From an uncultured Eggerthellaceae bacterium (GTDB lineage: Bacteria; Actinomycetota; Coriobacteriia; Coriobacteriales; Eggerthellaceae): a DNA stretch of 64,000 bases. The notes under the pieces are model-generated. The model was not told where the DNA came from. It did no database searches and saw nothing but the letters and a program-made list of their open reading frames with translations. The DNA is taken from positions 2,606 to 66,605 of the forward strand of contig CAJUQH010000009.1 of assembly GCA_910588095.1 (NCBI GenBank). The letters run 5' to 3'. The translations under genes were made by a program, and so were the position numbers. Of the stretch, positions 1-64,000 are shown piece by piece (the first letter of the stretch is position 1; every line of letters begins with the position of its first letter).

Positions 1-1101
1 GATGATGGGCTCTTTGCAATCAATCCCTCAACCGTTGTGGTTAGGCTACCGGAAAATGCTGACCAGCATATATGGTCGTTACTAGGGTTAAAAATCCTTC
101 TTGAAGATATAAGCATTGCTACGGCAGCAACCTACGCTGCCAGTTCATCTTTCATCAATGGAGGAGGCGGAGCTCTGTCCGTTTTTCGCCAAGTAGGGCT
201 TGATGCGACAAGCATGACCGCTATTGCAAACGGTTTATCGCAGTGGACGGCATCATGGACGCACGCAACTTCGATATTTGCCGATACTCCCGTTGTGCAC
301 TATTGGCAAGACGATTATTTCTTTGAGGTTAAGGTGTCGAGAGCGCATTATAGCTTTGCTGGTTGGAATGTGAACGGGGCAAAGCTTCCCAACACAACAC
401 CTCTAGTGGCGGGGGCTACTGTTACGGCACTTTGGACGCCATCTGCCTATTCGATTTCTTGTAATTATGGAGGCGGCAGTGTAAGCACGCCCAACAAGAC
501 GAGTTACCACATCGAAACCAGCACGTTCAACCTGATCAATCCGACCAGGCAAGGCTACACCTTCATTGGCTGGTCGGGTACGGGTCTTTCCGGCTCTGCC
601 AACAAGACAGTTACTATCTCGCAGGGCTCGACGGGGAATCGTTCCTATGTGGCTCATTGGGCGCCCGCTTTGTCAGCCGATATACCCGTCGAGGTGGAGG
701 CGCGGGTAGACGTGCTCGGGATGGAAGAACAGGAGCCGGCAGCGGGTTACATCGAGTCGCGTTGCGGCGAGCCGCTTAAGGTGGCCGAGGTGTCCATGGA
801 ACCGCTGACAGGGGCGACCGAGCTGTTCGGCGCAGGCAACGAATCCCAGGTGCAGCTGCAAGCGCTCGCAGGCCAGGGCGCCGTGTGGCAGCCCGGTGGC
901 GCCAACGCGAGCTTCGCGTTCCCGCTGGGGTCTTCCGCGACCGAAGCCGACCCAGCAAAGCTCGCGCCCTTGTGCATGGCGAAGTACGGCGACCGCGTGC
1001 CCGTGAGCTACCGCTTCTCCATCCCGGAGGCGCTGCTCGCGACCTTGACCGAAACCGCCAAGCCAGTCTGCTCGGTGGCCTACACGGTAGCGTTGGCGTG
1101 A
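1..1101 (+). CDS. Secreted repeat surface protein, 5'-truncated by the window edge (Flg_new/Listeria-Bacteroides-type repeat plus family C-terminal domain)
   Basis: The frame of track ORF 37..1101 is stop-free from nt 1. Carries the repeat 'GYTFIGWSGTGLSGSANKTVTISQGSTGNRSYVAHW'. The last ~145 aa (WAPALSADIPVEVEARVDVLG...KPVCSVAYTVALA) closely match the C-termini of 25977..29027 and 45431..48505. Confidence 0.75.
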   Translation, partial: DDGLFAINPSTVVVRLPENADQHIWSLLGLKILLEDISIATAATYAASSSFINGGGGALSVFRQVGLDATSMTAIANGLSQWTASWTHATSIFADTPVVHYWQDDYFFEVKVSRAHYSFAGWNVNGAKLPNTTPLVAGATVTALWTPSAYSISCNYGGGSVSTPNKTSYHIETSTFNLINPTRQGYTFIGWSGTGLSGSANKTVTISQGSTGNRSYVAHWAPALSADIPVEVEARVDVLGMEEQEPAAGYIESRCGEPLKVAEVSMEPLTGATELFGAGNESQVQLQALAGQGAVWQPGGANASFAFPLGSSATEADPAKLAPLCMAKYGDRVPVSYRFSIPEALLATLTETAKPVCSVAYTVALA

Positions 1102-1125
1102 TAACGGCTCCTGAAGGCTTTCACG

Positions 1126-1237
1126 GGTTTGCAAAATACCAAAAATGGGCATCAAAACGGTGTGCAAAGTACGCATTTTATCCCCATTAATGGTTTGCAA
1201 AATACGCAAAATTGTGTGAAAATTGGTTTGCAAAATC
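1126..1237. repeat. Four phased copies of GGT(T/G)TGCAAA(A/G)T at exactly 33-bp spacing (starts 1126, 1159, 1192, 1225), upstream of the DUF4143 ATPase
   Basis: Read directly: ggtttgcaaaata / ggtgtgcaaagta / ggtttgcaaaata / ggtttgcaaaatc. The last copy ends 17 nt before ATG 1254. Confidence 0.8.
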
Positions 1238-1253
1238 CATTATAGGGGTGAAT

Positions 1254-2555
1254 ATGCTACGAAGGAAGGCCGAAAAGGCCCTGGCGGAGTGGAAAGCCTC
1301 CGGAGCGAACGAGGCGGTGCTGGTTACGGGCGCTCGCCAGGTGGGGAAGTCTTATCTGGTAGAGGAGTTTGCCCGGCAAAACTATTCCCATGTGGTGAAG
1401 TTCGACCTGATTGACCAGGCCGATGTCCGCGACGCGATGAATGGCGTTCGCAATGCGCAAGAGCTTTTCATGGTGCTATCTGCCTTTGCGGGAACGCAGT
1501 TCGTTCCTGGCGAGACGGCCGTCATCATCGATGAGATTCAAGAATGCGACCAGGCCATCACTCTTATCAAGTATCTTGTCCAACGCCAAGATTTCGACTA
1601 CCTCCTTTCAGGCTCTCTCTTGGGCGTGGAATTGAATGATGTGCGCTCTGTGCCAGTTGGGTATTTGCGCATAGTGGAGATGTTTCCCCTGGATTTCCAG
1701 GAGTTCTGCTGGGCCAATGGGGTAGGTGAAGATGCATGGCTGGAGATAGAGAAGGCATTCCAGCATAGACGGCCGGTGCAGACAGCCGTGCATGAGCGCT
1801 TTCTCACATTGTTCCATTGGTACCTTGTAGTGGGCGGCATGCCACGGGCGGTAGGCGAATTCGTGAAAACAAGCGACATAGCAGCCGTGAACGCGATCCA
1901 GAAAGACATTCTTGCCCTCTACCGCATCGATATCTCAAAGTACGCTGAACGTGGCAAGAGGCTGGCTATCCGCGAGATATTCGACCAGCTGCCTTCGCAG
2001 CTCGATTCCCAATCGAAGCGCTTTAACTTTTCTGCATTGGCCCCACGGGGAACTTACGAGCGTTATACGACGGATTTCGTCTGGATGGTTGATGCGAGTG
2101 TGGTTATCGTGGTGCGCAACGTAAAGGAGCCAAAACGGCCGCTGCGTCTGATGGAAGATAGGAGCTTCTTCAAGCTATTCATGAACGATGTGGGGTTGCT
2201 GAGCGCAGCTTGCGGAATGGATGCAGTTCGTAGTTTGGTCTCGGATGATTTCGCGGTGGCATATGGCGCCATCTACGAGAACGCTGTGGCGCAGGAGCTT
2301 CACGCACACGGCGTGGGTGGCTTTTTCTTCCGCAATCGCAAGCAAGGTGAGATAGATTTTTTGGTGGGGACGTCCTCGAAGGTTCTGCCAATCGAGGTTA
2401 AATCGGGCAAGGATTATAAACGCCACAATGCGCTGCGTAACGTTCTTGCGGTTCCGAATTATGGCATCGATGAGGGGATCGTCTTGTGCGAGAAGAACCT
2501 GCATGTTGATGGGCAGGTTATCTATTGTCCCGCTTACATGGTGGCGCTCATCTAA
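1254..2555 (+). CDS. AAA+ ATPase of the DUF4143 / COG1373 type, with a PD-(D/E)xK-like C-terminal region
   Basis: Walker A 'GARQVGKS', Walker B 'VIIDEIQ', C-terminal 'GEIDFLV...PIEVKSGKDY'. ATG 1254 is preceded by AGGGGTG; the track ORF opens at TTG 1212. Confidence 0.8.
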   Translation: MLRRKAEKALAEWKASGANEAVLVTGARQVGKSYLVEEFARQNYSHVVKFDLIDQADVRDAMNGVRNAQELFMVLSAFAGTQFVPGETAVIIDEIQECDQAITLIKYLVQRQDFDYLLSGSLLGVELNDVRSVPVGYLRIVEMFPLDFQEFCWANGVGEDAWLEIEKAFQHRRPVQTAVHERFLTLFHWYLVVGGMPRAVGEFVKTSDIAAVNAIQKDILALYRIDISKYAERGKRLAIREIFDQLPSQLDSQSKRFNFSALAPRGTYERYTTDFVWMVDASVVIVVRNVKEPKRPLRLMEDRSFFKLFMNDVGLLSAACGMDAVRSLVSDDFAVAYGAIYENAVAQELHAHGVGGFFFRNRKQGEIDFLVGTSSKVLPIEVKSGKDYKRHNALRNVLAVPNYGIDEGIVLCEKNLHVDGQVIYCPAYMVALI

Positions 2556-2582
2556 TCACGGCAGAGTGTCGGGCTTGCCCCT

Positions 2583-2639
2583 TTGATTGAAGCTGCCAAG
2601 CCCGTCTGCTCGGTGGCTTATACGGTGACGTTGGCGTGA
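2583..2639 (+). pseudogene. Orphan 3' tail (last 18 codons plus stop) of a surface-protein paralogue
   Basis: Translates to LIEAAKPVCSVAYTVTLA*, against ...LTETAKPVCSVAYTVALA* at 1045..1101. No upstream body; it begins 28 nt after the ATPase stop codon. Confidence 0.65.
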
Positions 2640-2658
2640 GCCTTCTACTGCCCATAAG

Positions 2659-2829
2659 CTAGCCCGTCGCATATTCCATGATGCGGCGGGCGGTGTTGCG
2701 GCTGACTTTCGAGACGTCGCCTTTGCCGAGGTAGGCGTAGACGTTCCCCAGGTTGAGACCAAGTGTCTTGCATACGCGGTAAGCCGTCAGTCGCCGGCGC
2801 TCCATGGCATCGAGCGTTGCCTTGCGCAT
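2659..2829 (-). CDS. Small (56 aa) helix-turn-helix DNA-binding protein, divergent from surface-protein locus A
   Basis: MRKATLDAMERRRLTAYRVCKTLGLNLGNVYAYLGKGDVSKVSRNTARRIMEYATG. ATG at 2829. The longer 107-aa track ORF has an implausible N-terminal extension. Confidence 0.5.
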   Translation of the reverse strand: MRKATLDAMERRRLTAYRVCKTLGLNLGNVYAYLGKGDVSKVSRNTARRIMEYATG

Positions 2830-2842
2830 GAGCTCGATGATG

Positions 2843-2852
2843 CCCCCCCCCC
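2843..2852. repeat. C10 (G10 on the - strand) homopolymer
   Basis: Read directly. It sits 13 nt upstream of the HTH ATG on the - strand and directly abuts the TTGCGC -35 of the surface-gene promoter on the + strand. Confidence 0.95.
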
Positions 2853-2882
2853 TTGCGCGTTCGTGCCGAGGCGTGCTAGAGT
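2853..2882 (+). promoter_or_regulatory. Predicted sigma70-type promoter of surface locus A: TTGCGC-N18-TGCTAGAGT (extended -10)
   Basis: The same -35, 18-nt spacer and TGCTAGAGT are found at 44982..45011 upstream of locus C. Confidence 0.5.
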
Positions 2883-2981
2883 TCGTGCCAACCTGAAAGG
2901 GATGCTTATGCGAGGCTCCCGAGTAGGGCGTCTCATCGGGAAAATGGGATTTGCTTTCGAATCGGGAAGGAAGCAACCGCA

Positions 2982-3125
2982 ATGGATAACCTCACGCAGG
3001 CAAGCTGTGCGCTTGCGCGCATCGCGCGCAGGGCGAGCTGCGCCCTCGTATCGGGCCTTCTGGCCGCAAGCCTCGTCCCAGCCCCTGCCTTCGCGCAGAA
3101 TGCTGAGGGGGGGGTAGCCTCCTAA
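2982..3125 (+). other. Detached signal-peptide ORF of surface locus A (47 codons), out of frame with the body
   Basis: MDNLTQASCALARIARRASCALVSGLLAASLVPAPAFAQNAEGGVAS*. RBS GGGAAGGAAG upstream. Runs through the G8 tract and stops at TAA 3123..3125. Confidence 0.75.
3107..3114 (+). repeat. G8 homopolymer at the signal-peptide/mature-protein junction (candidate phase-variation tract)
   Basis: Read directly. The body frame is stop-free from nt 3107 to 6988. Confidence 0.95.
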
Positions 3126-3247
3126 GCCAAAACATATCCGCTGACGGGTCGGATGGCCCTTCAGCTCACGCACAGCCCGGCAATGATGCCGACGTAGACG
3201 GCGCGGGTGCCGTTGCAGCCCAAGCGGCCGACGGTCTCGCAGCGCCG

Positions 3248-6200
3248 GTGCTGGCCGCTTCGATAGCCGTGCCTTACGAAGGGCGCGTGAGCGCCGATAT
3301 GGCGTTGGGGCCAGATGAGTCGGCACCGCTTGCTGTCGGCTCCTTCACCGTCGACGGCCTCTCCTTCCAGGTGCGCGCTGATGGCTCGGCTGAGTTGGTG
3401 GCGGTCAATTCCCCGGCTGACGCTTACCTTGCGCCGGCTCCCTTCAAGATGCCCGGCGGCTCTCCAGTGGTCACGTTGGAAGTGCCCGCTGCGGTGACCT
3501 ACTACGATGTCGAGTACCCAGTGACTGCGCTCGGCGCCCATGCGTTCTACCTATCGGGCGTGCTGCGAGTCGTGCTGCCTGTCTCCATCGCCTCGGTTGA
3601 CGAGCGGGCCTTCCGCTCGTCCGATGTCGCTTGGGTCGATGTCGACCCCCTCAACCTCGCCTATTCCTCTCATGACGGCGTTCTCTACGACGCCGATCTC
3701 GTTAGCCTCCTGCTCATTCCCGGGGGCAGGGGAGGGGCTGTCCGAGTCCCCGACACGGCTACCTCGGTGCCGGCATCTGCGTTCTCGCATTGCGCAGGGG
3801 TCAGCGCCATAGCCGTCGATGAGGGCAGCCCCGCATTCTCCTCCTGGGAAGGACTCCTATACGATGCCGACGGCACGACGCTTTTGCGCGTGCCCGCAGG
3901 CGCAACCGAGGTCACCATCCGCGAGGGCTGCACCTCAATAGCCGCTGGCGCCCTTGAGGCCTGCGCGAAGCTCGAGCGCATCAACGCGCCAGCGAGCGTG
4001 ACTTCGATATCGCCTGATGTGCTTGCTTCTATCCCCACAGTCTCCTTGCCCGTCGCTTCTGCTTTGGATGGCTCACAGTTGGCCACAGAGGATGATGTTC
4101 TGGAGGATGCACACATAGCCCAGACACTTGCATCAGGGCCCGCCGATGGTTCCAGCAGGGCCGATGGGAGCGAGACGGCGTCCAACCCAGAAGCTTTCGA
4201 TGCAGGGCAAGCTCCTTCAGAGACGGCTTCGCCCCAGTCTTCTCGCACTTCTCCTTCCGAAGCCTCCAGCCCTGCCAATGCGCAGCTCGCCTCGCTCGTA
4301 GCGTTGTCTTCCACGGAGGCTGATGCGACGCCTCAGGTTGATGCTGCTTTCATATCGGTGTGGTTGCCAGAAGGGGCGGTTAAAGCGCTATGGGAAACGG
4401 CAGGATTTGCGGTTTCCAAAGAAACGGCAGCCGTGGCTCCCGGTAGTGACTCCCAGGAGGAAGGGCCGACTGCTGCTATCGAGGGGTCAATGGCCTATGC
4501 CGCCCAATACAACCTTACCAGCTATGCCAACGGCACGATGTATATCGGCTCGTGGACATCCTCCGCCTCCCCTTCTGGCTCAATCAACTCTACGCGATCT
4601 GCAGGATCAGGCTATTACTTTCCCGACAAATGGATAGCGTTCAGTGCTTCTAATGCTTGTGTCACCCATTGGAACGATGAATTGCAGCCAGCGCAGCCTT
4701 ATTGGTACACTGGCATCGGGTCGGTGACGGGCGGCGTGAAGTACGCGACGCTCAACGGGGCATCCTTCAGCGGATCGACGTATCTTTCGGGCGCGGCTAC
4801 CTTATGGATGTACAACGAGACTTCGCCTGTCACCATCACATGGAATGCCAGCTGGACAGGGGGCACTGTGTCCCCTGCATCGAGCCGGCCTGCGTTGGGA
4901 AGCACGCTCAACGCTCCGCTCCCCACGAAGACAGGCCATGACTTCACGGGCTGGTATACCGCCTCGACCGGTGGCTCCAAGGTGTGTGGCAGCGCTTCAT
5001 CTGGGGGTACGACGCCAGCAATCCGCAACAGCGCCACCTACTATGCCCGCTTCACGCCCCATACCTACACGGTCACTCTTGATGCTAAGGGGGGTACGGG
5101 TGCTGGCGGCCCGGTCAAGGCGACATACGGCTCGGCGCTTGCAAAGGTGGCAATCCCCCTCAAGGCTGGGGAGGTGTTCGCCGGCTATTACACCGAAGCA
5201 GATGGCGCAGGTACGCGCATCTACGACGAGCAGGGGAATCCTGCGGTCAGCACATGGAGCATCGCCAAGGACACCACCCTGCATGCCCAGTGGACGGCTA
5301 TCGACTTCGATTTGGATTCGGAGCCAAAGGACGAGGACTACGTCGGCTCTTGGAAAGGCGAAAGCCCCGATGTGACCTTAGAGGAGGGTACGGGCGATCA
5401 GGTGATAGCCAATCCCCAGCGTCCGGGCTATGTGTTCATCGGCTGGGTGTCCGACAATGACCCGAACGATAAGGGGCTGGTCTCGTCGGTTGGAGAAGGC
5501 GATGACAAGAAATGGGTCATCGACTCGGATAAGCTGTTGGATTATACGGGAGAGGATGGCCGGGTGCACCTCACCGCTCGCTGGACCTCCGTCATATCGG
5601 TCGACGTGCCGAGCTCCGTCACGTTCTACGCCGACGCGGTCACCCAAGGAAACGAGAGCCGAGAGGGCTTGGCATCGAGCGCCTTCGGCCAGAGCAAGGT
5701 GGCTAGCCAATCCGAGGTCGACCTTCGCATAGTGGGCCTCGAGTCCAAGCAAGTCAAAGGCAACGGCTCGACGAGTCTCGGTGCTTCTGACATACTCAAG
5801 AAGAAGGATGGCGGCACCGTATCCGGCACAGCTGACAAGCTGTTCAGCTTGTACCCGGCAACTGGCGAGCTCAAAGAAGACGACCTCAAGGACCCCGACC
5901 GCACATCTGCCAAGCCAGCCGACGCGGTCGACTTCTCCCTCGATGACATCCTGCTCGAGAAGTCCTTTGCCGCAGACGAGTTCACCATCCCAGCCGGAGA
6001 CACCCTCTCCCTCGGCTACCGCTTGAACCTCCAAGAAACGGGTACCGAGCTCGACTACGACAAGCTCTCCACCCTCAGCGAGGGCGCTTCCGCCTTCATT
6101 GCGAACATCAGCTATTGCTTCGCTGCGGACGCGCTGCCGTCGGACTGGGGCGAGCCGCTCTGGATCGAGAACCCAGACCAATCTACGAACCCAGCTAAGT

Positions 6201-6988
6201 ACCTCTTGCTCAAAGACATCAAGGCAGCCGCTGATGACCTCTCCGCCAACGGAACATCCTCGACCTATTACTCCATGTACAAGAGCATGCTCGACAGCCA
6301 AGTGACGAATAACGGCAACGCGGGGCGAGGTCCTTACTTCCAATTGAAGGTCGGCAACGCTTACATCGACCTGCAGCTTATCGGGATATGCCAAGACACC
6401 AAATCTGCAGGCGGCAAGGCGGGCCTCACGTTCCAGACGAGGGATATCTACGCCTACGGCAGCATCAAGAGCATCGCAGCCGGTGGAGGCGCGTTCAGCA
6501 CCTACATGAACTTCACCAACACCAATGTGGGCGGTTGGGCCTCGTCTGCCATGCACTCTACCCTGATATCCACCTTCTGGAGTACGCTGCCTGTCGAGAC
6601 CCAGGCTGCCATCGTGGGCGTGGACAAGCACCAGCAGCTGCCCTCAGGCACCACGGCCTCCTACTTGCAGAAGACCACGGGTGAGACCGTCTGGCTTCCC
6701 TCCGTGCGTGAGGTCTTCGGGGCGGCTTTCGCCGACTACAACGAATCAGAGGCCTTGACCACCGTAGCTGGCTACGTTCCCTTCCAGTACATGGCCTATC
6801 AGCCCGGCGGCACGTCCACCCCCAACACCCGTGCCATCAAGACCTACAACGGGTCCGCTTGCATTTGGTGGTTGCGTTCGGCTTGTCGGTACAACACCAA
6901 CCTTTTCTGTCTTGTGCACTCGAACGGCGACCGCAATAACATCACTGCGAACAGCACCATTGGGGCGGCCCCCTGCTTCTGCTTATAG
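3248..6988 (+). CDS. Large surface protein body (BspA-type LRR, Flg_new repeats, family beta-rich domain, C-terminal DUF6273-like 'WWLRS' domain). Frameshifted relative to its signal peptide, so the full locus is 2982..6988
   Basis: 1246-aa ORF. LRR_5-like 'YPVTALGAHAFYLSGVLRVVLPVSIASVDERAF...'. Flg_new-like 'GHDFTGWYTASTGG', 'GYVFIGWVS'. C-terminal 'CIWWLRSACRYN'. Confidence 0.8.
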   Translation: MLAASIAVPYEGRVSADMALGPDESAPLAVGSFTVDGLSFQVRADGSAELVAVNSPADAYLAPAPFKMPGGSPVVTLEVPAAVTYYDVEYPVTALGAHAFYLSGVLRVVLPVSIASVDERAFRSSDVAWVDVDPLNLAYSSHDGVLYDADLVSLLLIPGGRGGAVRVPDTATSVPASAFSHCAGVSAIAVDEGSPAFSSWEGLLYDADGTTLLRVPAGATEVTIREGCTSIAAGALEACAKLERINAPASVTSISPDVLASIPTVSLPVASALDGSQLATEDDVLEDAHIAQTLASGPADGSSRADGSETASNPEAFDAGQAPSETASPQSSRTSPSEASSPANAQLASLVALSSTEADATPQVDAAFISVWLPEGAVKALWETAGFAVSKETAAVAPGSDSQEEGPTAAIEGSMAYAAQYNLTSYANGTMYIGSWTSSASPSGSINSTRSAGSGYYFPDKWIAFSASNACVTHWNDELQPAQPYWYTGIGSVTGGVKYATLNGASFSGSTYLSGAATLWMYNETSPVTITWNASWTGGTVSPASSRPALGSTLNAPLPTKTGHDFTGWYTASTGGSKVCGSASSGGTTPAIRNSATYYARFTPHTYTVTLDAKGGTGAGGPVKATYGSALAKVAIPLKAGEVFAGYYTEADGAGTRIYDEQGNPAVSTWSIAKDTTLHAQWTAIDFDLDSEPKDEDYVGSWKGESPDVTLEEGTGDQVIANPQRPGYVFIGWVSDNDPNDKGLVSSVGEGDDKKWVIDSDKLLDYTGEDGRVHLTARWTSVISVDVPSSVTFYADAVTQGNESREGLASSAFGQSKVASQSEVDLRIVGLESKQVKGNGSTSLGASDILKKKDGGTVSGTADKLFSLYPATGELKEDDLKDPDRTSAKPADAVDFSLDDILLEKSFAADEFTIPAGDTLSLGYRLNLQETGTELDYDKLSTLSEGASAFIANISYCFAADALPSDWGEPLWIENPDQSTNPAKYLLLKDIKAAADDLSANGTSSTYYSMYKSMLDSQVTNNGNAGRGPYFQLKVGNAYIDLQLIGICQDTKSAGGKAGLTFQTRDIYAYGSIKSIAAGGGAFSTYMNFTNTNVGGWASSAMHSTLISTFWSTLPVETQAAIVGVDKHQQLPSGTTASYLQKTTGETVWLPSVREVFGAAFADYNESEALTTVAGYVPFQYMAYQPGGTSTPNTRAIKTYNGSACIWWLRSACRYNTNLFCLVHSNGDRNNITANSTIGAAPCFCL

Positions 6989-7281
6989 CTCAAGCGGCGG
7001 GAAAGGCAAGGGCCGAGGCCGTCTCGCGCAGCACTGTGAACAGTACTTTACGTCTGTTTGTGATAAGCGCCACCAGCCATGGGCGCGAGGGTGACTCGTG
7101 ACAGTGCCCCTGCTTCCAGCGAGCGTATATGAAAGCTGAAACGAGCGAACGCAGCGGCCCGCAAGCAGAGCGTGGAGGCTGAGCACCCATGGCTGGTGCC
7201 GCACCCGATAGAAGGTGTCGCGGAACAGTAGGCGTCTTGTGTCCCGCTCAGAATGACGGGGTGGCACCTATATCCCACCAC

Positions 7282-7313
7282 AAAAAAGGACAACGGGGCA
7301 TTTCCCGTTGTCC
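7282..7313 (-). terminator. Rho-independent terminator (- strand)
   Basis: GGACAACGGG/CCCGTTGTCC stem (7288-7297 / 7304-7313), followed on the - strand by TTTTTT (7287-7282). Lies 147 nt downstream of the rubredoxin stop codon. Confidence 0.6.
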
Positions 7314-7459
7314 TTCGGCCTTGCGTTGCGCACCCTGCCCAAGGCAGCCCTGGCCACCTACGCCCCATCGGCGCCCTGGAACAAAGCGCCTACGCACAGC
7401 GCCATGGCCGCATTGCGCGAACGGTGCGGCTTCTCATCGTGATGGCGGAACCTGAACAG

Positions 7460-7624
7460 TCATTCCTCCACCATCGAGAACGCGCTCTTGGGGGCGCCGC
7501 ACTCGGGGCACGTCCAATCGTCAGGCAGCTCCTCGAAGGGGGTGCCGGGATCGATGCCGTTGTCGGGGTCGCCGATGGCGGGGTCGTAGATCCAACCGCA
7601 GATGTCGCATTCGTACTTAGCCAT
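7460..7624 (-). CDS. rd: Rubredoxin
   Basis: [15 protein letters not shown]...[10 protein letters not shown], with two CxxCG knuckles. RBS GAGGAGG upstream. Confidence 0.9.
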
Positions 7625-7978
7625 AAGGTCCTCCTCGGTAGGGGTGCGTGGGGCGCTGCATTCCGAGTTAGCAGAGAAGCAGCGCCAACTGCTGGGGGTT
7701 ATTGTACGCAGGCCGCTCCTGGCTCGATGCCGCACCGCGTCGCCGTTACCGCCCGTTCATCATTCTGTAAGGTGCCGCCGCGCATGCCCTTGCGCCTCGC
7801 CGCCGCGCCTTCGGAAACCGTGGCCGCCTTCTCTATATAATGGGGCTGAGCCGTCGGGCTGCTTGCATATATAAAGAAGCCCTCGCCAAAAGAGGGGCCG
7901 CTCGTCCAAGGCAAGCGAACAACCCGCCCGGCAAAGCTCGCCACCCAGCAGGCCCGCGGAAAGGAAGGAGGACGCGCC

Positions 7979-8890
7979 ATGCTCGAACCGCTCGTGCGGG
8001 AATACCTGGCCTACCTGCGCATCGAGCGCGGCTGCTCGCCCCTTACCAGCGAAGCCTACGGGCGCGACCTGGCCGGCTACGCCGCCTTCCTCGAAGGATG
8101 CGGCATCGCCGAGCCGGCCGGCATCGACCGCGCCGTGCTGGTGGACTACGAGGCATCGCTGGTCGAGCAGGGCTTCGCGCCCACCACGGTGAAGCGCCGC
8201 GTGTCGGTGCTGAAGGGCTTCCACCGCTACCTGGTGCGCGAGGGCTACACCTCCAAGAACCCTGCCGACGCCGTGAGCCTGCCGAAGGTGCCCGAGCGCC
8301 TGCCCGACGTGCTGAGCATCGACGAGGTGGGCCGCATGCTGGACGCTCACATAGACCCCAGCCCCACGGGCCTGCGCGACCGCGCGCTGCTGGAAGTGCT
8401 CTACGGTTGCGGCCTGCGCGTGAGCGAAGCAGCCGGGCTCGACACGGGCGACGTGTTCATGGAGGAAGGCTTCGTGCGCGTGCTGGGCAAGGGCAGCAAA
8501 GAGCGCATCGCCCCCATCGCAGGGAAGGCCGCTGAGTGCCTGAGCGCCTACCTGGCCGAGGCGCGGCCGCCGCTCAGCCGCAAGGCGACCAAGGTGAAGC
8601 CGGCCGATGTGTCGGCCGTGTTCCTGAACGCGCGCGGCGGGCGCCTGACGCGCCAGAGCATCCACGCCATCGTGGCGAAGGCGGGCACCGCCATCGGCCG
8701 CGAGGGCCTGCACCCCCACACGCTGCGCCACTCATTCGCCACGCACATGCTCGAAGGCGGCGCCGACCTGCGCGTCATCCAGGAGATGCTGGGCCATTCC
8801 GACATATCCACCACCCAGATATACACCCACATCGATCGCAGCCACCTGCAAGCGGAATACGTGAGCGCCCACCCCCGCGCCAAGCGATAA
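7979..8890 (+). CDS. xerD: Site-specific tyrosine recombinase, XerC/XerD family
   Basis: 303 aa. 'HPHTLRHSFATHMLEGGADLRVIQEMLGHSDISTTQIYTH' contains the R..HxxR..Y catalytic pattern. XerC cannot be distinguished from XerD by eye. Confidence 0.8.
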   Translation: MLEPLVREYLAYLRIERGCSPLTSEAYGRDLAGYAAFLEGCGIAEPAGIDRAVLVDYEASLVEQGFAPTTVKRRVSVLKGFHRYLVREGYTSKNPADAVSLPKVPERLPDVLSIDEVGRMLDAHIDPSPTGLRDRALLEVLYGCGLRVSEAAGLDTGDVFMEEGFVRVLGKGSKERIAPIAGKAAECLSAYLAEARPPLSRKATKVKPADVSAVFLNARGGRLTRQSIHAIVAKAGTAIGREGLHPHTLRHSFATHMLEGGADLRVIQEMLGHSDISTTQIYTHIDRSHLQAEYVSAHPRAKR

Positions 8891-9167
8891 GGGCTTTGCC
8901 CCTCCCCCTCGGCGAAGCGCCAGCTTCGCGCGTGTCGAACGCCCAAGCGGCAGGGAAGGCCGAAGGCCGCCTCGCACGGCTCCCGCGCCCCCTTCCATCG
9001 CTTCCCGAACGAACCTCTCCGGCGAGCGCCTCGCGGGCGCAGCCCTCGGGCTCGGGCGCAAAAGCCGAGCATATGCCGCCCAGACCACATCCACCCCAAA
9101 ATACCGAACACGCGTTCTCTAACTGGGCATTTGTGGGGCCTTTTTGCGCAAAAGTGGCGCGTTGGTG

Positions 9168-9196
9168 TTGCTGGGTGGGGGAAAGTGGGGTAATAT
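9168..9196 (+). promoter_or_regulatory. Predicted dcw (mraZ) promoter: TTGCTG-N17-TAATAT
   Basis: Read directly. AAAGTGG heptamers at 9151..9157 and 9182..9188 bracket the -35. Confidence 0.5.
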
Positions 9197-9238
9197 GCAT
9201 CACGGACACCTTGCTGGAGTTTTGAAACGCACCACATA

Positions 9239-9256
9239 CCAAAACCAAAACCAAAA
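9239..9256. repeat. (CCAAAA)x3 tandem hexamer in the mraZ 5' leader
   Basis: Read directly. Confidence 0.9.
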
Positions 9257-9295
9257 CACTCCAGTGAACGCAGCTTGAGGAAGGGAGTGAATGGC

Positions 9296-9775
9296 GTGGC
9301 TTTGGCGATCACCGAAGTAGAATCTACCGTCGATGCGCCGCAGCGCGCTGTTGATCTCAACGGTGAATTCCACTTCAAAGTGGACGCTAAAGGCCGTGTC
9401 GCCCTTCCCGCAAAATTCCGCAAGGTGCTCTCGAAGGACCTCGTGGTCACCACGGATCCCAAGGCGGAATGCATCTACGTGTTCCAGGTGGATGACTTCA
9501 ACGCATGGGTCGAGCAGCTGTTCGCCGACAAGTTCGACGGCTACAACGCCACCGACCCCGTGCACGTTGCCCTCCGGCGCAAGCTGAAGGCCAGCGCGCG
9601 CGACGTGGAAGTGGACGCCCAGGGCCGCATCATGCTGGCGCCTGAGATTCGCGAGCGGGCCGCCATCGACCGCGAAGTGGCGGTCATCGGCAACACGGGG
9701 CGCTTCGAGATATGGGATGCGAAGCGTTACGAGCAGATGGACGAGGAAGTCGATCTGTCGCTGTTCTACAGCTAG
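9296..9775 (+). CDS. mraZ: Transcriptional regulator MraZ
   Basis: 'DAKGRVALPAKFR' and a second SpoVT/AbrB-like half 'DAQGRIMLAPEIR'. The ORF opens at TTG 9275; GTG 9296 has the best RBS spacing (GGAAGGGAG). Confidence 0.85.
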   Translation: MALAITEVESTVDAPQRAVDLNGEFHFKVDAKGRVALPAKFRKVLSKDLVVTTDPKAECIYVFQVDDFNAWVEQLFADKFDGYNATDPVHVALRRKLKASARDVEVDAQGRIMLAPEIRERAAIDREVAVIGNTGRFEIWDAKRYEQMDEEVDLSLFYS

Positions 9776-9809
9776 GCCGCAGGCCCGGCAGGACGGCTCA
9801 TCGTAAGAC

Positions 9810-10775
9810 GTGAGCGAAGTGACAAGCGAATATCGGCATATTCCGGTCTTGCAGGCCGAGTGCCTCGAACAACTGCAGCTCAAACCTAACTCGACGTTCG
9901 TGGATGCAACACTCGGCTTTGCAGGACATTCTTTTCAAGCGGCCCAACAACTCGGCTTAGACGGGCTGCTCATCGGAATCGATCAGGACACCGAGGCACT
10001 CGCCGCGGCCCAGCGCAAGCTGGCCGCCCTGCCCGAGCCCGGCGGCCCGCGCATCAAGCTGCTGCATGGCAACTTCGGCGCACTGGACGACCTGCTCGTG
10101 GGATGCACCATCCCCGGCATCGACGCCATCTTGTTCGACCTGGGGGTCTCCTCAGTCCAGATCGACACGCCAGAGAGGGGCTTCGCCTTCAAGGAGAAGG
10201 CCCCCTTGGACATGCGCATGGATCCGAGCACACAGACACTAACCGCAGCAGAGGTCGTCAACACCTACAACGCAGCAGACCTCGCTCGGATCATACGCGC
10301 CTATTCCGACGAAAAGTGGGCAAGCAGGATAGCTGACTTCATCGTGAGCGCCCGGCAGGAGCGGCCCTTCGCCACCAGCGATCAGCTGGTAGAGGTGGTG
10401 AAGGCGGCCATACCCGCCTCGGCGCGCCGGGCCGGCGGCCACCCCGCGAAGCGCACGTTCCAAGCGTTGCGCATAGAGGTGAACGCCGAGCTGGACGTGC
10501 TCAGGCGCGGGCTCGACGCGGCCATACGCTGGCTGAACCCCGGCGGCCGCATCGTGGTGATGAGCTATCACTCGCTGGAGGACCGCATCGTGAAAGACGC
10601 CTTCCAGCGCATGTCCGACCGTTGCACCTGCCCGCCGGACCTTCCGGTGTGCACGTGCGGGAAGCAGCCGGTACTCGACTTGGTCACGCGCAAGCCGCTC
10701 ATGGCCAGCCCAGAGGAGGTCGAACGCAACCCTCGCGCCCGCAGCGCCAAGCTGCGCGTGGCGCAGAAGCGCTGA
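9810..10775 (+). CDS. rsmH: 16S rRNA (cytosine1402-N4)-methyltransferase
   Basis: 'DATLGFAGHS', 'DLGVSSVQID', and its position after mraZ. Confidence 0.9.
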   Translation: MSEVTSEYRHIPVLQAECLEQLQLKPNSTFVDATLGFAGHSFQAAQQLGLDGLLIGIDQDTEALAAAQRKLAALPEPGGPRIKLLHGNFGALDDLLVGCTIPGIDAILFDLGVSSVQIDTPERGFAFKEKAPLDMRMDPSTQTLTAAEVVNTYNAADLARIIRAYSDEKWASRIADFIVSARQERPFATSDQLVEVVKAAIPASARRAGGHPAKRTFQALRIEVNAELDVLRRGLDAAIRWLNPGGRIVVMSYHSLEDRIVKDAFQRMSDRCTCPPDLPVCTCGKQPVLDLVTRKPLMASPEEVERNPRARSAKLRVAQKR

Positions 10776-10873
10776 CGGAGGCCGCGCCCTGCGCGCCAGG
10801 CTGCCCGAGGCGCCTTGCAAGATAGAACAGAACGGGCCGACGCACGATAAACGAACCCAGGAAGGCCGCACCT

Positions 10874-11344
10874 ATGTCCGCCGCACCTGCTTTTGACTAC
10901 TCATACTTCCAGCCCGCCCCGGCTTCGATGCCGGCGCCTTCGCGCGGGCTGCGCCCCGATGTGCGCTTCAACGCCAACCCCGACGCGCGGCCGGGCACGA
11001 GTCCGCTCGTGGTGGGCGCCCGCATCGCAGCGGTGGTGCTAGTGCTCATGGCGGCGCTGTGCATGGCGCGGCTGGCCCTCACCTCGGCGACCGTGGCCAC
11101 AGCCATCGAGAACCAGCAGATATCCAACAGCATCGACGCTGCCCGCACCGAGGGCAGCTCGCTCGAGATCAACCAGAGCAAGCTCTCTGCCCCGGCGCGC
11201 ATCAAGGACACCGCCACCGAGATGGGCATGGCGGCGCCGAGCCGCGTCATGATGATCGACCTTTCCGGCGACGTGGTGGTCACCGATCAGGCGGGGAATC
11301 TGTCTTTATCGGGGAGCGTGGCCGCCGTAGCGCAGAACGCCTAG
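10874..11344 (+). CDS. ftsL: FtsL-like cell division membrane protein
   Basis: 156 aa with a single TM (IAAVVLVLMAALCMARL), in the position between rsmH and ftsI. Confidence 0.6.
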   Translation: MSAAPAFDYSYFQPAPASMPAPSRGLRPDVRFNANPDARPGTSPLVVGARIAAVVLVLMAALCMARLALTSATVATAIENQQISNSIDAARTEGSSLEINQSKLSAPARIKDTATEMGMAAPSRVMMIDLSGDVVVTDQAGNLSLSGSVAAVAQNA

Positions 11345-11366
11345 GCGAAGGGGCTACACTGGTCCC

Positions 11367-13130
11367 ATGGCGCAAGGCGACGGCAAAAAGCAAGGCAGCA
11401 ACGTAGGCGGGGCCTTCCGCAAGGCGGCGCAGCCCGTGGTCGATGGCGTGTCGTCGGTGCTCACGTTCGTGGGCGACGGCCGCATCAAGGTGCTGTGCGG
11501 CGTGTTCCTGGCCGTCGCGGCCATCTTCTTGGCGCGCTTGCTGTTCTTGCAGGTGATCATGGCCGACACCTATTCCGCCATGGCCGAGGAGTCGCGCACC
11601 ATTAGCTTCACCACCACGCCGCGCCGCGGCACCATCTACGACCGCAACGGGCTCGTGCTGGCCACGAGCGTGGAGGCCAAGACCATCTACGCCAACCCCG
11701 CCGAGGTGACCGATGCCGACGCGGCGGCCCAGAAGCTGGCCGACATCCTGGGCGGCGAGAAGGAAGACTACAAGAAGAAGCTCACGCTGGACGAGACCAC
11801 CTTCGTCTACCTCAGGCGCCAGGCCGACCTCGAGCTGGCCAATCGCGTCAAGGACCAGCAGATAGACGGCGTGTACTTCATCGACGACACGCGCCGCGAG
11901 TACCCCAACGGCGCCATAGGCGGCCAGGTCATCGGCTTCTGCAACGTCGACGGCGAGGGCATAACCGGCCTCGAGCTGCAATACGACGAGATACTGAAGG
12001 GAACGCCCGGCGTCTACGTGGCCGAGCGCGGCGAGACGGGCACCCCCATCCCCGGCGGCGTGCGCGAGCAGACCCCCGCCCAAGATGGCGAGGACATCGT
12101 GATATCGCTGGACGTGAAGCTGCAGGAGGTGGTGGAGAACCGCCTGAAGGAAGAGGCCGAGCGCCTTTCCACCGAAAGCGGCAGCGCCGTGGTCATGGAC
12201 GGCGCCAACGGCGAGATCTACGCCATCTGCTCGCTGCCCTACATGGATCCCACCAACATGGAGGAGAGTGAGAAGGGCTCTGACCAGGTGGCCGCCATCA
12301 CGCAGGTGATGGAGCCGGGCTCGGTGTTCAAGACGGTCACGGCGCTTTCGGTGCGCGAGCACGACGTGATGAGCACCGAGGACGTGCTGTTCTGCCCCGC
12401 CACGCTGAAGGCGAACGACTACGAGGTGAGCGACGCCCGCGAGCGCGGCGACACCGAATACAGCCTGCGCGAGATCATCGCGAAGTCGTCGAACGTGGGC
12501 ATATCGCTGGCGGCTGAGAAGCTGGGCTTCTCGAACCTGTACGAGGCCATCCTGAAGTACAACCTCACCGAGCGCACGGGCGTGGACTACCCCGGCGAGA
12601 TGGCCGGCTACCTGCAGGACTTCAACAACTGGGGCCGCATCGTGGGCTACAACGTGAGCTTCGGCCAGGGCATATCGGTGACGCCCTTGCAGATGGTGCG
12701 CTTCTACGGCGCGCTGGCCAACGGCGGCATAGAGGTGACGCCGCATTTCCTCATGTACAAGCCGCAGTCCGACGAGCGCCCCGTGTACGCCGTCGAGCGC
12801 GTGTGCTTCGACGAGCAGGCCATGGAAGACACCATATCCATGCTGCGCAGCGTGGTGACCGACGGTACGGGCAAGGCGGCCGACGTGCCGAACTACGAGG
12901 TGGTGGGCAAGACCTCCACGGCCGAGATCGCTTCGTCGGGCACGTACCTGGAAGACACCTACAACCTGTGCTTCGCGGGGTTCATAGCCCATTCGTCGAG
13001 CAAGCTGGTCACGTTCATGTCGGCCAACAACGTGGGCATCGACTCGTCGGTGACCGGCGCGGTGGGCGATATAATGTCGCATATAGTCGAGCAGTACAAC
13101 GTCGTGCAGTACGACGTGGGCCAGCTGTAG
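11367..13130 (+). CDS. ftsI: Penicillin-binding protein 2 / FtsI-type transpeptidase
   Basis: SxxK 'SVFK', SxN 'SSN', KTG-like 'KTS', and an N-terminal TM. Confidence 0.9.
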   Translation: MAQGDGKKQGSNVGGAFRKAAQPVVDGVSSVLTFVGDGRIKVLCGVFLAVAAIFLARLLFLQVIMADTYSAMAEESRTISFTTTPRRGTIYDRNGLVLATSVEAKTIYANPAEVTDADAAAQKLADILGGEKEDYKKKLTLDETTFVYLRRQADLELANRVKDQQIDGVYFIDDTRREYPNGAIGGQVIGFCNVDGEGITGLELQYDEILKGTPGVYVAERGETGTPIPGGVREQTPAQDGEDIVISLDVKLQEVVENRLKEEAERLSTESGSAVVMDGANGEIYAICSLPYMDPTNMEESEKGSDQVAAITQVMEPGSVFKTVTALSVREHDVMSTEDVLFCPATLKANDYEVSDARERGDTEYSLREIIAKSSNVGISLAAEKLGFSNLYEAILKYNLTERTGVDYPGEMAGYLQDFNNWGRIVGYNVSFGQGISVTPLQMVRFYGALANGGIEVTPHFLMYKPQSDERPVYAVERVCFDEQAMEDTISMLRSVVTDGTGKAADVPNYEVVGKTSTAEIASSGTYLEDTYNLCFAGFIAHSSSKLVTFMSANNVGIDSSVTGAVGDIMSHIVEQYNVVQYDVGQL

Positions 13131-13170
13131 CCGAGAAGCCGCGGCGGGCATTCGAGAGGGGCGGGAGCGC

Positions 13171-14646
13171 ATGACCAAGACCTGTGGCGAGCTGTTTGAG
13201 GGCTACGAGGCCACCATACTGGGCGATGCGGCCGAGCCGGTGCGCGGGTTGGCCTATCGCAGCGACTGCGTGGAGCCGGGCGACCTGTTCTTCTGCATCG
13301 TGGGGCTGGTGGCCGACGGCCATACCTTCGCCCAAGACGCCATCGACCACGGCGCCAAGACCCTGGTGGTGGAGCGCGTGCCGCACCTGGCCGATTCCAC
13401 CGACGTGACCGAGGTGGTGGTGGCCGACAGCCGCCGGGCCATGGCCTACGCCTCGGCGCGCTTCTACGACAACCCCTCCGATGCCTTCAAGCTGGTGGGC
13501 ATCACGGGCACCAACGGCAAGACCACCACCACGTACCTGGTGGAGCACATCGCACGGGCGGCGGGCGACCTCACCGGCGTCATAGGCACCGTGGGCGTGC
13601 AGATCGGCGACGAGCGCGTGGCCAGCAGCCACACCACCCCCGAATCGCCTGACCTGCAGGCCATCATGGCGCGCATGCGCGATGCGGGCTGCAACGTGGT
13701 GGCCATGGAGGTGAGCTCGCACGCTCTTGACCTCGAGCGCGTGTGGGGGCTCAGCTTCGCCGTGACGGCGTTCACCAACCTCACCCAGGACCACCTGGAC
13801 TACCACAAGACCTTCGACGCCTACTTCGAGGCCAAGGCGCTGCTGTTCGGCGAGGACTACCCGGCGCGGCGCGTGGTGAGCATCGAGGACGAATGGGGCC
13901 GCAGCCTGGCGCGCCGCTGCGCCGAGGCGGGCGACGAGGTGCTGACCACCGGCTTCTCGCCCGAGGCCGACATCCACCCGTTGGGCGTGGATTACGGCGC
14001 CACCGCCACCACGGTGCAGCTGGCCGTGGGGCCGGCCGGGCGCACGCTGGAGATAACGTACCCCCTGGTGGGGCGCTTCAACGTGGAGAACGTCATGACC
14101 GCCTTCGCCTGCGGGATGCAGCTGGGCATCGAGCCCGACGCCATCGCCGCGGCCCTGGCCGACGTGCCGCCGGTGCCGGGGCGCCTGCAGCGGGTGGGCG
14201 GCGAGGGCGACGTGCCCGTGTACGTTGACTACGCCCACACCCCCGACGCCCTGGAGAAGGCCATCGCCTCGGTGCGTGCGCTGGGGCAGGGGCGCACGCT
14301 GGTGGTGTTCGGCTGCGGCGGCAACCGCGACCGCGGCAAGCGCCCGCTCATGGGCGCGGCGGCGCTGACCGCCGACTACGCCGTGGTGACGAGCGACAAC
14401 CCGCGGGACGAGGCGCCCGAGGCCATCATCGAGGACATCGTGGGCGGCATGGCCGACGAGGGCCGCTACGAGGTGGTGCCCGACCGCCGGGCCGCCATCG
14501 AGCGCGCCATAGCCCTGGCCGGCCCCGGCGATTTCGTGCTCATAGCGGGCAAGGGCCACGAGGACTACCAGGTGCTGAACGGCCAGACCATCCACTTCGA
14601 CGACTGCGAGGTGGCGGCCGAGGCCCTGCGGAAGGCGGCGAGCTGA
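13171..14646 (+). CDS. murE: UDP-N-acetylmuramoyl-L-alanyl-D-glutamate--2,6-diaminopimelate ligase
   Basis: 'GITGTNGKTTTTYL' and the 'DNPR' motif. Confidence 0.9.
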   Translation: MTKTCGELFEGYEATILGDAAEPVRGLAYRSDCVEPGDLFFCIVGLVADGHTFAQDAIDHGAKTLVVERVPHLADSTDVTEVVVADSRRAMAYASARFYDNPSDAFKLVGITGTNGKTTTTYLVEHIARAAGDLTGVIGTVGVQIGDERVASSHTTPESPDLQAIMARMRDAGCNVVAMEVSSHALDLERVWGLSFAVTAFTNLTQDHLDYHKTFDAYFEAKALLFGEDYPARRVVSIEDEWGRSLARRCAEAGDEVLTTGFSPEADIHPLGVDYGATATTVQLAVGPAGRTLEITYPLVGRFNVENVMTAFACGMQLGIEPDAIAAALADVPPVPGRLQRVGGEGDVPVYVDYAHTPDALEKAIASVRALGQGRTLVVFGCGGNRDRGKRPLMGAAALTADYAVVTSDNPRDEAPEAIIEDIVGGMADEGRYEVVPDRRAAIERAIALAGPGDFVLIAGKGHEDYQVLNGQTIHFDDCEVAAEALRKAAS

Positions 14647-14649
14647 CCT

Positions 14650-16173
14650 GTGCTGCTGAACTCAAAGCAGGTATGCGAATACACGGGCGGCCAGTTCCTG
14701 GCGCGGCCCATAGACCCTTCGGCGCTGTTCACGGGCATAAGCTGGGACTCGCGCGACATCCAGCCCGACTGGCTGTACGTGGCGCTGCCCGGCGAGCGGG
14801 CGGACGGCCATGACTTCGTCGTGGCGGCCCTGCGCAAGGGGGCTCGCGGCGCGCTGGTGACCGAAGCGCCCGACGCGGCCTGCATGACGCTGGCCCGCGA
14901 GCTGGGGGCGGCCATCATCGAGGTGCCCAACACCGCCCACGCCCTCACCGACCTGGCGCGCGCCTGGCGCAGCCACCTGAAGTGCACGGTGGTGGGCCTG
15001 ACCGGCTCGACGGGCAAGACCACGACGAAGAACCTGCTGCGCGACGTGCTGGGCGCCCGCTTCTCGGTGGTGGCCACGCGCGCGAACCAGAACAACGAGC
15101 TGGGCGTGCCCAACACGCTGCTGGCGGCCGACCCCTCCACCGAAGTGGTGGTGGTGGAGATGGGCATGCGCGGCGCGGGCCAGATAGCCGAGCTGTGCGC
15201 CATGGTGCGCCCCGATGTGGGCGTGGTCACCAACGTGGGCGAGTCGCACATCGAGCTGCTGGGCAGCCGCGAGGCCATCGCCCGCGCGAAGGGCGAGCTG
15301 TTCGAGGCGCTGCCGGCGGGCACGGGCCGGGCGGTGGTGAACGCCGCCGACCCCATGAGCCTGACCGCTGCGGAAGGGGCCAGCCTGGCCGCCCGCGGCG
15401 TGACCACGGTGCTCTACGACGGCTCGGGCCAGGCCAGCGCCGACGATGCGCCGGTCGCTGCGGCCCTGGGCGCTTCCGAGCACGTGTGGGCCGAGGACGT
15501 GCGGCTCGACGAGGAGGGCCGCCCGTCGTTCACGCTGTGCGCCGTGGGCTTCGACGAGGAGTCGAACGGCCGCACCGCTGCGCAGGAGACGCTGTTCGAC
15601 CGCATACCCGAGCGCTGTCCTTGCACGGTGGGGCTCCAGGGGCTGCATAACGTGGCCAACGCCTGCGCCGCTGCCTCGGTGGCTCGCAGCCTGGGCATGC
15701 CGCTGCCCCAGATAGCCGCCGCCTTGGCCGAGGCGCTGCCCGAGAGCGGCCGCCAGGAGGTGCTGCGCGCGCGCAATGGCGCCACGGTTGTCAACGACGC
15801 CTACAACGCCAACCCTGATTCCATGCGGGCCTCACTGGCCACGTTCTGCGCTCGCCAGGTGCGCGGGGCGCGCTACGCGGTGCTGGGCGACATGGGCGAG
15901 CTGGGCAGCTATGCCGACGCCTGCCATCGGGCCGTGGGAGCCTACGCCGCCTCTTGCGGGCTCGATTGGCTCGTATGCGTGGGCGAGCTGGCGGCGCTCA
16001 TCGCCGAAGGGGCGCGCCAAGGGGGCTTCCCCCACGATAGAATACTGTCGGCGCAGACAGTCGCCGACGTGCTGGAGATCCTGGATGCGCGTTTGGAGCC
16101 CGACGATGCGGTGCTGGTGAAGGCATCGCACTTCATGGGCCTGACGCGCGTGGTCGAGGGGTTGGTCAACTGA
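14650..16173 (+). CDS. murF: UDP-N-acetylmuramoyl-tripeptide--D-alanyl-D-alanine ligase
   Basis: 'GLTGSTGKTTTKNL' and dcw position. Confidence 0.9.
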   Translation: MLLNSKQVCEYTGGQFLARPIDPSALFTGISWDSRDIQPDWLYVALPGERADGHDFVVAALRKGARGALVTEAPDAACMTLARELGAAIIEVPNTAHALTDLARAWRSHLKCTVVGLTGSTGKTTTKNLLRDVLGARFSVVATRANQNNELGVPNTLLAADPSTEVVVVEMGMRGAGQIAELCAMVRPDVGVVTNVGESHIELLGSREAIARAKGELFEALPAGTGRAVVNAADPMSLTAAEGASLAARGVTTVLYDGSGQASADDAPVAAALGASEHVWAEDVRLDEEGRPSFTLCAVGFDEESNGRTAAQETLFDRIPERCPCTVGLQGLHNVANACAAASVARSLGMPLPQIAAALAEALPESGRQEVLRARNGATVVNDAYNANPDSMRASLATFCARQVRGARYAVLGDMGELGSYADACHRAVGAYAASCGLDWLVCVGELAALIAEGARQGGFPHDRILSAQTVADVLEILDARLEPDDAVLVKASHFMGLTRVVEGLVN

Positions 16174-16174
16174 T

Positions 16175-17221
16175 ATGTTCGCAGGTTTCGCCCAATATCC
16201 CACCTTCTTGGTGTTCTTGGCGGTGTTGCTCTCGCTCGTGCTGACGGTGGCGCTCATGCCCCCGTTCATCAAGCTGCTGCGCCGCGCTCAGATAGGCCAG
16301 CAGGTTCGCGATGACGGCCCTCAGACCCACCTGGTCAAGCAGGGCACGCCCACCATGGGCGGCGTGGTCATGCTGCTGGCGGTGGCCATCACGGCGCTGC
16401 TCGTGGGCGTGCCGGTGCCCGAGACGTACCTTCTGCTGGCGGCCATCGTGCTCACCGGGGCGCTCGGGTTGTTCGACGACGTGTCCAAGGTGGCGCACGA
16501 GCGCTCGCTGGGGCTGACCCCCAAGGCCAAGCTGGTAGGCCAGACGCTCATCGCCGGCGCCTTCGTGCTGGTGGCGGTGAACGTGCTGGGCGTGCCGCCC
16601 ACGGTGGAGATCCCCTTCGTCTACACCTTCGACCTGGGCGTGCTCACCACGGTGCTGCCCATAGGCGACGGCTTCAGCATCCCGTGGCTGTACTTGGTGT
16701 TCTGCCTGGTGTTGCTGGTGGGCCTGTGCAACGCGGTGAACCTCACCGATGGCCTGGACGGCCTGGCGGCGGGCACGGTCATGATAGTCATGGTGGTCAT
16801 GGCGGCCATCGCCTACCGCTCCGATGCCATCGAGCCCGCCATCATCGCGGCGGCCATCGCCGGCGCCTGCATCGGCTTTTTGTGGTTCAACTCGTTCCCG
16901 GCTGACATATTCATGGGCGACACCGGCTCGCTGGCCTTGGGCATGGCGCTCGGGTGCCTGGCAGTGCTGACCAAGACCGAGTTCGTGGTCATCATCATAG
17001 GCGGCCTGTTCGTGGCCGAGGCGCTCTCGGTCATGCTGCAGGTGTTCTACTACAAGCGCACCAAGAAGCGCATATTCCTCATGGCCCCGTTGCACCATCA
17101 CTTCGAGAAGAAGGGCTGGAGCGAGACGAAGGTGGTCGTGCGGTTCTGGATCATATCGGGCATGCTGGCGTCTCTGGGCTTCGTGCTGTACTTCGCCGAG
17201 TCCATGGCAGCCGTGGCCTAG
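16175..17221 (+). CDS. mraY: Phospho-N-acetylmuramoyl-pentapeptide transferase
   Basis: 'NAVNLTDGLDGLA', polytopic membrane protein. Confidence 0.9.
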   Translation: MFAGFAQYPTFLVFLAVLLSLVLTVALMPPFIKLLRRAQIGQQVRDDGPQTHLVKQGTPTMGGVVMLLAVAITALLVGVPVPETYLLLAAIVLTGALGLFDDVSKVAHERSLGLTPKAKLVGQTLIAGAFVLVAVNVLGVPPTVEIPFVYTFDLGVLTTVLPIGDGFSIPWLYLVFCLVLLVGLCNAVNLTDGLDGLAAGTVMIVMVVMAAIAYRSDAIEPAIIAAAIAGACIGFLWFNSFPADIFMGDTGSLALGMALGCLAVLTKTEFVVIIIGGLFVAEALSVMLQVFYYKRTKKRIFLMAPLHHHFEKKGWSETKVVVRFWIISGMLASLGFVLYFAESMAAVA

Positions 17222-17242
17222 GGGAAAGGGAAGGGGGCGCCC

Positions 17243-18772
17243 ATGGACCGGCCTGACGGCACGGCATACCTGGCTGATCGCAAGCTCGCACCGCGCTCCC
17301 TGGGGCGCGTGCTGGTCTTAGGGCTGGGCAAGAGCGGGAGGGCCTGCGTGGAATACCTGCGCGCGCTGCTGGGCACCCGCGTGGAGGCGCTGGCTGTGGC
17401 CGCCGGCGCGTCGACCCCCGAGGCGCAGGCGTGGGCCGAAGGGCAGGCGTGCGAGGGCCTGCGCGTGGCCTTCGATCATGAGGACATAGAGGGCAGCTAC
17501 GACCTGTGCATAGCCAGCCCGGGCATATCGGAGCGGTCGGCCTTCTACCGCAGCGCGGCGGCCCACAGCGCCGAGGTGGTGAGCGAGGTGGAGTTCGCCT
17601 GGCGCGAGAGCGCGGCCGATGCGGTGTGGGTGGCCATCACCGGCACCAACGGCAAGACCACCACCACGGCCCTGACCGCCCACTTGCTGAAGGAGGCAGG
17701 GTTCGCGGCGGACGCCGTGGGCAACATCGGCGACTGCTGCATCGAGGCGGTGGCGGCAGGGCGCACCCAGGTGTACGTGGCCGAGGTGTCGTCGTACCAG
17801 CTGGCTTCCACGCGGCGCTTCGCGCCCCAGGCGGCGGTGATGCTCAACATAACCCCCGACCACCTGAGCTGGCACGGCAGCCATGAGGCCTACGTGGCCG
17901 CCAAGCAGAAGCTGCTGGCCAACCTGGGCAGCGTGCCGGGCGCGGTGGCGGTGCTCGATGCGGTGGACGGCACCGTGCGGGGCATGGTGCGCGCGCTGAA
18001 GGCGCTGCCTGATGCCGAGCGCGGCTTCGCCTACGTGCCCGTGGGGGCGAAGGGAGGCATCGGATGTGACATGCGGGCGATGTGCGGCAGCGCGAACGCG
18101 GCGTTCCTCGACGAGGAGGCGCCGGACGGCGGCATGCTGCACGTGGCCTTGGGCGGCTGCGACCATGCGCTGGTGAGCGCGGCCGATCTGGCCATCAAGG
18201 GGGCCCACAACGTGGGCAACGCCCTGGCGGCCGCTGCGGCGGCGTTGGCCGTGGGCGCGTCTCCCGATGCCGTGCGCGCGGGCCTGCGCAGCTTCGCGGC
18301 GCTCGAGCATCGCATCGAGCCGGCGGGAGCCGTGGGCGGCGTGGAATGCTACAACGACTCCAAGGCCACCAACGTCGACGCGGTGCTGGTGGCCCTGCGC
18401 GCCTTCGTGCCGCGCAAGCCCATCGTGCTGCTGGGCGGCCGCGACAAGGGCACCGATTTGGCGCCGCTCGTGGCGGCGTGCGAGGCCGACGCAGCGGCGG
18501 TGGTGCTGTTCGGCGAATCCCATGACCGCTTCTCCGAGGCGTTCTGCGGCACGTCGCCTTGCGCCTGCGGGGCCTGCCCCCCCATCCTGCACGCCGCGCA
18601 TCTGGCCGACGCCCTCGACGCGGCCCTGGGCATCGCGGCCCCTGGCGACGTGGTGCTGCTCTCGCCTGCGTGCGCCTCGTTCGACGAGTTCTCCAGCTTC
18701 GAGGAGCGTGGCTGCGCCTTCAAGGCCCTCGTGGCCGAGCGCGCAGCCTCTGCCCCCGGGAAGCGGGCCTGA
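17243..18772 (+). CDS. murD: UDP-N-acetylmuramoylalanine--D-glutamate ligase
   Basis: 'ITGTNGKTTTTAL' and dcw position. Confidence 0.9.
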   Translation: MDRPDGTAYLADRKLAPRSLGRVLVLGLGKSGRACVEYLRALLGTRVEALAVAAGASTPEAQAWAEGQACEGLRVAFDHEDIEGSYDLCIASPGISERSAFYRSAAAHSAEVVSEVEFAWRESAADAVWVAITGTNGKTTTTALTAHLLKEAGFAADAVGNIGDCCIEAVAAGRTQVYVAEVSSYQLASTRRFAPQAAVMLNITPDHLSWHGSHEAYVAAKQKLLANLGSVPGAVAVLDAVDGTVRGMVRALKALPDAERGFAYVPVGAKGGIGCDMRAMCGSANAAFLDEEAPDGGMLHVALGGCDHALVSAADLAIKGAHNVGNALAAAAAALAVGASPDAVRAGLRSFAALEHRIEPAGAVGGVECYNDSKATNVDAVLVALRAFVPRKPIVLLGGRDKGTDLAPLVAACEADAAAVVLFGESHDRFSEAFCGTSPCACGACPPILHAAHLADALDAALGIAAPGDVVLLSPACASFDEFSSFEERGCAFKALVAERAASAPGKRA

Positions 18773-18775
18773 GCC

Positions 18776-19963
18776 ATGGCCCGCATGCATCACGCATCCT
18801 CTGCCTCGAGCACGCAGCTGCCCCGCATGGCCCTCATCCTGGCCGTGCTGGCGCTGCTGCTCATCGGCCTGGTCATGGTGTATTCGGCCAGCTCGGTGAA
18901 CGCCCTTTCCGAGGGCGGCTCGGCCATGGGCGGCTTCGTCAGCCAGGTGGTCTACGCGGTGCTGGGCATCGCGGCGGCCTTCGTGGTGTGGCAGATCATC
19001 CCGTACCACGCCTGGGTGGGCCGGTTCGTGTGGGTGGTGTGGGGCGTGTCCATGGGGCTGCTCGTGCTCACCGCCATCATGGGCTCCACCGGCTACGGCG
19101 CCCAGCGCTGGCTCGAACTGGGCCCAGTGCGCTTCCAGCCTTCGGAGTTCGTCAAGATCGCCCTTGTGCTGGTGGCCGTGCGCGTGTTCTTCGACATCCG
19201 CGGCGGCACGGCCGAGGCCCGCATGTCGGTCATCCGCGTGCTGCTGTTCATCGTGGTACCGCTGTTCTTCCTGTACCAGACCCAGTCCGACCTGGGCACC
19301 ACCCTCATCTGCATCGTGGGCATATTGGCGGTCATGTGGCTGGGCGGCGTGAAGCCCTACATCCTCATAACCGTGGTGGTGCTCGGCGTGGCGTTCATGG
19401 TGTTCGCCGTGTTCGGCACCGGCTACCGCAGCGGGCGCTTGGTGTACCTCGACCCCTGGAACGACGGCCAGGGCGGCTACGGCACCGGCTACAACATCAT
19501 CCGGTCGTATTACGCCTTCGCCGAGGGCGGGCTGTTCGGCGTGGGGCTGGGCAACTCGCACGAGAAGTACCAGTACCTGTTCGCCTCTGACTCCGACTTC
19601 ATCTTCGCCGTGGTGGGCGAGGAGCTGGGGCTCGTGGGGGCCCTCACGGTCATAATCCTGTTCCTGGTGATGCTCGTTGCAGGGCTGCGCATATCCAGCA
19701 TGTGCCCGGATGCCATGGGCAGCGTCATCGCCGGCGCCTTCACCACCATGCTGGTGTTCCAGGCGTTCCTCAACATCGGGTGCACCATCGGGGTGTTCCC
19801 CACCACGGGCAAGCCGCTGCCCTTCATATCGTCGGGCGGCTCGTCGATGATCGCCAGCTTGGCTATGGTCGGCTTCATCCTATCGGTTTCCAAGGGCGAC
19901 GACCCGGCTACGCGGCGCGGCAACCTGCGCGCGGTGCGCGTGGGCGCGGGGCCGCGGCCCTAA
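18776..19963 (+). CDS. ftsW: SEDS-family peptidoglycan glycosyltransferase FtsW
   Basis: 'PSEFVKI', 'GKPLPFISSGGSSM'. Confidence 0.9.
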   Translation: MARMHHASSASSTQLPRMALILAVLALLLIGLVMVYSASSVNALSEGGSAMGGFVSQVVYAVLGIAAAFVVWQIIPYHAWVGRFVWVVWGVSMGLLVLTAIMGSTGYGAQRWLELGPVRFQPSEFVKIALVLVAVRVFFDIRGGTAEARMSVIRVLLFIVVPLFFLYQTQSDLGTTLICIVGILAVMWLGGVKPYILITVVVLGVAFMVFAVFGTGYRSGRLVYLDPWNDGQGGYGTGYNIIRSYYAFAEGGLFGVGLGNSHEKYQYLFASDSDFIFAVVGEELGLVGALTVIILFLVMLVAGLRISSMCPDAMGSVIAGAFTTMLVFQAFLNIGCTIGVFPTTGKPLPFISSGGSSMIASLAMVGFILSVSKGDDPATRRGNLRAVRVGAGPRP

Positions 19964-19980
19964 AGGCGGAAGGAGCGGGA

Positions 19981-21096
19981 ATGGTCGTGGTTCTTTCGGG
20001 CGGCGGGACGGCGGGGCACATCAACCCCGCGCTGGCCCTGGCCGAGGAGCTTCAGGCGCGCGGCGCCGAGGTGCATTTCGCCGGCACGCCTGCGGGGCTC
20101 GAGGCGCGGCTCGTGCCCGAAGCGGGCATAGCGTACCAGGCGTTCGAGGCCAGCGGGTTCGACCGCAAGCACCCGCTTTCGCTGTTCAAGGGCATCGCCA
20201 AGATAGAGCGCAGCGCCCATAAGGCGAAGAAGTGGTTCTGCCAGATAGACCCTGACGTTGTGGTGGGCTTCGGCGGGTACGTGTCGATACCCGTGGCCCA
20301 TGCGGCCGAGTCGATGGGAATACCGGTGGTGGTGCACGAGCAGAACTCCGTCATGGGCCTGGCCAACAAGTACCTGGCGAAGAAGGCCACGGCCATCTGT
20401 CTCACCTACGGGCATGCCGCCTGCGCGCTGGACAAGGCCGCGGCCGGCCGGGTGGAGCTCACCGGCAACCCGGTGCGCCGCCAGGTGCTCGAGGCCACGC
20501 GGGCCCAGGGGCGCGAGCTGCTGGGCGTGCCCGACGACGCCGAGCTGCTGGTGGTGTTCGGCGGCAGCCTGGGCGCGCGCCACATCAACGAGGCGGTGGC
20601 AGGGCTGAAGGGCGAGCTGTTGGCGCGGCCGAACCTGCACGTGCTGCATGTGACCGGCCCCAAGGAGCTCGACCAGGTGACCGAGGCGCTGGCGCTGACC
20701 GCTGACGAGGCCCAGCGCTGGCACGTGATGGGCTATTTGGACCAGATGGGCGCGGCGCTGGCGGCGGCCGATGCCGTGGTGTCGCGGGCGGGAGCCACGT
20801 CGTTGGCCGAGATATCGGCCCGGGCGGTGCCGGCGCTGCTGGTGCCCTTCCCCCATGCCACCGAAGACCACCAGACCACCAACGCGCGCGCCTACGTGGA
20901 GGACGGCTGCGCGACCATGCTGGCCGACGCCGAGCTGACCGGGCCTGACGGCGCGCCTTCCGCGGCCTTCCGCGAGCGCGTGCTGGCGCTGGTGGACGAC
21001 GCCGACGCCCGTGCGGCCATGGCCGAGGCGGCTCGCGCCCAGAAGGCCAGCCACGCCGCCGAGAACTTGGCGGATGTTGTGTGCAGGGTGGCCTGA
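19981..21096 (+). CDS. murG: Undecaprenyldiphospho-muramoylpentapeptide beta-N-acetylglucosaminyltransferase
   Basis: 'MVVVLSGGGTAGHINPALALAEEL'. ATG 19981 follows GGAAGGAG; the track ORF opens earlier, at 19702. Confidence 0.9.
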   Translation: MVVVLSGGGTAGHINPALALAEELQARGAEVHFAGTPAGLEARLVPEAGIAYQAFEASGFDRKHPLSLFKGIAKIERSAHKAKKWFCQIDPDVVVGFGGYVSIPVAHAAESMGIPVVVHEQNSVMGLANKYLAKKATAICLTYGHAACALDKAAAGRVELTGNPVRRQVLEATRAQGRELLGVPDDAELLVVFGGSLGARHINEAVAGLKGELLARPNLHVLHVTGPKELDQVTEALALTADEAQRWHVMGYLDQMGAALAAADAVVSRAGATSLAEISARAVPALLVPFPHATEDHQTTNARAYVEDGCATMLADAELTGPDGAPSAAFRERVLALVDDADARAAMAEAARAQKASHAAENLADVVCRVA

Positions 21097-21189
21097 CCCG
21101 GCGGCTTCTCGTTTACAATAGGTTCCGATGATGCGCGCGAGGGCCTGGCCTGCTGCGCGCCTGCAACTGCAACGGAAACGCACAACGAA

Positions 21190-22608
21190 ATGGGAGCATC
21201 CATGGATCCTCGCACCCTACACTTCATCGGCATAGGCGGCGTGGGCATGAGCGGCATCGCTCGCGTGGCCCATGACCAGGGCTTCACCGTGAGCGGGTCC
21301 GACCTGCGCGAGAGCCGCTACACCAAGCAGCTGGCCGACGAGGGCATAACGGTGTTCATCGGCCAGGATGCGTCCCACGTGCCGGAGGGCGACCCCATCG
21401 TGGTGGTGTCCACGGCCATCTTGGACAACAACCCCGAGCTCGTGGAGGCGAAGCGCCGCGGCCTGACCATCCGCCACCGCGCCGAGGCGCTGGCGGCGCT
21501 GGGCAAGGGGCTCAAGACCTTGGGCGTGGCGGGCACCCACGGCAAGACCACTACCAGCTCCATGCTGGCGTCCACCATGGACGCCATGGGCCTCGACCCC
21601 ACGTTCCTGGTGGGCGGCATCGTGCGCGCCTACAGCAGCAACGCCCATTCGGGCAGTGGGGAATGCTACGTGGTGGAGGCTGACGAGTCGGACAAGTCGT
21701 TCACGTTCCTGGACCCGTTCGGCGTCATCGTGACCAACATCGAGGCCGACCACCTGGACCACTACGACGACCTGGCCGAGATATACGCGAAGTTCCGCGA
21801 GTTCATCGCCAGCGTGCCGCCCGAGGGCGTCGTGGTGGTGTGCGGCGACGACGCGAAGCTCGCCGACCTGGCGCGCCAGGCGGCCGTGGCGCCGGTGGTC
21901 ACCTATGGGCTCTCGGAAGGCTGCGACGCGCGCGTGACCGCCTACGAGGCCAAGGGCGCAGGCTCGCGCTTCACGCTGGCGCTGCCCGACGGGCGCGAGG
22001 TGAAAAGCGCCATCAAGCAGAACCCGGGCATCCACAACGTGCAGAACGGCGCGGCGGTGCTCGTGCTGCTGGACGCGCTGGGCTACGACGTGGAGGCTGC
22101 GGCCGAGCAGCTGGCGCAGTTCGCTGGCGTGCGGCGCCGCTTCGACGTGGTGGGCGAGGCCCGGGGCGTCACCGTGGTGGATGACTACGCGCACCATCCC
22201 ACCGAGATAGCTGCCACGCTGCGCGCCGCCAAGGAGCTGGACTTCGGGCGCGTGCACGTGCTGTTCCAGCCGCACCGCTACTCGCGGGCCGGGCTGTTCA
22301 CCGACGTGCTGCACGACGAGTTCGGGCGCGCGTTCGACCAGGCCGACACCGTGACGTTCATGGACGTGTACCCCGCGGGCGAGACGCCCGTTCCCGGCAT
22401 AACGGGCCAGACCTTCCTGAACGTGGTGCTCGACCACGAGGGGCACCCCGCGGCTACCAGCTACGTGCCGCGGCGCATCGACGTGGTGCCGCACCTCATG
22501 GACGTGGCGCGCGAGGGCGACCTGGTCATAACCATGGGTGCCGGCGACGTGACCTCCATCGGGCCGGTGCTGGTCAACGAGCTGGCCCAGCAGGAGGCGG
22601 GCGCCTAG
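21190..22608 (+). CDS. murC: UDP-N-acetylmuramate--L-alanine ligase
   Basis: 'HFIGIGGVGMSGIA', 'GVAGTHGKTTTSSM'. Confidence 0.9.
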   Translation: MGASMDPRTLHFIGIGGVGMSGIARVAHDQGFTVSGSDLRESRYTKQLADEGITVFIGQDASHVPEGDPIVVVSTAILDNNPELVEAKRRGLTIRHRAEALAALGKGLKTLGVAGTHGKTTTSSMLASTMDAMGLDPTFLVGGIVRAYSSNAHSGSGECYVVEADESDKSFTFLDPFGVIVTNIEADHLDHYDDLAEIYAKFREFIASVPPEGVVVVCGDDAKLADLARQAAVAPVVTYGLSEGCDARVTAYEAKGAGSRFTLALPDGREVKSAIKQNPGIHNVQNGAAVLVLLDALGYDVEAAAEQLAQFAGVRRRFDVVGEARGVTVVDDYAHHPTEIAATLRAAKELDFGRVHVLFQPHRYSRAGLFTDVLHDEFGRAFDQADTVTFMDVYPAGETPVPGITGQTFLNVVLDHEGHPAATSYVPRRIDVVPHLMDVAREGDLVITMGAGDVTSIGPVLVNELAQQEAGA

Positions 22609-22610
22609 CC

Positions 22611-23618
22611 ATGGCAGGGCATCAGGCACAGGGCCGGGGCACCGGCCAGGGCAGCGCTGCCCCTTGCGCCGGCCGCAGCAGGGCTGGCCGCGTGGCCGCC
22701 CATGCGGCGCCGTTGGAGGCGCTGCTGGTGGGCAAGGGCTTCGACGGCGACGTGCGTCCGAACGAGCCCATGGCGCGGCACACCACCTACCGCATCGGCG
22801 GGCCAGCGCGCTTCTTCGTGAACGTGCACTCGCTCGGCGCGCTTGGCCAGTTGGTGGGCGTGTGCCAGGCCGAGGGCGTGCCCTGGGTGGTGGTAGGCCG
22901 CGGCTCGAACCTGCTCGTGGCCGACGAGGGCTTCCCCGGCGTGGTGATCACGCTCGGGCGCGACTTCCGCAACCTGCGCATGGACGCCCAAGCTGCCCGT
23001 TGCGTCGCGGGCGCCGGCGCGCTGCTGGCCACCGTGGTGCAGGAGGCGTTCCGGGCGGCGTGCTCGGGGCTTGAGTTCGCAGTGGGCACGCCGGGCACCA
23101 TCGGCGGGGCGCTGCGCATGAACGCCGGCACGCGTGACGAGGGCATCGGCGCGCGGGTGGCCAGCGTGGCAGTGCTCGAGCCGAGCGGCGCCATGGTGCG
23201 CAAGGCCGGGTCGGACATCGAATGGGGCTACCGCACCACGTCCTTCGCGCCCGACGAGACCATCCTCGAATGCGAGCTGGCGCTTGAGCCGGGCGACGCG
23301 CTGGCCATGCAACGGGCCATGGAGTCGAAGATGACGCGGCGCAAGTCCACCCAGCCCTTGGGCAAGCCCAGCTGCGGCAGCGTGTTCCGCAATCCCGAAG
23401 GCGCCAGCGTGGGCGCGCTCATCGACGGGCTGGGGCTCAAGGGTGCCAGCGTGGGCGGCGCGCGCGTGTCCGACGTGCACGCCAACTTCATCGTGAACGA
23501 GGGCGGCGCCACCGCGGCCGACGTGCGGGCGCTCATCGACCTTGTGCGGGGCAAGGTGAGCAAGGCCCATGGCATCGAGCTCGTGCCGGAGGTGAGGTTC
23601 CTTGGCTTCGACGCATAG
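22611..23618 (+). CDS. murB: UDP-N-acetylenolpyruvoylglucosamine reductase
   Basis: 'TYRIGGPARFF', 'GRGSNLLV', 'SCGSVFRNP'. Has a ~50-aa N-terminal extension. Confidence 0.85.
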   Translation: MAGHQAQGRGTGQGSAAPCAGRSRAGRVAAHAAPLEALLVGKGFDGDVRPNEPMARHTTYRIGGPARFFVNVHSLGALGQLVGVCQAEGVPWVVVGRGSNLLVADEGFPGVVITLGRDFRNLRMDAQAARCVAGAGALLATVVQEAFRAACSGLEFAVGTPGTIGGALRMNAGTRDEGIGARVASVAVLEPSGAMVRKAGSDIEWGYRTTSFAPDETILECELALEPGDALAMQRAMESKMTRRKSTQPLGKPSCGSVFRNPEGASVGALIDGLGLKGASVGGARVSDVHANFIVNEGGATAADVRALIDLVRGKVSKAHGIELVPEVRFLGFDA

Positions 23619-24624
23619 GCGCAACCCAGCCGGCGGTCGCAGCCAGGTGCAGCGCGCGGCACGAAGCAACGCCCGGGCGTCGGCACGGGCCCGCAGCAGC
23701 GCCACGGCGCGGCCGAGCTCGCGGTCGCTGCGGGGCGAGCGGCGCAGCGCTTCGCTGGGCAGCGGCGTCGCGGGCGGCCAGGGACGCAACGTCACCTCGG
23801 TACGCCTGGGCGACGTGCAGCGCCAAGCCAAGAGGGACCGCAAACGCCCCGCGCGGCGGCGCACGGCCATCGTGGTGGCTGCGGTGCTGGCCGTGCTGGT
23901 GGCGCTGGCCGTGGGGGTCATCGCGCTCATGCGGGCACCGGTGTTCGTCATAGAGAACCTGGACGTGCAGGGTGCCGACCACCTTACCGGCGACGAGATA
24001 TCGCACCTGGTCAACGTGCCCGAGGGCACGACGCTGCTCAGCGTGGACGCCGACGGCATAGCCAACAGCCTGAAGCGCGACGCCTGGGTGGAGGAAGTGC
24101 AGGTGAACCGCCAGTTCCCCTCGACGCTGCAGGTGGTGGTCACCGAGCGCCAGGTGGGCGCCATCATCGAGGTGCCTACGGGCTCGACCCAGCTCATGCA
24201 GATATGGGCCATGTCCACCGATGGCATGTGGCTCATGCCCATTCCCGCGCGCGATTCCGACGTGGGCAAGAACATCAGCCAGAAGATATACGAGGACGCC
24301 GACTCGGCCATGCGCATCGTGGGGCTGCCTGCGGGCATCAAGCCCGAGATAGGCACCTATTGCACCGACGACGCCGTGAACGACGCGCTGTCCATCGTGG
24401 ACGGCATGACCACCGAGCTGGCCAGCCAGGTGCGCACCGTGTCGGCCGCCGACCCGTCCTCGACCCTCATAACGCTTACCAACGGCGTCGAGATAGCCTT
24501 CGGCGATGCGCAGAACATCCGCGAGAAGGAGCGCATCTGCCTGGAGATACTGAGCAAGAACGAAGGGAAGGTGGCGTACATCAACGTGCGCGTGCCCGAG
24601 CGCCCGACGTATCGGGCGGCTTAG
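23602..24624 (+). CDS. ftsQ: Cell division protein FtsQ/DivIB (POTRA domain)
   Basis: Arg-rich N-terminus, then a TM, then 'VFVIENLDVQGADHLTGDEI...'. The start is uncertain (TTG 23602 or GTG 23647). Confidence 0.8.
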   Translation: MASTHRRNPAGGRSQVQRAARSNARASARARSSATARPSSRSLRGERRSASLGSGVAGGQGRNVTSVRLGDVQRQAKRDRKRPARRRTAIVVAAVLAVLVALAVGVIALMRAPVFVIENLDVQGADHLTGDEISHLVNVPEGTTLLSVDADGIANSLKRDAWVEEVQVNRQFPSTLQVVVTERQVGAIIEVPTGSTQLMQIWAMSTDGMWLMPIPARDSDVGKNISQKIYEDADSAMRIVGLPAGIKPEIGTYCTDDAVNDALSIVDGMTTELASQVRTVSAADPSSTLITLTNGVEIAFGDAQNIREKERICLEILSKNEGKVAYINVRVPERPTYRAA

Positions 24625-24663
24625 GCGGTGCGCCGTGGCGGCGCTTCGAGAAAGGAAAGAACG

Positions 24664-25470
24664 ATGAAGGCACTCATACCTGCGGCAGGGCTCGGCACCC
24701 GGTTCCTGCCCGCCACCAAGGCCGTCCCCAAGGAGATGCTGCTGGTGGTGGACCGTCCCGCCATCCAGTACGTGGTGGAGGAAGGGCTGGCCTCGGCGGC
24801 TGACGAGGTGGTCATCATCAACAGCCCCGAGAAGACCGCCATCGAGGCGCACTTCACGCCCGACCCCGACTTCGTGGCGCTGCTGCGCGAGCGCGGGAAG
24901 GACGCGTACGCCGACGCGGTGGAGTACGTGGGCAACCTGAACGTGAGCTACGTGTACCAGCGCGAGGCCTTGGGGCTCGGGCACGCCGTGCGCTGCGCGG
25001 CCGAGAAGACCGGCGGCGAGCCGTTCTACGTGTTGTTGGGCGACGTGCTGGTGCCGGGCAACCAGATGCTGCCGGCTATGCAGGCCGTGAGCGATGCCCA
25101 CGACGGGGCCAGCGTCATCGCCGTCATGCCCGTGCCCGACGACCAGGTGAGCCGCTTCGGCGTCATCGCCGGGGCCGAGGTGGAGCCGGGCGTGTGGAAG
25201 GTGGACAGTCTGGTGGAGAAGCCGGCGCTGGAGGATGCGCCCTCGAACCTGGCCGTGTTCGGCCGCTACCTGCTCAGCCCGCGGGTGATGGAGCTGCTGG
25301 CCGACGTCGAGCCCGGCGTGGGCGGCGAGATCCAGCTCACCGACGCGCTGGACGCGGTGCTGCGCGAGGAGGAGATGTACGCGCTAGTGGTCGACCCGGC
25401 CGACGGATTCGACACCGGCACCGTCGAGAGCTGGCTCGAGACGAACAACACGCTGTTCGCGCGCCGCTAG
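24664..25470 (+). CDS. galU: UTP--glucose-1-phosphate uridylyltransferase
   Basis: 'MKALIPAAGLGTRFLPATKAVPKEML'. Confidence 0.9.
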   Translation: MKALIPAAGLGTRFLPATKAVPKEMLLVVDRPAIQYVVEEGLASAADEVVIINSPEKTAIEAHFTPDPDFVALLRERGKDAYADAVEYVGNLNVSYVYQREALGLGHAVRCAAEKTGGEPFYVLLGDVLVPGNQMLPAMQAVSDAHDGASVIAVMPVPDDQVSRFGVIAGAEVEPGVWKVDSLVEKPALEDAPSNLAVFGRYLLSPRVMELLADVEPGVGGEIQLTDALDAVLREEEMYALVVDPADGFDTGTVESWLETNNTLFARR

Positions 25471-25492
25471 CGCGATTCTGTAGAGTGGACGC

Positions 25493-25526
25493 AACAGGGG
25501 CCTTTCGGGGCCCCTGTTCTGTTTGC
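25493..25526 (+). terminator. Rho-independent terminator after galU
   Basis: AACAGGGGCC (25493-25502) pairs with GGCCCCTGTT (25509-25518), followed by a CTGTTTG tail. Confidence 0.7.
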
Positions 25527-25700
25527 GAGGTGGCGGTTTCGTAGTGCTCGGCCGCCTTGGGTCGCGTCCTCGGTTTCTTCATGTTGAGTGAGAGTTGCCA
25601 GCTCGTTGGGCCTTTTTCCGGGCGGAATCTGCTGGCAGTATCGTTGGATAACGGCACCTGCCTTGCGCAAAGTCGCGCGGCTTTGATACACTCCAAGGTG

Positions 25701-25740
25701 CTAAACAACGGTCCTCTGCATAGAGGAATCGCAAACAAAC
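25701..25740. repeat. Left arm of an inverted repeat: CTAAACAAC-[18-nt insert with hairpin TCCTCTGCATAGAGGA]-ATCGCAAACAAAC
   Basis: Perfect 13-bp (25728-25740) and 9-bp (25701-25709) matches to the reverse complement of 25840..25864. Confidence 0.85.
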
Positions 25741-25839
25741 GAATATCAGCTTCTTTGAGCAATGGATTCTTCTTTCCATCGAACAAGGTATAAAGAGGGC
25801 ATCTGCCTATCAAGACACCTTGCTTGCTGGAAACATCCA

Positions 25840-25864
25840 GTTTGTTTGCGATCTTGTTGTTTAG
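25840..25864. repeat. Right arm of the inverted repeat: GTTTGTTTGCGAT-ctt-GTTGTTTAG
   Basis: Reverse complement of the left arm. The arms enclose a 99-bp AT-rich core (25741..25839) containing TATAAA (25789-25794). Confidence 0.85.
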
Positions 25865-25976
25865 CGACTGTGGTGGATGCCCTCCTTATCCATCGGTCGC
25901 TGAGCAAGCAACCTGACCATAAGGGTCTCCTCCGCAGTGTGGTAAACGACCGCACCACGGGAAGGAGCCGGTTGCA

Positions 25977-28900
25977 ATGCGAGCACCTGCTGTTTCTTTC
26001 GCACACAAGATCGCTGCTGCCACCCTGGCGGCTTTGCTGACGTTCACCCTCGTGCCTTTCGCCCATGCAGATGGGGAAGGGATTGGGGCCGAGGGGTCCG
26101 AGGGGGCATTCGGCTCAAGGGGTTCCGAAGCGAAGCAAGTACCTTTAGGTGCAACTTCGCTTCAACCCCCATCGGACCCCTCGACTGAGGCTGCTGATCC
26201 TTCCGTCACCCTGAGCGGAACCGCCGAAGGCGGCGAAGTCGAAGGATCCGATACAAAACCACTGACTTTGGCATCGGGGTTGGTCGGCACTCCCTCTAAC
26301 TTCATCAACTCCGACGTTGCCCTCGACAGCGAGCCCGTCATCGGTTCCTTCACGGTCGACGGCCTCACTTTCGCTGTTGCGGAAGGCTCGACCGTAGAGT
26401 TGGTAGGGGTCGCCGGGGCCGAGGGGGCATTCGGCTCAGAGGTTCCAACTTCGCCTCAACCCCCATCGGCCCCGACGCCCGAAGCTGTGAACCTTGTTCT
26501 TCCAGAAACCGTCGCTTACGAGGGCTCGGAATATACCCTCGCCTCCATAGCTCCCTACGCCTTATACCTCTCGGGCGTGACTGACGTCACGTTGCCTGCG
26601 AGCGTATCCGACGTGGACGACCGCGCATTCCGCTCAAGCGATGTGGCGAGCGTCACGGTTGCTGAAGGCAACCCAGCCTATTCCTCTTCCGACGGCGCCT
26701 TGTATGACGCCGACCAACTCAGCCTCTTGCTCATTCCCGAGGGCAAGCAGGGCACTGTCCGCATCCCGAAGACCGCAGAGGTGGCAGAGGCCAGCGTGTT
26801 CTCGCATTGCCCGCTGGCGGATTCCATCTCTGTGGATGCGGGCAGTGCAGCATTCGCCTCGGAGAATGGTCTTTTATACACGTCCGACCTCACGACCCTG
26901 CTCCGTGTACCAGCCGGTGCGACCGAGATAACTATCCGAGAGGGCTGCACGACCATAGCTGCCGGCGCCATGGAAGCTTGTGCTAACCTCACGACCATCA
27001 ACGCACCCGCGACCGTTACTTCAATCAGTCCTGATGTCTTCCACGCGATACCGACTGTGAGTCTGCCGGCTGCTTCTGTCATTCTGAGCGAAGCCGCTGA
27101 AGGCGGCGAAGCCGAAGAGCCCAATGAAAACCAAGCCAGCAAAGTTGGCGACCAACTTACCGCCATGGTCGCTCTGTCCTCGACTGATGATGACCTGTTG
27201 GAGGTTAGACCCTTTGCAATCGAAGTTGAGTTGCCTGAGGGGGTCGACACGGCCGTCTGGCAGCATCGGGAATTTCTTATAAATGAAACCTCTTTTGAAG
27301 ATAATGGACAACCTGTTGAAGCCGCCTTGGAAAGAGAGCTTCAGACATCAGAAACATATGCTGCTGGCACCTATACCCTTATCGTGTACTCGGGTAGCTA
27401 TGGAGGTACCATCAGCGGCTCGGAAGCAGGGTCAGGAAATCCGCTAACAATAACCGGAGTTACGCGCTTCACAGCATACGGGCCAAGTTCTGCTGGAAGG
27501 GGGTCTCTTCAGTATTTAAAAAATGGGTCGCTGTATCAAGTTACCGCAGCGCGGGGCAGCTCTGTTTCTTTGATTGGATGGAACGTAATGGGCGTGGGCT
27601 GGGCTCGGGATTCAGGGGATGTTACGATGCAGTCTCCACAGAATTCCATGGAAGTTACTGTTGCGGCAATTTGGAGTGATTTCACTTATAGGGTGAACTA
27701 TAACCTCAATGGGGGTATCCAAAATTACTGGAATGGGTGGGCCTATCATCCTGGCGAAAGGATAACCTTCGCTACTCCTACTAAGCTGGGTTATGACTTT
27801 GGCGGCTGGTATAACAACGCTGCTCTCTCTGGAAGTCGAATCGAATCAGTGACAAGCGTGGCGGGAGGGTCGCTGTCTCTTTGGGCAAAATGGATCCCCA
27901 AGACTTATCAGTTGAGCTATAGCCTCGACAATGGATCCTGGGTCGGCCCGATTCCCGCAAGAGACACCTACACCATCGAGACGCCTACGTTCGTGCTGCC
28001 GTCTGTGGAGAGGAAAGGCTATGCCTTCTCTGGTTGGTCAGGAACAGGCCTCACCGGTTCTGCCAACAAGACGGTCACCATCGCAAATGGCTCTACCGGT
28101 AATCGCTCCTATACAGCTCACTGGACCCCCAACTCCTATACCGTCCAGTACCGCAACAAAGCAGACACGGCCACTCTGTCTACTGATGCAGGCTTCAAGT
28201 ACGATACGGCAAGAGCTCTTGCAGCCAAGCCGACGAGCGGCGTCAGCGCAGGCTATACCGCAGTGGGCTGGGCAACGGCGAAGGACCAATCGAGCGCGAC
28301 GTATGCGTTTGGCAGCTCTCAGAAGAACCTCGCGACCTCAGGCACGAGGAAGCTCTACCTAGCCGAGAAGGCCAACCCCTACGCCATCGCCTTCGATTCC
28401 CAAGGCGGCCCAGAAGTGCCCTCCATCGGCGCCACCTACGACCAGGACGTGACGCTGCCAGCGCCAGGTGCCCGCAACGGGTACCGGTTCCTAGGATGGA
28501 ACACGAAAGCCGACGGCAGCGGGACGGCCTATCAAGCAGGTGTGGTCCTCGCCAAGCCCAACCTCGCCACGAGCGGCACGGCCACGCTCTTCGCCCAGTG
28601 GGATGCGGTCATATCGGCGGTGGTCCCCCTTGAGGTGCAAGCCCAAGTCGACGTGCTCGGGCTGGAAGCGCCCAAGGAGGCGCAAGGCTGCATCGAGTCG
28701 CGCTGCGGCGAGCCTCTTAAGGTGGCAAGGGTGGACCTCACCCCGCTTGACGGCGCAGCCGAGCTGTTCGGCGAGGGCAACGTATCTGACGTGTTCCTCG
28801 AGGTGCTGGCAGAAGGCAGCACCTCTCCCAACGCCCGCTTCTCCTTGGGCTCTTCCGCAACCGAATCCGACGCATCCAAGCTCCAAGCCTTCACCATGGC

Positions 28901-29027
28901 AAGCTACGGCACGCGGATGCCCATAAGCTACCGGTTCGCCATGCCGTCTGACGTGCAGACCTCGCTTCTCGAGCATGCCGACCCGAAGCCGGTCTGCACG
29001 GTGGCGTATACGGTGGCTTTGGCGTAG
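25977..29027 (+). CDS. Large secreted surface protein, intact (signal peptide, BspA-type LRR, Flg_new repeats, family C-terminal domain)
   Basis: 1016 aa. Signal peptide 'MRAPAVSFAHKIAAATLAALLTFTLVPFAHA'. LRR_5-like 'IAPYALYLSGVTDVTLPASVSDVDDRAF'. Several 'GY.F.GW' Flg_new repeats. C-terminus '...KPVCTVAYTVALA'. Confidence 0.9.
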   Translation: MRAPAVSFAHKIAAATLAALLTFTLVPFAHADGEGIGAEGSEGAFGSRGSEAKQVPLGATSLQPPSDPSTEAADPSVTLSGTAEGGEVEGSDTKPLTLASGLVGTPSNFINSDVALDSEPVIGSFTVDGLTFAVAEGSTVELVGVAGAEGAFGSEVPTSPQPPSAPTPEAVNLVLPETVAYEGSEYTLASIAPYALYLSGVTDVTLPASVSDVDDRAFRSSDVASVTVAEGNPAYSSSDGALYDADQLSLLLIPEGKQGTVRIPKTAEVAEASVFSHCPLADSISVDAGSAAFASENGLLYTSDLTTLLRVPAGATEITIREGCTTIAAGAMEACANLTTINAPATVTSISPDVFHAIPTVSLPAASVILSEAAEGGEAEEPNENQASKVGDQLTAMVALSSTDDDLLEVRPFAIEVELPEGVDTAVWQHREFLINETSFEDNGQPVEAALERELQTSETYAAGTYTLIVYSGSYGGTISGSEAGSGNPLTITGVTRFTAYGPSSAGRGSLQYLKNGSLYQVTAARGSSVSLIGWNVMGVGWARDSGDVTMQSPQNSMEVTVAAIWSDFTYRVNYNLNGGIQNYWNGWAYHPGERITFATPTKLGYDFGGWYNNAALSGSRIESVTSVAGGSLSLWAKWIPKTYQLSYSLDNGSWVGPIPARDTYTIETPTFVLPSVERKGYAFSGWSGTGLTGSANKTVTIANGSTGNRSYTAHWTPNSYTVQYRNKADTATLSTDAGFKYDTARALAAKPTSGVSAGYTAVGWATAKDQSSATYAFGSSQKNLATSGTRKLYLAEKANPYAIAFDSQGGPEVPSIGATYDQDVTLPAPGARNGYRFLGWNTKADGSGTAYQAGVVLAKPNLATSGTATLFAQWDAVISAVVPLEVQAQVDVLGLEAPKEAQGCIESRCGEPLKVARVDLTPLDGAAELFGEGNVSDVFLEVLAEGSTSPNARFSLGSSATESDASKLQAFTMASYGTRMPISYRFAMPSDVQTSLLEHADPKPVCTVAYTVALA

Positions 29028-29096
29028 CTCTCGCAGCGGCTGCTTCGTGCAGGGCGACGGCGTGACGAATCGCGAGTTGGGCGTTGGATAAGAGTC

Positions 29097-29127
29097 GGGC
29101 CGGTGAGAAGGGGAATCTCACCGGCCC
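29097..29127 (+). terminator. Strong hairpin downstream of surface gene B (12-bp perfect stem, no clear T-tract)
   Basis: GGGCCGGTGAGA-aggggaa-TCTCACCGGCCC. Confidence 0.4.
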
Positions 29128-29338
29128 ATAAGGAGGGGATGATGCGGTTCCCTAAGAACCGCTTCTGCTTTATGTAAGCAGGCGATCAAGAGAGAGGAGG
29201 GAGTAAACTCTTGCTCGCTGGTGCTCAGTATAGCGACCACCCTTGAATAACTCATGAACCGGTCATGGTGGAATTGTGAATTTCTGCTCATAACAAAACA
29301 TTTGTTCGCATTATGAATCAGTGCTAACATACGGTTCC

Positions 29339-30661
29339 ATGGACACCCTCTTCACAGAGATCGAGAACGAAGAGCGCCTGAAGGTGGCGCCCCTCGCCGT
29401 GCGCATGCGCCCGCGCAGCCTTGACGAGTTGGTGGGGCAGCAGGCCGCGGTGGGCGAGGGCAGCTGGCTGCGCACCGCCATCGACAACGATTCCCTTAGC
29501 TCGGTCATCCTGTTCGGCCCTGCGGGCACCGGCAAGACCTCGCTCGCCCATATAATCGCCGAGCGCACCGAATCGGAGTTCGTGGAGGTGTCGGCCATCG
29601 GCGGCACCGTGGCCGACTTGCGTCGCGAGATAGACGCGGCTCAGCAACGGCTCCTGGCCAGCGGCCGCACCACCATCCTGTTCGTCGACGAGATACACCG
29701 CTTCAATCGCAGCCAGCAGGACGCGCTGCTCCATGCGGTCGAGAACCGGCTCGTGGTGCTGGTAGGTGCCACTACTGAGAACCCCTTCTTCGAGGTGAAC
29801 AGCGCTCTCATCTCGCGCTCGCGCGTGGTGGAGCTGCACGGCCTTTCCGACGACGACATAGCCGAGCTGGTGGGTAGGGCCGCTGCCGACGAGCGCGGGC
29901 TGGGCGGCCGCTACGTCATCGCCGATGATGCGCGCGAGGCCCTGGTCATGCTGTCGGGGGGCGATGGTCGCGCATCCCTCACCACCTTGGAGCTGGCGGC
30001 GGGTATGGTGGAGCCGGGCACCCCTGAGGCGCCAGCCACCATCACCGAAGCCACGGTGCGTGCCGCCAACCCGCATCGGGCGCTGCCCTACGACAAGAAC
30101 AAGGACATGCACTACGACGTCATATCGGCGTTCATCAAGTCCATGCGCGGCAGCGACCCCGACGCTGCGGTGTACTGGCTCGCCCGCATGATAGACGGCG
30201 GCGAAGACCCGAAGTTCATCGCCCGGCGCATGTACATAGCTGCTTCCGAGGACATCGGCAACGCCGACCCCAACGCGCTTCTGGTGGCTGCTGCCGCCTT
30301 CCGCGCGGCTGAGGTCATCGGCTACCCGGAATGCCGCATCAACCTGGCCCAGGCCGCCATCTACCTGGCGCTGGCCCCCAAGTCCAACGCGGCCGAAGCC
30401 GCCATCGACGCGGCGCTGCAAGAGGTGCGCCATGGCCCGGCCCGCAACGTGCCCGACCACCTGCGCGACCGCCACCGCCCCGGCTCGGAGGACTACGGCA
30501 CCTACAAGTACCCCCATGCCTACCCCGGCGGCTGGGTGGACCAGCGTTACCTTCCCGAAGGGCTCGACCGCGGCTGCTTCTACCAGCCCAGCGAGCGCGG
30601 CTGGGAGGCCTATCGCGTCGATGCGGCCGCTCGTGACCGCGCCGATGCTACCAACGAATAA
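29339..30661 (+). CDS. rarA: Replication-associated recombination protein A (MgsA/RarA AAA+ ATPase)
   Basis: 'GPAGTGKTSLAHII', 'ILFVDEIHRFN', 'HYDVISAFIKSMRGSDPDAAVYWLARM'. Confidence 0.9.
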   Translation: MDTLFTEIENEERLKVAPLAVRMRPRSLDELVGQQAAVGEGSWLRTAIDNDSLSSVILFGPAGTGKTSLAHIIAERTESEFVEVSAIGGTVADLRREIDAAQQRLLASGRTTILFVDEIHRFNRSQQDALLHAVENRLVVLVGATTENPFFEVNSALISRSRVVELHGLSDDDIAELVGRAAADERGLGGRYVIADDAREALVMLSGGDGRASLTTLELAAGMVEPGTPEAPATITEATVRAANPHRALPYDKNKDMHYDVISAFIKSMRGSDPDAAVYWLARMIDGGEDPKFIARRMYIAASEDIGNADPNALLVAAAAFRAAEVIGYPECRINLAQAAIYLALAPKSNAAEAAIDAALQEVRHGPARNVPDHLRDRHRPGSEDYGTYKYPHAYPGGWVDQRYLPEGLDRGCFYQPSERGWEAYRVDAAARDRADATNE

Positions 30662-30801
30662 CGGTTCAATAACCCCTGGGATATGACCCCGGGCGACAGC
30701 GTGCGCTTCGGGCATACTTTCGCTACGAACTCAGCCGGGCCCGGCAAGCGTGGGCGCGGCGTAGTGCTATAGTAACCAGCGGCTGAACAAGGAGGCGCAC
30801 C

Positions 30802-31497
30802 ATGGTCATCGAGGACATCCTTTCCATCATCACGCCCATCGTATTCATCGTCGTCGGCGCGGGCTTGGTGTGGCTCGTCATAGAGCTTGCCCTTACCGTG
30901 CGCAAGGCGCGCGGCACCGTGGATGACGTCAAGAAGCAGCTCGACCCCACCCTGGAGTCGGTGCAGAAGATAACGGCCTCCATCGAGCCCATCGTCACCA
31001 AGGTCGATCCGCTCATGGACCGCGTGTCGCTCACCGTGGACGCTGCGAACCTCGAGATAATGCGCGTCGACCAGATACTCGAGGACGTCTCGCAGATAAC
31101 CGCGACCACCACCAAGACCATGGATGCCGTGGGCAGCATCACCAACGCCCCACTCGACCTGGTCAATTCCGTCACTGACAAGGTACGCTCGAAGTTCAAG
31201 AAGCGCGATGCCAGCAACGTGTCGGTGCAGCTGGGCACCGCCGAGGGCACAGAAGGCTCCAACCAGGGCACCGTGAAGAACTTCGTCGATGCGAGCGTCG
31301 ACATCGCCTCTGCCGCTGTCACCGAGCAGAAGGACAAGATGGCCCAGCACAAGGCCGAGCGCGCTGAGAAGGCCGCCGCCCAGCAGGAGGCCACCGACAA
31401 GATGAACGCGACGGCGGCCACGCTGTCCGACGCCATGTTCGAGAAGGCCGACGAGGACGCTGCCTCCGGCACGCCGGTGCCGGGCGTCGCGAAATAG
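30802..31497 (+). CDS. DUF948-like membrane-anchored coiled-coil protein
   Basis: N-terminal TM 'IITPIVFIVVGAGLVWLVIELAL', followed by repeated helical segments. Confidence 0.55.
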   Translation: MVIEDILSIITPIVFIVVGAGLVWLVIELALTVRKARGTVDDVKKQLDPTLESVQKITASIEPIVTKVDPLMDRVSLTVDAANLEIMRVDQILEDVSQITATTTKTMDAVGSITNAPLDLVNSVTDKVRSKFKKRDASNVSVQLGTAEGTEGSNQGTVKNFVDASVDIASAAVTEQKDKMAQHKAERAEKAAAQQEATDKMNATAATLSDAMFEKADEDAASGTPVPGVAK

Positions 31498-31506
31498 CAG
31501 GCTGCC

Positions 31507-32841
31507 ATGGCTGAGGTGACCGCAACCGCAACGAACGCGAGCCCGGAAGCCCCTGGCAGCAAGCCGGGCTCGGGCTCGTCCAGCAAGCTGCGCAACGCCT
31601 TCATGGGCGTTTGGACCGCCGTGGGCGTCATCCTGCTCACCGGGGTGGCCGTCTACCTGCTCAACATCCTCTCGCTGCCGGTATCCATCCTCATATGGAC
31701 CGCGGTGTTCGTGTTCTGCCTGCGCGGCATGGTGAACAAGCTCGAGCGCCGCGGCGTGAACCGCGTGCTGGGCACCACGCTGGCCTATGTGGCCATGTTC
31801 GTAGTGGTGGGCATCATCGGGTTGCTTCTGTTCTCGCCCATGTTCGGCCTGAACGACCAGTTCCGCTCGCTCATAGAGAGCGTGCCCCATTACGTCGACG
31901 GCATCATGGCCTGGGGCAACGACCTGTATAGCCGCTACTCCAACATCCTGGGCGACGAGCAGCTGAAGCACCTGTTCGACAGCGTGCAGGGCTCGTTCGG
32001 GGAATGGGCCTCGTCGTTGGCCTCCATGAGCGCCAGCGGCTTGGTGAACGTGGGCGCGAGCGCGGCCAACGCCGTGACTGCCGTGGGCTTCGCGCTGGTC
32101 ATCGCGTTCTGGATCCTCATGGCGCTGCCGTCGCTCGGCCGTGAGGTCAAGCGCTTGGCCGGCAGCAAGCATGCTGAGGACCTGGCGTTCCTGCACTTCA
32201 CCTTCACGCGCGTCATGGGCGGCTACATCAAGGGCACGCTCATCCAGTGCCTCATCATCGGCGTGGTGTGCGGCATCCTGTTCACCATCATCGGCGTGCC
32301 CAACGCGGCGGCCATTGGCGGCATCACCGGCGTGCTGAACATCCTGCCCATCATCGGCCCATGGCTCGGCGGCGGCGCAGCGGCTATCATGGCGCTGTTC
32401 GTGAGCCCGTTGTCGGCCATCATCGCGCTGGCGGGCACCATCATCATCCAGCAAGCGGTCTACACGTTCATATCCCCCAAGATAATGGGCGACTCGGTGG
32501 AGATCCATCCGGCGCTCATGATATTCGCCCTCATGTGCGGCAGCGCCATCGGCATGGCCATGAGCGGCATGCTGGGCGCGCTGGTGGGCATGCTGGTGTC
32601 CATCCCTGCGGTGGCGGTGCTCAAGGCCTGTTTCGCCTATTGGTTCGAGAAGCACACGGGCCGCGGCCTCGTAGCGGCTGACGGCGTGTTCTTCCAGGGT
32701 GACCCGGCCAAGACCCACAAGGCGTTCATGGAGATGGAGCACGAAAGCGTTGCGGACGACGTGCCTGCAGATGACGCGCCTGCATCCGATGCGCACGGCA
32801 AGGAGCCCGAGCCTTCATCGAGCAAGAGTTCTGGCAGGTAA
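31507..32841 (+). CDS. AI-2E family transporter (PerM-like permease)
   Basis: 444-aa polytopic protein with a family-typical layout ('...GVLNILPIIGPWLGG...'). Confidence 0.7.
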   Translation: MAEVTATATNASPEAPGSKPGSGSSSKLRNAFMGVWTAVGVILLTGVAVYLLNILSLPVSILIWTAVFVFCLRGMVNKLERRGVNRVLGTTLAYVAMFVVVGIIGLLLFSPMFGLNDQFRSLIESVPHYVDGIMAWGNDLYSRYSNILGDEQLKHLFDSVQGSFGEWASSLASMSASGLVNVGASAANAVTAVGFALVIAFWILMALPSLGREVKRLAGSKHAEDLAFLHFTFTRVMGGYIKGTLIQCLIIGVVCGILFTIIGVPNAAAIGGITGVLNILPIIGPWLGGGAAAIMALFVSPLSAIIALAGTIIIQQAVYTFISPKIMGDSVEIHPALMIFALMCGSAIGMAMSGMLGALVGMLVSIPAVAVLKACFAYWFEKHTGRGLVAADGVFFQGDPAKTHKAFMEMEHESVADDVPADDAPASDAHGKEPEPSSSKSSGR

Positions 32842-32934
32842 CCGCCGCAGAACCGACTATAATAGGGAAAACTTCCGGCGCCCGCCATGGGCGCCTTCGT
32901 CATGCCGTCATCCTACGAAAGGCCGAAGACCGCT

Positions 32935-35571
32935 ATGGAGTACATGACCACTGCCGAGATACGCGAGAAGTACCTGCGTTACTTCGAGGAGAAGGGCTGC
33001 AAGCGCATGCCGTCCAGCTCGCTCATCCCCGACGACCCGTCGTTGCTGCTGACGAGCGCCGGCATGGTGCAGTTCAAGCCCTACTTCCTGCAGCAGAAGC
33101 AGCTCGAGGCCCCCTACATCGGCACGACCACCGTGCAGAAGTGCGTGCGCACCAACGACATCGACATAATCGGCACCACCGGCCGCCATCTGAGCTTCTT
33201 CGAGATGCTGGGCAACTTCAGCTTCGGCGCCTACTTCAAGAAGGAGATGTGCGCCTGGGCCTACGACTTCTCGGTCAACGTGCTGGGCCTGCCGCCCGAG
33301 AAGCTGTACTTCACCGTGTTCGAGGACGACGACGAGACCATCGGGATATGGAAGGACCTGGGCGTTCCCGAGGACCACATCTCGCGCTTGGGCGAGGATG
33401 ACAACTTCTGGCGCGCCGGCCCCACCGGCCCGTGCGGCCCGTGCTCCGAGCTGTACTTCGACCAGGGTCCCGAGTTCGGCTGCGGCAGCCCCGACTGCGC
33501 GCCGGGTTGCGACTGCGACCGCTTCCTCGAGTACTGGAACTGCGTCTTCACCCAGTATGACGGCCAGGAGGACGGCACGCTGGAGCCGCTGCCCAAGAAG
33601 AACATCGACACCGGCATGGGCCTCGAGCGCATCGCGGCCATCATGCAGGGCGTGCAATCCAACTACGAGACCGACGTGCTGCGCAGCTTGGTGGCGGTGG
33701 GCGAGCGCCTGGCCGGCGTCACCTACGGCGACGACCCCGACACCGACCTGAGCCTGCGCATCATGGCCGACCACAGCCGCGCGGTGACGTTCATGATCGC
33801 CGACGGCATCCTGCCCTCGAACGAAGGCCGCGGCTACGTGCTGCGCCGCCTGCTGCGCCGTGCCATCATGAAGGCGCACCTCATCGGCATCGAGGGCCCC
33901 TTCCTCAACGAGTACGTGGACGAGATCGTGCGCCTCATGGGCGACGTCTATCCCGAGATCGTGGAGAACCGCGAGCTGGAGCGCAAGCTCATCTTGGCCG
34001 AGGAGGAGCGCTTCGGCGCCACCCTCAAGACCGGCCAAGCCTACCTGGCCGATGAGCTGGACGCCCTGGAGGGCACCGAGCTTTCCGGCGAGGCGGCCTT
34101 CACGCTGCATGACACCTACGGCTTTCCCGTGGAGATAACGGCCGAGATAGCCGAGGGCCGTGGTTTCACCGTGGACATGGACGGCTTCGCCCGCGCCATG
34201 GAAGCCCAGCGCGAGCGCGCTCGCGCTGCCGGCGCCAAGGACGCGGAAGCTGCCTGGTCGACCTACGGCGGCATCTACGCCGACACGTTGTCAGAGGTGG
34301 GCGCCACTCGCTTCGTGGGCTACGGCTCGCTGGAAGCGGAAGCCACCGTGGCCGCGCTCATCGTGCGCGGCGAGCGCGTGGAGCGCATCGAGGACGGGCA
34401 GCAGGGCGAAGCCGTGCTGGACACGACCCCCTTCTATGCCGAGATGGGCGGCGAGGTGGGCGACACCGGCGAGCTGCTGAACGGCGAGGCGCGCGCCTAC
34501 GTCACCGACACCACCACGCCCGAGGCGGGGCTGTACGTGCATGCCGTCACCGTGGAGGGCGCGCCATTGAGCGTGGGCGACAAGGTGGTCGCGCGCGTGG
34601 CCCGCAACCGCCGCGCCGCCATCGAGCGCAACCACACTGCCACCCATATACTGCACGCCGCGCTGCGCACCGTGCTGGGCGACCACGTGAAGCAGGCTGG
34701 CTCCTACGTGGGGCCCGATCGCCTGCGCTTCGACTTCACCCATTTCGAGGCCATGACGCCCGAGCAGATCGCCGAGGTGGAGCGCGTCGCCAACAACCAG
34801 GTGATGGAGGCGGTGCCCACCACCACCTACACCACGTCGCTCGACGATGCGCGGGCCAAGGGCGTCACGGCGCTGTTCGGCGAGAAGTACGGCGAGGAAG
34901 TGCGCGTGGTGGAAGCTGGCGGCTTCTCGCGCGAGCTGTGCGGCGGCTGCCATGTGTCCAACACGGCCGAGATAGGCTTCGTGAAGATAACGAGCGAGTC
35001 CAGCGTGGGCGCCAACCTGCGCCGCATCGAGGCGGTGACCAGCTACGGCGCGCTGGAGTACATGAACCGCATCGAGGCCGAACTGCGCGAGACGGCAGCC
35101 GAGCTGAAGGTGCCGCTGTTCGATGTGAGCGAGCGCACGGCTGCCAACATCAAGACGCTCAAAGAGGTTCAGCAGGCAGCCAAGCGCGGCAAGGAAGCGG
35201 TCTCCGACGACGGCATCAACAAGCTGCTGGGCCTGGTGGTGCAGGCGCCAGCTGGCTACCCGGTCATCATTGCCGAGGCGCCGGCCCAGCAGTCGGGCGG
35301 CCAGCGCCACCTGTGGGACGTGGTGCGGGCGCGCATGGGCGAGCCGGGCGCCATGGTCATCGCTGGCGAGTCCGACGGCAAGGCCGTGCTCATGGCCGCT
35401 GGCACCGATGAGGCGGTGGCCAAGGGCTTCGACGCGGCGGCGCTGATAAGGGCCATGGGTCCGGCCATCGGCGGCGGTGGCGGCGGCAAGCCCACCATGG
35501 CCCAGGCGGGCGGCAAGAACGCTGCGGGCATCGCCGAGGCGCTGGGCATCGCACGGGACATGCTGCTGTAG
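32935..35571 (+). CDS. alaS: Alanine--tRNA ligase
   Basis: 'AEIREKYLRYFEEKG', 'FEMLGNFSFG', 'HTATHILH', C-terminal 'GGGGGKPTMAQAGG'. Alternative starts are 32887 and 32944. Confidence 0.9.
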   Translation: MEYMTTAEIREKYLRYFEEKGCKRMPSSSLIPDDPSLLLTSAGMVQFKPYFLQQKQLEAPYIGTTTVQKCVRTNDIDIIGTTGRHLSFFEMLGNFSFGAYFKKEMCAWAYDFSVNVLGLPPEKLYFTVFEDDDETIGIWKDLGVPEDHISRLGEDDNFWRAGPTGPCGPCSELYFDQGPEFGCGSPDCAPGCDCDRFLEYWNCVFTQYDGQEDGTLEPLPKKNIDTGMGLERIAAIMQGVQSNYETDVLRSLVAVGERLAGVTYGDDPDTDLSLRIMADHSRAVTFMIADGILPSNEGRGYVLRRLLRRAIMKAHLIGIEGPFLNEYVDEIVRLMGDVYPEIVENRELERKLILAEEERFGATLKTGQAYLADELDALEGTELSGEAAFTLHDTYGFPVEITAEIAEGRGFTVDMDGFARAMEAQRERARAAGAKDAEAAWSTYGGIYADTLSEVGATRFVGYGSLEAEATVAALIVRGERVERIEDGQQGEAVLDTTPFYAEMGGEVGDTGELLNGEARAYVTDTTTPEAGLYVHAVTVEGAPLSVGDKVVARVARNRRAAIERNHTATHILHAALRTVLGDHVKQAGSYVGPDRLRFDFTHFEAMTPEQIAEVERVANNQVMEAVPTTTYTTSLDDARAKGVTALFGEKYGEEVRVVEAGGFSRELCGGCHVSNTAEIGFVKITSESSVGANLRRIEAVTSYGALEYMNRIEAELRETAAELKVPLFDVSERTAANIKTLKEVQQAAKRGKEAVSDDGINKLLGLVVQAPAGYPVIIAEAPAQQSGGQRHLWDVVRARMGEPGAMVIAGESDGKAVLMAAGTDEAVAKGFDAAALIRAMGPAIGGGGGGKPTMAQAGGKNAAGIAEALGIARDMLL

Positions 35572-35603
35572 GGCGACGCGAGCCCTTCCAGTCAAGGCGC
35601 ACC

Positions 35604-36023
35604 ATGCGCATCATGGCGCTCGACATAGGCGAGAAGCGCACGGGCATCGCCATCAGCGACCCGGCCGAGCGCGTCGCCAGCCCGGTGTGCGTGCTGCCCA
35701 CGGCCGAGGTAGTGGCTGGTGCCGCTCCCTTCCGCCGCGTGCTGGATGACTGGGAGCCCGAGCTGCTGGTGTGCGGGCTGCCGCTCACGCTGGCAGGCGA
35801 GGAAGGCCCGCAGGCCGCGCGCATCCGCGAGGCGGCTGTCGCCATAGGCCAAGCGGCGCAGCTCGCCTGCGAATTCTGCGACGAGCGCCTGAGCTCGGCC
35901 GAGGCGAAGCGCATCCTGCGCGAAAAGGGGTATACTGAGAAGACCATGCGCGGCAAAGTGGACATGATAGCCGCCAGTCTCTTCTTGCAGGCGTGGCTCG
36001 ATGGCCGCGCACCACGCACCTGA
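35604..36023 (+). CDS. ruvX: Holliday junction resolvase-like protein RuvX/YqgF
   Basis: 'MRIMALDIGEKRTGIAISD'. Confidence 0.9.
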   Translation: MRIMALDIGEKRTGIAISDPAERVASPVCVLPTAEVVAGAAPFRRVLDDWEPELLVCGLPLTLAGEEGPQAARIREAAVAIGQAAQLACEFCDERLSSAEAKRILREKGYTEKTMRGKVDMIAASLFLQAWLDGRAPRT

Positions 36024-36033
36024 AAGGCATTCC

Positions 36034-37173
36034 ATGGCATTTCGCAACAAACGGGTCACCTATTCCGAGCACCCGACTCGCGCGGCGCGCATCGCCCATG
36101 CCAAGGGCGACTCGCAGTTCCGCAGCTACGACGTGAGCGCTATCCAGCCCAAGAAGAGGCCCTGGGGCAAGATCGCCGTGGCAGCGGTGGCCCTGGTGGC
36201 GGTCATCGTGGCAGCGGTGCTGCTGCTGACCGGCTGCGGCCCGCGTGACGTCGAGGTCATCCCCGCCGGCCAGACGGCCACCATCCAGGTGCAGTCCGGC
36301 GAAGGTGCGCGTGACGTGGCCGATTCGCTGCTGGAGGCGCGGCTCATCCCCAACACCAAGTCGTTCCTCGACGAGGTGGACCGCCAGAAGGCGTCGTCGA
36401 AGCTCATCCCCGGCACGTACCCGTTCGAGGGCGGCATGACGGTCAAGCAGATAGTCGAGGTGCTCACCATCGGCCCCGACTACTTCGCCGACACGCTCAC
36501 CGTGCCCGAGGGCAGCACCCGCAAGGCGGTAGCCCAAGCGGTGGAGCAGGCCACCAACGGCCGCATAACCTCGCAGCAGTTCCTCGATGCCAGCAGTGAT
36601 GCCAACGCCTACGCGGCCGATTACGGCTTCCTCGCCGAGGCGGGCACCGCCAGCTTGGAGGGCTTCCTGTTCCCCAAGACCTACAGCGTGCCCACCGATG
36701 CCACCGCGCAGAAGGTGGTGCGCATGATGCTCGACCAGTTCGCCACCGAGACCGCCGGCATCGACTGGAGCTACCCGCAGAGCCAGGGCCTCAGCCGCTA
36801 CGAGGCGCTCATCCTGGCCTCCATCGTGGAGAAGGAAGGCCTGACCGACAACTACGACCGCGTGGCGTCGGTGTTCTACAACCGCTTGGCCGACAACATG
36901 CCCCTGCAGTCCGACGCCACTACCGCCTACGAGGTGGGCCACGACCCCACGGCCGAAGAGGTGCATGCCGACACGCCTTACGGCACCTACGCCAACTACG
37001 GCCTGCCGCCCACGCCCATCTGCAACCCGGGCCTGGCCACGCTGCAGGCGGTGTGCAAGCCGGCCCAGACCGACTACTATTACTTCTACTTCGTGCCCGA
37101 CGGCAACGGCGGCATGAAGTACTACTTCAGCGAGACCTATGAGGACCACCAGGACGCCATCGCCGCTTCCTAG
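36034..37173 (+). CDS. mltG: Endolytic murein transglycosylase MltG (YceG-like)
   Basis: N-terminal TM, 'TLTVPEGST', 'ASIVEKE', 'YANYGLPPTPICNPG'. The ORF opens at 36001, inside ruvX. Confidence 0.85.
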   Translation: MAFRNKRVTYSEHPTRAARIAHAKGDSQFRSYDVSAIQPKKRPWGKIAVAAVALVAVIVAAVLLLTGCGPRDVEVIPAGQTATIQVQSGEGARDVADSLLEARLIPNTKSFLDEVDRQKASSKLIPGTYPFEGGMTVKQIVEVLTIGPDYFADTLTVPEGSTRKAVAQAVEQATNGRITSQQFLDASSDANAYAADYGFLAEAGTASLEGFLFPKTYSVPTDATAQKVVRMMLDQFATETAGIDWSYPQSQGLSRYEALILASIVEKEGLTDNYDRVASVFYNRLADNMPLQSDATTAYEVGHDPTAEEVHADTPYGTYANYGLPPTPICNPGLATLQAVCKPAQTDYYYFYFVPDGNGGMKYYFSETYEDHQDAIAAS

Positions 37174-37222
37174 CGGCCAGGCGCGCTTGGCACGGGGCGG
37201 CCGGAAGGAGGCCTGAGGCATC

Positions 37223-37792
37223 GTGGCGCTTTTCGAACCCGACCGCTACTTCTCGCGCCTTTCGCACGTGGACATCAACCGCGACCTGCTCGGCTGCGGG
37301 CTCACCCACGTGCTGCTCGACATCGACAACACCATCCTCACGCGCGACACGCACGAGGTCCCGCGTGACGCGGGCCTGTGGCTCGGTCGCGCCCGTACCG
37401 CCGGCATAAGCTTCTGCCTGCTGTCCAACAACTGGCACCACGGCGTCTACGAGCTGGCGGGCCAGCTGGAGCTGCCGTTGGTGGCGAAGGCCATCAAGCC
37501 GCTGCCCCACGGGTTCCTGCGCGCCATGGGCAAGGCGGGCGGCACGCGGAAGGACACGGTGGTCATCGGCGACCAGCTGGTCACCGACGTGCTGGGCGCC
37601 CACTTCCTGGGGCTGCCGGCCTACATGCTGCAGCCGCTGGTGGAGGCCGACCTGCGGCACACGCTCATGCTGCGCCATTTCGAGCGCCTGGTCATGGGCA
37701 GCCGCCTGCCCGAGCCGGCGCCGAGCCCGGCCCAGGCCGAGGGCGTGGTGGCGGCGCAGGTTTCAAGGATGGCTCAGGAGGCGGTGGAATGA
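37223..37792 (+). CDS. YqeG-family HAD-IIIA phosphatase
   Basis: 'VLLDIDNTI', 'KPLPHGF', 'VVIGDQLVTDV'. Confidence 0.75.
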   Translation: MALFEPDRYFSRLSHVDINRDLLGCGLTHVLLDIDNTILTRDTHEVPRDAGLWLGRARTAGISFCLLSNNWHHGVYELAGQLELPLVAKAIKPLPHGFLRAMGKAGGTRKDTVVIGDQLVTDVLGAHFLGLPAYMLQPLVEADLRHTLMLRHFERLVMGSRLPEPAPSPAQAEGVVAAQVSRMAQEAVE

Positions 37793-38814
37793 GCGCGCTG
37801 CGGGAAGGGGCCGCGGAGGCGGCAGGCGCAAACGGGGCTGCGAGAGCTGCGGCTGCCGTGCCCGCCAGTGGGCAGCAGGCCGCAGAAGCGCCCGGCACAT
37901 CGGCCGAGCAGCAGCTCTACGTGCTGGGCCATCCGGTAAGCCACTCCAAGTCGCCCGCCATGTACAACGCGGCTTACGGTCAGCTGGGGCTGCCATGGCG
38001 CTATGGGCTCATGGACTGCCCGACGGCCGACGAGGCCGAGCGCTTCTTGGCTGCGCGCCGGTTCCTCTCCATCAACGTGACGACGCCCTACAAGCCCCTG
38101 GCAGCCGCCGAGGCCGATGCGCTGGCCCCCGAGGCCCAGCTGGCCCGCGGGGCCAACCTGCTGGTGCGCGAAGGCGCCACGCTGGTGGCCCACAACGTGG
38201 ACGGCGCTGGGTGCGTGGGCTACCTGCTGCGCGAGGGCGTGGCCTTCGGCGGGGCGCTGGTGGCGGTGTGCGGCACCGGCCCCACGGCGCTGGCCATCAT
38301 GCACGCGTGCCTGCTGGAAGGCGCGGCGCGGGTGACGCTGCTCGGCCGCGACGCGGCGCGGTCCCAGCAGGTGCTGGCGGGCTACCTGGCCACGGCCGAA
38401 GAGGTCATGCAGGCTGCGGAAGCGCCCGAGGCCGACCGCCTGCGCGCTGCCTACGGCCAGACGCTGCTGGAGGCATCGGCCTACGGCCAAGCAGCCGCGG
38501 CCCTGGCCGAAGCCGACATCATCATCGACGCCACGCCGCTGGGCATGGCGCCTGGCGACCCGGCTCCCTTCGACACGGCGCTGCTGCGCCCCGGGCAGAC
38601 GGTGTTCGACGTGGTGTACGGCCATGGCACCACCGCGCTGGTGGCAGCCGCGCGCCAGGCGGGCGCCCGCGCCTTCGACGGGCGGGGCATGCTGGTGGCC
38701 CAGGCGGTGGCGACGCTGCGGCTCGTGTGCGCGGCGGCCCAGGTGGAATGCGTCGCCCCCTTCGACGAGCTGTTCGCCACCATGGCCCAGGCTGCCGGAT
38801 TCGAGCTGGCCTGA
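37789..38814 (+). CDS. aroE: Shikimate dehydrogenase
   Basis: 'LGHPVSHSKSPAMYNAAY'. ATGA start/stop overlap with the preceding gene; the track ORF opens earlier, at 37378. Confidence 0.85.
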   Translation: MSALREGAAEAAGANGAARAAAAVPASGQQAAEAPGTSAEQQLYVLGHPVSHSKSPAMYNAAYGQLGLPWRYGLMDCPTADEAERFLAARRFLSINVTTPYKPLAAAEADALAPEAQLARGANLLVREGATLVAHNVDGAGCVGYLLREGVAFGGALVAVCGTGPTALAIMHACLLEGAARVTLLGRDAARSQQVLAGYLATAEEVMQAAEAPEADRLRAAYGQTLLEASAYGQAAAALAEADIIIDATPLGMAPGDPAPFDTALLRPGQTVFDVVYGHGTTALVAAARQAGARAFDGRGMLVAQAVATLRLVCAAAQVECVAPFDELFATMAQAAGFELA

Positions 38815-38950
38815 GGCGCTTGAGGCACCGATCCGAGGGGCTTCCGGGCGCTTCCCTTTCCCGTTCCTGTGCGGCCTGCGAAGCCGTTTTCGGTGGCACG
38901 GCGCGCGCTGCTGGCCTAAAATAGCCCCAGAAGAAACAAGGAGCGAACCT

Positions 38951-40120
38951 ATGCAATACATCACCGCTGGCGAGAGCCATGGCCCCTGCCTGACCGCCAT
39001 CGTGTCGGGCGTGCCCGCAGGCGTGCCGCTTTCCGCCGAGCAGATAAACAGCGACCTGGCTCGACGCCAGTCGGGCTACGGCCGCGGAGGCCGGCAGACC
39101 ATCGAGCGCGACCAGGTGCAGGTGACCTCGGGTGTGCGCTTCGGCAAGACGCTCGGCACGCCGGTTACGCTCACGGTAGCCAACCGCGACTGGCAGAACT
39201 GGACCGACCGCATGGCCGTGTTCGGCGAGGCTCCGGCCGACCTGGTGCGCGAGGTGACGCCGCGGCCAGGCCACGCCGATCTGGTGGGCGCGCTCAAGAC
39301 CAATGTCGACGACTGCCGCAACATACTGGAGCGCGCGAGCGCCCGCGAGACCGCGGCGCGCGTGGCGGCGGCCGGCGTGGCGCGCGAGTTCCTGGCCGAG
39401 CTGGGCGTCGAGGTGTATTCCTATGTGACCTCCATCGGCGACGTGCGCCTGCCTGAGGACGACCCCATGGGCAGCGCCGCCGACTACACGCTGCTGGACA
39501 TAGAGACTTCCGAGGTGCGCTGCCCGAGCCCCGCGGCCAGCAAGGCCATGATGGCCGCCATCGACAAGGCCAAGAAGGCAGGCGAGAGCCTGGGCGGCAC
39601 CTTTCGCGTGGTGGCCACGGGCCTGGTGCCGGGCTTGGGCGGCTACGCCAGCGCGGCCGAGCGCCTGACCAGCCAGCTGGGGGCGGCGGTGCTGTCCATA
39701 CCGGCCATCAAGGGCGTCGAGCTGGGCCTTGGCTTCGAGGCGGCTGTGCGGCCGGGCTCGCGCGTGCACGATCCCATCGCGCTGGACGGCGGCGAGTTCG
39801 TGCGCACGAGCAACAACGCCGGCGGCCTGGAAGGCGGCATGACCAACGGCATGCCCCTGGTGGTGACCGCGGCCATGAAGCCCATCCCCACGCTCATGCA
39901 GCCTCTGGGCACCGTTGACCTGGACACGCTCGAGCCCGCCGAGGCATCGCGCGAGCGCAGCGACGTGTGCGCCGTGCCTGCGGCGGCCGTGGTGGCCGAA
40001 GGCGAGGTGGCCTTCGTGCTGGCCAACGCCTACCTGGCGGCCTTCGGCAGCACCTGCCTGGCCGACATCAAGGCCAACCTGCGCCAGTACAAGCAGCGGC
40101 TGCGGGGGTTCGCGCGCTGA
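38951..40120 (+). CDS. aroC: Chorismate synthase
   Basis: 'MQYITAGESHGP...', 'RPGHADL', 'ERSDVCAVPAA'. Confidence 0.9.
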   Translation: MQYITAGESHGPCLTAIVSGVPAGVPLSAEQINSDLARRQSGYGRGGRQTIERDQVQVTSGVRFGKTLGTPVTLTVANRDWQNWTDRMAVFGEAPADLVREVTPRPGHADLVGALKTNVDDCRNILERASARETAARVAAAGVAREFLAELGVEVYSYVTSIGDVRLPEDDPMGSAADYTLLDIETSEVRCPSPAASKAMMAAIDKAKKAGESLGGTFRVVATGLVPGLGGYASAAERLTSQLGAAVLSIPAIKGVELGLGFEAAVRPGSRVHDPIALDGGEFVRTSNNAGGLEGGMTNGMPLVVTAAMKPIPTLMQPLGTVDLDTLEPAEASRERSDVCAVPAAAVVAEGEVAFVLANAYLAAFGSTCLADIKANLRQYKQRLRGFAR

Positions 40121-40665
40121 TGGATCGCTATGAGCTCAAGCGCCCCGTGTTCCTCATCGGCTTCATGGGAGCAGGCAAGACGTCCGTGGCACGACGGCTG
40201 GCCCGCACGTGCGGCATCGCCTCGGTGGACATGGACACCTACCTCGAGCGGAGCGCCGGCCGCTCGGTCAAGGAGATATTCGCCGAAGACGGCGAGGCAG
40301 GCTTCCGCGACATCGAGACCGGCGTGCTGCGCGAGCTGGCTGGCAAGGACGACCCGCTGCTCATATCGTGCGGCGGCGGCATCGTCGAGCGGCCCGAGAA
40401 CCGCGAGCTCATGGTCGAGGCCGGCGTGGTGGTGCACCTGCGCGTGACCGTGGACGAGGCCGAGTCGCGCATATCCAACAAGGAGAGCCGCCCGCTGTTC
40501 GGCGACCTGGAAGCGGCCGAGGCCCTGCGCGAGCGCCGCATGCCGCTCTACGAGCAAGCGGCTGATCACTCCATCGACACAGCTGGCAGATCCATCCCGC
40601 AGATAGCCCATGATGTGCGGCGTCTGCTCGAAGAAGGAGGCGTGCTATGCCCGCTACCCGCGTGA
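40120..40665 (+). CDS. aroK: Shikimate kinase
   Basis: 'FLIGFMGAGKTSVARRLA'. TGATG overlap with aroC. Confidence 0.9.
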   Translation: MDRYELKRPVFLIGFMGAGKTSVARRLARTCGIASVDMDTYLERSAGRSVKEIFAEDGEAGFRDIETGVLRELAGKDDPLLISCGGGIVERPENRELMVEAGVVVHLRVTVDEAESRISNKESRPLFGDLEAAEALRERRMPLYEQAADHSIDTAGRSIPQIAHDVRRLLEEGGVLCPLPA

Positions 40666-41762
40666 GCGTGGCCATCCCTGACGAGTCGCCCTACGACGTG
40701 CGCATAGGCGCCCATGTGCTGGACGAGCTGGGCGAGAGCCTGCGCGCCGTACCCGCCCTGGCTCGCACCCGGCAGCTGCTGGTGCTCACCGACAGCAACG
40801 TGGAGCCGCTGTACCTGGGCCAGGCCCAGCAATCGCTCACGGCGGCGGGCTTCACGGTGGACAGCATAACGGTGCCGGCGGGCGAAGGCTCCAAGTCGCT
40901 GGCGGTGGCCGGCGAGGTGTGGGAGGCCATGGCCCAGCTGGGCCTCGGGCGCGATTGTGCCGTGGTGGCCCTGGGCGGGGGCGTCGTGGGCGACCTGGCC
41001 GGCTTCGCGGGCAGCACCTACATGCGTGGCGTGGCCGTGGTGCAGGCGCCCACCACGCTGCTGGCGATGGTGGACTCGTCGGTGGGGGGCAAGACCGGCG
41101 TGAACCTCGAAGCGGGGAAGAACCTGGTGGGCACGTTCAACCAGCCGGTGTTCGTAGGGGCCTCCACCGCAGCGCTGGCCACGCTGCCGCCCCGCGAGTG
41201 GGCCTGCGGCTGCGCCGAGGTGGCCAAGTCGGCCGTCATCGACGGCGATGGGTTCTTCTTCTGGCTGGTGGACAACGCGGCGGCGCTGGCCGCCCGCGAA
41301 GAAGCCGTGGTCGCCGAGGCCATCGCGCGCTGCGTGGTGTTCAAGGCCGGCGTGGTTGCATCCGACAAGACCGAGAGCCGCGGCGTGCGCGAGTGCTTGA
41401 ACTACGGCCACACGCTGGGCCACGCCATCGAGACGCTGGCTGGCTACGGCACGTTCAGCCACGGTGCCGCCGTCGCCGAGGGCATGCGCTTTGCCGCGCG
41501 GCTGGGCGGGCAGCTGGCGGGCACGCCAGACGAGCTGGTGAAGGCCCAGGACGAGTTGCTGGACGCGCTCGGCTGCCCGGCGCTCGAGTGGCGCGCCCCG
41601 GCGGCGGCCATGCTGGATGCCATGAAGCGCGACAAGAAGGCCCGCAGCGGCGCGGTGCGCTTCGTGCTGCCGCGTGACGTGGGCGATTGGGAAGTGGTGC
41701 CGGTGGACGACGCGGTGCTGCTGGAGGCGCTGGAAGCGTGGGAAGGGGGCACCCTATGTTGA
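40647..41762 (+). CDS. aroB: 3-dehydroquinate synthase
   Basis: 'VGGKTGVNL', 'LNYGHTLGHAIE'. Confidence 0.9.
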   Translation: MPATRVSVAIPDESPYDVRIGAHVLDELGESLRAVPALARTRQLLVLTDSNVEPLYLGQAQQSLTAAGFTVDSITVPAGEGSKSLAVAGEVWEAMAQLGLGRDCAVVALGGGVVGDLAGFAGSTYMRGVAVVQAPTTLLAMVDSSVGGKTGVNLEAGKNLVGTFNQPVFVGASTAALATLPPREWACGCAEVAKSAVIDGDGFFFWLVDNAAALAAREEAVVAEAIARCVVFKAGVVASDKTESRGVRECLNYGHTLGHAIETLAGYGTFSHGAAVAEGMRFAARLGGQLAGTPDELVKAQDELLDALGCPALEWRAPAAAMLDAMKRDKKARSGAVRFVLPRDVGDWEVVPVDDAVLLEALEAWEGGTLC

Positions 41763-42205
41763 GGATGCTGCTGCTGAACGGCCCGAACCTTAACATGCTG
41801 GGCGTGCGCGACCCGGCCATATACGGCACCGATACGCTGGAGGCCATCGAGCAGATGGTGGTCGACCATGGCGCCGAGCGCGGCGTGCAGGTGGACTGCT
41901 TCCAGTCGAACCACGAAGGGGCCCTGGTCGATCGCCTGCACCAGGCGCACGGCCGCTACGACGGCATCGTGTACAACCCCGGCGCCCATACCCACTACTC
42001 CTATGCCCTGCATGACGCCGTCGAATGCATCGACGTGCCGGTGGTGGAGGTGCACATATCCGACATCTCGAAGCGCGAGGAGTTCCGGCGCCACTCGGTC
42101 ATCGCGTCGGCGTGCGTCGCCCAGGTGAAGGGCAAGGGCAAGGCAGGCTACCTCGATGCGCTCGACCTGCTTGTGGACCGGGCGGCGGAAAGCGACGAGG
42201 CGTGA
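41756..42205 (+). CDS. aroQ: Type II 3-dehydroquinate dehydratase
   Basis: 'LLLNGPNLNMLGVRDPAIYG', 'EVHISDISKREEFRRHS'. Confidence 0.9.
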   Translation: MLRMLLLNGPNLNMLGVRDPAIYGTDTLEAIEQMVVDHGAERGVQVDCFQSNHEGALVDRLHQAHGRYDGIVYNPGAHTHYSYALHDAVECIDVPVVEVHISDISKREEFRRHSVIASACVAQVKGKGKAGYLDALDLLVDRAAESDEA

Positions 42206-43407
42206 GCGCAGAAGCGGCCGCTGAGCGGCTCGCCCAGCTGCGGGAGGCCAGCGCGCGCTTGGGCGCGGGGGCCTTCCTCGTGCGCGACACTTCGAACATC
42301 GTGTGGCTGACCGCCTTCGACGACGTGTTCGACGACGAGCCGGCCCATGCTCTGTATGTGTGTCCCCAGCACGCGTGGCTGCATACCGATTCGCGCTACT
42401 CCGGTGCCTGCGAGGCAGCCGCTGTGGGCGGTCCCGTGCAGGTGAGCACGCGCAAGGGAGGCCATGCCGCCTTCGCGGCGCACCAGTGGGCAGGTCGCCC
42501 GGTTCATGCTGCCGATGCGCGGCTGGGCATCGAGGATGCCATCGCGCTTTCCGAGTACCGGGCGCTGCAGCGGGCCTTCGCTGCGGAAGGCGTGGCCCAC
42601 GAGGCGGGACGGCAGGCTGCGAGCACGGCCGATGGCGCTGGTGATGCCGCTGTGGCTTCCGCGGGTCCGACGGCTGACGGCCCGTTCATCGAGACCGATG
42701 GCGTGGTGCTGCGGCTGCGAGCGGTGAAGGATGCCGGCGAGCTGGAGCGCATGCGTGCCGCTCAAGCCATCACCGATGCCGCCTTCGCCCACATCATAGG
42801 GTTCATGGCGCCGGGCATGACCGAACGCCAGGTGCAGCTGGAGCTCGACGACTTCATGCTCAAGCACGGCGCCGACGGGCTCGCGTTCCCGAGCATCGTG
42901 GCCACGGGCCCCAACGGTGCGAACCCCCATGCCATCCCTAGCAGCACGGTGCTGGAAGCAGGCCAGTGCGTCGTGATGGACTTCGGCGCGCGGGCGCGCG
43001 GCTACTGCTCGGACATGACGCGCACTGTGTTCCTGGGTACCCCCGAGGGCGACATGCTGCGGGCGTGGGAGACGCTGCGGCGTGCCAACGAGCAGGTGCA
43101 GGAGAGCATTCGCCCGGGCGTGACGGGGAAAGAATGCCACGAGCTGGCCGAGCGCATCCTGGCCGAAGGCGGCTTTGCGGGCGCTATGGGCCACGGGCTG
43201 GGCCATGGAGTAGGCATCGACATCCACGAGCTGCCGGTGCTCAACCCGCGCAACGACCAGCCGCTTCAGGCAGGCAACGTGGTCACCGTGGAGCCGGGCA
43301 TCTATCTGGCTGATCGCTTCGGCATGAGGCTGGAGGACTGCGGCGTGGTGACCGAGCGCGGCTTCGACCGCTTCACCCAGTCCACCCACGACATGGTGGT
43401 GCTGTAA
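42202..43407 (+). CDS. pepP: M24-family Xaa-Pro aminopeptidase
   Basis: 'VVMDFGARARGYCSDMTRT', 'HGLGHGVGIDIHE', 'VVTVEPGIY'. GTGA overlap with aroQ. Confidence 0.8.
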   Translation: MSAEAAAERLAQLREASARLGAGAFLVRDTSNIVWLTAFDDVFDDEPAHALYVCPQHAWLHTDSRYSGACEAAAVGGPVQVSTRKGGHAAFAAHQWAGRPVHAADARLGIEDAIALSEYRALQRAFAAEGVAHEAGRQAASTADGAGDAAVASAGPTADGPFIETDGVVLRLRAVKDAGELERMRAAQAITDAAFAHIIGFMAPGMTERQVQLELDDFMLKHGADGLAFPSIVATGPNGANPHAIPSSTVLEAGQCVVMDFGARARGYCSDMTRTVFLGTPEGDMLRAWETLRRANEQVQESIRPGVTGKECHELAERILAEGGFAGAMGHGLGHGVGIDIHELPVLNPRNDQPLQAGNVVTVEPGIYLADRFGMRLEDCGVVTERGFDRFTQSTHDMVVL

Positions 43408-43439
43408 GCCGCGCATCGCCCTTGGTGCCCCACTCCCTA

Positions 43440-43454
43440 ACCAGGCAGGTTTGC
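43440..43454. repeat. Left copy of the 15-bp perfect direct repeat ACCAGGCAGGTTTGC
   Basis: Identical 15-mer at 44971..44985. The pair brackets the second DUF4143 ATPase cassette. Confidence 0.9.
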
Positions 43455-43490
43455 TGCAAATCCTATTCCGCGCCCTCTATCAGGCAAAAT

Positions 43491-43578
43491 CACGGAATTA
43501 TACGTTTTTTCGCTCATTTCATCACGAAATTATGTAATATTCCGTGGTTATCACCACGGAATTATGTAAAAATTCGTG
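43491..43578. repeat. Three phased 24-bp (imperfect) palindromes CACGRAAT-N8-ATTYCGTG at 32-bp spacing (starts 43491, 43523, 43555)
   Basis: cacggaattatacgttttttcgct / cacgaaattatgtaatattccgtg / cacggaattatgtaaaaattcgtg. The last ends 19 nt before ATG 43598. Confidence 0.8.
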
Positions 43579-43597
43579 ATATGAGGACTAGGCTACG

Positions 43598-44956
43598 ATG
43601 AAAGGGCTTCCCATGAGAAGGCATATAACTGCGAAGCTCGAAGAGTGGAAGCGCTCGCCGCGGAGGAAGCCGCTGCTGCTTCGGGGAGCTCGGCAAGTAG
43701 GGAAGACCTGGGCTCTCACTGAGTTCGGGCGTGCTTCCTATGAGAACCTGGCTTACTTCAACTTCGACCTCAACGCGGAATACAGGCAGTTCTTTCAGCT
43801 GACCAAAGACCCGCATCGTATCATGGAGAATCTGGCTGCCGCCAGCGCTCAACCTATCTTCCCCGAGAAGACCTTGATCGTGTTCGACGAGGTGCAGGCG
43901 TGTCCCGAGGCCATCGCGTCGCTCAAGTACTTCTGCGAGCAGGCACCGGACTATCACATTGCTTGCGCTGGGTCGCTGCTCGGGGTGGCTCTGTCGCATC
44001 CGGCATCTTTTCCTGTGGGCAAGGTGGACGTGATGGATATGCACCCTATGACCTTCGAGGAGTTCTTGGCTGCAGGCGACGGGGCAATCTTGGCGGCGTA
44101 TCTTAGGGGGGTTGATGCTCTTGAGCCCCTACCTGATGCGTTCTTCAACCCGCTGTTGGAGAAGCTGCGTCTCTACTTCCTGACCGGCGGCATGCCCGAA
44201 GCGGTGCTCGTGTGGCTTGAGACCCGCGATGTGGGGGCGTTGCAAGCCACGCTGAGCAACTTGCTCGACCTTTACGCGCTTGATTTCCAGAAGCACGCGC
44301 CGGAATCGCTTTTCGCGAAGATAGAGCTCGTGTGGCGGTCGATGCCCTCGCAGCTTGCGCGCGAGAACAAGAAGTTCCTCTATAGCTTGGTACGGGAAAG
44401 CGCCCGTGCCCGCGAGTACGAGGATGCTATCGAATGGCTGGTCAAGGCCGAGCTGCTGACCAAGGTGACGCGCTGCGCGAAGCCCGCCCTTCCGCTGAGC
44501 GCCTATGACGAGCCGCAGGCGTTCAAGCTGTACCTGCTCGATGTGGGTCTGCTGCGGCGGTTTTCGTCGTTGGCTCCCTCGGCCATAACGGAGGGCAACC
44601 GCCTGTTCACGGAATTCAAAGGGGCATTGACGGAGAACTTCGTGCTACAGGAGCTGCTGCCTCAGTTCGATGCGCGCCCACGCTACTGGGTTATGGATAA
44701 CCCGCGATACGAAGTGGACTTCATGGTGCAATCGGACAACGACATCGTTCCCATTGAGGTCAAGGCGGGCGAGAACGTGAAGGCGAAAAGCCTACGGAAG
44801 TATCGCGAGAAGTACGAGGCCGCAACGCCGCTGGCGGTGCGCTTCTCGCTGCGCAACCTGACGTGCGAAGGGGGCGTGCTCAATGTGCCGCTTTTCATGG
44901 CTGGCCAAACCGAGCGCTTGCTGCAGCTTGCCAAAGAAGGACCCTGCCGTCGCTAA
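43598..44956 (+). CDS. AAA+ ATPase of the DUF4143 / COG1373 type (second, divergent copy)
   Basis: Walker A 'GARQVGKT', Walker B 'IVFDEVQ', C-terminal 'YEVDFMV...PIEVKAGENVK'. Confidence 0.8.
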   Translation: MKGLPMRRHITAKLEEWKRSPRRKPLLLRGARQVGKTWALTEFGRASYENLAYFNFDLNAEYRQFFQLTKDPHRIMENLAAASAQPIFPEKTLIVFDEVQACPEAIASLKYFCEQAPDYHIACAGSLLGVALSHPASFPVGKVDVMDMHPMTFEEFLAAGDGAILAAYLRGVDALEPLPDAFFNPLLEKLRLYFLTGGMPEAVLVWLETRDVGALQATLSNLLDLYALDFQKHAPESLFAKIELVWRSMPSQLARENKKFLYSLVRESARAREYEDAIEWLVKAELLTKVTRCAKPALPLSAYDEPQAFKLYLLDVGLLRRFSSLAPSAITEGNRLFTEFKGALTENFVLQELLPQFDARPRYWVMDNPRYEVDFMVQSDNDIVPIEVKAGENVKAKSLRKYREKYEAATPLAVRFSLRNLTCEGGVLNVPLFMAGQTERLLQLAKEGPCRR

Positions 44957-44970
44957 GGCTCAGACGCTTG

Positions 44971-44985
44971 ACCAGGCAGGTTTGC
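44971..44985. repeat. Right copy of the 15-bp direct repeat ACCAGGCAGGTTTGC (overlaps the -35 of the locus C promoter)
   Basis: Read directly. Confidence 0.9.
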
Positions 44986-45011
44986 GCTTTCTCTCGAAGG
45001 TGTGCTAGAGT
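44982..45011 (+). promoter_or_regulatory. Predicted promoter of surface locus C: TTGCGC-N18-TGCTAGAGT
   Basis: Same architecture as 2853..2882. Confidence 0.5.
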
Positions 45012-45128
45012 GCGCATCACTTGGCGGCTTCGAGCTTCACCTGTTGCAATGCGAGCGCAGGGGCAGCAAGGACGCTGAGCAAAACGGGAACATACTTTGC
45101 TTTCGCATCGGGAAGGAAGCAAGACGAA

Positions 45129-45257
45129 ATGCGAATCGGTAACGCCTTGCGGCATGCTGCCGCATCATCTTTCGGCATAGCCTTGTCTATCATGTTGGCT
45201 TCAAGCCTGCTGCCCGCTGACGCCTTGGCAGAAGGCGTGGGGGGGGTAGCCCTCTAA
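45129..45257 (+). other. Detached signal-peptide ORF of surface locus C (42 codons), out of frame with the body
   Basis: MRIGNALRHAAASSFGIALSIMLASSLLPADALAEGVGGVAL*. RBS GGGAAGGAAG upstream. Runs through the G8 tract and stops at TAA 45255..45257. Confidence 0.75.
45239..45246 (+). repeat. G8 homopolymer at the signal-peptide/mature-protein junction (candidate phase-variation tract)
   Basis: Read directly. I translated the body frame codon by codon from 45239 to 45431 and found no stop. Confidence 0.95.
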
Positions 45258-45430
45258 GCCAAAGCGAACCAGATCCTGGTTCGGAGGTCCCTTCAGCCTC
45301 TGAAGAAGCTGCGGAAGGCGCCGCTGCGGATGGCGGTGCAGGCGCTGATGCGGAAGGCGGGCCTTCCGTCACCCTGAGCGAAGGGGCCGCAGGCCCCGCA
45401 GTCGAAGAATCCAGTTCAAAACTACAAACC

Positions 45431-48400
45431 TTGGCCTCTGCCCTTGCGGGCAAGCCCGCCGCGTTCGTCAACGCCGATGTCGCCCTCGATGGTGAGCCTA
45501 TTGTGGGCTCCTTCACCGTCGATGGTTTGACCTTCGCGGTCACAGGGGAATCCCACGTCGAGCTCGTCGGGGTTGCCCCTTCCGTCACCTTGAGCGGAGC
45601 TGCCGAAGGCGGCGAAGCCGAAGGGCCCGATGAAGGCCACGCCAGCGAAGCTAGCGTCGCCAACCTCACCCTCCCCGGATCCGTCACCTACTCCGACACT
45701 GACTACGCCCTCGCCTCCATTGGCGCCTACGCGTTCTACCTCTCGGGCGTGGCCGATGTCATGCTGCCCGCAAGCGTGAACGATGTTGATGACCGTGCGT
45801 TCCGCTCGAGCGACGTCGCCAACGTCACCGTCGCCGACGGCAACCCCAGCTTCTCCTCCTACGACGGCGTCCTCTACGACGCCACCCGATCAAGCCTCCT
45901 GCTCATTCCCGGGGGCAGGCAGGGCGCTGTCCGCATCTCCGACAAGGCCGAGGAGGTGGACGCGTCGGCCTTCTCGCATTGTGCTGGCGTGGATTCGATC
46001 TCGGTCGATGCGGGCAGCGCGCACCTCTCCTCCTGGGAAGGACTCCTATACGATGCCGATGGCACGACGCTCCTGCGCGTGCCGGCAGGCGCCACCGACA
46101 TCACCATACGAGAGGGCTGCACGACCATAGCCGCCGGCGCCATGGAGGGCTGCGCGAGCCTTGAGCGCATCAACGCACCATCGACCGTGACCTCCATCAG
46201 CCCGGATGTGTTCCATGCGCTGCCAACAGTGAGCCTGCCAGCCGCCGCTTTTGCAAAGGAGGCAACGCAGCTCACGGCCATGGTTGCCTTGTCCGCTACC
46301 GGGGAGGATTCCCCACGAATAGACCCGAGCACCATTTTCGTCACAGTGCCTTCTGAGGCCAATGCGATGCTATGGCGCAAGGTTGGGCTCGTGCTTGCAT
46401 CAAACGCCTTGGTTGATGCAGATGAGCCAGCTGCCCAATCGCCAGCTCTATTTGGAGCACCGCGTGTTGCCGGCTATGATTCGACTGCGAATTTCAGCAG
46501 TGTTTTGGGTGGTGGAAATGCTCAATGGTCTTTCAATTCCTCTAGTGGCAATCTGACGATTTGCTGCCATGTCATGGGTGGCCGTCCTTCGATCATCGAT
46601 GATCAATTCAAGTACACTGTCGGCTCTGGTGACCGAGTCAATTACTCAGCTGTCCCTTGGTATAGCTTCAAGGATGAGATAAAGAGCATCACATTCATCG
46701 ACTTCGACGCAACGGACACGACGGCATGGTTTGCGGGCTGCCGCAACCTTGAGAGCATAAGGTTCGTTGCGCAGAACACGGCAAAGCCGCCGCTATCGTC
46801 GGTCGTTTCGACATCTCGCATGTTCGAGAGCTGTGGAAAGCTTAAGGCCATTCCCTCGAACTTTACGTTGGAGGCTTCGACGGAGCTCGTGTCGACCAAT
46901 CATATGTTCACCGATTGCGTAAGCTTGTCGGGCAGCATCCCCGCGGGTATGACGCTCACAGCAAGCGGGAAAAAGCTCGTCCAAGTGGCATGCATGTTCG
47001 CCAATTGCGTGAAGCTATCTGGCGAGATTCCTTTTACGCTAGAGAATTATGCTGGCACGGGTTTCGACTATATGTTCGCATCTTGCCGGAAGATAACCAA
47101 CATACCGTCTCGTTTCACGATGCCGTCTGGCGCAACCGTGACATCTGCTTTCAAGGTGACGATGGACGCGGCCGCGATTCGTGCTGGACAAGGCGATGGA
47201 AGCATCGATTTAAACGGCAAGCTGGTGACCACTTATGCGGGAACGAATAGCGTTGTCAAAGGGCTGAACTGGGACCTATGGGAACGGTCGCTTGGAACTC
47301 AGAGATATGAGATTGTGTTCAACACGAACGGGGGAAGCGGGGAATTCTACCAGACAAGGGTGGGCGCCGTTTATGGGTCGCAGCTCCTCTATAGCACTCC
47401 GGTTTACCGTCTGCCCTCTCCCGCGTTGGAGAAGACGGGGTATGGCAATTGCGACGGATGGATTCTCGGCAAAGCCACAGGCGATAAAACCCATGGGCTC
47501 GGCGCGGAGGTCTCTAACCTTACGGCTACGCCGAATGGCACCGTAACGTTCTACGCGCACTATACTCCGAACGACTATGCGATCTCGTTCGATGTCAACG
47601 GAGGCAAGGATGCTCCCAACAACAAGCCGGTCGATGCGACCGCCACATTCGATGCTGCGTTGCCGGCCATCGGCGCCAACAAGCCAGTGCGGGATGGTTA
47701 CGCTTTCAGCGGGTGGTATGACACCAGCGCCGCCACAGGCGGGAACATGTACTACGATGCGGAGAATAGGGCAGTACCGGGGAAGGCTTGGGACAAGGCC
47801 GACAATACGACCCTGTATGCGCGTTGGACGCCCAACAGCTACACCATCGCCTTCGACTCCCAGGGCGGGCCGGAGGTGGCATCCATGCAAGCGACCTATG
47901 ACTCCGATGTGACGCTGCCCCAGCCTGGTGGGCGCGAAGGCTATGCGTTCGGGAGCTGGAATACCGAAGCTGACGGAAGCGGGGCGGCTTATCAAGCCGG
48001 CATCGCTCTTGCGAAGCCCAACTTGACGACAAGCGGCACGGTTCCGCTTTATGCCCAATGGGTCGCGATCGAAGAAGCAGTCGTGCCCCTTGAGGTGACC
48101 GCGCGGGTGGACGTGCTCGGCATCGAGGACCAGACGCCAGCAACGGGCTACATCGAGTCACGCTGCGGCGAGCCGCTGAAGGTGGCCTCTGTTGAGATCA
48201 CCTCGCTGCCTGGCGCGACCGAGCTGTTCGGCGCGGGCAACGAATCCCAAGTGCAGCTTCAAGCGCTCGCAGGGGAAGGCGCCGCATGGCAGCCTGGCGG
48301 TGCCAACGCCAGCTTCTCGTTCCCGCTGGGGGCTTCCGCGACCGAATCGGACGCAGGCAAGCTGGCTGCCCTCACCATGCAAGCCTACGAGGATCGCGTC

Positions 48401-48505
48401 CCGATAAGCTACCGCTTCGCGATACCCGAGGCGCTGCTGTCCAGCCTAGCCGAAACCACCAAGCCTGTCTGCTCGGTGGCCTACACGGTGGCGCTGGTGA
48501 GCTAA
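45431..48505 (+). CDS. Large surface protein body (BspA-type LRR_5, DUF285-type 'MFxxC' repeats, Flg_new repeats, family C-terminal domain). Frameshifted relative to its signal peptide, so the full locus is 45129..48505
   Basis: 1024-aa ORF. 'IGAYAFYLSGVADVMLPASVNDVDDRAF'. 'MFESCGKLKAIPSNF / MFTDCVSLSGSIP / MFANCVKLSGEIP / MFASCRKITNIPSRF'. 'GYAFSGWYD', 'GYAFGSWNT'. C-terminus '...KPVCSVAYTVALVS'. Confidence 0.8.
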   Translation: MASALAGKPAAFVNADVALDGEPIVGSFTVDGLTFAVTGESHVELVGVAPSVTLSGAAEGGEAEGPDEGHASEASVANLTLPGSVTYSDTDYALASIGAYAFYLSGVADVMLPASVNDVDDRAFRSSDVANVTVADGNPSFSSYDGVLYDATRSSLLLIPGGRQGAVRISDKAEEVDASAFSHCAGVDSISVDAGSAHLSSWEGLLYDADGTTLLRVPAGATDITIREGCTTIAAGAMEGCASLERINAPSTVTSISPDVFHALPTVSLPAAAFAKEATQLTAMVALSATGEDSPRIDPSTIFVTVPSEANAMLWRKVGLVLASNALVDADEPAAQSPALFGAPRVAGYDSTANFSSVLGGGNAQWSFNSSSGNLTICCHVMGGRPSIIDDQFKYTVGSGDRVNYSAVPWYSFKDEIKSITFIDFDATDTTAWFAGCRNLESIRFVAQNTAKPPLSSVVSTSRMFESCGKLKAIPSNFTLEASTELVSTNHMFTDCVSLSGSIPAGMTLTASGKKLVQVACMFANCVKLSGEIPFTLENYAGTGFDYMFASCRKITNIPSRFTMPSGATVTSAFKVTMDAAAIRAGQGDGSIDLNGKLVTTYAGTNSVVKGLNWDLWERSLGTQRYEIVFNTNGGSGEFYQTRVGAVYGSQLLYSTPVYRLPSPALEKTGYGNCDGWILGKATGDKTHGLGAEVSNLTATPNGTVTFYAHYTPNDYAISFDVNGGKDAPNNKPVDATATFDAALPAIGANKPVRDGYAFSGWYDTSAATGGNMYYDAENRAVPGKAWDKADNTTLYARWTPNSYTIAFDSQGGPEVASMQATYDSDVTLPQPGGREGYAFGSWNTEADGSGAAYQAGIALAKPNLTTSGTVPLYAQWVAIEEAVVPLEVTARVDVLGIEDQTPATGYIESRCGEPLKVASVEITSLPGATELFGAGNESQVQLQALAGEGAAWQPGGANASFSFPLGASATESDAGKLAALTMQAYEDRVPISYRFAIPEALLSSLAETTKPVCSVAYTVALVS

Positions 48506-48512
48506 AATCGCT

Positions 48513-50084
48513 TTAGCGCAGGCTCACGCCCAGGAAGTCCACGCCGTCGGTGGTGAGCGGCTCGAACCCGCGCAGGTCGCTGGCGCGCCAGGTGGTGCCG
48601 GCATCGAGGAACGCCACCGGCCACAGCGGCGCCTGCTCGGCGATGATGGCGAAGCACTCCTCCCACAGCTTGCGCTGCGCGCTCTCGTCGGCAGCCTCGC
48701 GCGCCTGTCGCATGAGCGATCGCGCCTCATCGGCTGCTTCGCCGCTCCAGCGGCCCAGCCGCTCGGGCGCCACCTCGCCGCCGTAGCGCCAGGTGAGTAT
48801 CAAGTCCACGTCGAAGCCCAGCAGGGTGGGGTCGTCGAAGCACAGCGCCACGTCGAAATCCGACACGCTGCCGGCCAGGGTGCCGGGCTGCTCGCTCACC
48901 GTGGCCTTGACGCCCGCTTGCACCCAGTCGGCGCAGATGCGGTCGGCCAGCGGCCGCAGGCTCTCGTCTTGCAGGTCGAGCGCCACCGAAAGGTCTTGGG
49001 CGCCAGCCTTCTCCAGCAGCTGCCGCGCGCGCTCGGGGTCGTGGCTGTAGGCTGCCTCGGCCCGCATGTAGCCGGTGTGGGTGATGGGCAGCACGCCGGT
49101 GGGCACGGTGGCTCGGCCGCCGAGCACCTCGCTCACGGCCAGGTCGTAGTCGATGGCGTACAGCAGCGCCTGGCGCACCCGCACGTCGTCGAAGGGGGCC
49201 TTGGCGCAGTCGAACAGCACATAGGGCGATGCGAACCCGGGCACGTACTCGGTGGTCAGTCCCTCTTGGCCCACGCCCTCGCCGTCGGCAGGCATCACAT
49301 CATCGGCCACCAGCACCTCGCCTGCGGCGGCAGCGCCCAGCCGCGCCGCGCCTTCCGCCATGAAGCGCCACTCCATGGCCGAGCAGGTGGGCGGCTCGCT
49401 GCCATTGTAGTAGCCGTTGGGCAGGAACGCCATGCGGCCCTCCTCGGCCGAGAGCTCGCTTAGCAGCCAGGGACCCGTGCCCGCACCGGCCGCTGCCGCG
49501 CCCTCGGCTCCTTCGCTGGGCGGCAGCGTCACCGGCACTAGGGCCAGGCGCTCGCGCAGCAGCAAGGGCAGGGGGTAGGCCAGCGTCACGCGCACCGTGG
49601 TGTCGTCCATGGCGGCGACGGACTTGATGGGCGCCAGCAGCACGCCATAGGTGGCGTTGCTGGAGCGCAGCCGCTCGAACGCGGCGGCCACGGCCTCGGC
49701 TGTGACGGGCGCGCCGTTGCCGAACGCCGCATCGGCGCGCAGGGCCACGTCGTACACGGTGGGCGACACCTGCGTCGGCGCGCCGGCAGCCAGGCCCTCC
49801 ACGGGCTTGAAGCTGTGGGGGTCGATGTCGTAGAGCCCCTGGGCCGTGTGCCGCAGCAGCGAGAGCGCGCCGGGCGTGATGGTCCCTTCGGGCGGCAGGG
49901 CGGGCAGGGGGTAGGGAAGCGCGGCCGAAAGGCTGGTGGGCGCTGCGGGTTCGGCGGGGCCTTCTGCAGCTTGGCCGGCGCATCCAGCGATCCCAGTAGC
50001 GGCCAGCAGCGCGCCTGCGCCGGCGGCTGCCGCCACGAACTGCCGGCGGGTAAGCGGAATGGGCTGTGCCTCGTGCTTTTCCAT
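48513..50084 (-). CDS. Family-5-like ABC transporter substrate-binding lipoprotein with a Tat signal; orphan, with no adjacent permease or ATPase genes
   Basis: 'MEKHEAQPIPLTRRQFVAAAAGAGALLAATGIAGCAG' combines a twin-arginine motif and a lipobox. Size and composition are typical of peptide/nickel SBPs. The track ORF opens further upstream, at 50258. Confidence 0.6.
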   Translation of the reverse strand: MEKHEAQPIPLTRRQFVAAAAGAGALLAATGIAGCAGQAAEGPAEPAAPTSLSAALPYPLPALPPEGTITPGALSLLRHTAQGLYDIDPHSFKPVEGLAAGAPTQVSPTVYDVALRADAAFGNGAPVTAEAVAAAFERLRSSNATYGVLLAPIKSVAAMDDTTVRVTLAYPLPLLLRERLALVPVTLPPSEGAEGAAAAGAGTGPWLLSELSAEEGRMAFLPNGYYNGSEPPTCSAMEWRFMAEGAARLGAAAAGEVLVADDVMPADGEGVGQEGLTTEYVPGFASPYVLFDCAKAPFDDVRVRQALLYAIDYDLAVSEVLGGRATVPTGVLPITHTGYMRAEAAYSHDPERARQLLEKAGAQDLSVALDLQDESLRPLADRICADWVQAGVKATVSEQPGTLAGSVSDFDVALCFDDPTLLGFDVDLILTWRYGGEVAPERLGRWSGEAADEARSLMRQAREAADESAQRKLWEECFAIIAEQAPLWPVAFLDAGTTWRASDLRGFEPLTTDGVDFLGVSLR

Positions 50085-50337
50085 GGGGGCTATTCTACCG
50101 CAACGGGCTGCCATTGGCCGTCGACCGCTCGGCCCCCCATATGCCGCCGTTCGCTTGGGGCGGCTCGCCGGGCCCTTCCCACTTACCGAGCCGCACGGCC
50201 CGCGCCCTTGCCGCGGCCCCGGCAGCGCGGCGGCTCGGGGCAGCGCGGCTGGTATCATGCCAAGTGTTCTTTAGTCTTATATCTCATGAGTCTTTAAAGG
50301 GCATCCCCATGGCATTTGACCAGAAAGAGAGGAAGGT

Positions 50338-50913
50338 ATGTCCCAGCTGATTGAGATCCGTTGGCACGCTCGTGCCGGCCAGGGCGCTGTGACCGCCGCC
50401 AAGCTGGTGGCCGACACCGCGCTGATGGACGGCGCTTACGTCCAGGCCATGCCCGAGTACGGCCCCGAGCGCACCGGTGCCCCCCTGAAGGCGTACACGC
50501 GCGTATGCTCCGAGCCCATCGAGGTGCACAACAACATCACCAACCCTGGCATCGTGGTCGTGCTCGACGACACGCTGCTCGACACGGTGGATGTGGCCGA
50601 GGGCATCGCCGATGATGGCGTGGTCATCCTGAACACCGAGCTGTCGGCGCCCGAGGCCCGCGCCAAGCTGGGCGTGGCCGACACCGTGAAGGTGGCCGTG
50701 GTGGACGCTTCCGGCATCGCGCTGGACACCATCAAGCGCGACATCCCCAACACCCCCATCGTGGGCGCGCTGTCCAAGGTGACCGGCGTCGTGCCCGTGG
50801 ACCAGGTGAAGGAGCGCCTGCGCATCACGTTCGGCAAGAAGTTCTCCCAAGAGATGATCGACGCCAACCTTTCCTCCGTCGACCGCGCTTACGAAGAGGT
50901 GGTGTGCGCATGA
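50338..50913 (+). CDS. porC: 2-oxoacid (pyruvate-type):ferredoxin oxidoreductase, gamma subunit
   Basis: 'RWHARAGQGAVTAAKLVA...MPEYGPERTGAP'. Confidence 0.85.
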   Translation: MSQLIEIRWHARAGQGAVTAAKLVADTALMDGAYVQAMPEYGPERTGAPLKAYTRVCSEPIEVHNNITNPGIVVVLDDTLLDTVDVAEGIADDGVVILNTELSAPEARAKLGVADTVKVAVVDASGIALDTIKRDIPNTPIVGALSKVTGVVPVDQVKERLRITFGKKFSQEMIDANLSSVDRAYEEVVCA

Positions 50914-51224
50914 AGATGACCGAGATCGAGCAGTTCGACAGCTGGGCCCCCGAGCAGATCCCCGAGGGCTTCGTGTGCGAGGCCGGCACGTCCGAGCTCT
51001 ACATCACCGGCGGCTGGCGCTCCATGCGCCCCGTGTGGGACCAGGACAAGTGCACGAGCTGCATGCTGTGCTGGATCGCCTGCCCCGATTCGTCCATCCA
51101 GGTGTCCGACGGCGCCATGGTGGGCATCGACTACGACCACTGCAAGGGCTGCGGCGTGTGCGTGCACGAGTGCCGCTTCGGCGCCCTTGAGCTCATCCGC
51201 GAAGACGAAGCAGAGGAGGCGTAA
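50910..51224 (+). CDS. porD: 2-oxoacid:ferredoxin oxidoreductase, delta (2x[4Fe-4S]) subunit
   Basis: 'CTSCMLCWIACP' and 'CKGCGVCVHEC'. ATGA overlap with the gamma subunit. Confidence 0.85.
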   Translation: MKMTEIEQFDSWAPEQIPEGFVCEAGTSELYITGGWRSMRPVWDQDKCTSCMLCWIACPDSSIQVSDGAMVGIDYDHCKGCGVCVHECRFGALELIREDEAEEA

Positions 51225-51229
51225 GGGTT

Positions 51230-52405
51230 ATGAGCAACAAGGCCTTTTCCGCTACCGGCAACCAGATGATCGCCGAGGCCATGCGCCAGGTCGACCCTGA
51301 CGTCATGGCGGCGTACCCCATCACCCCGCAGACCACCATCGTCGAGAACTACGCCAAGTACGTGGCCAACGGCCAGGTGCACACCGAGTTCGTCACGGTG
51401 GAGAGCGAGCATTCGGCCCTTTCCGCCTGCATCGGCGCCTCGGCCGCCGGCGCTCGCGTGGCCACGGCCACCGCATCGCAGGGCCTGGCCCTCATGTGGG
51501 AGGAGCTCTACATCGCCGCCGGCATGCGCACCCCCATCGTCATGGCCAACGCCAACCGCGCGCTTTCGGCCCCCATCAACATCCACGGCGACCACTCCGA
51601 CGTCATGGGCGCCCGCGACACCGGCTGGATCATCCTGTTCGCCGAGACGGCGCAGGAAGCCTACGACAACACGGTCATCTCGTTCAAGATAGCCGAGGAC
51701 TCCCAGGTGCTGCTGCCCGTGATGACCACGCTCGATGGCTTCATCACCAGCCACGCCATGGAGCGCTGCGAGATGGAGGAAGACGCCACGGTGCAGCAGT
51801 TCGTGGGCGACTACCATCCCAAGTACGCGCTGCTCGACACCGACGAGCCCGTGGCCCACGGCATGTTCGCCAACGGCGACTCCTACATGAAGACGCGCCT
51901 GGCCACCCGCAACGCCAACATGGGCTCGCTGCCCATCATCGAGAAGTACGGCAAGGCCTGGGCTGACGTGACCGGCCGCCCCTACGACCTGGTCGACTGC
52001 TACGAGACCGACGATGCCGACTACATCGTGGTGGTGCTGGGCTCGGCCGCCGGCAACGTGCGCCACATCGCGCGCCAGCTGCGCGCCGAGGGCAAGAAGG
52101 TGGGCGTCGTACGCCCCCGCGTGTACCGCCCGTTCCCCGAGGAGCAGATCGTCGAGGCGTGCAAGGGCGCCAAGGCCGTGGCCGTGCTCGACCGCTCCGA
52201 TTCGCTGGGCGCCACCCACGCGCCGCTGGGCGCCGACGTCATGAGCGCCTTCTACGCCGCGGGCCTGAGCATTCCCGCGAAGAACTACGTGTACGGCCTC
52301 GGCGGCGCCGATGTGACCAACGTGGTGGTGCAGGGTGTGTTCGACGACCTCGAGAAGGTGGCCGACGGCACGCTGGACTGCGACCTGCGCTACATCGGCA
52401 TCTAA
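51230..52405 (+). CDS. porA: 2-oxoacid:ferredoxin oxidoreductase, alpha subunit
   Basis: 391 aa. 'AAYPITPQTTIVE', and its position in the gamma-delta-alpha-beta operon. Confidence 0.85.
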   Translation: MSNKAFSATGNQMIAEAMRQVDPDVMAAYPITPQTTIVENYAKYVANGQVHTEFVTVESEHSALSACIGASAAGARVATATASQGLALMWEELYIAAGMRTPIVMANANRALSAPINIHGDHSDVMGARDTGWIILFAETAQEAYDNTVISFKIAEDSQVLLPVMTTLDGFITSHAMERCEMEEDATVQQFVGDYHPKYALLDTDEPVAHGMFANGDSYMKTRLATRNANMGSLPIIEKYGKAWADVTGRPYDLVDCYETDDADYIVVVLGSAAGNVRHIARQLRAEGKKVGVVRPRVYRPFPEEQIVEACKGAKAVAVLDRSDSLGATHAPLGADVMSAFYAAGLSIPAKNYVYGLGGADVTNVVVQGVFDDLEKVADGTLDCDLRYIGI

Positions 52406-52427
52406 GGCATGAGGAAGGAAACGAGCA

Positions 52428-53375
52428 ATGGCTAACATCAAAGAACTGTCTCGCCGCCCCGAATGCCTGGCCCCGGGCCATCGCCTCTGCGGCGGCTGCG
52501 GCGCATCCATGGCGGTGCGCCAGGTGCTGATGGGCGTGCCCGAGGACGCAGTGCCCGTGGTGGGCTGCGCCACCGGCTGCCTTGAGGTGTCGACGACCAT
52601 CTACCCCTACGACGCATGGAACGTGCCGTTCATCCACAACGCGTTCGAGAACTCGGCCGCGACGGTGTCGGGCGTCGAGGCGGCCTTCAAGGGCCTGCAG
52701 CGCGCCGGCAAGATACCGGCCGACAAGAAGGTGAAGTTCGTGGCCTTCGGCGGCGACGGCGGCACCTACGACATCGGCCTGCAGTCGCTGTCGGGCGCCA
52801 TGGAGCGCGGCCACGACATGGTGTACGTGTGCTACGACAACGGCGCCTACATGAACACCGGCATCCAGCGCTCGTCGGCCACGCCGAAGGGCTCGTGGGC
52901 CACGACGGCCGAGGTCGGCAAGGACCAGCAGGGCAAGACCCAGCGCCGCAAGGATCTGGCCTCCATCATCGCCGCTCACGGCGTGCCCTACGTGGGGCAG
53001 TCCACCGTAGGCCACTGGAAGGACCTGGTGTCCAAGGCCGAGAAGGCATTCGCTGCGGACGGCCCGGCATTCCTGAACGTGCTCGCGCCGTGCCCGCGCG
53101 GCTGGCGCATCGGCTCCGACGAGACCATGCTCATTTCGCGCCTGGCGGTGGACACCAAGTTCTGGCCGCTGTTCGAGGTCGAGAACGGCAAGTGGACGCT
53201 CACGCCGGTCAAGGAGAAGAACCTCAAGCCGCTCGAGGACTTCCTGAAGCCCCAGGGCCGCTTCAAGCACCTGTTGAAGCCGGAGAACGCCGAGCTGCTG
53301 CAGGAGCTGAAGGACGACGTCGAGGACTACTGGAAGTACCTCGAGGGCCGCGTGGAGGGCTCGAAGGACCTGTAG
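52428..53375 (+). CDS. porB: 2-oxoacid:ferredoxin oxidoreductase, beta (TPP-binding) subunit
   Basis: 'CGGCGASMAV', 'FGGDGGTYDIGLQSLS', 'YDNGAYMNTGIQRS'. Confidence 0.85.
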   Translation: MANIKELSRRPECLAPGHRLCGGCGASMAVRQVLMGVPEDAVPVVGCATGCLEVSTTIYPYDAWNVPFIHNAFENSAATVSGVEAAFKGLQRAGKIPADKKVKFVAFGGDGGTYDIGLQSLSGAMERGHDMVYVCYDNGAYMNTGIQRSSATPKGSWATTAEVGKDQQGKTQRRKDLASIIAAHGVPYVGQSTVGHWKDLVSKAEKAFAADGPAFLNVLAPCPRGWRIGSDETMLISRLAVDTKFWPLFEVENGKWTLTPVKEKNLKPLEDFLKPQGRFKHLLKPENAELLQELKDDVEDYWKYLEGRVEGSKDL

Positions 53376-53523
53376 GGCCAAAAGCCCGCAGGCCTCAGGC
53401 GAGGCATGCCCAGCACGCCACCTTCGCGTTCCAAGCGCACTTATCTCGTGGCACGAAGGCCACTCGAGTGCGCTTCCACGCGAATCTGACGCACTGGCTG
53501 CACCTTCATATAGGCGAGCAAGC

Positions 53524-53560
53524 AAAGGGAGGGCCTTGCCCCTCCCTTTCGTCGTTTTTG
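53524..53560 (+). terminator. Rho-independent terminator after porB
   Basis: AAAGGGAGGG (53524-53533) pairs with CCCTCCCTTT (53540-53549), followed by TTTTT (53555-53559). Confidence 0.8.
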
Positions 53561-53574
53561 GGCAAGATTCACCG

Positions 53575-53603
53575 TTGACGCAGGCAAGTGCTGACCATAT
53601 ACT
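53575..53603 (+). promoter_or_regulatory. Predicted rplM-rpsI promoter: TTGACG-N17-TATACT
   Basis: Read directly. Leaves a ~210-nt leader before GTG 53819. Confidence 0.55.
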
Positions 53604-53818
53604 TGAAAAGTTCGCTTTCAAAAGCCCCGTAAACGCAGAGCGGGTCGAAGGCGCGCGCACGATGGGGAGTCCAGAACCCGGTCGAGCGCGTCGAGCGCGG
53701 CGTAGGAAACCGCGCGGGCTTTCGCCATCTGCACTTTTGAAAACAAACCGGTGCGCATCGGGCGCCCCGCAAGGGCACGCTTCAACCCGGGTGCCGCACA
53801 CCATAGGAGGAAGTAAGA

Positions 53819-54253
53819 GTGAAGACGTATTACGCAAAGCCGCAGGAGGTGGAGCGCGAGTGGGTCCTGATCGACGCTGAGGATCAGGTGCTCGGCCGCG
53901 TGGCCACCAAGGCAGCCACCATCTTGAAGGGCAAGCACAAGCCGCAGTACACCCCGCACGTCGACACGGGCGACTTCGTTGTCGTCGTGAATGCCGACAA
54001 GATCCGCGTGACCGGCGCCAAGACCACCGACAAGGTGTATTCCCGCCACAGCGGTTTCCCGGGCGGCCTCAAGCAGGAGACCTTCGAGGAGGCCATGGCC
54101 AAGCACCCCGAGCGCGTCATCGAGCACGCGGTGAAGGGCATGCTGCCCAAGAACACGCTCGGCCGCGCCATGGGCAAGAAGCTGAAGGTGTATGCCGGCC
54201 CCGACCATCCGCATACCGCACAGAATCCGCGCAAGATCGAGATGGAGGGTTAA
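53819..54253 (+). CDS. rplM: 50S ribosomal protein L13
   Basis: '[42 protein letters not shown]'. Confidence 0.95.
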
Positions 54254-54255
54254 TC

Positions 54256-54648
54256 ATGGCAGGTGAAGCTCTGTATTACGGCACCGGCCGCCGCAAGAAC
54301 GCCGTGGCGCGCGTGCGCCTGGTGCCCGGCACCGGCAAGGTGACCGTCAACGGCCGCGAGGGCGTCGACTACTTCGGCCGCGAGTCGCTGGTCGACTACG
54401 CCAAGGCCCCGTTCAAGGTGACCGACACCATGGGCCATTTCGACGTGCTGGCCAACATCAAGGGCGGCGGCATCTCGGGTCAGGCCGGCGCGCTGCGCCA
54501 TGGCATCTCCCGTGCGCTGCTCGAGGCTGGCGATTACCGCGCCGAGCTGAAGAAGGCCGGTTTCCTGACGCGCGACTCCCGTATGGTCGAGCGCAAGAAG
54601 TACGGCCTGAAGAAGGCCCGCAAGCGCCCGCAGTTCTCCAAGCGCTAA
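54256..54648 (+). CDS. rpsI: 30S ribosomal protein S9
   Basis: '[19 protein letters not shown]...[12 protein letters not shown]'. Confidence 0.95.
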
Positions 54649-54684
54649 GGCCCAGCCCTCACAGCGTTGCAGGTTCTGCGACCG

Positions 54685-54720
54685 AGCCCCCTGGCTTCAC
54701 TGCCGGGGGGCTTTTTCGTT
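54685..54720 (+). terminator. Rho-independent terminator after rpsI
   Basis: AGCCCCCTGGC-ttcact-GCCGGGGGGCT, followed by TTTTCGTT. Confidence 0.75.
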
Positions 54721-54888
54721 GCGCGGGATTCGCGGCTCTGCCTTCGGCGGCCACCTGCGGCTTCGCAGGATGTGCGCGCTCTATAGATAGAGCGCCTAAT
54801 CGGGGAAAGCCCGCGCGCAACGGGCGGCCTTTCGGTTAATATGGGAAGGATGGAACGCAAGGCGCGAAGCTTGGAGGAGATTCCCCTT

Positions 54889-55605
54889 ATGGCTGATGGA
54901 TACAAGTATGACCGCGTGCTGCTGAAGCTGTCGGGCGAGGCCCTGGCTGGCGACCAGGGCTACGGCATCGACCCGAAGGTGGTCGACCGCCTTTCCGAGG
55001 AGATAGCCGAGATCGTGCGCGACGGCGTGCAGCTGGCCGTGGTGGTGGGCGGCGGCAACATCTTCCGCGGGCTCGCCGGCTCGGCCGAGGGCATGGACCG
55101 CGCCCAGGCCGACTACATCGGCATGCTGGCCACGGTGATGAACGCCCTGGCCCTGCAGGATTCCTTCGAGCGCCACGGGGTGTTCAGCCGCGTGCAGAGC
55201 GCCATCAACATGCAAGAGGTGTCCGAGCCCTACATCCGCCGCCGCGCCCTGCGCCACCTGGAGAAGGGCCGCGTGGTCATCCTGGCTGCGGGCACGGGCA
55301 ACCCCTACTTCACCACCGACACCACCGCTGCGCTGCGCGCCTGCGAGCTGGACGTGGACTGCCTCATGAAGGCCACCAAGGTCGACGGCGTCTATGACAG
55401 CGACCCGGCCAAGAACCCCGAGGCGAAGCGCTTCGATCGCATCACCTACATGGACGTGCTCAACCGCGGGCTGAACGTCATGGATGCCACGGCCACCTCG
55501 CTGTGCATGGACAACGACGTGCCCATGATAGTGTTCGACCTGACCAAGCAGGGCAACATCCAGGCGGCGCTGAAAGGCGCCGACGTCGGCACGGTGGTGG
55601 AGTAG
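54889..55605 (+). CDS. pyrH: UMP kinase
   Basis: '[13 protein letters not shown]', '[10 protein letters not shown]'. ATG 54889 follows GGAGGAGA. Confidence 0.9.
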
Positions 55606-55662
55606 CCGCGCCGCAACGACCGCACGATTAGAGGAACCTGAAAGAGGAGGAGGGCGCAAGCC

Positions 55663-56226
55663 ATGGCAGAGGTAGACGAGATCCTGACGAAGGCGGAAGG
55701 CCGCATGGGCAAGGCGCTCGAGGCGCTGCATGACAACTTCACCGGCGTGCGCACCGGCCGCGCGACGCCCATGGTGCTCGACCGCATCAAGGTTGACTAC
55801 TACGGCACCCCCACCCCCATCAACCAGATGGCGGGCGTGAAGACCCCCGATGCCCACATGCTGGTCATCGAGCCGTGGGACAAGTCGGTGCTGGGCGCCA
55901 TCGAGAAGGCCATCCTCGAGAGCGACCTGGGCGTGACCCCCAACAACGACGGCGCCGTGCTGCGCCTGCCGTTCCCCCAGCTTACCGAGGAGCGCCGTCG
56001 CGAGCTGGTGAAGCAGTGCAAGGCTTACGCCGAGGAGGCCCGCGTGGCCGTGCGCAACGCGCGCCGCGACGCCAACGACGCCATCGGCAAGGCGCAGAAG
56101 AACGACGGCCTGCCTGAGGACGAGGCCAAGCGCGCCGAGGAAGCCGTGCAGAAGCTTACCGACAAGTTCGTGAAGGACGTCGAGGAAGCCACCAAGAAGA
56201 AGGAAGCGGAAGTGATGGAGATCTAG
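55663..56226 (+). CDS. frr: Ribosome recycling factor
   Basis: 187 aa. '...VRTGRATPMVLDRIKVDYYGTPTPINQMA...'. Confidence 0.95.
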   Translation: MAEVDEILTKAEGRMGKALEALHDNFTGVRTGRATPMVLDRIKVDYYGTPTPINQMAGVKTPDAHMLVIEPWDKSVLGAIEKAILESDLGVTPNNDGAVLRLPFPQLTEERRRELVKQCKAYAEEARVAVRNARRDANDAIGKAQKNDGLPEDEAKRAEEAVQKLTDKFVKDVEEATKKKEAEVMEI

Positions 56227-56281
56227 GCTTTCCCGCGAAGCGGGGAAGCCTCGCTTCGACGAGCTTCGCCTATGGTGGTAA

Positions 56282-57064
56282 ATGAACAAGCCCCTCGACT
56301 ACATATTCCCCGATGTGCCGGCCGACATCGATTTGTCGGCCTTGCGCGCCGATGCCATCCCGCAGCACATCGCCATCATCATGGATGGCAACGGCCGCTG
56401 GGCCAAGAAGCGGGCGCTCAACCGCCTGCGCGGCCACAAGGCGGGCATCGAGGCGGTGCGGGAGGCTATCCGCTGCGCGTCTGACCTGGGCGTGCGCTAC
56501 CTGACCATCTACTCGTTCTCCACCGAGAACTGGAAGCGCCCCGAAGACGAGGTCGTGGGGCTCATGGACCTGTTCGCCAAGACCATGCTGGCCGAAGTGG
56601 ACGAGCTGCACGACGAGCACGTGCGCGTGATGACCATCGGCGACCTTTCGCCCTTGCCGCCCGAGACGCGCGCGGCGTTCGACGAGGCGTGGGAGAAGAC
56701 GCGCCGCAACGACGGCATGACGCTGGTGGTGGCGCTCAACTACGGCGGCCGGCAAGAGCTCTTGCACGCTGCCCAGGAATGCGTGCGGCGCTGCATGCTG
56801 CGCGCCGAGGCCGGCGGCGGGGCGCCCGAGGTGACCGAGGACCTGCTGGAGCAAGGCCTGTTCACCTACGGCATACCCGACCCGGAGGTCATCGTGCGCA
56901 CGAGCGGCGAGATGCGCCTCTCGAACTTCCTTCTGTGGCAGGCGGCCTATGCCGAGTTCGTCTCGTCGCCGGTGCTGTGGCCCGACTTCGACCGCTACGA
57001 GCTGCTGCGCTGCCTGCTGGAGTACCAGCGGCGCGACCGCCGGTTCGGCGGGGTAGGCGCATGA
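56282..57064 (+). CDS. uppS: Isoprenyl transferase (undecaprenyl-diphosphate synthase)
   Basis: 'HIAIIMDGNGRWA', 'RTSGEMRLSNFLLWQ'. Confidence 0.9.
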   Translation: MNKPLDYIFPDVPADIDLSALRADAIPQHIAIIMDGNGRWAKKRALNRLRGHKAGIEAVREAIRCASDLGVRYLTIYSFSTENWKRPEDEVVGLMDLFAKTMLAEVDELHDEHVRVMTIGDLSPLPPETRAAFDEAWEKTRRNDGMTLVVALNYGGRQELLHAAQECVRRCMLRAEAGGGAPEVTEDLLEQGLFTYGIPDPEVIVRTSGEMRLSNFLLWQAAYAEFVSSPVLWPDFDRYELLRCLLEYQRRDRRFGGVGA

Positions 57065-58179
57065 CGGCCGGCGGCCAGCTGACCGAGAAGCAGCGCGCCG
57101 CCCGGGCGCGCCTGCGCGAGCGCACCGACGAGCTGTGCCGCCAGGCCGATGGGCACCCGTGCCGCCCCACCACGCGCGACCTGGTGCTCGAGGAGGAGCT
57201 GGACGTGGTGCTCGACGCCGTGCCAGCCGGCCCCCCATGGCACTACGACATGACGCCGAGCGAGCAGGCGAAGCGCCAGCAGAAGCGCGACCGCCGCGCC
57301 CAGACCAAGGAGAAGGTCAAGGAGAAGGCGCTCGACAAGGCCCCTGAGAAGCTGAAGAACCCCACGAGCCTTCAGGTGCGCTTCCGCACGGGCGTGGTGT
57401 ACACCGCGGTCACCGTGCTGTCGGTGCTGGCCGGAGGCCTGCCCATGCTGGTCATGCTCATGGTGGTGGCCGGCATCTGCGCGGGCGAGTTCTACTACAT
57501 GCTGCGCCAAGACGCCAAGCTGCCCAACGAGATGCTGGGCATCATCGCGGCGGTGCTCTACCTGCCCGCCGTGTACTTCTTCGGGGCCATGGGGGCGCTG
57601 GCAGTGAGCCTGGCGTTGCTGCTGGCGCTGCTGGTGTGGTACGTGTTCTGGCTGCGCAGCCGCATCCCCGATGTGTGCGAGAGCTTCTTCGGCGCATCGT
57701 ACACGGGCCTGCTGCTGTGCGGGCTGGTGGTCATCCAGCAGGCGCTTCCGTACCCGTGGGGCAGCATCGTGGTGCTGCTGCTGTTCCTGAGCGTGTGGGC
57801 CAACGACTCGTTCGCCTACCTGGTGGGCAGCAAGTTCGGCAAGCACAAGCTGGCGCCGCGCACGAGCCCCAAGAAGAGCTGGGAGGGCTTCCTGGCGGGC
57901 ATCGTGGGTTCGGCGGCGTTCTGGGTGGCCATCGCGTTCGTGCCGGGGGTGCAGCTGCCGGTGTGGCTGGCGGTGCTGTTCGGCGTGGTGTGCGCCCTGG
58001 CTGAGGTGCTGGGCGACCTGGTGGAGAGCCGCATCAAGCGCAATTCCGGCTTCAAGGACTCGGGCACCATCATGCCGGGCCACGGGGGGCTGCTCGACCG
58101 TTGCGATTCGCTGTTCCTGGCGTCGGCGGTGGCGGCCATCCTGCTGGTGGGCTTCGGCTGCATACCCTCGGTGCTGTAG
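57061..58179 (+). CDS. cdsA: Phosphatidate cytidylyltransferase
   Basis: 'SPKKSWEG', 'PGHGGLLDRCDS'. ATGA overlap with uppS; has a long hydrophilic N-terminus. Confidence 0.85.
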   Translation: MTAGGQLTEKQRAARARLRERTDELCRQADGHPCRPTTRDLVLEEELDVVLDAVPAGPPWHYDMTPSEQAKRQQKRDRRAQTKEKVKEKALDKAPEKLKNPTSLQVRFRTGVVYTAVTVLSVLAGGLPMLVMLMVVAGICAGEFYYMLRQDAKLPNEMLGIIAAVLYLPAVYFFGAMGALAVSLALLLALLVWYVFWLRSRIPDVCESFFGASYTGLLLCGLVVIQQALPYPWGSIVVLLLFLSVWANDSFAYLVGSKFGKHKLAPRTSPKKSWEGFLAGIVGSAAFWVAIAFVPGVQLPVWLAVLFGVVCALAEVLGDLVESRIKRNSGFKDSGTIMPGHGGLLDRCDSLFLASAVAAILLVGFGCIPSVL

Positions 58180-58235
58180 CAGTGCAGCCGCGCCCGCTTC
58201 GCCGGGGGCGCGGGCATGCGGAAAGGTTGGCAGAT

Positions 58236-59486
58236 ATGGGCACGCGCAAGCGCATCGTGGTGTTGGGCTCCACCGGCTCCATCGGAAGGCAGACCCTCGA
58301 CGTGGTGTGCCAGCACTCGGACAAGCTGGAAGTGGTGGCCTTGGCGGCCCATGGCAGCGTGGACGCGCTGCTGGCCCAGGCGCGGGCGTTCGGCGTGCGG
58401 CACGTGGCGCTGGGCGACCCGGCTGCGGCGGCGAGCCCTTCCTTCGAGGCGCTCGAGCGCACGGTGTTCGACGGGCCGCCGACGGGCGATGTGGTGATGC
58501 CCGAGGCGCCGGGTGGCGGGGGCACGGAGCCTTCGGTTGGCCTGGGGCCTGAGGCGGTGGCGGCCCTGGCTGCGCTGCCCGAGGCCGATATCGTGGTGAA
58601 CGCCCTGGTGGGTGCCGCGGGCATGCGGGCCAGCTACGACACGCTGCGGGCCGGCAAGGTGCTGGCGCTGGCCAACAAGGAGTCGCTGGTGGTGGCGGGC
58701 GACCTGATCATGCCGCTGGCGCGGCAGCTGGACGCGGCGGCGGGACGCCAGCACGCGCTCATGCCCATCGATTCCGAGCACGGCGCCATCTACCAGTGCC
58801 TGCTGGGGGAAGATGCGCGCGAGGTCGCGCGGCTGTGGGTGACCGCTTCCGGCGGCCCCTTTCGCGGGCGCACTGCCGACGAGCTGCGCGGCATAGCGCC
58901 CGAGCAGGCCCTGGCGCACCCTACCTGGAACATGGGCGCCAAGATAACCATCGACTCATCCACGCTCATGAACAAGGGACTCGAGGTCATCGAGGCGCAT
59001 CACCTGTTCACGATGGATTATGGCCGCATCGAGGTGGTGGTGCAGCCCCAGAGCGCCATCCATTCCATGGTGGAGTTCGCCGACGGCAGCGTGAAGGCGC
59101 ACCTGGGCACCACCGACATGCGCATTCCCATCCAGTTCGCGCTGAGCTACCCCGAGCGCTGGGACGCGCCGGTGGAGCCGCTCGACTTCCGCACGCTGGG
59201 CACGTTGGAGTTCGCGGCGCCCGACATCGACACGTTCCGCTGCCTGGCGCTGGCGCGTTACGCGGGGGAATGCGGCGGCACGCTGCCGTGCGCCATGAAT
59301 GCGGCCAACGAGGTGGCCGTAGCGGCGTTCTTGGCTGGGCGCGGGAGCTACCTGGGCATCGCGGGCACGGTCGAGGCGGTCATGGAGGCGCACGAGCGCG
59401 AAGGCGTCCAGGAGGTAACGAGCCTTGAACAACTGGAGGCTGTGGACGCGTGGGCGCGCCGGTTCGCGGAGAATCATCTGATGTGA
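58236..59486 (+). CDS. dxr: 1-deoxy-D-xylulose 5-phosphate reductoisomerase
   Basis: 'VLGSTGSIGRQTLDV', 'LANKESLV', 'NMGAKITIDSSTLMNKGLEVIEAH'. Confidence 0.9.
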   Translation: MGTRKRIVVLGSTGSIGRQTLDVVCQHSDKLEVVALAAHGSVDALLAQARAFGVRHVALGDPAAAASPSFEALERTVFDGPPTGDVVMPEAPGGGGTEPSVGLGPEAVAALAALPEADIVVNALVGAAGMRASYDTLRAGKVLALANKESLVVAGDLIMPLARQLDAAAGRQHALMPIDSEHGAIYQCLLGEDAREVARLWVTASGGPFRGRTADELRGIAPEQALAHPTWNMGAKITIDSSTLMNKGLEVIEAHHLFTMDYGRIEVVVQPQSAIHSMVEFADGSVKAHLGTTDMRIPIQFALSYPERWDAPVEPLDFRTLGTLEFAAPDIDTFRCLALARYAGECGGTLPCAMNAANEVAVAAFLAGRGSYLGIAGTVEAVMEAHEREGVQEVTSLEQLEAVDAWARRFAENHLM

Positions 59487-59636
59487 CGTGCGAGGCGCTG
59501 GCGCGGGGCGTCGGCCTGGGCGGCCGGGCGCTATGCGGGCGGCTTCGTGCGGGCGCGTGATGTGTCGTGCGGCTTGTGCGCGTAATGGCGTGCGCGGCTG
59601 CGCGGCGCGTTGTGGAGACGAGAGGAAGGCCTTGAG

Positions 59637-59894
59637 ATGGCATACTTGAGCAACCTGACCCTGTATTACAAGCCCACCTGCCCCTTCTGCATCAAGGTGC
59701 TGGATTACATGGAGCAGCAGGACATCGCCTGCGAGATGCGCGATACGCTGCAGCCGGGCGTGCGCGGCGAACTGGTGGCGATCGGGGGCAAGGGCCAGGT
59801 GCCGTGCCTGATCATCGACGGGGCGCCGCTGTACGAGTCGGACGACATCATCGCGTACCTGCATGGCCTGGTGGCTGCTGACGAGCTGGGCTAG
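59637..59894 (+). CDS. Glutaredoxin-like (thioredoxin-fold) protein
   Basis: 85 aa. 'LYYKPTCPFCIKV' with a CPFC active site, and 'GKGQVPCLIIDG'. Confidence 0.75.
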   Translation: MAYLSNLTLYYKPTCPFCIKVLDYMEQQDIACEMRDTLQPGVRGELVAIGGKGQVPCLIIDGAPLYESDDIIAYLHGLVAADELG

Positions 59895-59909
59895 GGAAGG
59901 GGCGCGGCC

Positions 59910-60377
59910 ATGAAGATAGTGAGCGAGTTCCGCGAGTTCATCGAGCGCGGCAATGTCATGGACATGGCCGTGGGCATCATCGTCGGCGCGGCGTTCACCG
60001 CTATCGTCACGTCGCTGGTGGACAACATCATCACGCCGTTCATCACGCTGGTGACCGGCGGCAACGGCACCGAGGTGAAGGGGCTTTCGATTCCTGTGCC
60101 GGGCACCGAGAACGGCATCGACTTCGGGGCGTTCATTGGGGCGGTCATCAACTTCCTCATCATCGCGTTCGTGGTGTTCCTCATGGTGAAGGCCATGAAC
60201 AAGCTGCGCGACAAGGGCGCGAAGGTGCTCGGCAAGAACGGCGAGGAGCTGCAAGAGAAGGCGCCGGCGTGCCCCTATTGCCTGGAGAACGTGCTGGAGG
60301 GGGCCACGCGCTGCCCGCATTGTGCGGCTGAGCTGCCCGCACCTGCCGCGCCTACCGTGGTGGCGGCTGAGGGATAG
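59910..60377 (+). CDS. mscL: Large-conductance mechanosensitive channel with a C-terminal CxxC...CxxC zinc-ribbon tail
   Basis: 'FREFIERGNVMDMAVGIIVGAAF', and a tail 'CPYCLENVLEGATRCPHCAAEL'. Confidence 0.9.
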   Translation: MKIVSEFREFIERGNVMDMAVGIIVGAAFTAIVTSLVDNIITPFITLVTGGNGTEVKGLSIPVPGTENGIDFGAFIGAVINFLIIAFVVFLMVKAMNKLRDKGAKVLGKNGEELQEKAPACPYCLENVLEGATRCPHCAAELPAPAAPTVVAAEG

Positions 60378-60525
60378 GATTCCCTGCGCCGACGCCTGGC
60401 CTACGAGGAGCGGATGTCGCCTGGGGCCATTCAGGCGGCTCCTTGGCCTTCTCGTGGCCTGTGGGGCGGTCGCTGGGCGAGCTGCCGTTCGAGCTTGCTG
60501 CCGCCCGATTGCTGACGCGTTGCGC

Positions 60526-61107
60526 CTAAGCCTCCTTCTTCGAGCAGAGCAGCAGGATGCCCGAGACTATGTTCACGAAGATGAGCGTGCATACGCCCAG
60601 GGCCACGGTGTTGGGCTTCGTGCCTTTGTAGATGCCCCAGGTGCGCACTGTCATGGGTATCATCCAGGCCAGCGGGATGATGAGCCAGCAGCATCCGGCG
60701 ATGGTGATGAGGTTCAGGATGAAGGCGATGAGCCGCAGCGTGCGGTCGGTGTCGGTCATGGTGTAGACGACCGGAACCGTGGTGCCGGCGGGTGCGGACT
60801 GCTGGACGTTGACGGTCACCGTGGGCTGGGGCGCTTGGGCGGCTGCGGCGGTCGTGGCGGCCTGGGTGGCGTCAGCGGCGGGTTGCGCAGCGGCTGCGGC
60901 GGGCTGGGCGTCAGCGGTTGCGGCATGATGGTCGCTGGCTGGCTGGGCGTTGGCAGCCGTGGTGGGCTGCGCGGCGGCTGCGGCGGTCGTGGCGGCCGGT
61001 TGCCCCTGGGCGGGCGCGTAGTGGTCGGTCCATGCGGCGCCGTCCCAGTAGCGCAGCTTCGTCGTGTCGCCCATCGGGTCCGGATACCAACCTGCTTCTG
61101 CCGCCAT
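60526..61107 (-). CDS. DUF2510-type membrane protein (N-terminal 'GWYPDP...RYWDG..WT' module, A/T/Q-rich linker, C-terminal TM pair)
   Basis: 'MAAEAGWYPDPMGDTTKLRYWDGAAWTDHY'. ATG 61107 follows AAGGAGAGG. Confidence 0.7.
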   Translation of the reverse strand: MAAEAGWYPDPMGDTTKLRYWDGAAWTDHYAPAQGQPAATTAAAAAQPTTAANAQPASDHHAATADAQPAAAAAQPAADATQAATTAAAAQAPQPTVTVNVQQSAPAGTTVPVVYTMTDTDRTLRLIAFILNLITIAGCCWLIIPLAWMIPMTVRTWGIYKGTKPNTVALGVCTLIFVNIVSGILLLCSKKEA

Positions 61108-61562
61108 GAGCCTCTCCTTAAGTCTCAACTTCTCTCTCGCAACCAGTATAGGGCATCACCGGTGGGGGGTTCTGTACTATCGGCGATACATACGCAACGC
61201 GTCATACCAAGAGAGCCTTTGGTGGGCAATATGGTTAATATGTATCGTTTAATCTGCCTTTTCTTGGAATAAGGAGCTGGTTCTTTTGTGCTTAGATGCT
61301 TGAAGATTATGGCATAAGTGCATTCAGGCATGATTCAAGGGTGGTATCACGCTTTGCAATTGCCATGTCCCATAGGGTTGACTTGTGAGAAGCCCAACAT
61401 TCAATCCTGTAACGTATTCAGCAGAGGTAGGGCCACAGCGGAACTCGGGATTGCGTTCTCGTTTGAGAATCAAAGCAGACGAGGAGCTGAGGGGAAAATA
61501 AATCATTTCCGGATTGTCTGCAGATTCATCAGCCCACGCTATTGTTAAAGAAAAAGAGGCTC

Positions 61563-62351
61563 TTAGAAATTCCGAATCCCTTCAAATGCCGCCCCTAATA
61601 TCAATCCCAGCAAGAAAGTAATGATTCCAAACCACCATCGACCATTAAGCAGCTCATAGATACCCTGAGGATGCAAGCCGTAAACTTCTATTAAAGAGCT
61701 AGCGATTTTCAATCGATTCTCGCAAGCCATGCTTATGATATTGGAAATTTCATTCACTTTTCGAAGCGTGGACTGATGAAGCTTGACATATTCTTGTGCA
61801 TCGAATGCAATGGCCTCTCCTTCTCCTGATAGCAATTCTTTGCGACCCATATCGTTTAGCTCTAAGAGTTTTTGCATGCGGGGATGGCCACCTGCGTATC
61901 CTTCTCCGTAACAATCCTTTAGTACCCGAGCGATATCGATGAGTTTGCTATCATCTATCCTGTGGGGAACGCCGTTTAACACTTCGTAGCGATGGTAAAT
62001 CGCAGGGAAACCATAATTGATGTCTCTCATATTCCAATGAACCCATTTGGATTTTGTAGATTTCTGAATAAAGTCCATAAGCTCATCAAGCATGGCCTTT
62101 TCGAGCTCATCGTATTTATCGCTGATTGCGGCAAGCGGCACTCCCTGTTTTTCGGCAATTTTATGAATCGAAAAGGAGTGCGTTTGACCGGAATCAAGCT
62201 CCCTTACAGCAATAGAAGTAATTCGTGGGGTTCTCCCATCATGAATATCATAGAAGCTTTCGCATGAGTAATGGATTACCAGATAATCTCTTGGCGATTC
62301 TTCAATTTCTTTTAAGGTCTTCCTAGCCTGTTTGTGTCTCTTATAACGCAC
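61563..62351 (-). CDS. Uncharacterised 262-aa protein with a C-terminal TM anchor and a DnaQ/DEDD-exonuclease-like motif pattern (hypothesis). Translationally coupled to the upstream ATPase
   Basis: GTG start 2 nt after the ATPase TAG, with GAGGAA RBS. Motifs 'LVIHYSCESF', 'WVHWNMRDINYGF', 'AIAFDAQEYVKLH'. TM 'WWFGIITFLLGLILGAAF'. Lies in the low-GC island. Confidence 0.6.
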   Translation of the reverse strand: MRYKRHKQARKTLKEIEESPRDYLVIHYSCESFYDIHDGRTPRITSIAVRELDSGQTHSFSIHKIAEKQGVPLAAISDKYDELEKAMLDELMDFIQKSTKSKWVHWNMRDINYGFPAIYHRYEVLNGVPHRIDDSKLIDIARVLKDCYGEGYAGGHPRMQKLLELNDMGRKELLSGEGEAIAFDAQEYVKLHQSTLRKVNEISNIISMACENRLKIASSLIEVYGLHPQGIYELLNGRWWFGIITFLLGLILGAAFEGIRNF

Positions 62352-62353
62352 GT

Positions 62354-64000
62354 CTATTCCTCAAAATCTAGCCATTTGTTGGGAATTAGCTTTTCTCCAT
62401 CAGTTTCCCAATGCTCTACTTCATAAATCGACCGAAACTCTCCCCAGATATCTTTGCCTGCGTGCTCAGTGACAATGATTTGGAAATCGAAATCATCTTC
62501 TTTTAGGAATTTATCAAACGAAGCAAAGATTTTTTTAACCGCTGCACGATCCCTGTCTGCTTCTATGTTTTCTGAATCCGCATGTCCAATATTTTCATTT
62601 ATCTCATGTGCGTGTGGAAAATATACTTGGCTCGGCTGATCATAAAAAATGAAGCTCGGAATACTAAGAGGCGAGTTTGCTTGAAGGTATTTTTGCAATG
62701 CTAAAGAGAAGGCTATATGATAAGAAAGCCAGTTTGAGGCGCTTCCAATTTCACTGAGCAGCCTAATTGATCCTTCGTTATCGATAATCTCAAGAGAAAG
62801 ATTTTTGTAATCAAAGACTGTCTTCCAGTCATCATGCTCAACATCCAGACTTTTTAGTCCAAATTTTGTATATGCTGCAATATCTTCAATTGCTTGATGA
62901 AGTTTTTGAGCCGTGTTTGCAGCGCTGAGGAGAGTTTCGAGCTCGTTCTGCCTCTTTAGCAAAGCTTCAATCTTTGATTCCGCTTCAGTATCCCGGAAAA
63001 TGGCTTTAAATTGCTTTAGAGAAGCCCGTAATTCTCCGATGAATCGCTCGATTTCCGATAACGTAAATCGTGTGCTGCTTTGCTCTTCTTCCAACGCTCT
63101 AAGTTCACTTGAAACGGCGTTTAATTCATCGCTGGCTGTTTGAATCTTGCTTAAGAGTGTTTTTCTTTCCTTGTCGAATCCAAGTTTAATTTGAGATGCA
63201 GAAGCTTCACTATTGATTTCGAGGGATAAGGCTTGAAGACTCTCTAGCTCCTTATGGCCCTCACGTAATTGCTGACCGCATATTGGGCACGCCTCTTCTT
63301 CGGATACTCTGTGAAGCAACCATTCTGTTATGCCGATGTAATCTGTTAACGAATCTAGCGTTTCTTCCATTTGATCATAAGACAGCAGTGCTTTATCTAT
63401 TTTCTCTAATCGTCGAATGAGGTCTGCCTTCTCCATCGAGAGATCTGCTTCGATTGAGCTCAACTGAGCGATCTTTTCTGAAGCGGCCCCAGCTTCACTT
63501 ACGGTTTCTAAAATATCGGAATGATTTAATTGGCTGATGCGCTCGATTTCTTTAAGCAAATCATCAAAGTCCTCTGTAAGGTCAGGGTCGAATGTACTAA
63601 CTCCCAATTCGCAAGCTCGTGTAATTTTTCCTTTTGCTGACATCTTCCAGCTTGCCGAAACGTTTTTAAGAGCCTTCACTTCGTTCTGAAGTCTCGCAAG
63701 TCGTTTTTTAACCTCTTCTAGTTCCAACTCATTAACTAAGTCTCGCGAGGTTATGGCTCCGGCAAGATAAGGGAATATGCTCGCAAGTTTTTGTTTATGC
63801 TCCAGTTTATCCAGCTTATAGAACAAAGCTTCAGGGTTTGCGATGATATTTTGCGGTTGATATAAAAAGGCGGCTATATCACGAAATGACGGCCTTTCGG
63901 TTTTCCAGGCCCCTTGGTCAGCTATTGGAAGGTCCGTGAAGCCGAATTGCTGATTAAGAAGGTCTTTTATATTTTCGGAAGTAGTATTTTCAGTAATGAA
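62354..64000 (-). CDS. Rad50/SMC-like ABC ATPase of the DUF3732 type; 5' end (Walker A) lies beyond the window edge
   Basis: The frame is open from nt 64000 (the track ORF starts at TTG 63826). 'FLYQPQNII' (Q-loop-like), long coiled coil with 'CPICG' at 63275..63289, 'SEIGSASNWLSYH' (signature-like), 'FIFYDQPSQVYFP' (Walker B / DQP motif), 'IIVTEHA' (H-loop). Confidence 0.75.
   Translation of the reverse strand, partial: FITENTTSENIKDLLNQQFGFTDLPIADQGAWKTERPSFRDIAAFLYQPQNIIANPEALFYKLDKLEHKQKLASIFPYLAGAITSRDLVNELELEEVKKRLARLQNEVKALKNVSASWKMSAKGKITRACELGVSTFDPDLTEDFDDLLKEIERISQLNHSDILETVSEAGAASEKIAQLSSIEADLSMEKADLIRRLEKIDKALLSYDQMEETLDSLTDYIGITEWLLHRVSEEEACPICGQQLREGHKELESLQALSLEINSEASASQIKLGFDKERKTLLSKIQTASDELNAVSSELRALEEEQSSTRFTLSEIERFIGELRASLKQFKAIFRDTEAESKIEALLKRQNELETLLSAANTAQKLHQAIEDIAAYTKFGLKSLDVEHDDWKTVFDYKNLSLEIIDNEGSIRLLSEIGSASNWLSYHIAFSLALQKYLQANSPLSIPSFIFYDQPSQVYFPHAHEINENIGHADSENIEADRDRAAVKKIFASFDKFLKEDDFDFQIIVTEHAGKDIWGEFRSIYEVEHWETDGEKLIPNKWLDFEE

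Follow-up and report, generated by a model that had tools for sequence, protein, structure and literature searches.

An apparently genus-specific family of LRR-protein genes in an Eggerthellaceae bacterium: recombining end modules, locus-bound centres and G tracts following the signal peptide

The window analysed (a 64,000 nt stretch of DNA from an uncultured Eggerthellaceae bacterium) contains four large members of one gene family, named g1 to g4, plus one 3′ remnant, all on the + strand and at the places given in the original prediction. The genes and the parts discussed below are as follows:

1..1101, + strand: g1 (C9_1727), a partial family gene of which the 3′ 366 codons are present
1212..2555, + strand: AAA_14/DUF4143 ATPase gene (Pfam), between g1 and g2
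2592..2639, + strand: 3′ remnant, an orphan copy of the family 3′ end (48 nt)
2982..6988, + strand: g2, whole; leader ORF and body in different frames
2982..3125, + strand: g2 signal-peptide ORF (MDNLTQ...LVPAPAFAQNAEGG), which enters the G8 tract and ends at a TAA stop (3123-3125)
3107..3114, + strand: g2 G8 tract; one additional G would join leader to body
3107..6988, + strand: g2 body frame, 1293 codons
25680..25976, + strand: g3 upstream region, 67-88% identical to ~40 other places in the genome
25977..29027, + strand: g3, intact, 1016 codons, without a G tract
26373..26928, + strand: stretch of the g3 N-module replaced in assembly L112 (strain comparison)
28506..28830, + strand: g3 C-module patch to which the 26 differences from L110 are confined
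43598..44956, + strand: second AAA_14/DUF4143 ATPase gene (Pfam), between pepP and g4
45129..48505, + strand: g4, whole; leader ORF and body in different frames
45129..45257, + strand: g4 signal-peptide ORF (MRIGNALRH...LLPADALAEGVGG), with a TAA stop at 45255-45257
45221..48505, + strand: g4 body frame, 1094 codons
45239..45246, + strand: g4 G8 tract
45865..46060, + strand: g4 crossover zone within the LRR block (L050 chimera junction)

The 5′ end of g1, G8 tract included, precedes the window (contig C9:1212-1536, with the tract at C9:1529), and its C-terminal end reads ...KPVCSVAYTVALA. Of the 48 bases of the remnant, 41 agree with 1054..1101; its translation, ...AAKPVCSVAYTVTLA, is followed by a stop. 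In the g2 body, an LRR N-module (~3296-4060) precedes a unique centre with Flg_new, a divergent C-domain that is internal (5582-6127) and a DUF6273 end (...APCFCL). The intact g3 comprises an N-module (~26313-27077), a centre with four Flg_new stretches and a C-domain (~28605-29024). In g4 the N-module (~45476-46249) is followed by a unique centre, in which weak DUF285-like repeats precede Flg_new, and by a C-domain (~48065-48496). LRR_5 and Flg_new exceeded the Pfam cut-offs in g2, g3 and g4, as did DUF6273 in g2; the DUF285 domain that had also been proposed reached only 14.9 bits in g4, against a cut-off of 25. A C-terminal domain common to all four genes had been predicted, and g1, g3 and g4 carry it. 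In g2, 5582..6127 corresponds to it by profile-profile comparison (probability 94.7%, E = 5.6e-8, 18% identity), but there the domain is internal and the protein ends in DUF6273. The motifs by which the N-terminal block had been recognized, GSFTVDGL(T/S)F, AFRSSDVA and LLRVPAGAT(E/D)(V/I)TIREGCT(S/T)IAAGA, are present in the translations. However, there is not one 5′ module but two: that of g3 starts with MRAPAVSF... and lacks a tract, while g2 and g4 have another leader followed by the G8 tract. In this assembly g2 and g4 are not single open frames, their leader and body ORFs being split at that tract.

A genome-wide count found 51 family genes, occupying 178 kb in all, or 8.5% of the 2.1 Mb genome. 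Members have in common the upstream DNA (~165-300 nt), the signal peptide, an acidic linker, an LRR block of BspA type and a beta-sandwich C-domain. The latter had neither a Pfam match nor a significant PDB fold match; LPXTG motifs and C-terminal hydrophobic anchors are absent from all 51 proteins. The 5′ and 3′ types are found in every combination: no tract with a VAL end (16 genes), no tract with a DUF6273 end (16), G8 with a VAL end (11), G8 with a DUF6273 end (3) and G9 with a DUF6273 end (3). Each copy comes with an upstream region, a start codon and a signal peptide of its own. Since the region upstream of g3 resembles ~40 other places in the genome, it belongs to the duplicated 5′ module. 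The three species of the genus gave 52, 50 and 24 matches, while 36 of the other 38 relatives searched gave none at E ≤ 1e-10 and two other genera gave nine and five weak ones. Expansion of the family is confined to this genus in these searches.

The genome has three AAA_14/DUF4143 genes, each at a distance of 111-268 nt from a G8-type member. As had been noted, a galU-like gene (NTP_transferase) precedes g3 and pepP (Creatinase_N/Peptidase_M24) precedes the g4 locus, and both had been taken as sites of insertion. However, the mgsA..pepP block (~13 kb) is syntenic in relatives and a congeneric species also has a family gene after pepP; that position is therefore old, and does not reflect a recent insertion. 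It is extremely improbable that the mosaics and frameshifts described here are short-read assembly errors in a repeat family. The assembly is indeed a draft of 38 contigs, with ten family genes ≤400 nt from a contig end, but g3 and g4 are located well within a 75-kb contig, and independent assemblies match them at 99.6-100% identity, G8 tracts included.

The G+C counts given for the central regions in the original prediction proved exact (46.7% at 27481 and 51.7% at 46801). Centre GC was below N-module GC in 49 of 49 family genes tested, and centre GC3 was lower in 47 of 49. GC3 was 0.59 for the centres, 0.75 and 0.76 for the ends and ~0.91 for core genes. The drop in GC is due in part to amino acid composition, the centres being richer in Lys, Asn, Tyr, Trp and Thr. 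Within the genome the centres are mostly unique: any paralogue match covers a median of 39% of a centre's length, and matches of ≥85% identity cover 12%. A few blocks of high identity do lie in or border centres: g2 2550-3150 is 80-89% identical to ~12 copies, and C27_14441 and C3_84855 share 1.1 kb at 97% identity. One reading of these data is that the centres are domain arrays acquired horizontally from lower-GC donors and placed between native ends, the mosaic being a product of domain accretion and not of ongoing exchange. Their GC3, their lack of paralogue matches and the presence of Flg_new and DUF285-like repeats, typical of low-GC Gram-positives and Mycoplasma according to the Pfam descriptions, are in its favour. 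However, the end modules are also below core GC3, giving a gradient and not a sharp island, amino acid usage accounts for part of the effect, and no donor was identified. As an account of the family this reading is rather unlikely, since it leaves the conversion patches and the chimera described below unexplained, although it is compatible with the explanation that we prefer.

The trees obtained for the two end modules conflict. In the N-module tree, G8 genes separate cleanly from no-tract genes (SH-aLRT 98), but six changes of that label are needed on the C-module tree, at least four of them forced by well-supported branches. G8 monophyly was rejected on the C-module data (AU p = 4e-44, for a group defined by a feature outside the tested columns), and the pairing of g3 with C1_188673 was rejected by the N-module data (AU p = 2e-50) despite their 95% identical C-modules; in two of the three AU tests the groups were picked after viewing the trees. 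Breakpoint analysis had been suggested along with the prediction of gene conversion between paralogues, and a GENECONV-like run found significant conversion tracts in 81 of 1035 gene pairs (above the 95th percentile of 200 column permutations, a test that ignores spatial rate variation). The pair formed by g4 and C17_39265 is among them, being identical across 178 consecutive polymorphic sites. The 3′ end of g4 is 97% identical to a sequence in contig C7 and that of g3 96% identical to one in contig C1; over the 501 nt around the g3 C-module patch (28400-28900), the window shows 98% identity to the paralogue C1_188673. These partners outside the window are closer than the two segments within it that had been called near-identical (822..960 and 48220..48360), which match at 84% (119/142) and contain no exact run longer than 23 nt. 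Recombination between paralogues at the end modules is strongly supported, and the strain comparisons below show its products.

Assembly L050 carries a chimera of g4 and a paralogue: 171 informative C9-type sites are followed by 678 C17-type sites, with one switch in the interval 45865-46060. Upstream of the switch the sequence is g4/C9-type; downstream it is that of C17_39265 and its neighbours. The crossover is single and clean, lies within the LRR block and exchanged the downstream flank as well. At g3, assembly L110 and the window agree throughout 6.1 kb save for 26 differences, all within 325 nt of the C-module; the chance of such clustering under a uniform spread is ~1e-32. In L112, the stretch 26373..26928 is closer to C10_4162 and C7_58263, both paralogues, but flanks and centre remain nearly identical to the window. 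Strain differences at g3 are thus clustered patches in the end modules, with the centre unchanged. The same centre was found at the same locus in all other assemblies seen for g3 and g4, and no centre swapped into a fixed locus was seen in the strain comparisons.

The original prediction had interpreted the family as conserved ends around swapped central cassettes, and had expected strains to differ by cassette shuffling. The strains do differ through end-module patches and the L050 crossover, but centre exchange was not seen at g3 or g4; it is the 5′ and 3′ modules that move. Cassette-type antigenic variation, known from vlsE, pilE/pilS and msp2, would have fixed loci receive centres by copying or exchange, from paralogues or from silent donors, with the ends as handles. 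The layout of the family, the occurrence of all combinations of 5′ and 3′ types and the few high-identity blocks in or bordering centres would fit it. Nevertheless, it is very unlikely here: promoterless partial cassettes are absent among the family copies, each of which is equipped with its own leader, so that there is no arrangement of an expression site plus silent cassettes; the centres are mostly unique; and in L050, the only rearranged strain, the crossover took the downstream flank along, with no exchange of a centre framed by unchanged ends.

A G8 or G9 tract lies right after the signal-peptide cleavage region in 20 family genes, including g1, g2 and g4. All 20 need one additional G, and are OFF in this genome. 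Three tracts in another secreted-protein family likewise need one more G, the same relation holding for 23 of 23 post-leader tracts. Genome-wide, G/C runs of 6, 7, 8, 9 and 10 nt number 164, 9, 42, 8 and 2, respectively. The tract is polymorphic (G8/G9) between assemblies: assemblies L045 and L046 align over 5902 bp without a mismatch, a single G being the only difference, and the G9 allele gives one continuous frame that was called as a 961-aa protein. A second in-frame G9 allele was found at a different locus (L127). ON alleles were observed in two other assemblies only. Family genes of relatives have tracts of G8 to G15 at their 5′ ends, ON and OFF mixed. The genome has no matches to MutS_V or NucS, which favours tract instability.

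G8 might instead be the functional state, with no switch at the DNA level: a programmed -1 ribosomal frameshift on G_GGG_GGG, or transcriptional slippage, would then permit constitutive low-level decoding. The uniform frame relation agrees with this, as does the finding of G8 as the sole tract length in 17 G8-type family genes and four related metagenome contigs. Further, all database orthologues (first search and four clusters) are truncated gene calls, and the zero-frame codons at the tract, GGG GGG, form a formal X_XXY_YYZ slippery site, as read from the sequence. However, the in-frame G9 alleles lie in otherwise identical DNA, tract length varies in the relatives, the lack of MutS_V and NucS matches points to instability, and zero-frame translation would yield a useless peptide of ~40 residues. 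We consider it decidedly unlikely that such decoding replaces a switch, although leaky decoding by either mechanism may be an additional or alternative route to expression.

The explanation that we regard as likely is that this genus-specific family of 51 genes exchanges its end modules by ectopic recombination, keeps its centres bound to their loci and uses the G tract as an ON/OFF switch. Each gene consists of a conserved 5′ module (the upstream DNA, signal peptide, acidic linker and LRR block), a long locus-specific centre of low GC3 and a conserved 3′ module, either the beta-sandwich C-domain ending the protein or a divergent copy of it followed by DUF6273. Ectopic homologous recombination would target both conserved modules. 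Short gene-conversion patches would homogenize the end modules and make mosaics of them; crossovers in the LRR block would rejoin a 5′ module to the body and flank of another gene, the promoter region, the leader and, where present, the G-tract switch moving along. Centres would be inherited together with the locus, and the slipped-strand gain of one G would turn a tract-bearing gene ON. Of these elements, gene anatomy, recombination and the difference between G8 and G9 alleles across assemblies have been demonstrated.

The closest analogue is the bab/hop system of Helicobacter pylori. In babA, babB and babC, N- and C-terminal homology regions surround a middle variable region, intragenomic gene conversion generates chimeric genes, and a repeat tract ~56 bp past the initiation codon sets the IN-frame or OUT-of-frame state, chimeras carrying the tract to other bodies (PMC4552749). 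The L050 chimera likewise moves the tract to another gene body. However, there are three bab loci (in the larger Hop family) against 51 genes here, the repeat is a CT dinucleotide and not poly-G, and the products are Gram-negative beta-barrel outer-membrane proteins with no sequence homology to the present secreted LRR/Flg_new proteins, which have no known anchor. The Opa proteins of Neisseria are also encoded by a dispersed multi-copy family with one promoter per copy, a repeat inside the leader-peptide coding region that acts as a translational ON/OFF switch, and inter-locus recombination that yields mosaic alleles. In that case, however, the repeat is a CTCTT pentamer and not a homopolymer, the 11-12 proteins are small beta-barrels and not large modular ones, and hypervariable segments, not conserved ends, are exchanged.

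In Bifidobacterium breve UCC2003, a high-GC Gram-positive gut commensal, sortase-dependent pilins are encoded by two ORFs, one for the Sec signal and one for the remainder, split by a homopolymeric G tract; only a fraction of the population has the tract length that permits expression, replication slippage giving the productive ON length (PMC9187656). Two LPXTG pilus loci are involved there, compared with at least 20 LRR genes lacking LPXTG here, and recombination between paralogues is undescribed for its pilin genes. LRR_5 (BspA type) and Flg_new (InlB B-repeat) also link the family to BspA-like LRR proteins and Listeria internalins. These are multigene families of host-interaction proteins. 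Unlike them, the present family lacks LPXTG, GW modules, a lipobox and a T9SS signal, has a C-domain of its own and accounts for a much greater part of the genome.

We infer display of the proteins on the cell, and a role of the system in varying adhesive or antigenic surface properties within the population. The family resembles the surface-variation families of Helicobacter and Neisseria, here in a high-GC bacterium.

The surface-protein genes predicted from the window were all located, together with a remnant of a 3′ end, and the sequence motifs quoted for them were found; the prediction concerns a genuine and sizeable feature. The window belongs to C9, one of the 38 contigs of a draft genome of 2.1 Mb (contig GC 61–68%), and contains the following members of the family, named g1 to g4:

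1..1101, + strand, g1, 3′ end of the gene only
2592..2639, orphan family 3′ end of 48 nt, matching 1054..1101 at 41 of 48 bases and encoding AAKPVCSVAYTVTLA followed by a stop
2982..6988, + strand, g2, full gene
25977..29027, + strand, g3, full gene in a single open frame
45129..48505, + strand, g4, full gene

When the LRR block was used as a tblastn query, about 52 copies were detected in the genome; gene models gave 51 family genes, which cover 178 kb, or 8.5% of the genome. The three species of the genus yielded 52, 50 and 24 matches. Among the 38 other relatives searched, 36 yielded none at E ≤ 1e-10 and two, from other genera, showed 9 and 5 weak matches. Judged from these searches, the expansion of the family is genus-specific. 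Ten family genes lie less than 400 nt from a contig end in the draft, indicating that the family breaks assembly, and the interior of g3 is an end point of other assemblies. In addition, about 20 family genes had been shortened by gene callers to internal start codons. The features of the family thus account for a practical problem, namely contigs that end at or in its genes and gene starts that are miscalled.

Two main types of 5′ region were distinguished. In the first, represented by g3, the leader lacks a G tract; in the second (g1, g2 and g4) a different leader is followed by a run of eight Gs (G8), which is replaced by nine (G9) in a divergent subgroup of the family. The 5′ module also takes in DNA that precedes the start codon, as much as ∼300 nt in g3 and ∼165 nt in g4. 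Inspection of the segment upstream of g3 (25470-25976) showed up to ∼300 nt of it to be repeated about 40 times across the genome with 67–88% identity, mostly 5′ of family genes having no tract. The 3′ regions are also of two types. In g1, g3 and g4, a 140-residue C-domain forms the end of the protein (...PVCSVAYTVALA, the VAL-end), while in g2 a divergent copy of the C-domain is followed by DUF6273 (...PCFCL). The two C-domain types are remotely homologous (hhalign probability 94.7%, E = 5.6e-8). Every combination of 5′ and 3′ type was found: 16 tract-less genes with the VAL-end and 16 with the DUF6273 end, 11 and 3 G8 genes, respectively, and 3 G9 genes with the DUF6273 end.

The assignment of LRR_5 (PF13306, BspA-type) and Flg_new (PF09479, Listeria-Bacteroides repeat) domains held in Pfam for g2, g3 and g4, with LRR_5 scores of 29.3, 36.7 and 55 bits (gathering score 27.7) and Flg_new scores of 63.7, 93.4 and 73.8 bits (cut-off 27); g1 scored 29.5 bits for Flg_new. 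DUF6273 (PF19789) was detected at the g2 C-terminus (residues 1138-1293; 47.3 bits, cut-off 23.5), and the ending ...P(C/A)F(C/A)(L/I/F) was present in 22 of the 51 family genes. The DUF285-type repeats (PF03382) proposed for the centre of g4, that is, the long middle part of the gene, reached only 14.9 bits (E = 0.022), below the cut-off of 25 bits, and were discarded. The C-domain had no Pfam matches. Its AlphaFold model is a predicted beta-sandwich (pLDDT 80.7), which in fold searches gave no PDB matches at E ≤ 1e-3 and only generic beta-sandwich/jelly-roll matches, with TM values not above 0.41. The family proteins do not look like sortase-anchored (LPXTG) proteins: none of the 51 contained an LPXTG-like motif (LP.[TSA][GANS]) among its 60 C-terminal residues, or a hydrophobic C-terminal tail (hydrophobic runs within the final 40 residues never exceeded five). 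Since both were lacking, their export is predicted from the leaders.

Genes g2 and g4 are not single frames. Their signal-peptide ORFs (2982..3125 and 45129..45257) stop at a TAA nine bases past the G8 tract (3107-3114 and 45239-45246), while the body frames (3107..6988 and 45221..48505) are open at the tract in the -1 frame; one additional G joins leader and body. All 20 family tracts inspected were exactly one G short of being in-frame. Counts of G/C runs in the genome were 164, 9, 42, 8 and 2 for lengths 6, 7, 8, 9 and 10, a large excess at 8. Four of four related metagenome contigs found in a metagenome scan had G8, and the only match in a tract-motif pattern scan of genome contigs other than those of the source genome was an unrelated Halieaceae. 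No in-frame orthologue of a read-through g4 was present among 41 protein-search matches, and the database orthologues were truncated gene calls. Length variants were found in other assemblies. L045 has G9 and L046 has G8, with no mismatches and no other difference in 5902 bp; the L045 gene reads through the tract in-frame and was called as a 961-aa protein. L127 showed G9 at a second locus. In other species of the genus, family genes begin with tracts of G8 to G15 in their 5′ ends, with in-frame (ON) and out-of-frame (OFF) lengths mixed.

The tracts set the reading frame and differ in length between otherwise identical genomes, as is characteristic of slipped-strand contingency loci. No matches to MutS_V (PF00488) or NucS_C (PF01939) were detected in the genome, which is 98.5% complete; both known mismatch-repair routes may thus be absent, which would make homopolymers unstable. 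Leaky frameshifting at the G8 tract may offer another explanation for the split frames. Possible hairpins were noted by eye 3′ of the tract. The explanation we favour is slipped-strand switching between ON and OFF, OFF being the state usually occupied, because of the excess of runs, the tracts that are one G short, the G8 and G9 alleles, the tract lengths in congeners and the lack of MutS_V and NucS matches.

Homopolymers were also observed outside the family. Another family of secreted proteins, unrelated to the first and about 800 residues long, with the leader MSV(A/S)...NAAA(K/R)LLA..., likewise has G8 after the leader; its three loci (C1:291838, C2:25485 and C11:54470, outside the window) all need one more G. 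Within the window, a C10 run on the + strand (2843-2852; G10 on the - strand) precedes by 13 nt the ATG of a small ORF on the minus strand, located within 2659..2991 (MRKATLDAMERRRLTAYRVCKTLGL...), the run occupying the expected position of its ribosome binding site. This ORF is divergent from g2 and looks helix-turn-helix-like by eye.

The family is a mosaic, as seen in four independent tests. Trees were compared for the 27 genes with a terminal C-domain. That of the N-module (the LRR block) cleanly separated G8 from no-tract genes (SH-aLRT 98), while on the C-module tree this label requires six changes, at least four of which are forced by strongly supported branches. In an AU test, the C-module data rejected monophyly of the G8 genes (p = 4e-44), a group defined by a feature lying outside the tested columns. 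Despite 95% identity of their C-modules, g3 and the paralogue C1_188673 were rejected as a pair by the N-module data (p = 2e-50); this group was picked once the tree had been seen, so the p value is generous. A GENECONV-like run test on 499 polymorphic N-module sites of 46 genes, with the 95th percentile of permutation maxima as cut-off, found significant conversion tracts in 81 of 1035 gene pairs, concentrated in the 3′ half of the LRR block. The significant pairs included g4 and the paralogue C17_39265, identical at 178 consecutive polymorphic sites.

Recombinant alleles were found in other assemblies. In L050, the DNA past pepP and the ATPase gene has 171 informative sites of the C9/g4 type followed by 678 of the C17_39265 type, with a single switch inside 45865-46060, a stretch over which the paralogues do not differ. 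A change is also seen in the downstream neighbours, HepT/MNT and another family gene being present instead of SBP_bac_5. The junction marks a crossover that took place within the conserved LRR block. At the g3 locus, the 6.1 kb compared between L110 and the window show only 26 differences, all in 28506-28830, a clustering with a probability of ∼1e-32 under uniform spread. In L112, the N-module stretch 26373-26928 of g3 is heavily replaced and resembles other paralogues more closely than it does g3; flanks and centre are practically the same as in the window. No donor of the L110 or L112 patches was identified in this genome. With incongruent trees on the one hand, and shared tracts and chimeric alleles on the other, the family belongs to the bab/opa class of ectopic gene conversion.

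The original prediction of exchange between paralogues was right in kind but wrong on the parts that move, which it took to be the centres. The centres do not have the appearance of units that are swapped: a median of only 39% of a centre had any paralogue match, and 12% a match of at least 85% identity; further, the g3 and g4 loci carried the same centres in the other assemblies seen. The near-identity claimed for the 3′ ends of g1 and g4 amounted to only 84% over the stretch concerned (822..960 versus 48220..48360). Since an upstream region, a start codon and a signal peptide of its own accompany every complete copy, the family lacks the promoterless donor layout of expression-site/silent-cassette systems (vls, pilE/pilS, msp2) and is not of that class; the sole partial copy within the window is the 48-nt remnant.

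The lower GC of the centres was counted exactly in the prediction and is a pattern throughout the family. In all 49 genes compared the centre had a lower GC than the N-module, and in 47 of the 49 a lower GC3; mean GC3 was 0.75 for the N-module, 0.59 for the centre and 0.76 for the C-module. Neighbouring core genes had a GC3 of 0.85-0.95 in nine of ten cases, and of 0.77 in one. The drop in GC derives in part from amino-acid composition, as the centres are richer in Lys, Asn, Tyr, Trp and Thr, while that in GC3 is synonymous.

As to the proposed insertion of the copies at breaks in conserved gene blocks, the mgsA..pepP block is syntenic in relatives. A family gene lies 3′ of pepP in a congeneric species too, so this site is old. 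In the congeneric locus L105 (G002:C1:1-2300), mgsA is immediately preceded by a homologue of the window gene 51131-52600, which is suggestive of a rearrangement at species level whose end points are close to the positions of g3 and g4.

The genome has three AAA_14/DUF4143 ATPase genes, each 111-268 nt from a G8-type family gene:

1212-2555, ATPase gene with a copy of the family 3′ end on either side
43598-44956, ATPase gene
C3:45765-47075, ATPase gene

A HepT/MNT (nucleotidyltransferase) toxin-antitoxin pair was found between two G8-type family genes on C17 (∼36.2-37.1 kb), an arrangement kept in all 14 covering assembly loci shown (L045-L048, L121-L130).

No published description of the LRR family in this group was found in a literature search. 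The nearest precedent in logic is the bab family of H. pylori, in which N- and C-terminal homology regions surround a middle variable region, and gene-conversion chimeras carry a 5′ repeat tract onto other bodies (PMC4552749). For a poly-G tract between a leader ORF and a body ORF, the nearest precedent is the pilin G-tract of B. breve (PMC9187656). The family is thus a very large new example of a type of system already known. It is also conceivable, if rather doubtful, that it works as a two-layer variation engine undescribed in high-GC Gram-positive commensals. The first layer would consist of about 20 independent G8/G9 translational switches; in the second, crossovers in the LRR block would shift the switch-bearing 5′ cassette between gene bodies, making the set of switchable bodies itself variable. 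Were this so, host or partner interaction in the genus would be determined chiefly by this family, and the GC3 gradient, higher at the ends than in the centres, would mark recombining zones through GC-biased gene conversion.

A single gene family that takes up 8.5% of a small genome, and combines a large secreted LRR repertoire with over 20 homopolymer switches and ectopic recombination that is still going on, bears the signature of a system for host interaction or immune evasion, a combination studied mostly in pathogens. It provides a concrete case, open to testing, of surface microdiversity within a strain, in a bacterium that is probably a gut commensal.

Follow-up and report, generated by a model that had tools for sequence, protein, structure and literature searches.

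A G8 tract between the signal peptide and the body of a large LRR protein gene is probably a slipped-strand phase-variation switch in an Eggerthellaceae bacterium

In the window, that is, the whole stretch of 64,000 nucleotides from an uncultured Eggerthellaceae bacterium analysed here, a run of eight G residues lies between a signal peptide and the body of a very large leucine-rich repeat (LRR) protein, and the two are in different reading frames. This arrangement raises the question of whether the tract is a slipped-strand ON/OFF switch that is OFF in the window, as proposed by the initial annotation, or whether the gene is dead, wrongly assembled, or read by means of recoding. Based on the reading frames, the comparison with public assemblies, and the conservation of the surrounding DNA, we consider that gene A is probably a phase-variable contingency gene controlled by a slipped-strand poly-G switch. 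Its features are the following (strand in brackets):

2982..3125 (+), signal-peptide ORF of gene A as read with G8, 47 codons plus TAA
3107..3114 (+), G8 tract of gene A, the candidate switch, with alleles G7, G8, and G9
3115..3125 (+), stops for both OFF frames, read from the sequence, within the conserved island G8-TAGCCYCYTAAGCC
3107..6988 (+), body reading frame of protein A (BspA-type LRR, Listeria-Bacteroides repeats, DUF6273)

Inspection of the sequence confirmed exactly eight G's at 3107-3114. The ATG at 2982, directly preceded by GGGAAGGAAG, opens a 47-codon ORF (MDNLTQASCALARIARRASCALVSGLLAASLVPAPAFAQNAEGGVAS) whose stop, the TAA at 3123-3125, is reached through the G8 tract. The body lies in the −1 frame, in which the last upstream stop is the TGA at 3104-3106, leaving the frame open from 3107; a start codon is first met at GTG 3248, and from there the frame extends to 6988 (1246 aa). 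When one G was added to the tract computationally, a single ORF of 1335 aa with zero internal stops was obtained. The three structural claims made earlier for this locus, namely that the tract terminates a 47-codon ORF, that the body is open from 3107 with a GTG as its first start, and that one extra G fuses the signal peptide to the body, were thus borne out. Tracts of nine or six G's correspond to the ON frame, and tracts of eight, seven, or ten to OFF: the TAG at 3115-3117, directly after the tract, terminates the frame of G7 and G10, and the TAA at 3123-3125 terminates the G8 frame three codons past the tract. We also observed that a G7 allele brings the ATG inside GAATGCTGA (3100-3102) into the body frame; with this allele, gene callers predict a signal-less protein of 1295 aa (P0096), and hence the annotation depends on the tract length.

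The 64-kb window, with a composition of 64.5% G+C, contains three homopolymers of at least eight bases: C10 at 2843-2852, G8 at 3107-3114, and G8 at 45239-45246. Five matches of the 8-mer GGGGGGGG were counted in it, as compared with 5.2 ± 3.0 in dinucleotide shuffles. Since a G8 run is not improbable given the composition, the significance of tract A rests on its position and on homology.

The product of gene A belongs to a family that is represented three times in the window. In Pfam searches, protein A matched Flg_new (63.5 bits, cut-off 27), LRR_5 (29.2, cut-off 27.7), and DUF6273 (47.2, cut-off 23.5), the last of these at its C-terminus; its paralogues matched Flg_new and LRR_5 with 74.1 and 54.7 bits (protein B) and 93.4 and 36.7 bits (protein C). 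PF13306 (BspA-type LRR) and PF09479 (Listeria-Bacteroides repeats) were above the gathering cut-offs in all three. By inspection and hydropathy calculation, the N-terminus of A is Sec-like, with three Arg in the first 20 residues, a hydrophobic core of 12 residues (Kyte-Doolittle mean 2.25), A-F-A before the predicted cleavage site (MDNLTQASCALARIARRASCALVSGLLAASLVPAPAFA/QNAEGGVAS), and no lipobox. A search for LPXTG in A, B, and C detected no such motif, and their C-termini are not hydrophobic anchors. The earlier label of surface protein is therefore an assumption for A and B, which carry neither an LPXTG motif nor a C-terminal anchor, and the export and surface location of protein A are predictions from its sequence.

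Tract A was compared in 20 public records, the window included. It is G8 in 18, G9 in one, and G7 in one, so that the OFF state prevails (19 of 20), with the caveat that some MAG and ENA records may share source samples. Most of these records were drawn by way of the ON and OFF alleles of a neighbouring paralogue, P8, and were blind to the state of tract A; this blind sample gave G8 in 15 and G9 in one, and the window, L001, and L003 brought the G8 records to 18. The G9 allele is found in L163 (ERZ13410432, a metagenome assembly with 5x coverage), where the signal-peptide ATG opens an ORF of 873 uninterrupted codons that reaches the contig end. The G7 allele, to which P0096 (beginning MLRGGNLLSQ) had pointed, was checked in the DNA of L182 (ERZ14231460, 17x coverage), and there the ORF stops at a TAA directly after the tract. 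In 17 records, among them L163, the flanks of tract A differ from the window by 0-2 substitutions over ~3.3 kb, compared in three stretches of 1513, 254, and up to 1508 nt with the window as the reference. Given that the flanks are nearly invariant and the tract lengths differ, the tracts evolve at a much higher rate than the surrounding DNA. Exact copies of the window's OFF-state products were also found on other contigs (P0091, P0090, and P0105), the 1246-aa product P0091 being present on four of them; an exact look-up of the fused proteins of 1335 and 1125 aa in the public collection found neither. The comparison of the tract in other isolates, suggested by the initial annotation and run here on public assemblies, thus revealed lengths varying from G7 to G9, and the presence of these alleles within near-identical flanks supports the proposed slipped-strand switch, OFF in the window.

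A different picture had been obtained from the 90%-cluster representatives alone, in which every allele is out of frame and nearly all are G8 (one lineage is G11). The resulting idea of an invariant G8, and hence of programmed recoding, was discarded when the cluster members revealed the G9 proteins and the G7 allele.

The neighbouring paralogue and the gene that precedes gene A are located as follows:

37..1101 (+), 3' part of the neighbouring paralogue P8, an LRR / Listeria-Bacteroides-repeat gene (Pfam Flg_new, Flg_new_2; synteny with L003 and L160-L176)
1212..2555 (+), AAA_14/DUF4143 ATPase gene preceding gene A (Pfam PF13173, PF13635; order shared by L003-L006 and L160-L176)

The 5' end of P8 and its own G tract lie just left of the window. 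In 10 records, which come from several projects, this tract has the G9 length, and at least 12 others carry G8, with identical flanks in both groups. The G9 form corresponds to P0053, present on 10 contigs, and the DNA was checked in L152-L166; the ON proteins P0053, P0063, and P0059 read straight through from the signal peptide (..QDFEGGGSLLSQ..). Within a single study (ERZ179856xx), the samples are divided between P8 ON and P8 OFF. The states of the different switches are independent, as in ERZ13410432, in which P8 is ON, A is ON, and B is OFF.

Two further members of the family are found within the window, one with a tract and one that provides a non-switching comparison:

45096..45122 (+), conserved 5'-UTR/RBS motif of gene B, the same as upstream of A
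45129..45257 (+), signal-peptide ORF of paralogue B, 42 codons plus TAA (45255-45257)
45239..45246 (+), G8 tract of paralogue B, OFF, with position and phase as in A
45239..48505 (+), body of paralogue B (BspA LRR and Listeria-Bacteroides repeats; 1125 aa when fused)
25977..29027 (+), paralogue C, of the same family, with an intact signal peptide and tract-less

Tracts A and B are in the same codon phase (xxG GGG GGG Gxx), and the addition of one G to tract B also yields a continuous ORF, of 1125 aa. Sampling by way of the upstream neighbour gene showed that tract B is G8 in all four other sequenced records, and at 16 further places the OFF state was deduced from the same 1024-aa product adjoining the neighbour gene; no length variation of tract B was seen among these ~20 records, all of them OFF. 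There are 12 distinct variants of the upstream ORF of B, and all end in GVGGVAL*. Paralogue C has neither the G tract nor the UTR motif. An ATPase paralogue (43598-44956) that also matches PF13173 and PF13635 precedes gene B, and the ATPase plus the tract-bearing LRR gene looks like a duplicated unit. The ATPase gene was also observed ahead of such LRR genes, B-like ones among them, in L003-L006 and L160-L181.

Homologues of these genes come from Eggerthellaceae MAGs and gut metagenomes. In MAG CANOCK01 (L007-L030), from a more distant species, we counted at least 24 paralogues of the N-terminal LRR domain, and the combination of UTR motif and G tract is present in one of them only, L010, with a G11 tract that would be in frame after the loss of one G or the gain of two; this species was also seen in ERZ778511. 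A profile search of genome contigs with the N-terminal domain, using genome representatives that did not include the window's own species, detected two genomes only.

The region upstream of the tract was examined for conserved elements, which are listed here together with the divergent gene that they adjoin:

2659..2829 (−), small 56-aa ORF divergent from gene A, starting at ATG 2829; a 56-aa gene is called in most related contigs
2843..2852 (no strand assigned), second hypermutable tract, C10 (G10 on the − strand), C8-C10 among records
2853..2882 (+), candidate promoter of gene A, TTGCGC, an 18-nt spacer, and TGcTAGAGT, deduced from conservation
2950..2975 (+), 5'-UTR/RBS motif TTTGCT(N7)CGGGAAGGAAGCA, common to A and B

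Among L001-L031 and the window, the full UTR motif accompanies all of the tract-bearing family genes (11/11) and none of the tract-less paralogues. A scan of metagenomes with this motif recovered at least three family members (L062, L068, and L077) among the 120 matches listed, the other listed matches being unrelated DNA. The same pattern is found in an unrelated sequence that is very common in the human gut (...GGCAAATCGGCGAATCTGAGGTGAAAGCGGCGGCG...), seen in L033, L035, L036, and ~40 other loci. No Rfam family was detected across the whole window, including the conserved 5' UTR, which indicates that this leader is not a known riboswitch or leader. The tract and the next 15 nt form an island that the lineages of A, B, P8, and L068 have all conserved and that contains one stop for each non-productive frame, and the signal-peptide DNA between the UTR and the tract is too diverged to be aligned across these four.

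The candidate promoter sequence TTGCGC-N18-TAGAGT is also present upstream of gene B (44982-45011) and is conserved in L068. A scan of positions 2600-3300 for consensus promoters and terminators returned nothing; the consensus is of the E. coli type, for which the candidate promoter is too weak. The A-type gene of L001 has a different upstream context, and an alignment of L001 2925-3545 with window positions 2640-3260 showed that the similarity to gene A starts at CCCCTTGCGCG, on the border of the C tract and the candidate −35. This suggests that the segment from promoter to gene may have moved or recombined as a unit.

The C tract is located 255 nt upstream of the G8 tract, where it abuts the 5' side of gene A's candidate −35, and lies 13 nt upstream of the ATG of the small ORF at 2829. 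With identical flanks, it is C8 in three records, C9 in 12, and C10 in four, the window carrying C10. The small ORF gave a Pfam match to HTH_26 (E = 0.024, 15.3 bits) that is below the cut-off of 22, and possibly encodes a Cro/C1-like HTH protein; gene callers assign it 56, 76, 91, or 107 aa, varying with the C-tract length. Changes in the C tract may tune transcription or affect the small divergent ORF.

The out-of-frame state of gene A could also be artefactual or terminal. Homopolymers are prone to sequencing error, and if the true tract were G9 the gene would simply be intact; Penno et al. indeed caution that annotated G-tract lengths may be wrong (PMC9187656). We regard such an error as extremely improbable, in view of the finding of G8 at tract A in 17 other records, including several Illumina/SPAdes assemblies and MAGs, the occurrence of the exact 1246-aa OFF product on four other contigs, and the G8 of paralogue B in every sequenced record. 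A G9 tract everywhere, the outcome that the initial annotation associated with an assembly error, is excluded by the allele counts. It is also very unlikely that the frameshift killed gene A and that the remainder is a decaying, fixed pseudogene, as might be supposed because hardly any record has it in frame and because truncated bodies are all that gene callers annotate. The 1246-codon body is free of further stops, and the signal-peptide ORF, the RBS, and the UTR motif are kept. In addition, dN/dS between alleles is ~0.3-0.5, and ORFs of 800-1100 codons remain intact at dS ~1 (B versus the B-like genes in L004 and L006), from which we conclude that these genes are functional and that the body is under purifying selection; the signal-peptide part is also conserved as protein between alleles. 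In-frame G9 alleles, moreover, exist for A and are common for P8. The alternative outcome considered earlier, G8 everywhere with further decay, is excluded by the G7 and G9 alleles and by this purifying selection.

A more elaborate explanation is that G8 is the working form of the gene and that the body is reached at the RNA level, either by −1 frameshifting on G_GGG_GGG or by RNA-polymerase slippage adding a G, in which case 'OFF' would really mean 'low'; such recoding could act alone or on top of a DNA switch. We consider it unlikely. It would fit with G8 being the commonest state (18 of 20 records for A and every B allele) and with the X_XXY_YYZ heptamer, xxG GGG GGG Gxx with the body in the −1 frame, that all G8 lineages keep. 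However, the DNA alleles G7, G8, and G9 at one tract indicate that the frameshift is not the conserved state, as it is in prfB and dnaX, and the out-of-frame state is not universal, since G9 is in frame in A and P8 and paralogue C is tract-less; in addition, the G11 lineage (L010/L077) would need the opposite shift. Nucleotide-level conservation of the 15 nt that follow the tract, not shared by the signal-peptide DNA, could reflect an RNA signal, but the two OFF-frame stops account for this conserved 3' island. Potential RNA structures are also present: the tract of B is immediately preceded by a perfect hairpin of 7 bp (ACGCCUU-GGCAG-AAGGCGU; 45214-45238), and several lineages retain a hairpin ~20 nt 3' of the tract by means of G-U pairs and compensatory changes. 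Nevertheless, the 5' hairpin is not universal, and the 3' one lies at too great a distance to act as a classical −1 stimulator. Folding did not reveal a stimulatory structure 5-9 nt downstream of the tract or a spaced SD-like element, the hairpins being ~20 nt off and that of A weak. The region of the 3' hairpin is coding, and for this reason it is not clean evidence for an RNA element, given that coding constraints confound the covariation test. As to precedents, low-level frameshifting on G runs has been reported for the herpesvirus thymidine kinase (review PMC5009743), and the slippage described for the E. coli and T7 RNA polymerases concerns A/T runs only (PMC6260861). We give only a small chance to the related idea that the dominant G8 'OFF' allele leaks a low amount of full-length protein, the module being a three-level (off/low/high) cassette possibly aided by the flanking hairpins; if true, such a cassette would be maintained and reused across an exported-LRR multigene family in Eggerthellaceae.

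Regarding the hairpins themselves, the one 5' of the G8 of B resembles a terminator stem with G's replacing the U's; L002 has a bulged equivalent, and no clear one was seen in A, L001-488, or L068. The 3' hairpin is located at 45265-45283 in the window, at ~515-535 in L001, and ~20 nt past the tract in L002, L062, and L068. Its variants pair GAACCAG, GAGCCAG, or GAATCAG with CTGGTTC, and a swap of GGCG/CGCC versus GCCG/CGGC was also observed.

The slipped-strand switch remains the explanation that we favour. The features of a contingency locus are present in gene A: a repeat inside an ORF, whose length toggles between a full-length and a truncated product and is polymorphic with near-identical flanks. 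In the model that we propose, the poly-G tract joins a Sec signal peptide to the 1290-residue mature part of the gene A product, and slipped-strand mispairing during replication would alter the tract length and in this way set the reading frame. With G9 (or G6), a secreted BspA-type LRR / Listeria-Bacteroides-repeat protein of 1335 aa would be made (ON), and ON cells would be expected to export protein A. With G8, as in the window, ribosomes would halt at the TAA three codons past the tract, and with G7 or G10 at the TAG directly after it; these OFF states would yield only a signal-peptide stub of 44-47 residues, and the body, devoid of an RBS-linked start or an export signal, would give no functional product. 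Several paralogues, among them B and the P8 gene beside the window, would carry the same module, in which a candidate promoter and the conserved UTR/RBS are followed by a signal peptide of divergent sequence, the G tract, and a stop for each OFF frame. Independent switching of these paralogues could generate a combinatorial repertoire of large exported proteins in the population. In this model, the length changes would arise within clones by replication slippage, reversibly and at high frequency; nonetheless, switching may be slow, considering that a G8 tract is short compared with the G9-G13 tracts of Bifidobacterium.

Eggerthellaceae are common gut bacteria that affect drug and diet metabolism, and to our knowledge little has been established about the ways in which they change what they present to the host, phages, and other microbes. 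Our results suggest that these bacteria use poly-G/C contingency switches on one family of very large LRR proteins that are predicted to be exported. One tract in a promoter region and at least three in coding sequence are located in the window or just beside it, and tract A, tract P8, and the C tract vary between near-identical strains. Automated annotation renders such genes as truncated, signal-less proteins or as pseudogenes, and the tract length must be read in strain-level comparisons and in proteomics. The G9 and G8 alleles would provide defined ON and OFF genotypes for probing the function of the protein. As a side observation, the right end of the window (62001-64000) has a G+C content of 41%, versus 57-73% elsewhere, and contains ORFs at 61563-62351 and 62354-63826, both on the − strand; it is possibly foreign DNA.

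The initial annotation compared this architecture with the homopolymer contingency loci of Neisseria, Haemophilus, Campylobacter, and Helicobacter and considered it uncharacterised for high-GC Gram-positive anaerobes, a statement that is out of date, given that the same architecture is known in Bifidobacterium breve (PMC9187656). In strain UCC2003, the pilus genes bbr_0113 and bbr_1889 have a Sec signal separated from an LPXTG body by G11 or G10 (Penno et al. 2022, PMC9187656). There, mutants with the tract in frame produce pili, and Maximum Depth Sequencing detected a mixture of tract lengths. The reference state is OFF, enrichment of ON was seen in mice, and the orthologous tracts of Bifidobacterium strains measure between G8 and G13 (PMC9187656). 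Both organisms are actinobacterial gut anaerobes in which a G tract lies between a Sec-signal ORF and the large body ORF of an exported protein; they share an OFF reference state, strain-to-strain differences in tract length, and at least two loci per genome, allowing combinatorial states. The OFF dominance found here fits that precedent, with its OFF reference states and its enrichment of ON in the gut. In contrast, the B. breve proteins are LPXTG pilins heading a pilus/sortase operon, whereas those described here have BspA-type LRR and Listeria-Bacteroides repeats without LPXTG; the tracts are G9-G13 there and G7-G9 here (G11 in one related species); and the productive change is −1 G in B. 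breve but +1 G here. Switching, in-vivo enrichment, and pili were demonstrated experimentally in B. breve, whereas the switch presented here is predicted from sequence comparison.

Other systems resemble this one in part. According to the available text of a preprint on Gardnerella, these genomes have ~20 poly-G/C tracts of ~10 bp on average, ~70% of them in putative promoters and the remaining ones in predicted surface-protein ORFs, including InlB B-repeat proteins, with lengths that vary between colony variants (bioRxiv 10.1101/2023.01.13.523976). Like the Eggerthellaceae, Gardnerella is a mucosal member of the Actinomycetota, and the InlB B-repeat is the repeat family of Flg_new/Flg_new_2 found here; it differs in belonging to the Bifidobacteriaceae and in that a tract between signal peptide and body is not among the positions reported in the available part of the preprint. 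The preprint cites Kurukulasuriya et al. 2021 on nanH3. In the classical loci of Neisseria, Haemophilus, Campylobacter, and Helicobacter, the length of an intragenic poly-G tract sets the frame of surface or host-interaction proteins. Examples of such poly-G loci are hmbR/hpuAB and pgtA (PMC3786947, PMC2193922). ON and OFF alleles occur there, as here, among closely related isolates; the differences are that the bacteria are Gram-negative pathogens, that the tract is usually in the mature coding region or the promoter and not at the signal/body junction, and that ON and OFF are both common there, whereas OFF predominates here. In Mycobacterium tuberculosis, a 7C tract of glpK undergoes homopolymer phase variation (PMC10334774, bioRxiv 10.1101/717272). 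This is also a high-GC actinomycete with short (7-8 nt) G/C tracts and reversible frameshifts, but it is an aerobic pathogen in which metabolic and drug-tolerance genes, and not an exported-protein family, are affected. The BspA-like LRR proteins (PF13306) with PF09479 repeats are related to A, B, and C by their family matches, a likeness that describes the fold alone and says nothing on the switch.

In open-access text, we found no literature on such a switch in Eggerthellaceae. The mechanism is not new, and what is described here extends the Bifidobacterium mechanism to a second actinobacterial class. The novelty lies in the taxon, Eggerthellaceae of the class Coriobacteriia; in the protein family, which combines BspA-LRR and Listeria-Bacteroides repeats and lacks LPXTG; in the shortness of the tract and its +1 direction; in the reuse, across paralogues, of a conserved module of UTR, tract, and double stop; and in the polymorphic C tract that is linked to it within the divergent promoter region.

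Follow-up and report, generated by a model that had tools for sequence, protein, structure and literature searches.

A short direct repeat around a PDC-S01-type ATPase-nuclease gene as a possible footprint of one-gene cassette insertion in an uncultured Eggerthellaceae bacterium

A perfect 15-bp direct repeat brackets a gene for a PDC-S01-type ATPase-nuclease in the genome of an uncultured Eggerthellaceae bacterium, and this repeat is read here, with modest confidence, as the mark left when a one-gene cassette was inserted between pepP and the gene for a surface protein. The locus lies in a 64-kb stretch of DNA, referred to below as the window. An earlier reading of the window, made from its letters and open reading frames (the sequence-only reading), had proposed that the repeat is either a target duplication or a site-specific recombination scar. 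Insertion with duplication of the target appears to be the best reading, by a slight preponderance of the evidence, while the attribution to a site-specific recombinase has become very hard to sustain.

Position and uniqueness of the direct repeat

The exact 15-mer ACCAGGCAGGTTTGC occurs at 43440-43454 and again at 44971-44985, the two copies being 1531 bp apart. The left copy begins at the 33rd nucleotide downstream of the pepP stop codon (43405-43407). The pepP gene (42202-43407), encoding an M24 Xaa-Pro aminopeptidase (Pfam Peptidase_M24 and Creatinase_N; 401 aa in the public contigs), is the last gene of a conserved aro-pepP block that forms the left flank of the insertion and is retained in relatives. 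The right copy begins at the 15th nucleotide downstream of the stop codon of the ATPase gene (44954-44956). The 1516 nt between the two copies contain a single open reading frame, that of the ATPase (43598-44956), preceded by a repeat-rich leader of 143 nt, and no mobility gene. Both the coordinates and the distance of the sequence-only reading were reproduced, and the list of open reading frames bears out its statement that the repeats enclose nothing other than the ATPase gene and its upstream region. The pepP gene, the two repeats, the leader, the ATPase gene and the surface-protein gene with its putative promoter are all located on the plus strand. When extended to 19-mers, the left copy (43436-43454, CCTAACCAGGCAGGTTTGC) and the right copy (44967-44985, CTTGACCAGGCAGGTTTGC) agree at 17 of 19 positions, with 15 nt exact, and beyond TTTGC the sequences to the right of the two copies are unrelated.

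Across the whole 2.1-Mb assembly, the 15-mer has exactly these two copies, with one further copy carrying 1 mismatch (C17:4569). A dispersed REP-like word was considered and rejected on account of the two exact 15-mers genome-wide and of the finding of no solo 19-mer elsewhere; a common genomic word, which the sequence-only reading had named as an observation that would speak against a footprint, is therefore not what the 15-mer represents. The rate of coincidental repeats was estimated from random intervals with a spacing of 1359 bp placed in the same genome. When the flanks were limited to 200 nt upstream and 60 nt downstream, 16 of 40,000 intervals (4e-4) had an exact direct repeat of at least 15 nt, in agreement with the earlier judgement that duplication by chance is unlikely. 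It could still be argued that the 15-mer is present twice by coincidence and that the ATPase arrived by an unrelated route, since rare coincidences are expected across very many windows and the genome is repeat-rich with 65% GC, so that 1.4% of 3,000 random intervals with 630-nt flanks have a repeat of at least 15 nt. Such a coincidence is nevertheless quite improbable in view of the rate obtained at flanks as narrow as those observed, of the fit of the left copy to a promoter-module consensus over 18 of 19 nt, which goes beyond the 15 identical positions, and of the recurrence of the same layout across the gene family.

The enclosed gene and its control region

The ATPase gene (43598-44956) encodes a protein of 452 aa that combines the AAA_14 and DUF4143 domains. 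The N-terminal domain matches AAA_14 (PF13173, E 2.2e-27) and has intact Walker A (GARQVGKT) and Walker B (LIVFDEVQ) motifs, and the C-terminal domain matches DUF4143 (PF13635, E 1.5e-33), a domain assigned to the PD-(D/E)XK superfamily (PMC3424549), with an intact D...ExK nuclease motif (EVDF...IEVK). The PADLOC PDC-S01 model PDLC04786 is matched with an E value of 1.4e-174, residues 6-440 falling on profile positions 3-434 of 439, and this near-complete match places the gene among the PDC-S01 candidates for phage defence defined by PADLOC. It carries no NCBIfam name, and sequence search found no solved structural relative. According to the searchable text of two surveys (PMC12988326; PMC13356809), PDC-S01 ranks fourth in frequency among the defence calls in prokaryotes and has repeatedly moved across domain boundaries; the searchable text of the first (PMC12988326) describes validation as pending for most phage-defence candidates and does not name PDC-S01 among the tested ones.

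Two palindromic boxes (ATCACGRAATTATGTA..TTCGTGAT; inverted repeat I1) with a spacing of 32 bp are located at 43521-43580 on the plus strand, directly upstream of the ATPase start, and are presumed to be an operator and promoter travelling with the gene. The same box pair is found upstream of both homologues of 77-79% identity, in unrelated contexts. The part of the leader to the left of the boxes (43455-43520, plus strand) is specific to this cassette; it contains one degenerate box at about 43488-43512 as well as the repeat families D2, D6 and I2, and it is absent from the nearest homologues (loci L031 and L032), to which DNA homology begins only at 43521. On the other side of the gene, a spacer of 14 nt (44957-44970, plus strand) with no predicted terminator separates the ATPase stop from the right repeat. 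Rfam, tRNA and sigma-70 scans returned nothing useful, and terminator-like sites were no more numerous than in shuffled sequences. The heptamer GGTTTGC also occurs in the GGTTTGCAAAAT boxes of another DUF4143 gene of the window, ATPase 1; this overlap of 7 nt was judged too short to be meaningful.

The right copy as edge of a shared promoter module

The right copy forms the 5' border of an intact promoter module that is common to at least five paralogous surface genes. Its last four bases are the start of the TTGCGC hexamer (44982-44987), so that the right 15-mer does contribute to the -35 as had been noticed from the sequence alone; TAGAGT (45006-45011) follows after 18 nt, and together they constitute the putative promoter of surface gene C (44982-45011). 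Both hexamers are invariant in five of five aligned paralogue modules, and surface gene A carries the same TTGCGC/TAGAGT pair; the putative promoter of surface gene C was not picked up by a strict sigma-70 scan. The gene itself (45130-48505) encodes a protein with BspA-type LRR and Flg_new repeats (Pfam), and a G8 tract at 45239-45246 separates its signal-peptide start at 45130 from the main frame at 45431-48505. A BLAST comparison of the right flank with the genome assigns the gene to a family comprising dozens of paralogues. Four other copies of the module with the same left edge were located (C17:39775, C17:4589, C3:27490 and C10:72033), and the homology among paralogues begins at about 44965, some 5 nt to the left of the right 15-mer.

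The module-edge consensus CCTGACCAGGCAGGTTTGC is matched at 18 of 19 positions by the left and by the right 19-mer, and the left copy is the sole module edge in the genome that has no module after it. The finding of the sequence-only reading needs one correction, in that the sequence of the right copy is not peculiar to this locus and belongs to the border of a shared promoter module.

A motif that lies just upstream of or overlaps a -35-like hexamer on both sides (TTGCTG on the left, TTGCGC on the right), within a module edge that is conserved in five paralogues, might also represent a shared regulatory site, the 15-mer serving at both promoters as a binding site and as part of the -35 and thereby co-regulating the ATPase and the surface gene. 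There is little to commend this explanation, however, as no convincing -10 follows the left copy, the nearest ATPase homologues lack the motif and have conserved upstream DNA that starts at the boxes, and the edge is conserved no better among the paralogues than the rest of the recently duplicated module.

Another explanation, which is considered rather unlikely although several observations are compatible with it, is that two tandem surface-gene units once followed pepP, and that the cassette or an adjacent deletion replaced the first of them and spared about 19 nt at the start of its promoter module. The two 15-mers would then be the edges of paralogous modules, and no target duplication would have occurred. 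The surface genes indeed form a very large family, often arranged in tandem, and all three DUF4143 genes of the genome abut surface genes. Downstream of ATPase 1 lies a truncated surface-gene 3' end about as similar to other paralogues (88-90%) as to the adjacent gene (84-89%), which lends this explanation some weight, and the bases to the left of the right copy agree with the paralogue consensus, the six bases CGCTTG matching CGCCTG at 5 of 6 positions. Such a replacement would nonetheless require two independent breakpoints, one of them within about 20 nt of the edge of the next module. In addition, the 15 nt are the same in both copies, whereas the four other paralogous module edges each differ from the 15-mer at 1-2 of the 15 positions, and flanking repeats at unrelated DUF4143 loci without multigene families would find no account.

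The match of CGCTTG with CGCCTG is also a point against a simple target duplication, which does not predict it unless the edge came from another copy of the module. It fits an incoming cassette that had previously resided next to a different paralogue and brought a module edge along from there.

Signs of horizontal acquisition

The ATPase gene has a GC content of 59.5% (GC3 0.76), about 10 points below its housekeeping neighbours (69-72%), with values of 69% (GC3 0.83) for pepP and 72% (GC3 0.91) for DHQS in a genome of 64.7% GC. Its best relatives in the database (77-79% identity) are solitary genes located between unrelated housekeeping genes, and nucleotide homology with close relatives is limited to positions 43521 to about 44907, that is, to the boxes and the open reading frame. 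Many homologues with 62-64% identity bear source names of other phyla, and homologues with less than 60% identity are present on 62 plasmids. By these sequence characteristics, the ATPase and its control region appear to behave as a discrete, horizontally acquired one-gene cassette, an interpretation that is supported. The sequence-only reading had suggested a discrete and possibly mobile cassette; the discrete acquired unit is upheld by the low GC content and the unrelated contexts, while no sign of present mobility was detected.

Only two other DUF4143 genes are present in the genome, 30% and 43% identical to the ATPase, and a mobile element residing in the genome in multiple copies was rejected on that basis. 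Metagenome and genome scans with the ATPase yielded 19 and 25 loci, with no close relatives among them.

Mobility genes near the locus

No terminal inverted repeats were found around the cassette, its termini are not conserved, and no transposase is encoded in it according to the list of open reading frames and Pfam. The nearest tyrosine recombinase is 35 kb away, at about 8312-8839 of the window; no tRNA is present within the 64-kb window and no serine recombinase in the genome. The earlier remark that transposase, integrase and terminal inverted repeats are not visible is thus borne out. There are six tyrosine-recombinase homologues in the genome, and the two best matches are presumably XerC/XerD-like.

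These six homologues, together with the length of 15 bp, which is typical of an att core, are what could be cited for a site-specific recombinase acting in trans on the 15-mer as its core, the enzyme coming from another genomic locus or from a helper element that was lost. The probability of this scenario is nevertheless considered very low, because none of the homologues lies within 35 kb, no tRNA target is present, and the repeats of the relatives vary by locus both in length (15-146 nt) and in sequence, unlike the product of one enzyme acting on one core.

The site in relatives and within the species

A sister species of the same genus (G002) lacks the ATPase at this site: 488 nt of spacer separate its pepP from the next gene, a member of the surface family. 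The promoter of this surface gene, TTGCAA-N17-TAGACT, likewise marks the border of a paralogue family with 40 copies, and the 488-nt spacer is too diverged to align with the window. In another genome (G001), a different gene is located after pepP. Within the species, all 24 contigs with an exact pepP and all 23 with an exact ATPase have the order pepP-ATPase-surface gene with both 15-mers. A contig from a divergent strain (pepP 97% identical) is likewise occupied, with CCCTGGCCAGGCAGGTTTGC at the position of the left copy and the ATPase leader after it; the contig with an 80% identical pepP ends 10 nt past the stop. Between species of the genus the cassette is an indel, while within the sampled part of the species it is fixed. 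As to the empty site that the sequence-only reading had suggested looking for in related genomes, G002 has no ATPase between pepP and the surface gene; no allele aligned with both flanks, and the 47 contig reads as well as the divergent strain are occupied.

Flanking repeats around other DUF4143 genes

The 600 nt upstream and the 600 nt downstream of 62 other DUF4143 genes were compared by ungapped scoring. Flanking direct repeats with a score of at least 21 were detected at 8 of the 62 loci and extend over 25-146 nt. The longest repeat is that of L103 (146 nt, 93% identical), followed by L085 (81 nt, perfect), L086 (77 nt, 3 mismatches), L083 (54 nt, 2 mismatches), L031 (46 nt with 5 mismatches; 46-52 nt at 85-89% identity), L096 (45 nt, 3 mismatches), L041 (29 nt, 1 mismatch) and L045 (25 nt, 1 mismatch). 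In the controls, the maximum score was 14 for reversed flanks and 17 for inverted ones, and none of 104 shifted intervals (2-3.4 kb, same loci) reached 14, so that the search for repeat-flanked DUF4143 genes proposed with the sequence-only reading has been answered in the affirmative. As L083, L085 and L086 are related, the eight loci correspond to about six independent events.

The DNA that is repeated varies by locus, being the 3' end of a neighbouring gene in L103 and L041 and the cassette's own box region in L085. The right copy commonly starts 0-40 nt past the stop codon, as it does at the 43440-44985 locus, and between the end of the left copy and the start codon there are about 110-150 nt, just enough to accommodate the boxes. 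For L103 (genome G136) and L096 (genome G115), the flanks are non-syntenic in the species representatives, and no clean empty site was found in them. ATPase 1 (1254-2555) shows the same arrangement within the window: the surface gene upstream of it ends in ~56 nt, stop codon included, that recur at 2584-2639 with ~86% identity, and this cassette is fixed in 23 of 23 contigs. The locus at 43440-44985 may be regarded as a further, rather weak short-repeat example of the repeat-flanked PDC-S01 cassette, which taken alone proves little.

A possible route of insertion

The cassette would consist of the palindromic boxes and the PDC-S01 ATPase-nuclease gene; it has no recombinase of its own, and it would have entered the promoter module of the surface gene some 19 nt in from the 5' border. 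In the favoured route, a circular or looped copy of the cassette carrying a short module edge would have been integrated by host recombination through a single crossover at this short homology, that is, by a Campbell-type insertion-duplication. The edge CCTGACCAGGCAGGTTTGC would be present on both sides after the insertion, with 15 nt still identical, and the outcome would be a whole surface promoter on the right and a solo edge on the left. The event appears to be old on the species scale, the cassette now being fixed and not detectably mobile. A host crossover is favoured over a fixed-stagger transposase cut because repeat length in the family varies between 15 and 146 nt and because the longer repeats contain mismatches.

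Campbell-type integration of circular DNA, like homology-facilitated illegitimate recombination, gives a direct duplication of exactly the shared segment, which may be of any length, and Campbell-type integration predicts imperfect repeats where donor and recipient differ. The imperfect repeats of L103 and L031 conform to this prediction. On the other hand, 15-19 nt is at the low limit for RecA-dependent recombination and very short for a RecA-mediated crossover, and the origin of the first repeat is left unexplained by such a scheme.

Comparison with known systems

The nearest published counterpart of the proposed event is insertion with long target duplication, which was reportedly described for restriction-modification gene complexes by Nobusato and coworkers in 2000. 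Furuta, Abe and Kobayashi (2010, PMC2853133) reported such insertions with no mobility genes and with unique host repeats of variable length, and used as criteria an insert of <20 kb, a repeat of >30 bp that is otherwise unique, and a related genome with a single copy. The present locus resembles these cases in that a nuclease-bearing defence-type gene is located between host genes without a transposase or integrase and is bracketed by an otherwise unique host repeat. The restriction-modification insertions have repeats of differing length that frequently overlap the end of a gene or a promoter, as is the case here. The insert of 1516 nt is well within the 20-kb bound and the repeat is absent elsewhere in the genome, but its 15-19 nt are short of the 30-bp minimum. 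The locus also differs in containing a PDC-S01 ATPase-nuclease instead of a restriction-modification pair, in having its right copy within a multi-copy promoter module, and in the lack of an empty site that could be aligned with both repeats (the spacer of G002 is unalignable and G001 has another gene).

With the surveyed PDC-S01 genes (COG1373), the ATPase shares the domain pair, the full-length HMM match, the solitary occurrence and a patchy cross-phylum distribution that indicates frequent transfer. The surveys count the gene, and their searchable text (PMC12988326; PMC13356809) does not describe its insertion mode, flanking repeats or palindromic boxes. An integron cassette would be similar as a one-gene unit with a tight boundary at the 3' end of the open reading frame that is gained or lost as a whole. 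The present cassette, in contrast, has its own promoter and boxes, and no integron integrase, array or common attachment site is found with it; the 14-nt spacer after the stop is too short for an attC, and no tyrosine recombinase lies within 35 kb. Classical DNA transposons and insertion sequences differ in several respects, as the cassette has neither a transposase nor terminal inverted repeats, is present in a single copy with paralogues of 30-43% identity, and has relatives whose repeats, at 15-146 nt, show no fixed length. An integrase-mediated genomic islet is likewise not matched, no integrase being nearby and no tRNA being present in the window.

Mobility and wider significance

It is conceivable, although decidedly unlikely, that PDC-S01 genes are autonomous one-gene mobile cassettes, in which the ATPase-nuclease would bind its own boxes and promote excision as well as insertion, with the duplicated target segment varying in length. 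If so, the fourth rank of the family among defence calls would partly reflect selfish spread and not only defence, and the 15-mer would be one footprint of it. Any mobility mediated by the repeat would yield two specific junctions, namely ...CTCCCTAACCAGGCAGGTTTGC joined to GCTTTCTCTCG... at an empty site and ...GGCTCAGACGCTTG-15-mer-TGCAAATCC... in an excised circle.

As for the favoured insertion by host recombination, the duplicated piece would be a promoter edge, and the promoter of the neighbouring phase-variable surface gene would have been kept intact. Together with the recurrence of flanking repeats among the 62 relatives, the locus would support the spread of defence-type genes as minimal cassettes of a promoter and an open reading frame with no recombinase of their own. 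Recombinase-free spread of this kind was proposed long ago for restriction-modification genes. PDC-S01 is among the most frequently called candidate defence genes, and the papers on it are silent about its movement as far as their text is searchable. Within Coriobacteriales, relatives of the ATPase were identified in 101 of 151 species genomes, with up to at least 11 matches in one genome. Many of the Coriobacteriales matches are located within about 200 nt of a contig end.

Genomic context of the DUF4143 ATPase genes

This genome has three DUF4143 ATPase genes, and each of them directly adjoins surface-family genes (contig C3, 45478-47080; window 1-2555 and 43598-48505). Just upstream of each lies its own set of private repeated boxes, namely ATCACGRAATTATG palindromes, four copies of GGTTTGCAAAAT and three copies of CTATGAAAATGTG. 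ATPase 1, the other DUF4143 gene of the window (1254-2555), is enclosed by an imperfect direct repeat of ~56 nt at 1046-1101 and 2584-2639, the two copies being ~86% identical. The repeated DNA is the 3' end of the upstream surface gene including its stop codon, and the copy 3' of ATPase 1 is found without the gene body. ATPase 1 itself is fixed, being present in all 23 contigs read.

Flanking repeats are also found around relatives in other genomes. For instance, a 54% identical relative (locus L085, on G078:C66) lies between two perfect 81-nt repeats (1419-1499 and 2863-2943, numbered on the reverse complement of the locus). Each copy spans the relative's own region of palindromic boxes together with the start codon, and the second is followed by a terminator-like hairpin, not by a gene. 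In the Coriobacteriales species genomes, many DUF4143 matches lie no more than ~120-200 nt from where a contig ends, G062:C63:138, G085:C15:162, G134:C40:166 and G146:C33:144 being examples. In G062, a contig begins inside the repeat flanking the orthologue of L096, another relative with flanking direct repeats. The edge of the cassette seems to be a point where assemblies break.

Strain variation in the cassette and surface genes

Comparison of the window with one strain (L027) revealed 15 differences within 55 nt of the cassette ATPase gene (44080-44134), the surrounding kilobases being identical, and a second such patch within the surface gene's 5' portion (45360-45433). The patch in the ATPase gene looks like a short recombination tract whose source would be a divergent DUF4143 allele. 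As a separate observation, one 32-bp box repeat upstream of the ATPase gene is seemingly missing from a divergent strain (L060 3262-3410, equivalent to window 43408-43560). The left direct repeat of this strain carries two substitutions at its left end.

Two homopolymer tracts are associated with the surface genes: a G8 tract (45239-45246) in surface gene C, which separates the signal-peptide start (45130) from the main frame (45431-48505), and a C10 tract (2843-2852) that abuts the -35 element of surface gene A. Called gene lengths vary among strains for surface gene A (1246 aa versus 832+126 aa) and for a small HTH gene (56, 91 or 107 aa), and the tracts together with these lengths are consistent with phase variation. 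The region to the right of the cassette is a variable zone, because its gene content differs in one strain (L025/L029, corresponding to window ~45431-50300), in which the surface gene 3' of the cassette encodes 749 aa rather than 1024 aa. Next to it, where the window has the SBP_bac_5 gene, this strain carries a HepT/MNT toxin-antitoxin pair and then a further surface gene.

Follow-up and report, generated by a model that had tools for sequence, protein, structure and literature searches.

Homopolymeric phase variation is textbook knowledge for mucosal pathogens. The opa genes of Neisseria form a multigene family of surface adhesins in which the copies are switched independently at the level of translation and most are off at any time; the repeat consists of CTCTT pentamers inside the signal peptide, and the host is a Gram-negative pathogen. 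The phase-variable loci of Campylobacter jejuni are mostly genes for unrelated surface-modifying enzymes, located in an AT-rich genome without mismatch repair. In C. jejuni, a G8 tract mutates mainly by insertion and a G11 tract mainly by deletion, and mutability grows with tract length (PMC3401435). Candidatus Mycoplasma girerdii encodes a large family of BspA-like LRR proteins, several of which contain repeats of variable length in vivo, and its majority genotype is predicted to be "off" for a number of the affected genes, with rare "on" variants (PMC5476646). Among gut commensals, an experimentally studied case is that of the pilus loci bbr_0113 and bbr_1889 of Bifidobacterium breve UCC2003, in which an intragenic G-tract acts as an ON/OFF switch through replication slippage; the signal-peptide and body ORFs are out of frame in the reference, and their placement in frame leads to pili (PMC9187656). 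A full-text literature search returned no description of SSR phase variation for the Eggerthellaceae or the Coriobacteriia.

The locus described here (locus C) is part of a window of 64,000 nucleotides, the whole stretch of DNA that was analyzed, from an uncultured Eggerthellaceae bacterium; all coordinates of loci A and C are given on its + strand. The switch itself is a G8 tract (GGGGGGGG, 45239-45246) located 37 codons into a leader ORF (45129-45257) of 42 codons and a TAA, which encodes the signal peptide and terminates in the G8 (OFF) frame (translation from ATG 45129 to TAA 45255-45257: MRIGNALRHAAASSFGIALSIMLASSLLPADALAEGVGGVAL). The body frame is free of stops from 45221 to TAA 48503-48505, and the body ORF with its BspA-type LRR_5 and Flg_new repeats (45248-48505) is read at G9 only: one additional G fuses leader and body into a single ORF of 1125 aa. 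Overall, a long ORF is present at G6, G9, and G12 and at no other tract length. A TAG that adjoins the tract on its 3' side (45247-45249) is the stop for the G7/G10 phase and produces a leader peptide of 39/40 aa, and the TAA within the invariant CTAAGCC (45255-45257) is the stop for the G8/G11 phase. A sister switch is found at locus A (2982-6988), with the leader at 2982-3125, the G8 tract at 3107-3114, TAG at 3115-3117, TAA at 3123-3125, and a body that extends to 6988 (1335 aa at G9), and the window contains a further paralogue, locus B (25977-29027), with an intact leader and no tract. The initial annotation had placed the G8 tract at 45239-45246, had described the leader ORF from ATG 45129 to TAA 45255-45257 and a stop-free body frame back to the tract, had predicted a protein of more than 1100 aa at G9, and had assigned the same G8, junction, and OFF phase to loci A and C; all of these points were borne out, and the N-terminus of the 1125-aa product is signal-peptide-like.

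The switch probably falls into a familiar category, translational phase variation at a poly-G tract. Like the B. breve pilus loci, it is found in an actinobacterial gut commensal, a Sec-type signal peptide and the body of a large (here presumed) surface protein are split by poly-G, and the downstream ORF has neither an SD nor a signal peptide of its own. Unlike the sortase-dependent pilin of B. breve, the protein is of the BspA-type LRR / Flg_new kind with no LPxTG and no adjacent sortase, the tract is G8 compared with G10/G11 in the pilus loci, copies of the switch, with stops conserved in each of the two OFF frames, are present in nine or more paralogues, and the host belongs to the class Coriobacteriia instead of the Bifidobacteriales. 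As in C. jejuni, a genome has numerous genes with an intragenic G/C run of ∼8-11 as the switch, and the length-dependent mutational bias described for that species would explain a resting state that is one step away from ON; unlike in C. jejuni, the genes belong to one paralogous family with a common cassette in an actinobacterium with 64.5% GC. The family organization with the repeat in the leader-peptide coding region resembles opa, but here the repeat is a homopolymer just past the signal peptide and the proteins are unrelated. The repeats of Ca. M. girerdii, a mollicute, are mainly dinucleotides at varied positions; here, the repeat is poly-G, confined to a single junction of a conserved cassette. 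The regions 44700-45500 and 2560-3300 contain no inverted repeats of ≥12 nt, and an inverton (an invertible promoter) was excluded based on the absence of flanking inverted repeats.

With a probability of roughly 80%, slipped-strand phase variation of a surface-protein family, acting at the DNA level, is the main mechanism, and the best explanation for locus C is that an uncultured Eggerthellaceae species of the mouse gut carries nine or more contingency genes, including this one. The poly-G would be positioned a few codons past the predicted signal-peptide cleavage site in each cassette, and slipped-strand mispairing during replication would add or remove a single G. With G9 (or G6/G12), a BspA-type LRR / Flg_new surface protein of 800-1550 aa would follow the signal peptide in frame; the OFF phases (G8/G11 and G7/G10) would produce only a leader of ∼40 aa. 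The population consensus appears to be G8, one insertion short of ON, so that most copies would be silent, and expression of one copy or of a few is presumably confined to rare cells, which would result in variable surface phasotypes. The reversibility of the switch, the surface exposure of its products, an adaptive role, and the promoter assignment are presumed. The case is of interest in that it concerns a commensal actinobacterial lineage for which no published description was found, that one cassette with stops built into both OFF frames is common to at least nine paralogues, and that locus A pairs the switch with a second hypermutable C tract by the putative promoter; it suggests cell-by-cell surface variation in these commensals, for example, under IgA or phage pressure.

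The cassette, consisting of an upstream block, a UTR/SD, the signal peptide, the poly-G, a TAR, and CTAAGCC, was identified in at least nine paralogues (A and C-J). Paralogue A carries G8 in the window and in the fetched loci L004, L005, and L028-L037, and G7 in L002. The tract of paralogue C is G8 in all three sources (the window, L001, and L003), and G8 is likewise present in paralogues D (L008 and L009), F (L015-L017), G (L022 and L023), H (L024-L026), and J (one JGI contig). Paralogue E carries G8 in L009-L014 and G9 in L008, paralogue I carries G10 (L027), and a more distant homologue, K (47% identical), carries G11 at the same junction (L038 and L039). Paralogues A, C-H, and J all retain the G8 tract with TARYCYYCTAAGCCAA after it; paralogue I departs from this arrangement by its G10 and by one base (CCGA instead of the final CCAA of TARYCYYCTAAGCCAA). 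The signal peptides and bodies of the paralogues have diverged (dS 0.4-1.4), and the run and its context are conserved over at least nine of these diverged paralogues, in agreement with the proposal in the initial annotation that the tract is maintained. A 3' context shared by loci A and C had also been proposed, and the context is indeed conserved, but it reads TAGCCYYCTAAGCCAAA and not TAGCCYCYTAAGCCAAA (the full 3' contexts are TAGCCTCCTAAG at locus A and TAGCCCTCTAAG at locus C).

Among the best 120 clusters of the family, 44 (∼37%) are leaderless and 75 have an N-terminal leader. Poly-G was present at the signal-peptide junction in all leaderless clusters whose DNA was fetched (9/9). A metagenome scan for GGGGGN{0,9}TARYCYYCTAAGCCAA returned four stretches, of which only L020 (G8) is relevant; the other three were rejected as chance matches on unrelated contigs with 45-54% GC. 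A scan of genome contigs by protein alignment with strict peptide patterns returned two loci.

The frame logic is common to the paralogues. In A-I, the long ORF is present at G6/G9/G12 only and both OFF frames terminate 0-3 codons past the tract, and at locus C, over the range G5-G13, the ORF is longer than 838 aa at G6/G9/G12 and 39-43 aa at every other length; homologue K is ON at G10. The stop for G8/G11 is the TAA in CTAAGCC and the stop for G7/G10 is the TAR directly 3' of the run, which is present as TAG or TAA in all paralogues. Both forms of the TAR serve as stops in nature: locus A of L002 (G7) encodes a 44-aa leader that ends at TAA, and a 41-aa gene that ends at TAG was called in paralogue I of L027 (G10). 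Stops within four codons in both alternative frames were found at only 0.39% of the codon positions of seven long ORFs in the window. One reading of the invariant TAR and TAA is that they are selected, so that any OFF phase would yield a short leader only.

Tract lengths of G7, G8, G9, G10, and G11 were observed across the family. The most direct comparison is between L008 and L009, which come from two samples of one study and display no mismatches and one gap over 4402 bp; the sole difference is one G at paralogue E, which is G9 in L008 and G8 in L009. The G9 allele of L008 was called as an in-frame ORF of 961 aa, which the protein collection lists as P0170. The claim that the gene is OFF at G8 and restored at G9 is supported by a natural G9 allele of paralogue E and by a tract length that differs between otherwise identical assemblies. 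Variation of the same type affects the C10 tract (2843-2852) that adjoins the putative -35 element of locus A and represents a second hypermutable run: of the window and 13 fetched loci, one has C8, nine have C9, and four have C10, and the backgrounds of the C8-C10 states depart from the window sequence at only 0-3 substituted positions. The C-tract gap is the sole difference between L030 and the window, and L004 differs by the gap and one mismatch in 7.7 kb. Because L008/L009 and the C-tract variants are near-identical otherwise, the homopolymer runs are the indel-polymorphic sites of these near-clonal genomes. The states ON-2, ON-1, ON, and ON+1 fit bidirectional slippage and do not fit a fixed recoding event.

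A single ON allele was seen overall, at paralogue E, and G8 was by far the commonest state, in a census of ON and OFF alleles on which gene calling and the need for exact matches impose a bias. Neither locus A nor locus C yielded an in-frame allele, and the protein collection lacks the exact G9 products of their window alleles. Exact look-up likewise found no G7/G10/G11 leader peptides, which is weak evidence, as the existing G7 allele (L002) is also missing as a leader and a different ORF was called in its place. A profile search with the restored N-termini returned OFF-phase leader peptides only and is blind to the frequency of ON forms, which lie inside 90% clusters that have an OFF call as the representative. 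In other assemblies, small ORFs of their own are annotated for near-identical leader peptides with the ending ...GVGGVAL. The simplest reading of the dominance of G8 is that ON is usually counter-selected in the gut and that G8 is the most stable OFF neighbor of ON.

A hairpin (CGAACCAG-ATC-CTGGTTCG, 45265-45283) was identified by RNA folds 18 nt 3' of the tract, with its 5' edge 7 nt past the G8-phase stop. Across seven paralogues, 87.8% of the cells are paired, with compensatory changes at synonymous sites in three of the seven pairs, compared with only 14-49% of the cells when the structure is slid by 1-3 columns. The hairpin is in register in six of the seven paralogues, with locus A as the exception, and single-sequence folds of the tract and 50 nt were not significantly more stable than shuffled sequences (z from -0.5 to -2.4). 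Since the set comprises only seven related sequences and also served to derive the structure, the conservation of the hairpin is suggestive only. Simple DNA slippage does not need a conserved 3' context and hairpin, and their conservation hints at an extra layer.

One tentative extension of DNA-level slippage that would accommodate such a layer is a modular, selected cassette that may have been kept or spread in at least a third of the large LRR surface-protein family of the Eggerthellaceae. Its parts would possibly comprise the UTR/SD, the signal peptide, a G8 tract one step below ON, the stops in both frames, and the hairpin 18 nt downstream, an assignment that is put forward with reservation. 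It is conceivable, at a similarly low level of confidence, that the hairpin and/or the 3' context are cis-acting and tune slippage, replicative or transcriptional, or handle the terminated leader transcript. If the cassette reading were true, a commensal actinobacterium would have at least 2^9 combinatorial surface phasotypes.

The conserved context and the hairpin with its compensatory changes are also compatible with programmed recoding at a fixed G8, either by slippage of RNA polymerase in a fraction of the transcripts (+1 G) or by a -1 ribosomal shift on G GGG GGG. The full-length protein would in that case be produced constitutively at a low level, a situation that could coexist with DNA-level switching. 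The near-universal presence of G8 across the assemblies, its recurrence in eight paralogues, the purifying selection on the bodies despite the OFF consensus, and the position of the body in the -1 frame of the leader, with a run that formally fits the X XXY YYZ heptamer, are compatible with recoding. However, the resting states differ between loci (G10 in paralogue I and G11 in homologue K are ON+1, and G7 in paralogue A of L002 is ON-2), and no single shift direction serves the family because its loci rest at ON+1, ON-1, and ON-2. A G9 allele exists at the DNA level in an otherwise identical background, and the authors of the B. breve pilus study ascribe expression to replication slippage (PMC9187656). 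The hairpin is located 18 nt past the run and is out of register in locus A. Stimulators of -1 frameshifting are usually spaced 5-9 nt from the slippery site, a range that excludes the observed distance. Recoding as a whole is unlikely to account for the switch, and -1 ribosomal frameshifting as the main mechanism was rejected based on the hairpin spacing and the mixed ON-1/ON+1 states of the homologues. Low-level leakiness through transcriptional slippage at G8 is possibly present on top of DNA switching.

Both tracts in the window are exactly one G short of the frame, which is what systematic under-calling of homopolymers would produce if the true tract were G9 and the gene intact. The initial annotation held this sequencing-error alternative to be real; it now has very little chance of being correct, as G8 recurs in contigs and MAGs from many samples. 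The G8 state was found at A, C, D, E, F, G, H, and J over many samples and assemblers, from sources that include SPAdes-style NODE contigs, MAGs, and one JGI contig, and the assemblies that repeat G8 are assumed to be Illumina or short-read assemblies. For locus A alone, a 47-aa leader in the G8 phase is on record on 102 contigs (60+31+3+3+2+1+1+1), in eight allelic forms. The same data sets yield G7, G9, G10, and G11 at sister loci, indicating that tract length is being resolved, and conserved stops in both OFF frames would be senseless if the OFF state never existed.

The idea that the paralogues are decaying pseudogenes, inactivated by frameshifts and out of use, draws on the facts that the consensus sequences show a single copy in frame and that automatic annotation gives N-terminally truncated proteins, but it is scarcely credible given that nine or more paralogues share one mutable site as their sole lesion, that the bodies are open over 811-1547 codons with pairwise dN/dS values of 0.31-0.48 (first 420 aligned codons), that conservation extends to the upstream block, the UTR, the signal peptide, and the context of the tract, and that one allele was returned to frame by a single G. 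The body of locus C displays dN/dS values of 0.37-0.48 against the other paralogues and, as judged from these ratios, the bodies are under purifying selection and are not pseudogenes.

The restored products of loci A and C match LRR_5 and Flg_new (Listeria-Bacteroides repeat) above the Pfam cut-offs. The LRR_5 (PF13306) score is 54.7 bits for locus C and 29.2 bits for locus A (cut-off 27.7), the Flg_new score of locus C is 74.1 bits, and a DUF6273 is located at the end of the locus A protein. The N-termini of both products are Sec-signal-like: they begin with basic residues, continue with a hydrophobic core that averages ∼1.9-2.0 on the Kyte-Doolittle scale over 15 residues, and have ALA/AFA ahead of the tract; in locus C, the hydrophobic core is SFGIALSIMLASSLL (mean 1.93) and is followed by ALA-EG. 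The C-terminal 120 residues of A, C, D, F, and G contain no LPxTG-like motif, and the corresponding region of paralogue H contains only a loose match, LSMSG. Since neither LPxTG nor another known anchor motif was detected in the family proteins, retention of the products at the surface is presumed. The gene that adjoins locus C downstream encodes a solute-binding protein, and no sortase gene is adjacent.

Close relatives in the databases originate from MAGs and are named only "leucine-rich repeat protein [Eggerthellaceae bacterium]"; an MGBC-labeled MAG that carries one relative is assumed to be of mouse-gut origin. The L001 sequence contains the exact body ORF of locus C in the window, called from an internal start. 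Automatic annotation truncates the genes N-terminally and presents the products as non-secreted "leucine-rich repeat proteins", with the consequence that the secreted surface repertoire of these bacteria is under-called.

Upstream of the leader, a 5'UTR / Shine-Dalgarno block (TTTGCTTTCGCATCGGGAAGGAAGCAA, 45096-45122) ends 6 nt before the ATG. The block has exactly two matches in the window (2950-2976 and 45096-45122; 0 expected) and is present in all first-fetched A and C loci as well as in paralogues E, G, and H, with ...TCGGGAAGGAAGCAA... conserved across paralogues. The SD-like GGGAAGGAAG is located 5' of the leader ATG and nothing SD-like was found 5' of the mechanical internal starts TTG 45431 (locus C) and GTG 3248 (locus A), and the leader ATG is, on this evidence, the only site able to start translation. 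Further upstream, a conserved block (44982-45011) consists of TTGCGC, 18 nt, and TAGAGT, with TGC directly 5' of the second hexamer. It is common to locus A (2853-2882), locus C, and paralogues E and H (family sequence GTGTGCTAGAGTGCGCATCAC) and is considered a putative promoter based on its conservation. The block of locus C matches the sigma-70 consensus at only 7 of 12 positions, and a sigma-70 consensus scan called no promoter at locus A or C.

The two G8 runs (3107-3114 and 45239-45246) and the C10 run (2843-2852) are the only homopolymers of ≥8 bases in the 64-kb window, which upholds across the whole window the initial annotation's by-eye list of such runs. Their count is not above chance. 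The three G/C runs of ≥8 bases compare with 3.5 ± 1.7 in 100 dinucleotide-preserving shuffles, and simple enrichment within the window was rejected on this basis; shorter G/C runs are depleted, with 14 runs of ≥6 bases against 47 in the shuffles (∼3.4-fold) and four runs of ≥7 bases against 12.8. What is non-random is the position of the runs and not their number: both G8 runs lie at the junction between the signal peptide and the mature protein of paralogues. A GGAGGTGGC-type change would be a synonymous recoding of the tract that would lock its length.

A C10 run (window 2843-2852) directly abuts the putative -35 element (TTGCGC, 2853-2858) of locus A, which is one of the two LRR_5/Flg_new putative surface-protein genes of the window (loci A and C) that carry a G8 tract after the signal peptide. 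Across the window sequence and 13 loci fetched from other assemblies, the run was C8 in a single case, C9 in nine and C10 in four, and the backgrounds of these length variants were otherwise identical or nearly so. A C run of the locus A type was absent from locus C and from paralogues E and H, which carry the same poly-G cassette in other contigs. The C run may represent a second, transcriptional switch or tuner that is specific to locus A, in addition to the proposed switch by poly-G length change. On the 3′ side of the G tract, a hairpin (window 45265-45283) is located 18 nt from the tract of locus C and has counterparts in paralogues E, F, H, I, and J. Three compensatory pair changes were identified within the hairpin across the seven paralogues compared, and its register is not preserved in locus A.

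The family has other members within the window. Locus B (25977-29027) encodes a 1016-aa LRR_5 and Flg_new paralogue that contains only an interrupted G-rich sequence at the site of the poly-G run of the other paralogues and retains an intact leader (MRAPAVSFAHK...), and therefore represents a non-switchable family member of the same region. A further gene with Flg_new repeats (1-1101) has its 5′ end beyond the window, which begins inside it, and terminates in a C-terminal ...KPVCSVAYTVALA module that is common to loci C, D, and G. No LPxTG sorting signal was found at the C-termini of loci A and C (6850-6988 and 48370-48505) or paralogues D, F, G, and H, among which two end types recur: ...KPVCSV(A/T)YT(V/M)AL... 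and a DUF6273 ending in ...PCF(C/A)L. In public annotation, seven protein clusters (P0001, P0107, P0004, P0014, P0073, P0011, and P0018) begin at internal starts and are listed as "leucine-rich repeat proteins" with no leader. The leader is absent in 44 out of the 120 closest family clusters, indicating that annotation probably understates the secreted repertoire of these bacteria.

The LRR loci (1-8000, 26000-28000, and 44000-48000) have a GC content of 55-61% compared with 65-72% in the surrounding housekeeping genes. Directly upstream of both loci A and C are genes of the AAA_14 + DUF4143 type (1212-2555 and 43598-44956), with matches to PDC-S01, a candidate defence family in PADLOC (E = 1e-172 and 1e-174). 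Such genes also adjoin paralogues G, H, and I and the distant homologue K in other contigs (L022, L024, L027, and L038), and are recurrently paired with the switchable LRR genes. At the window end (61563-64000), GC content falls to 41% over the last 2 kb compared with 65-72% nearby, and an ORF on the reverse strand (62354-63826) matches DUF3732/Lamassu LmuB (E = 7e-63). This segment probably represents a defence island that was acquired by horizontal transfer and is cut off by the window end.
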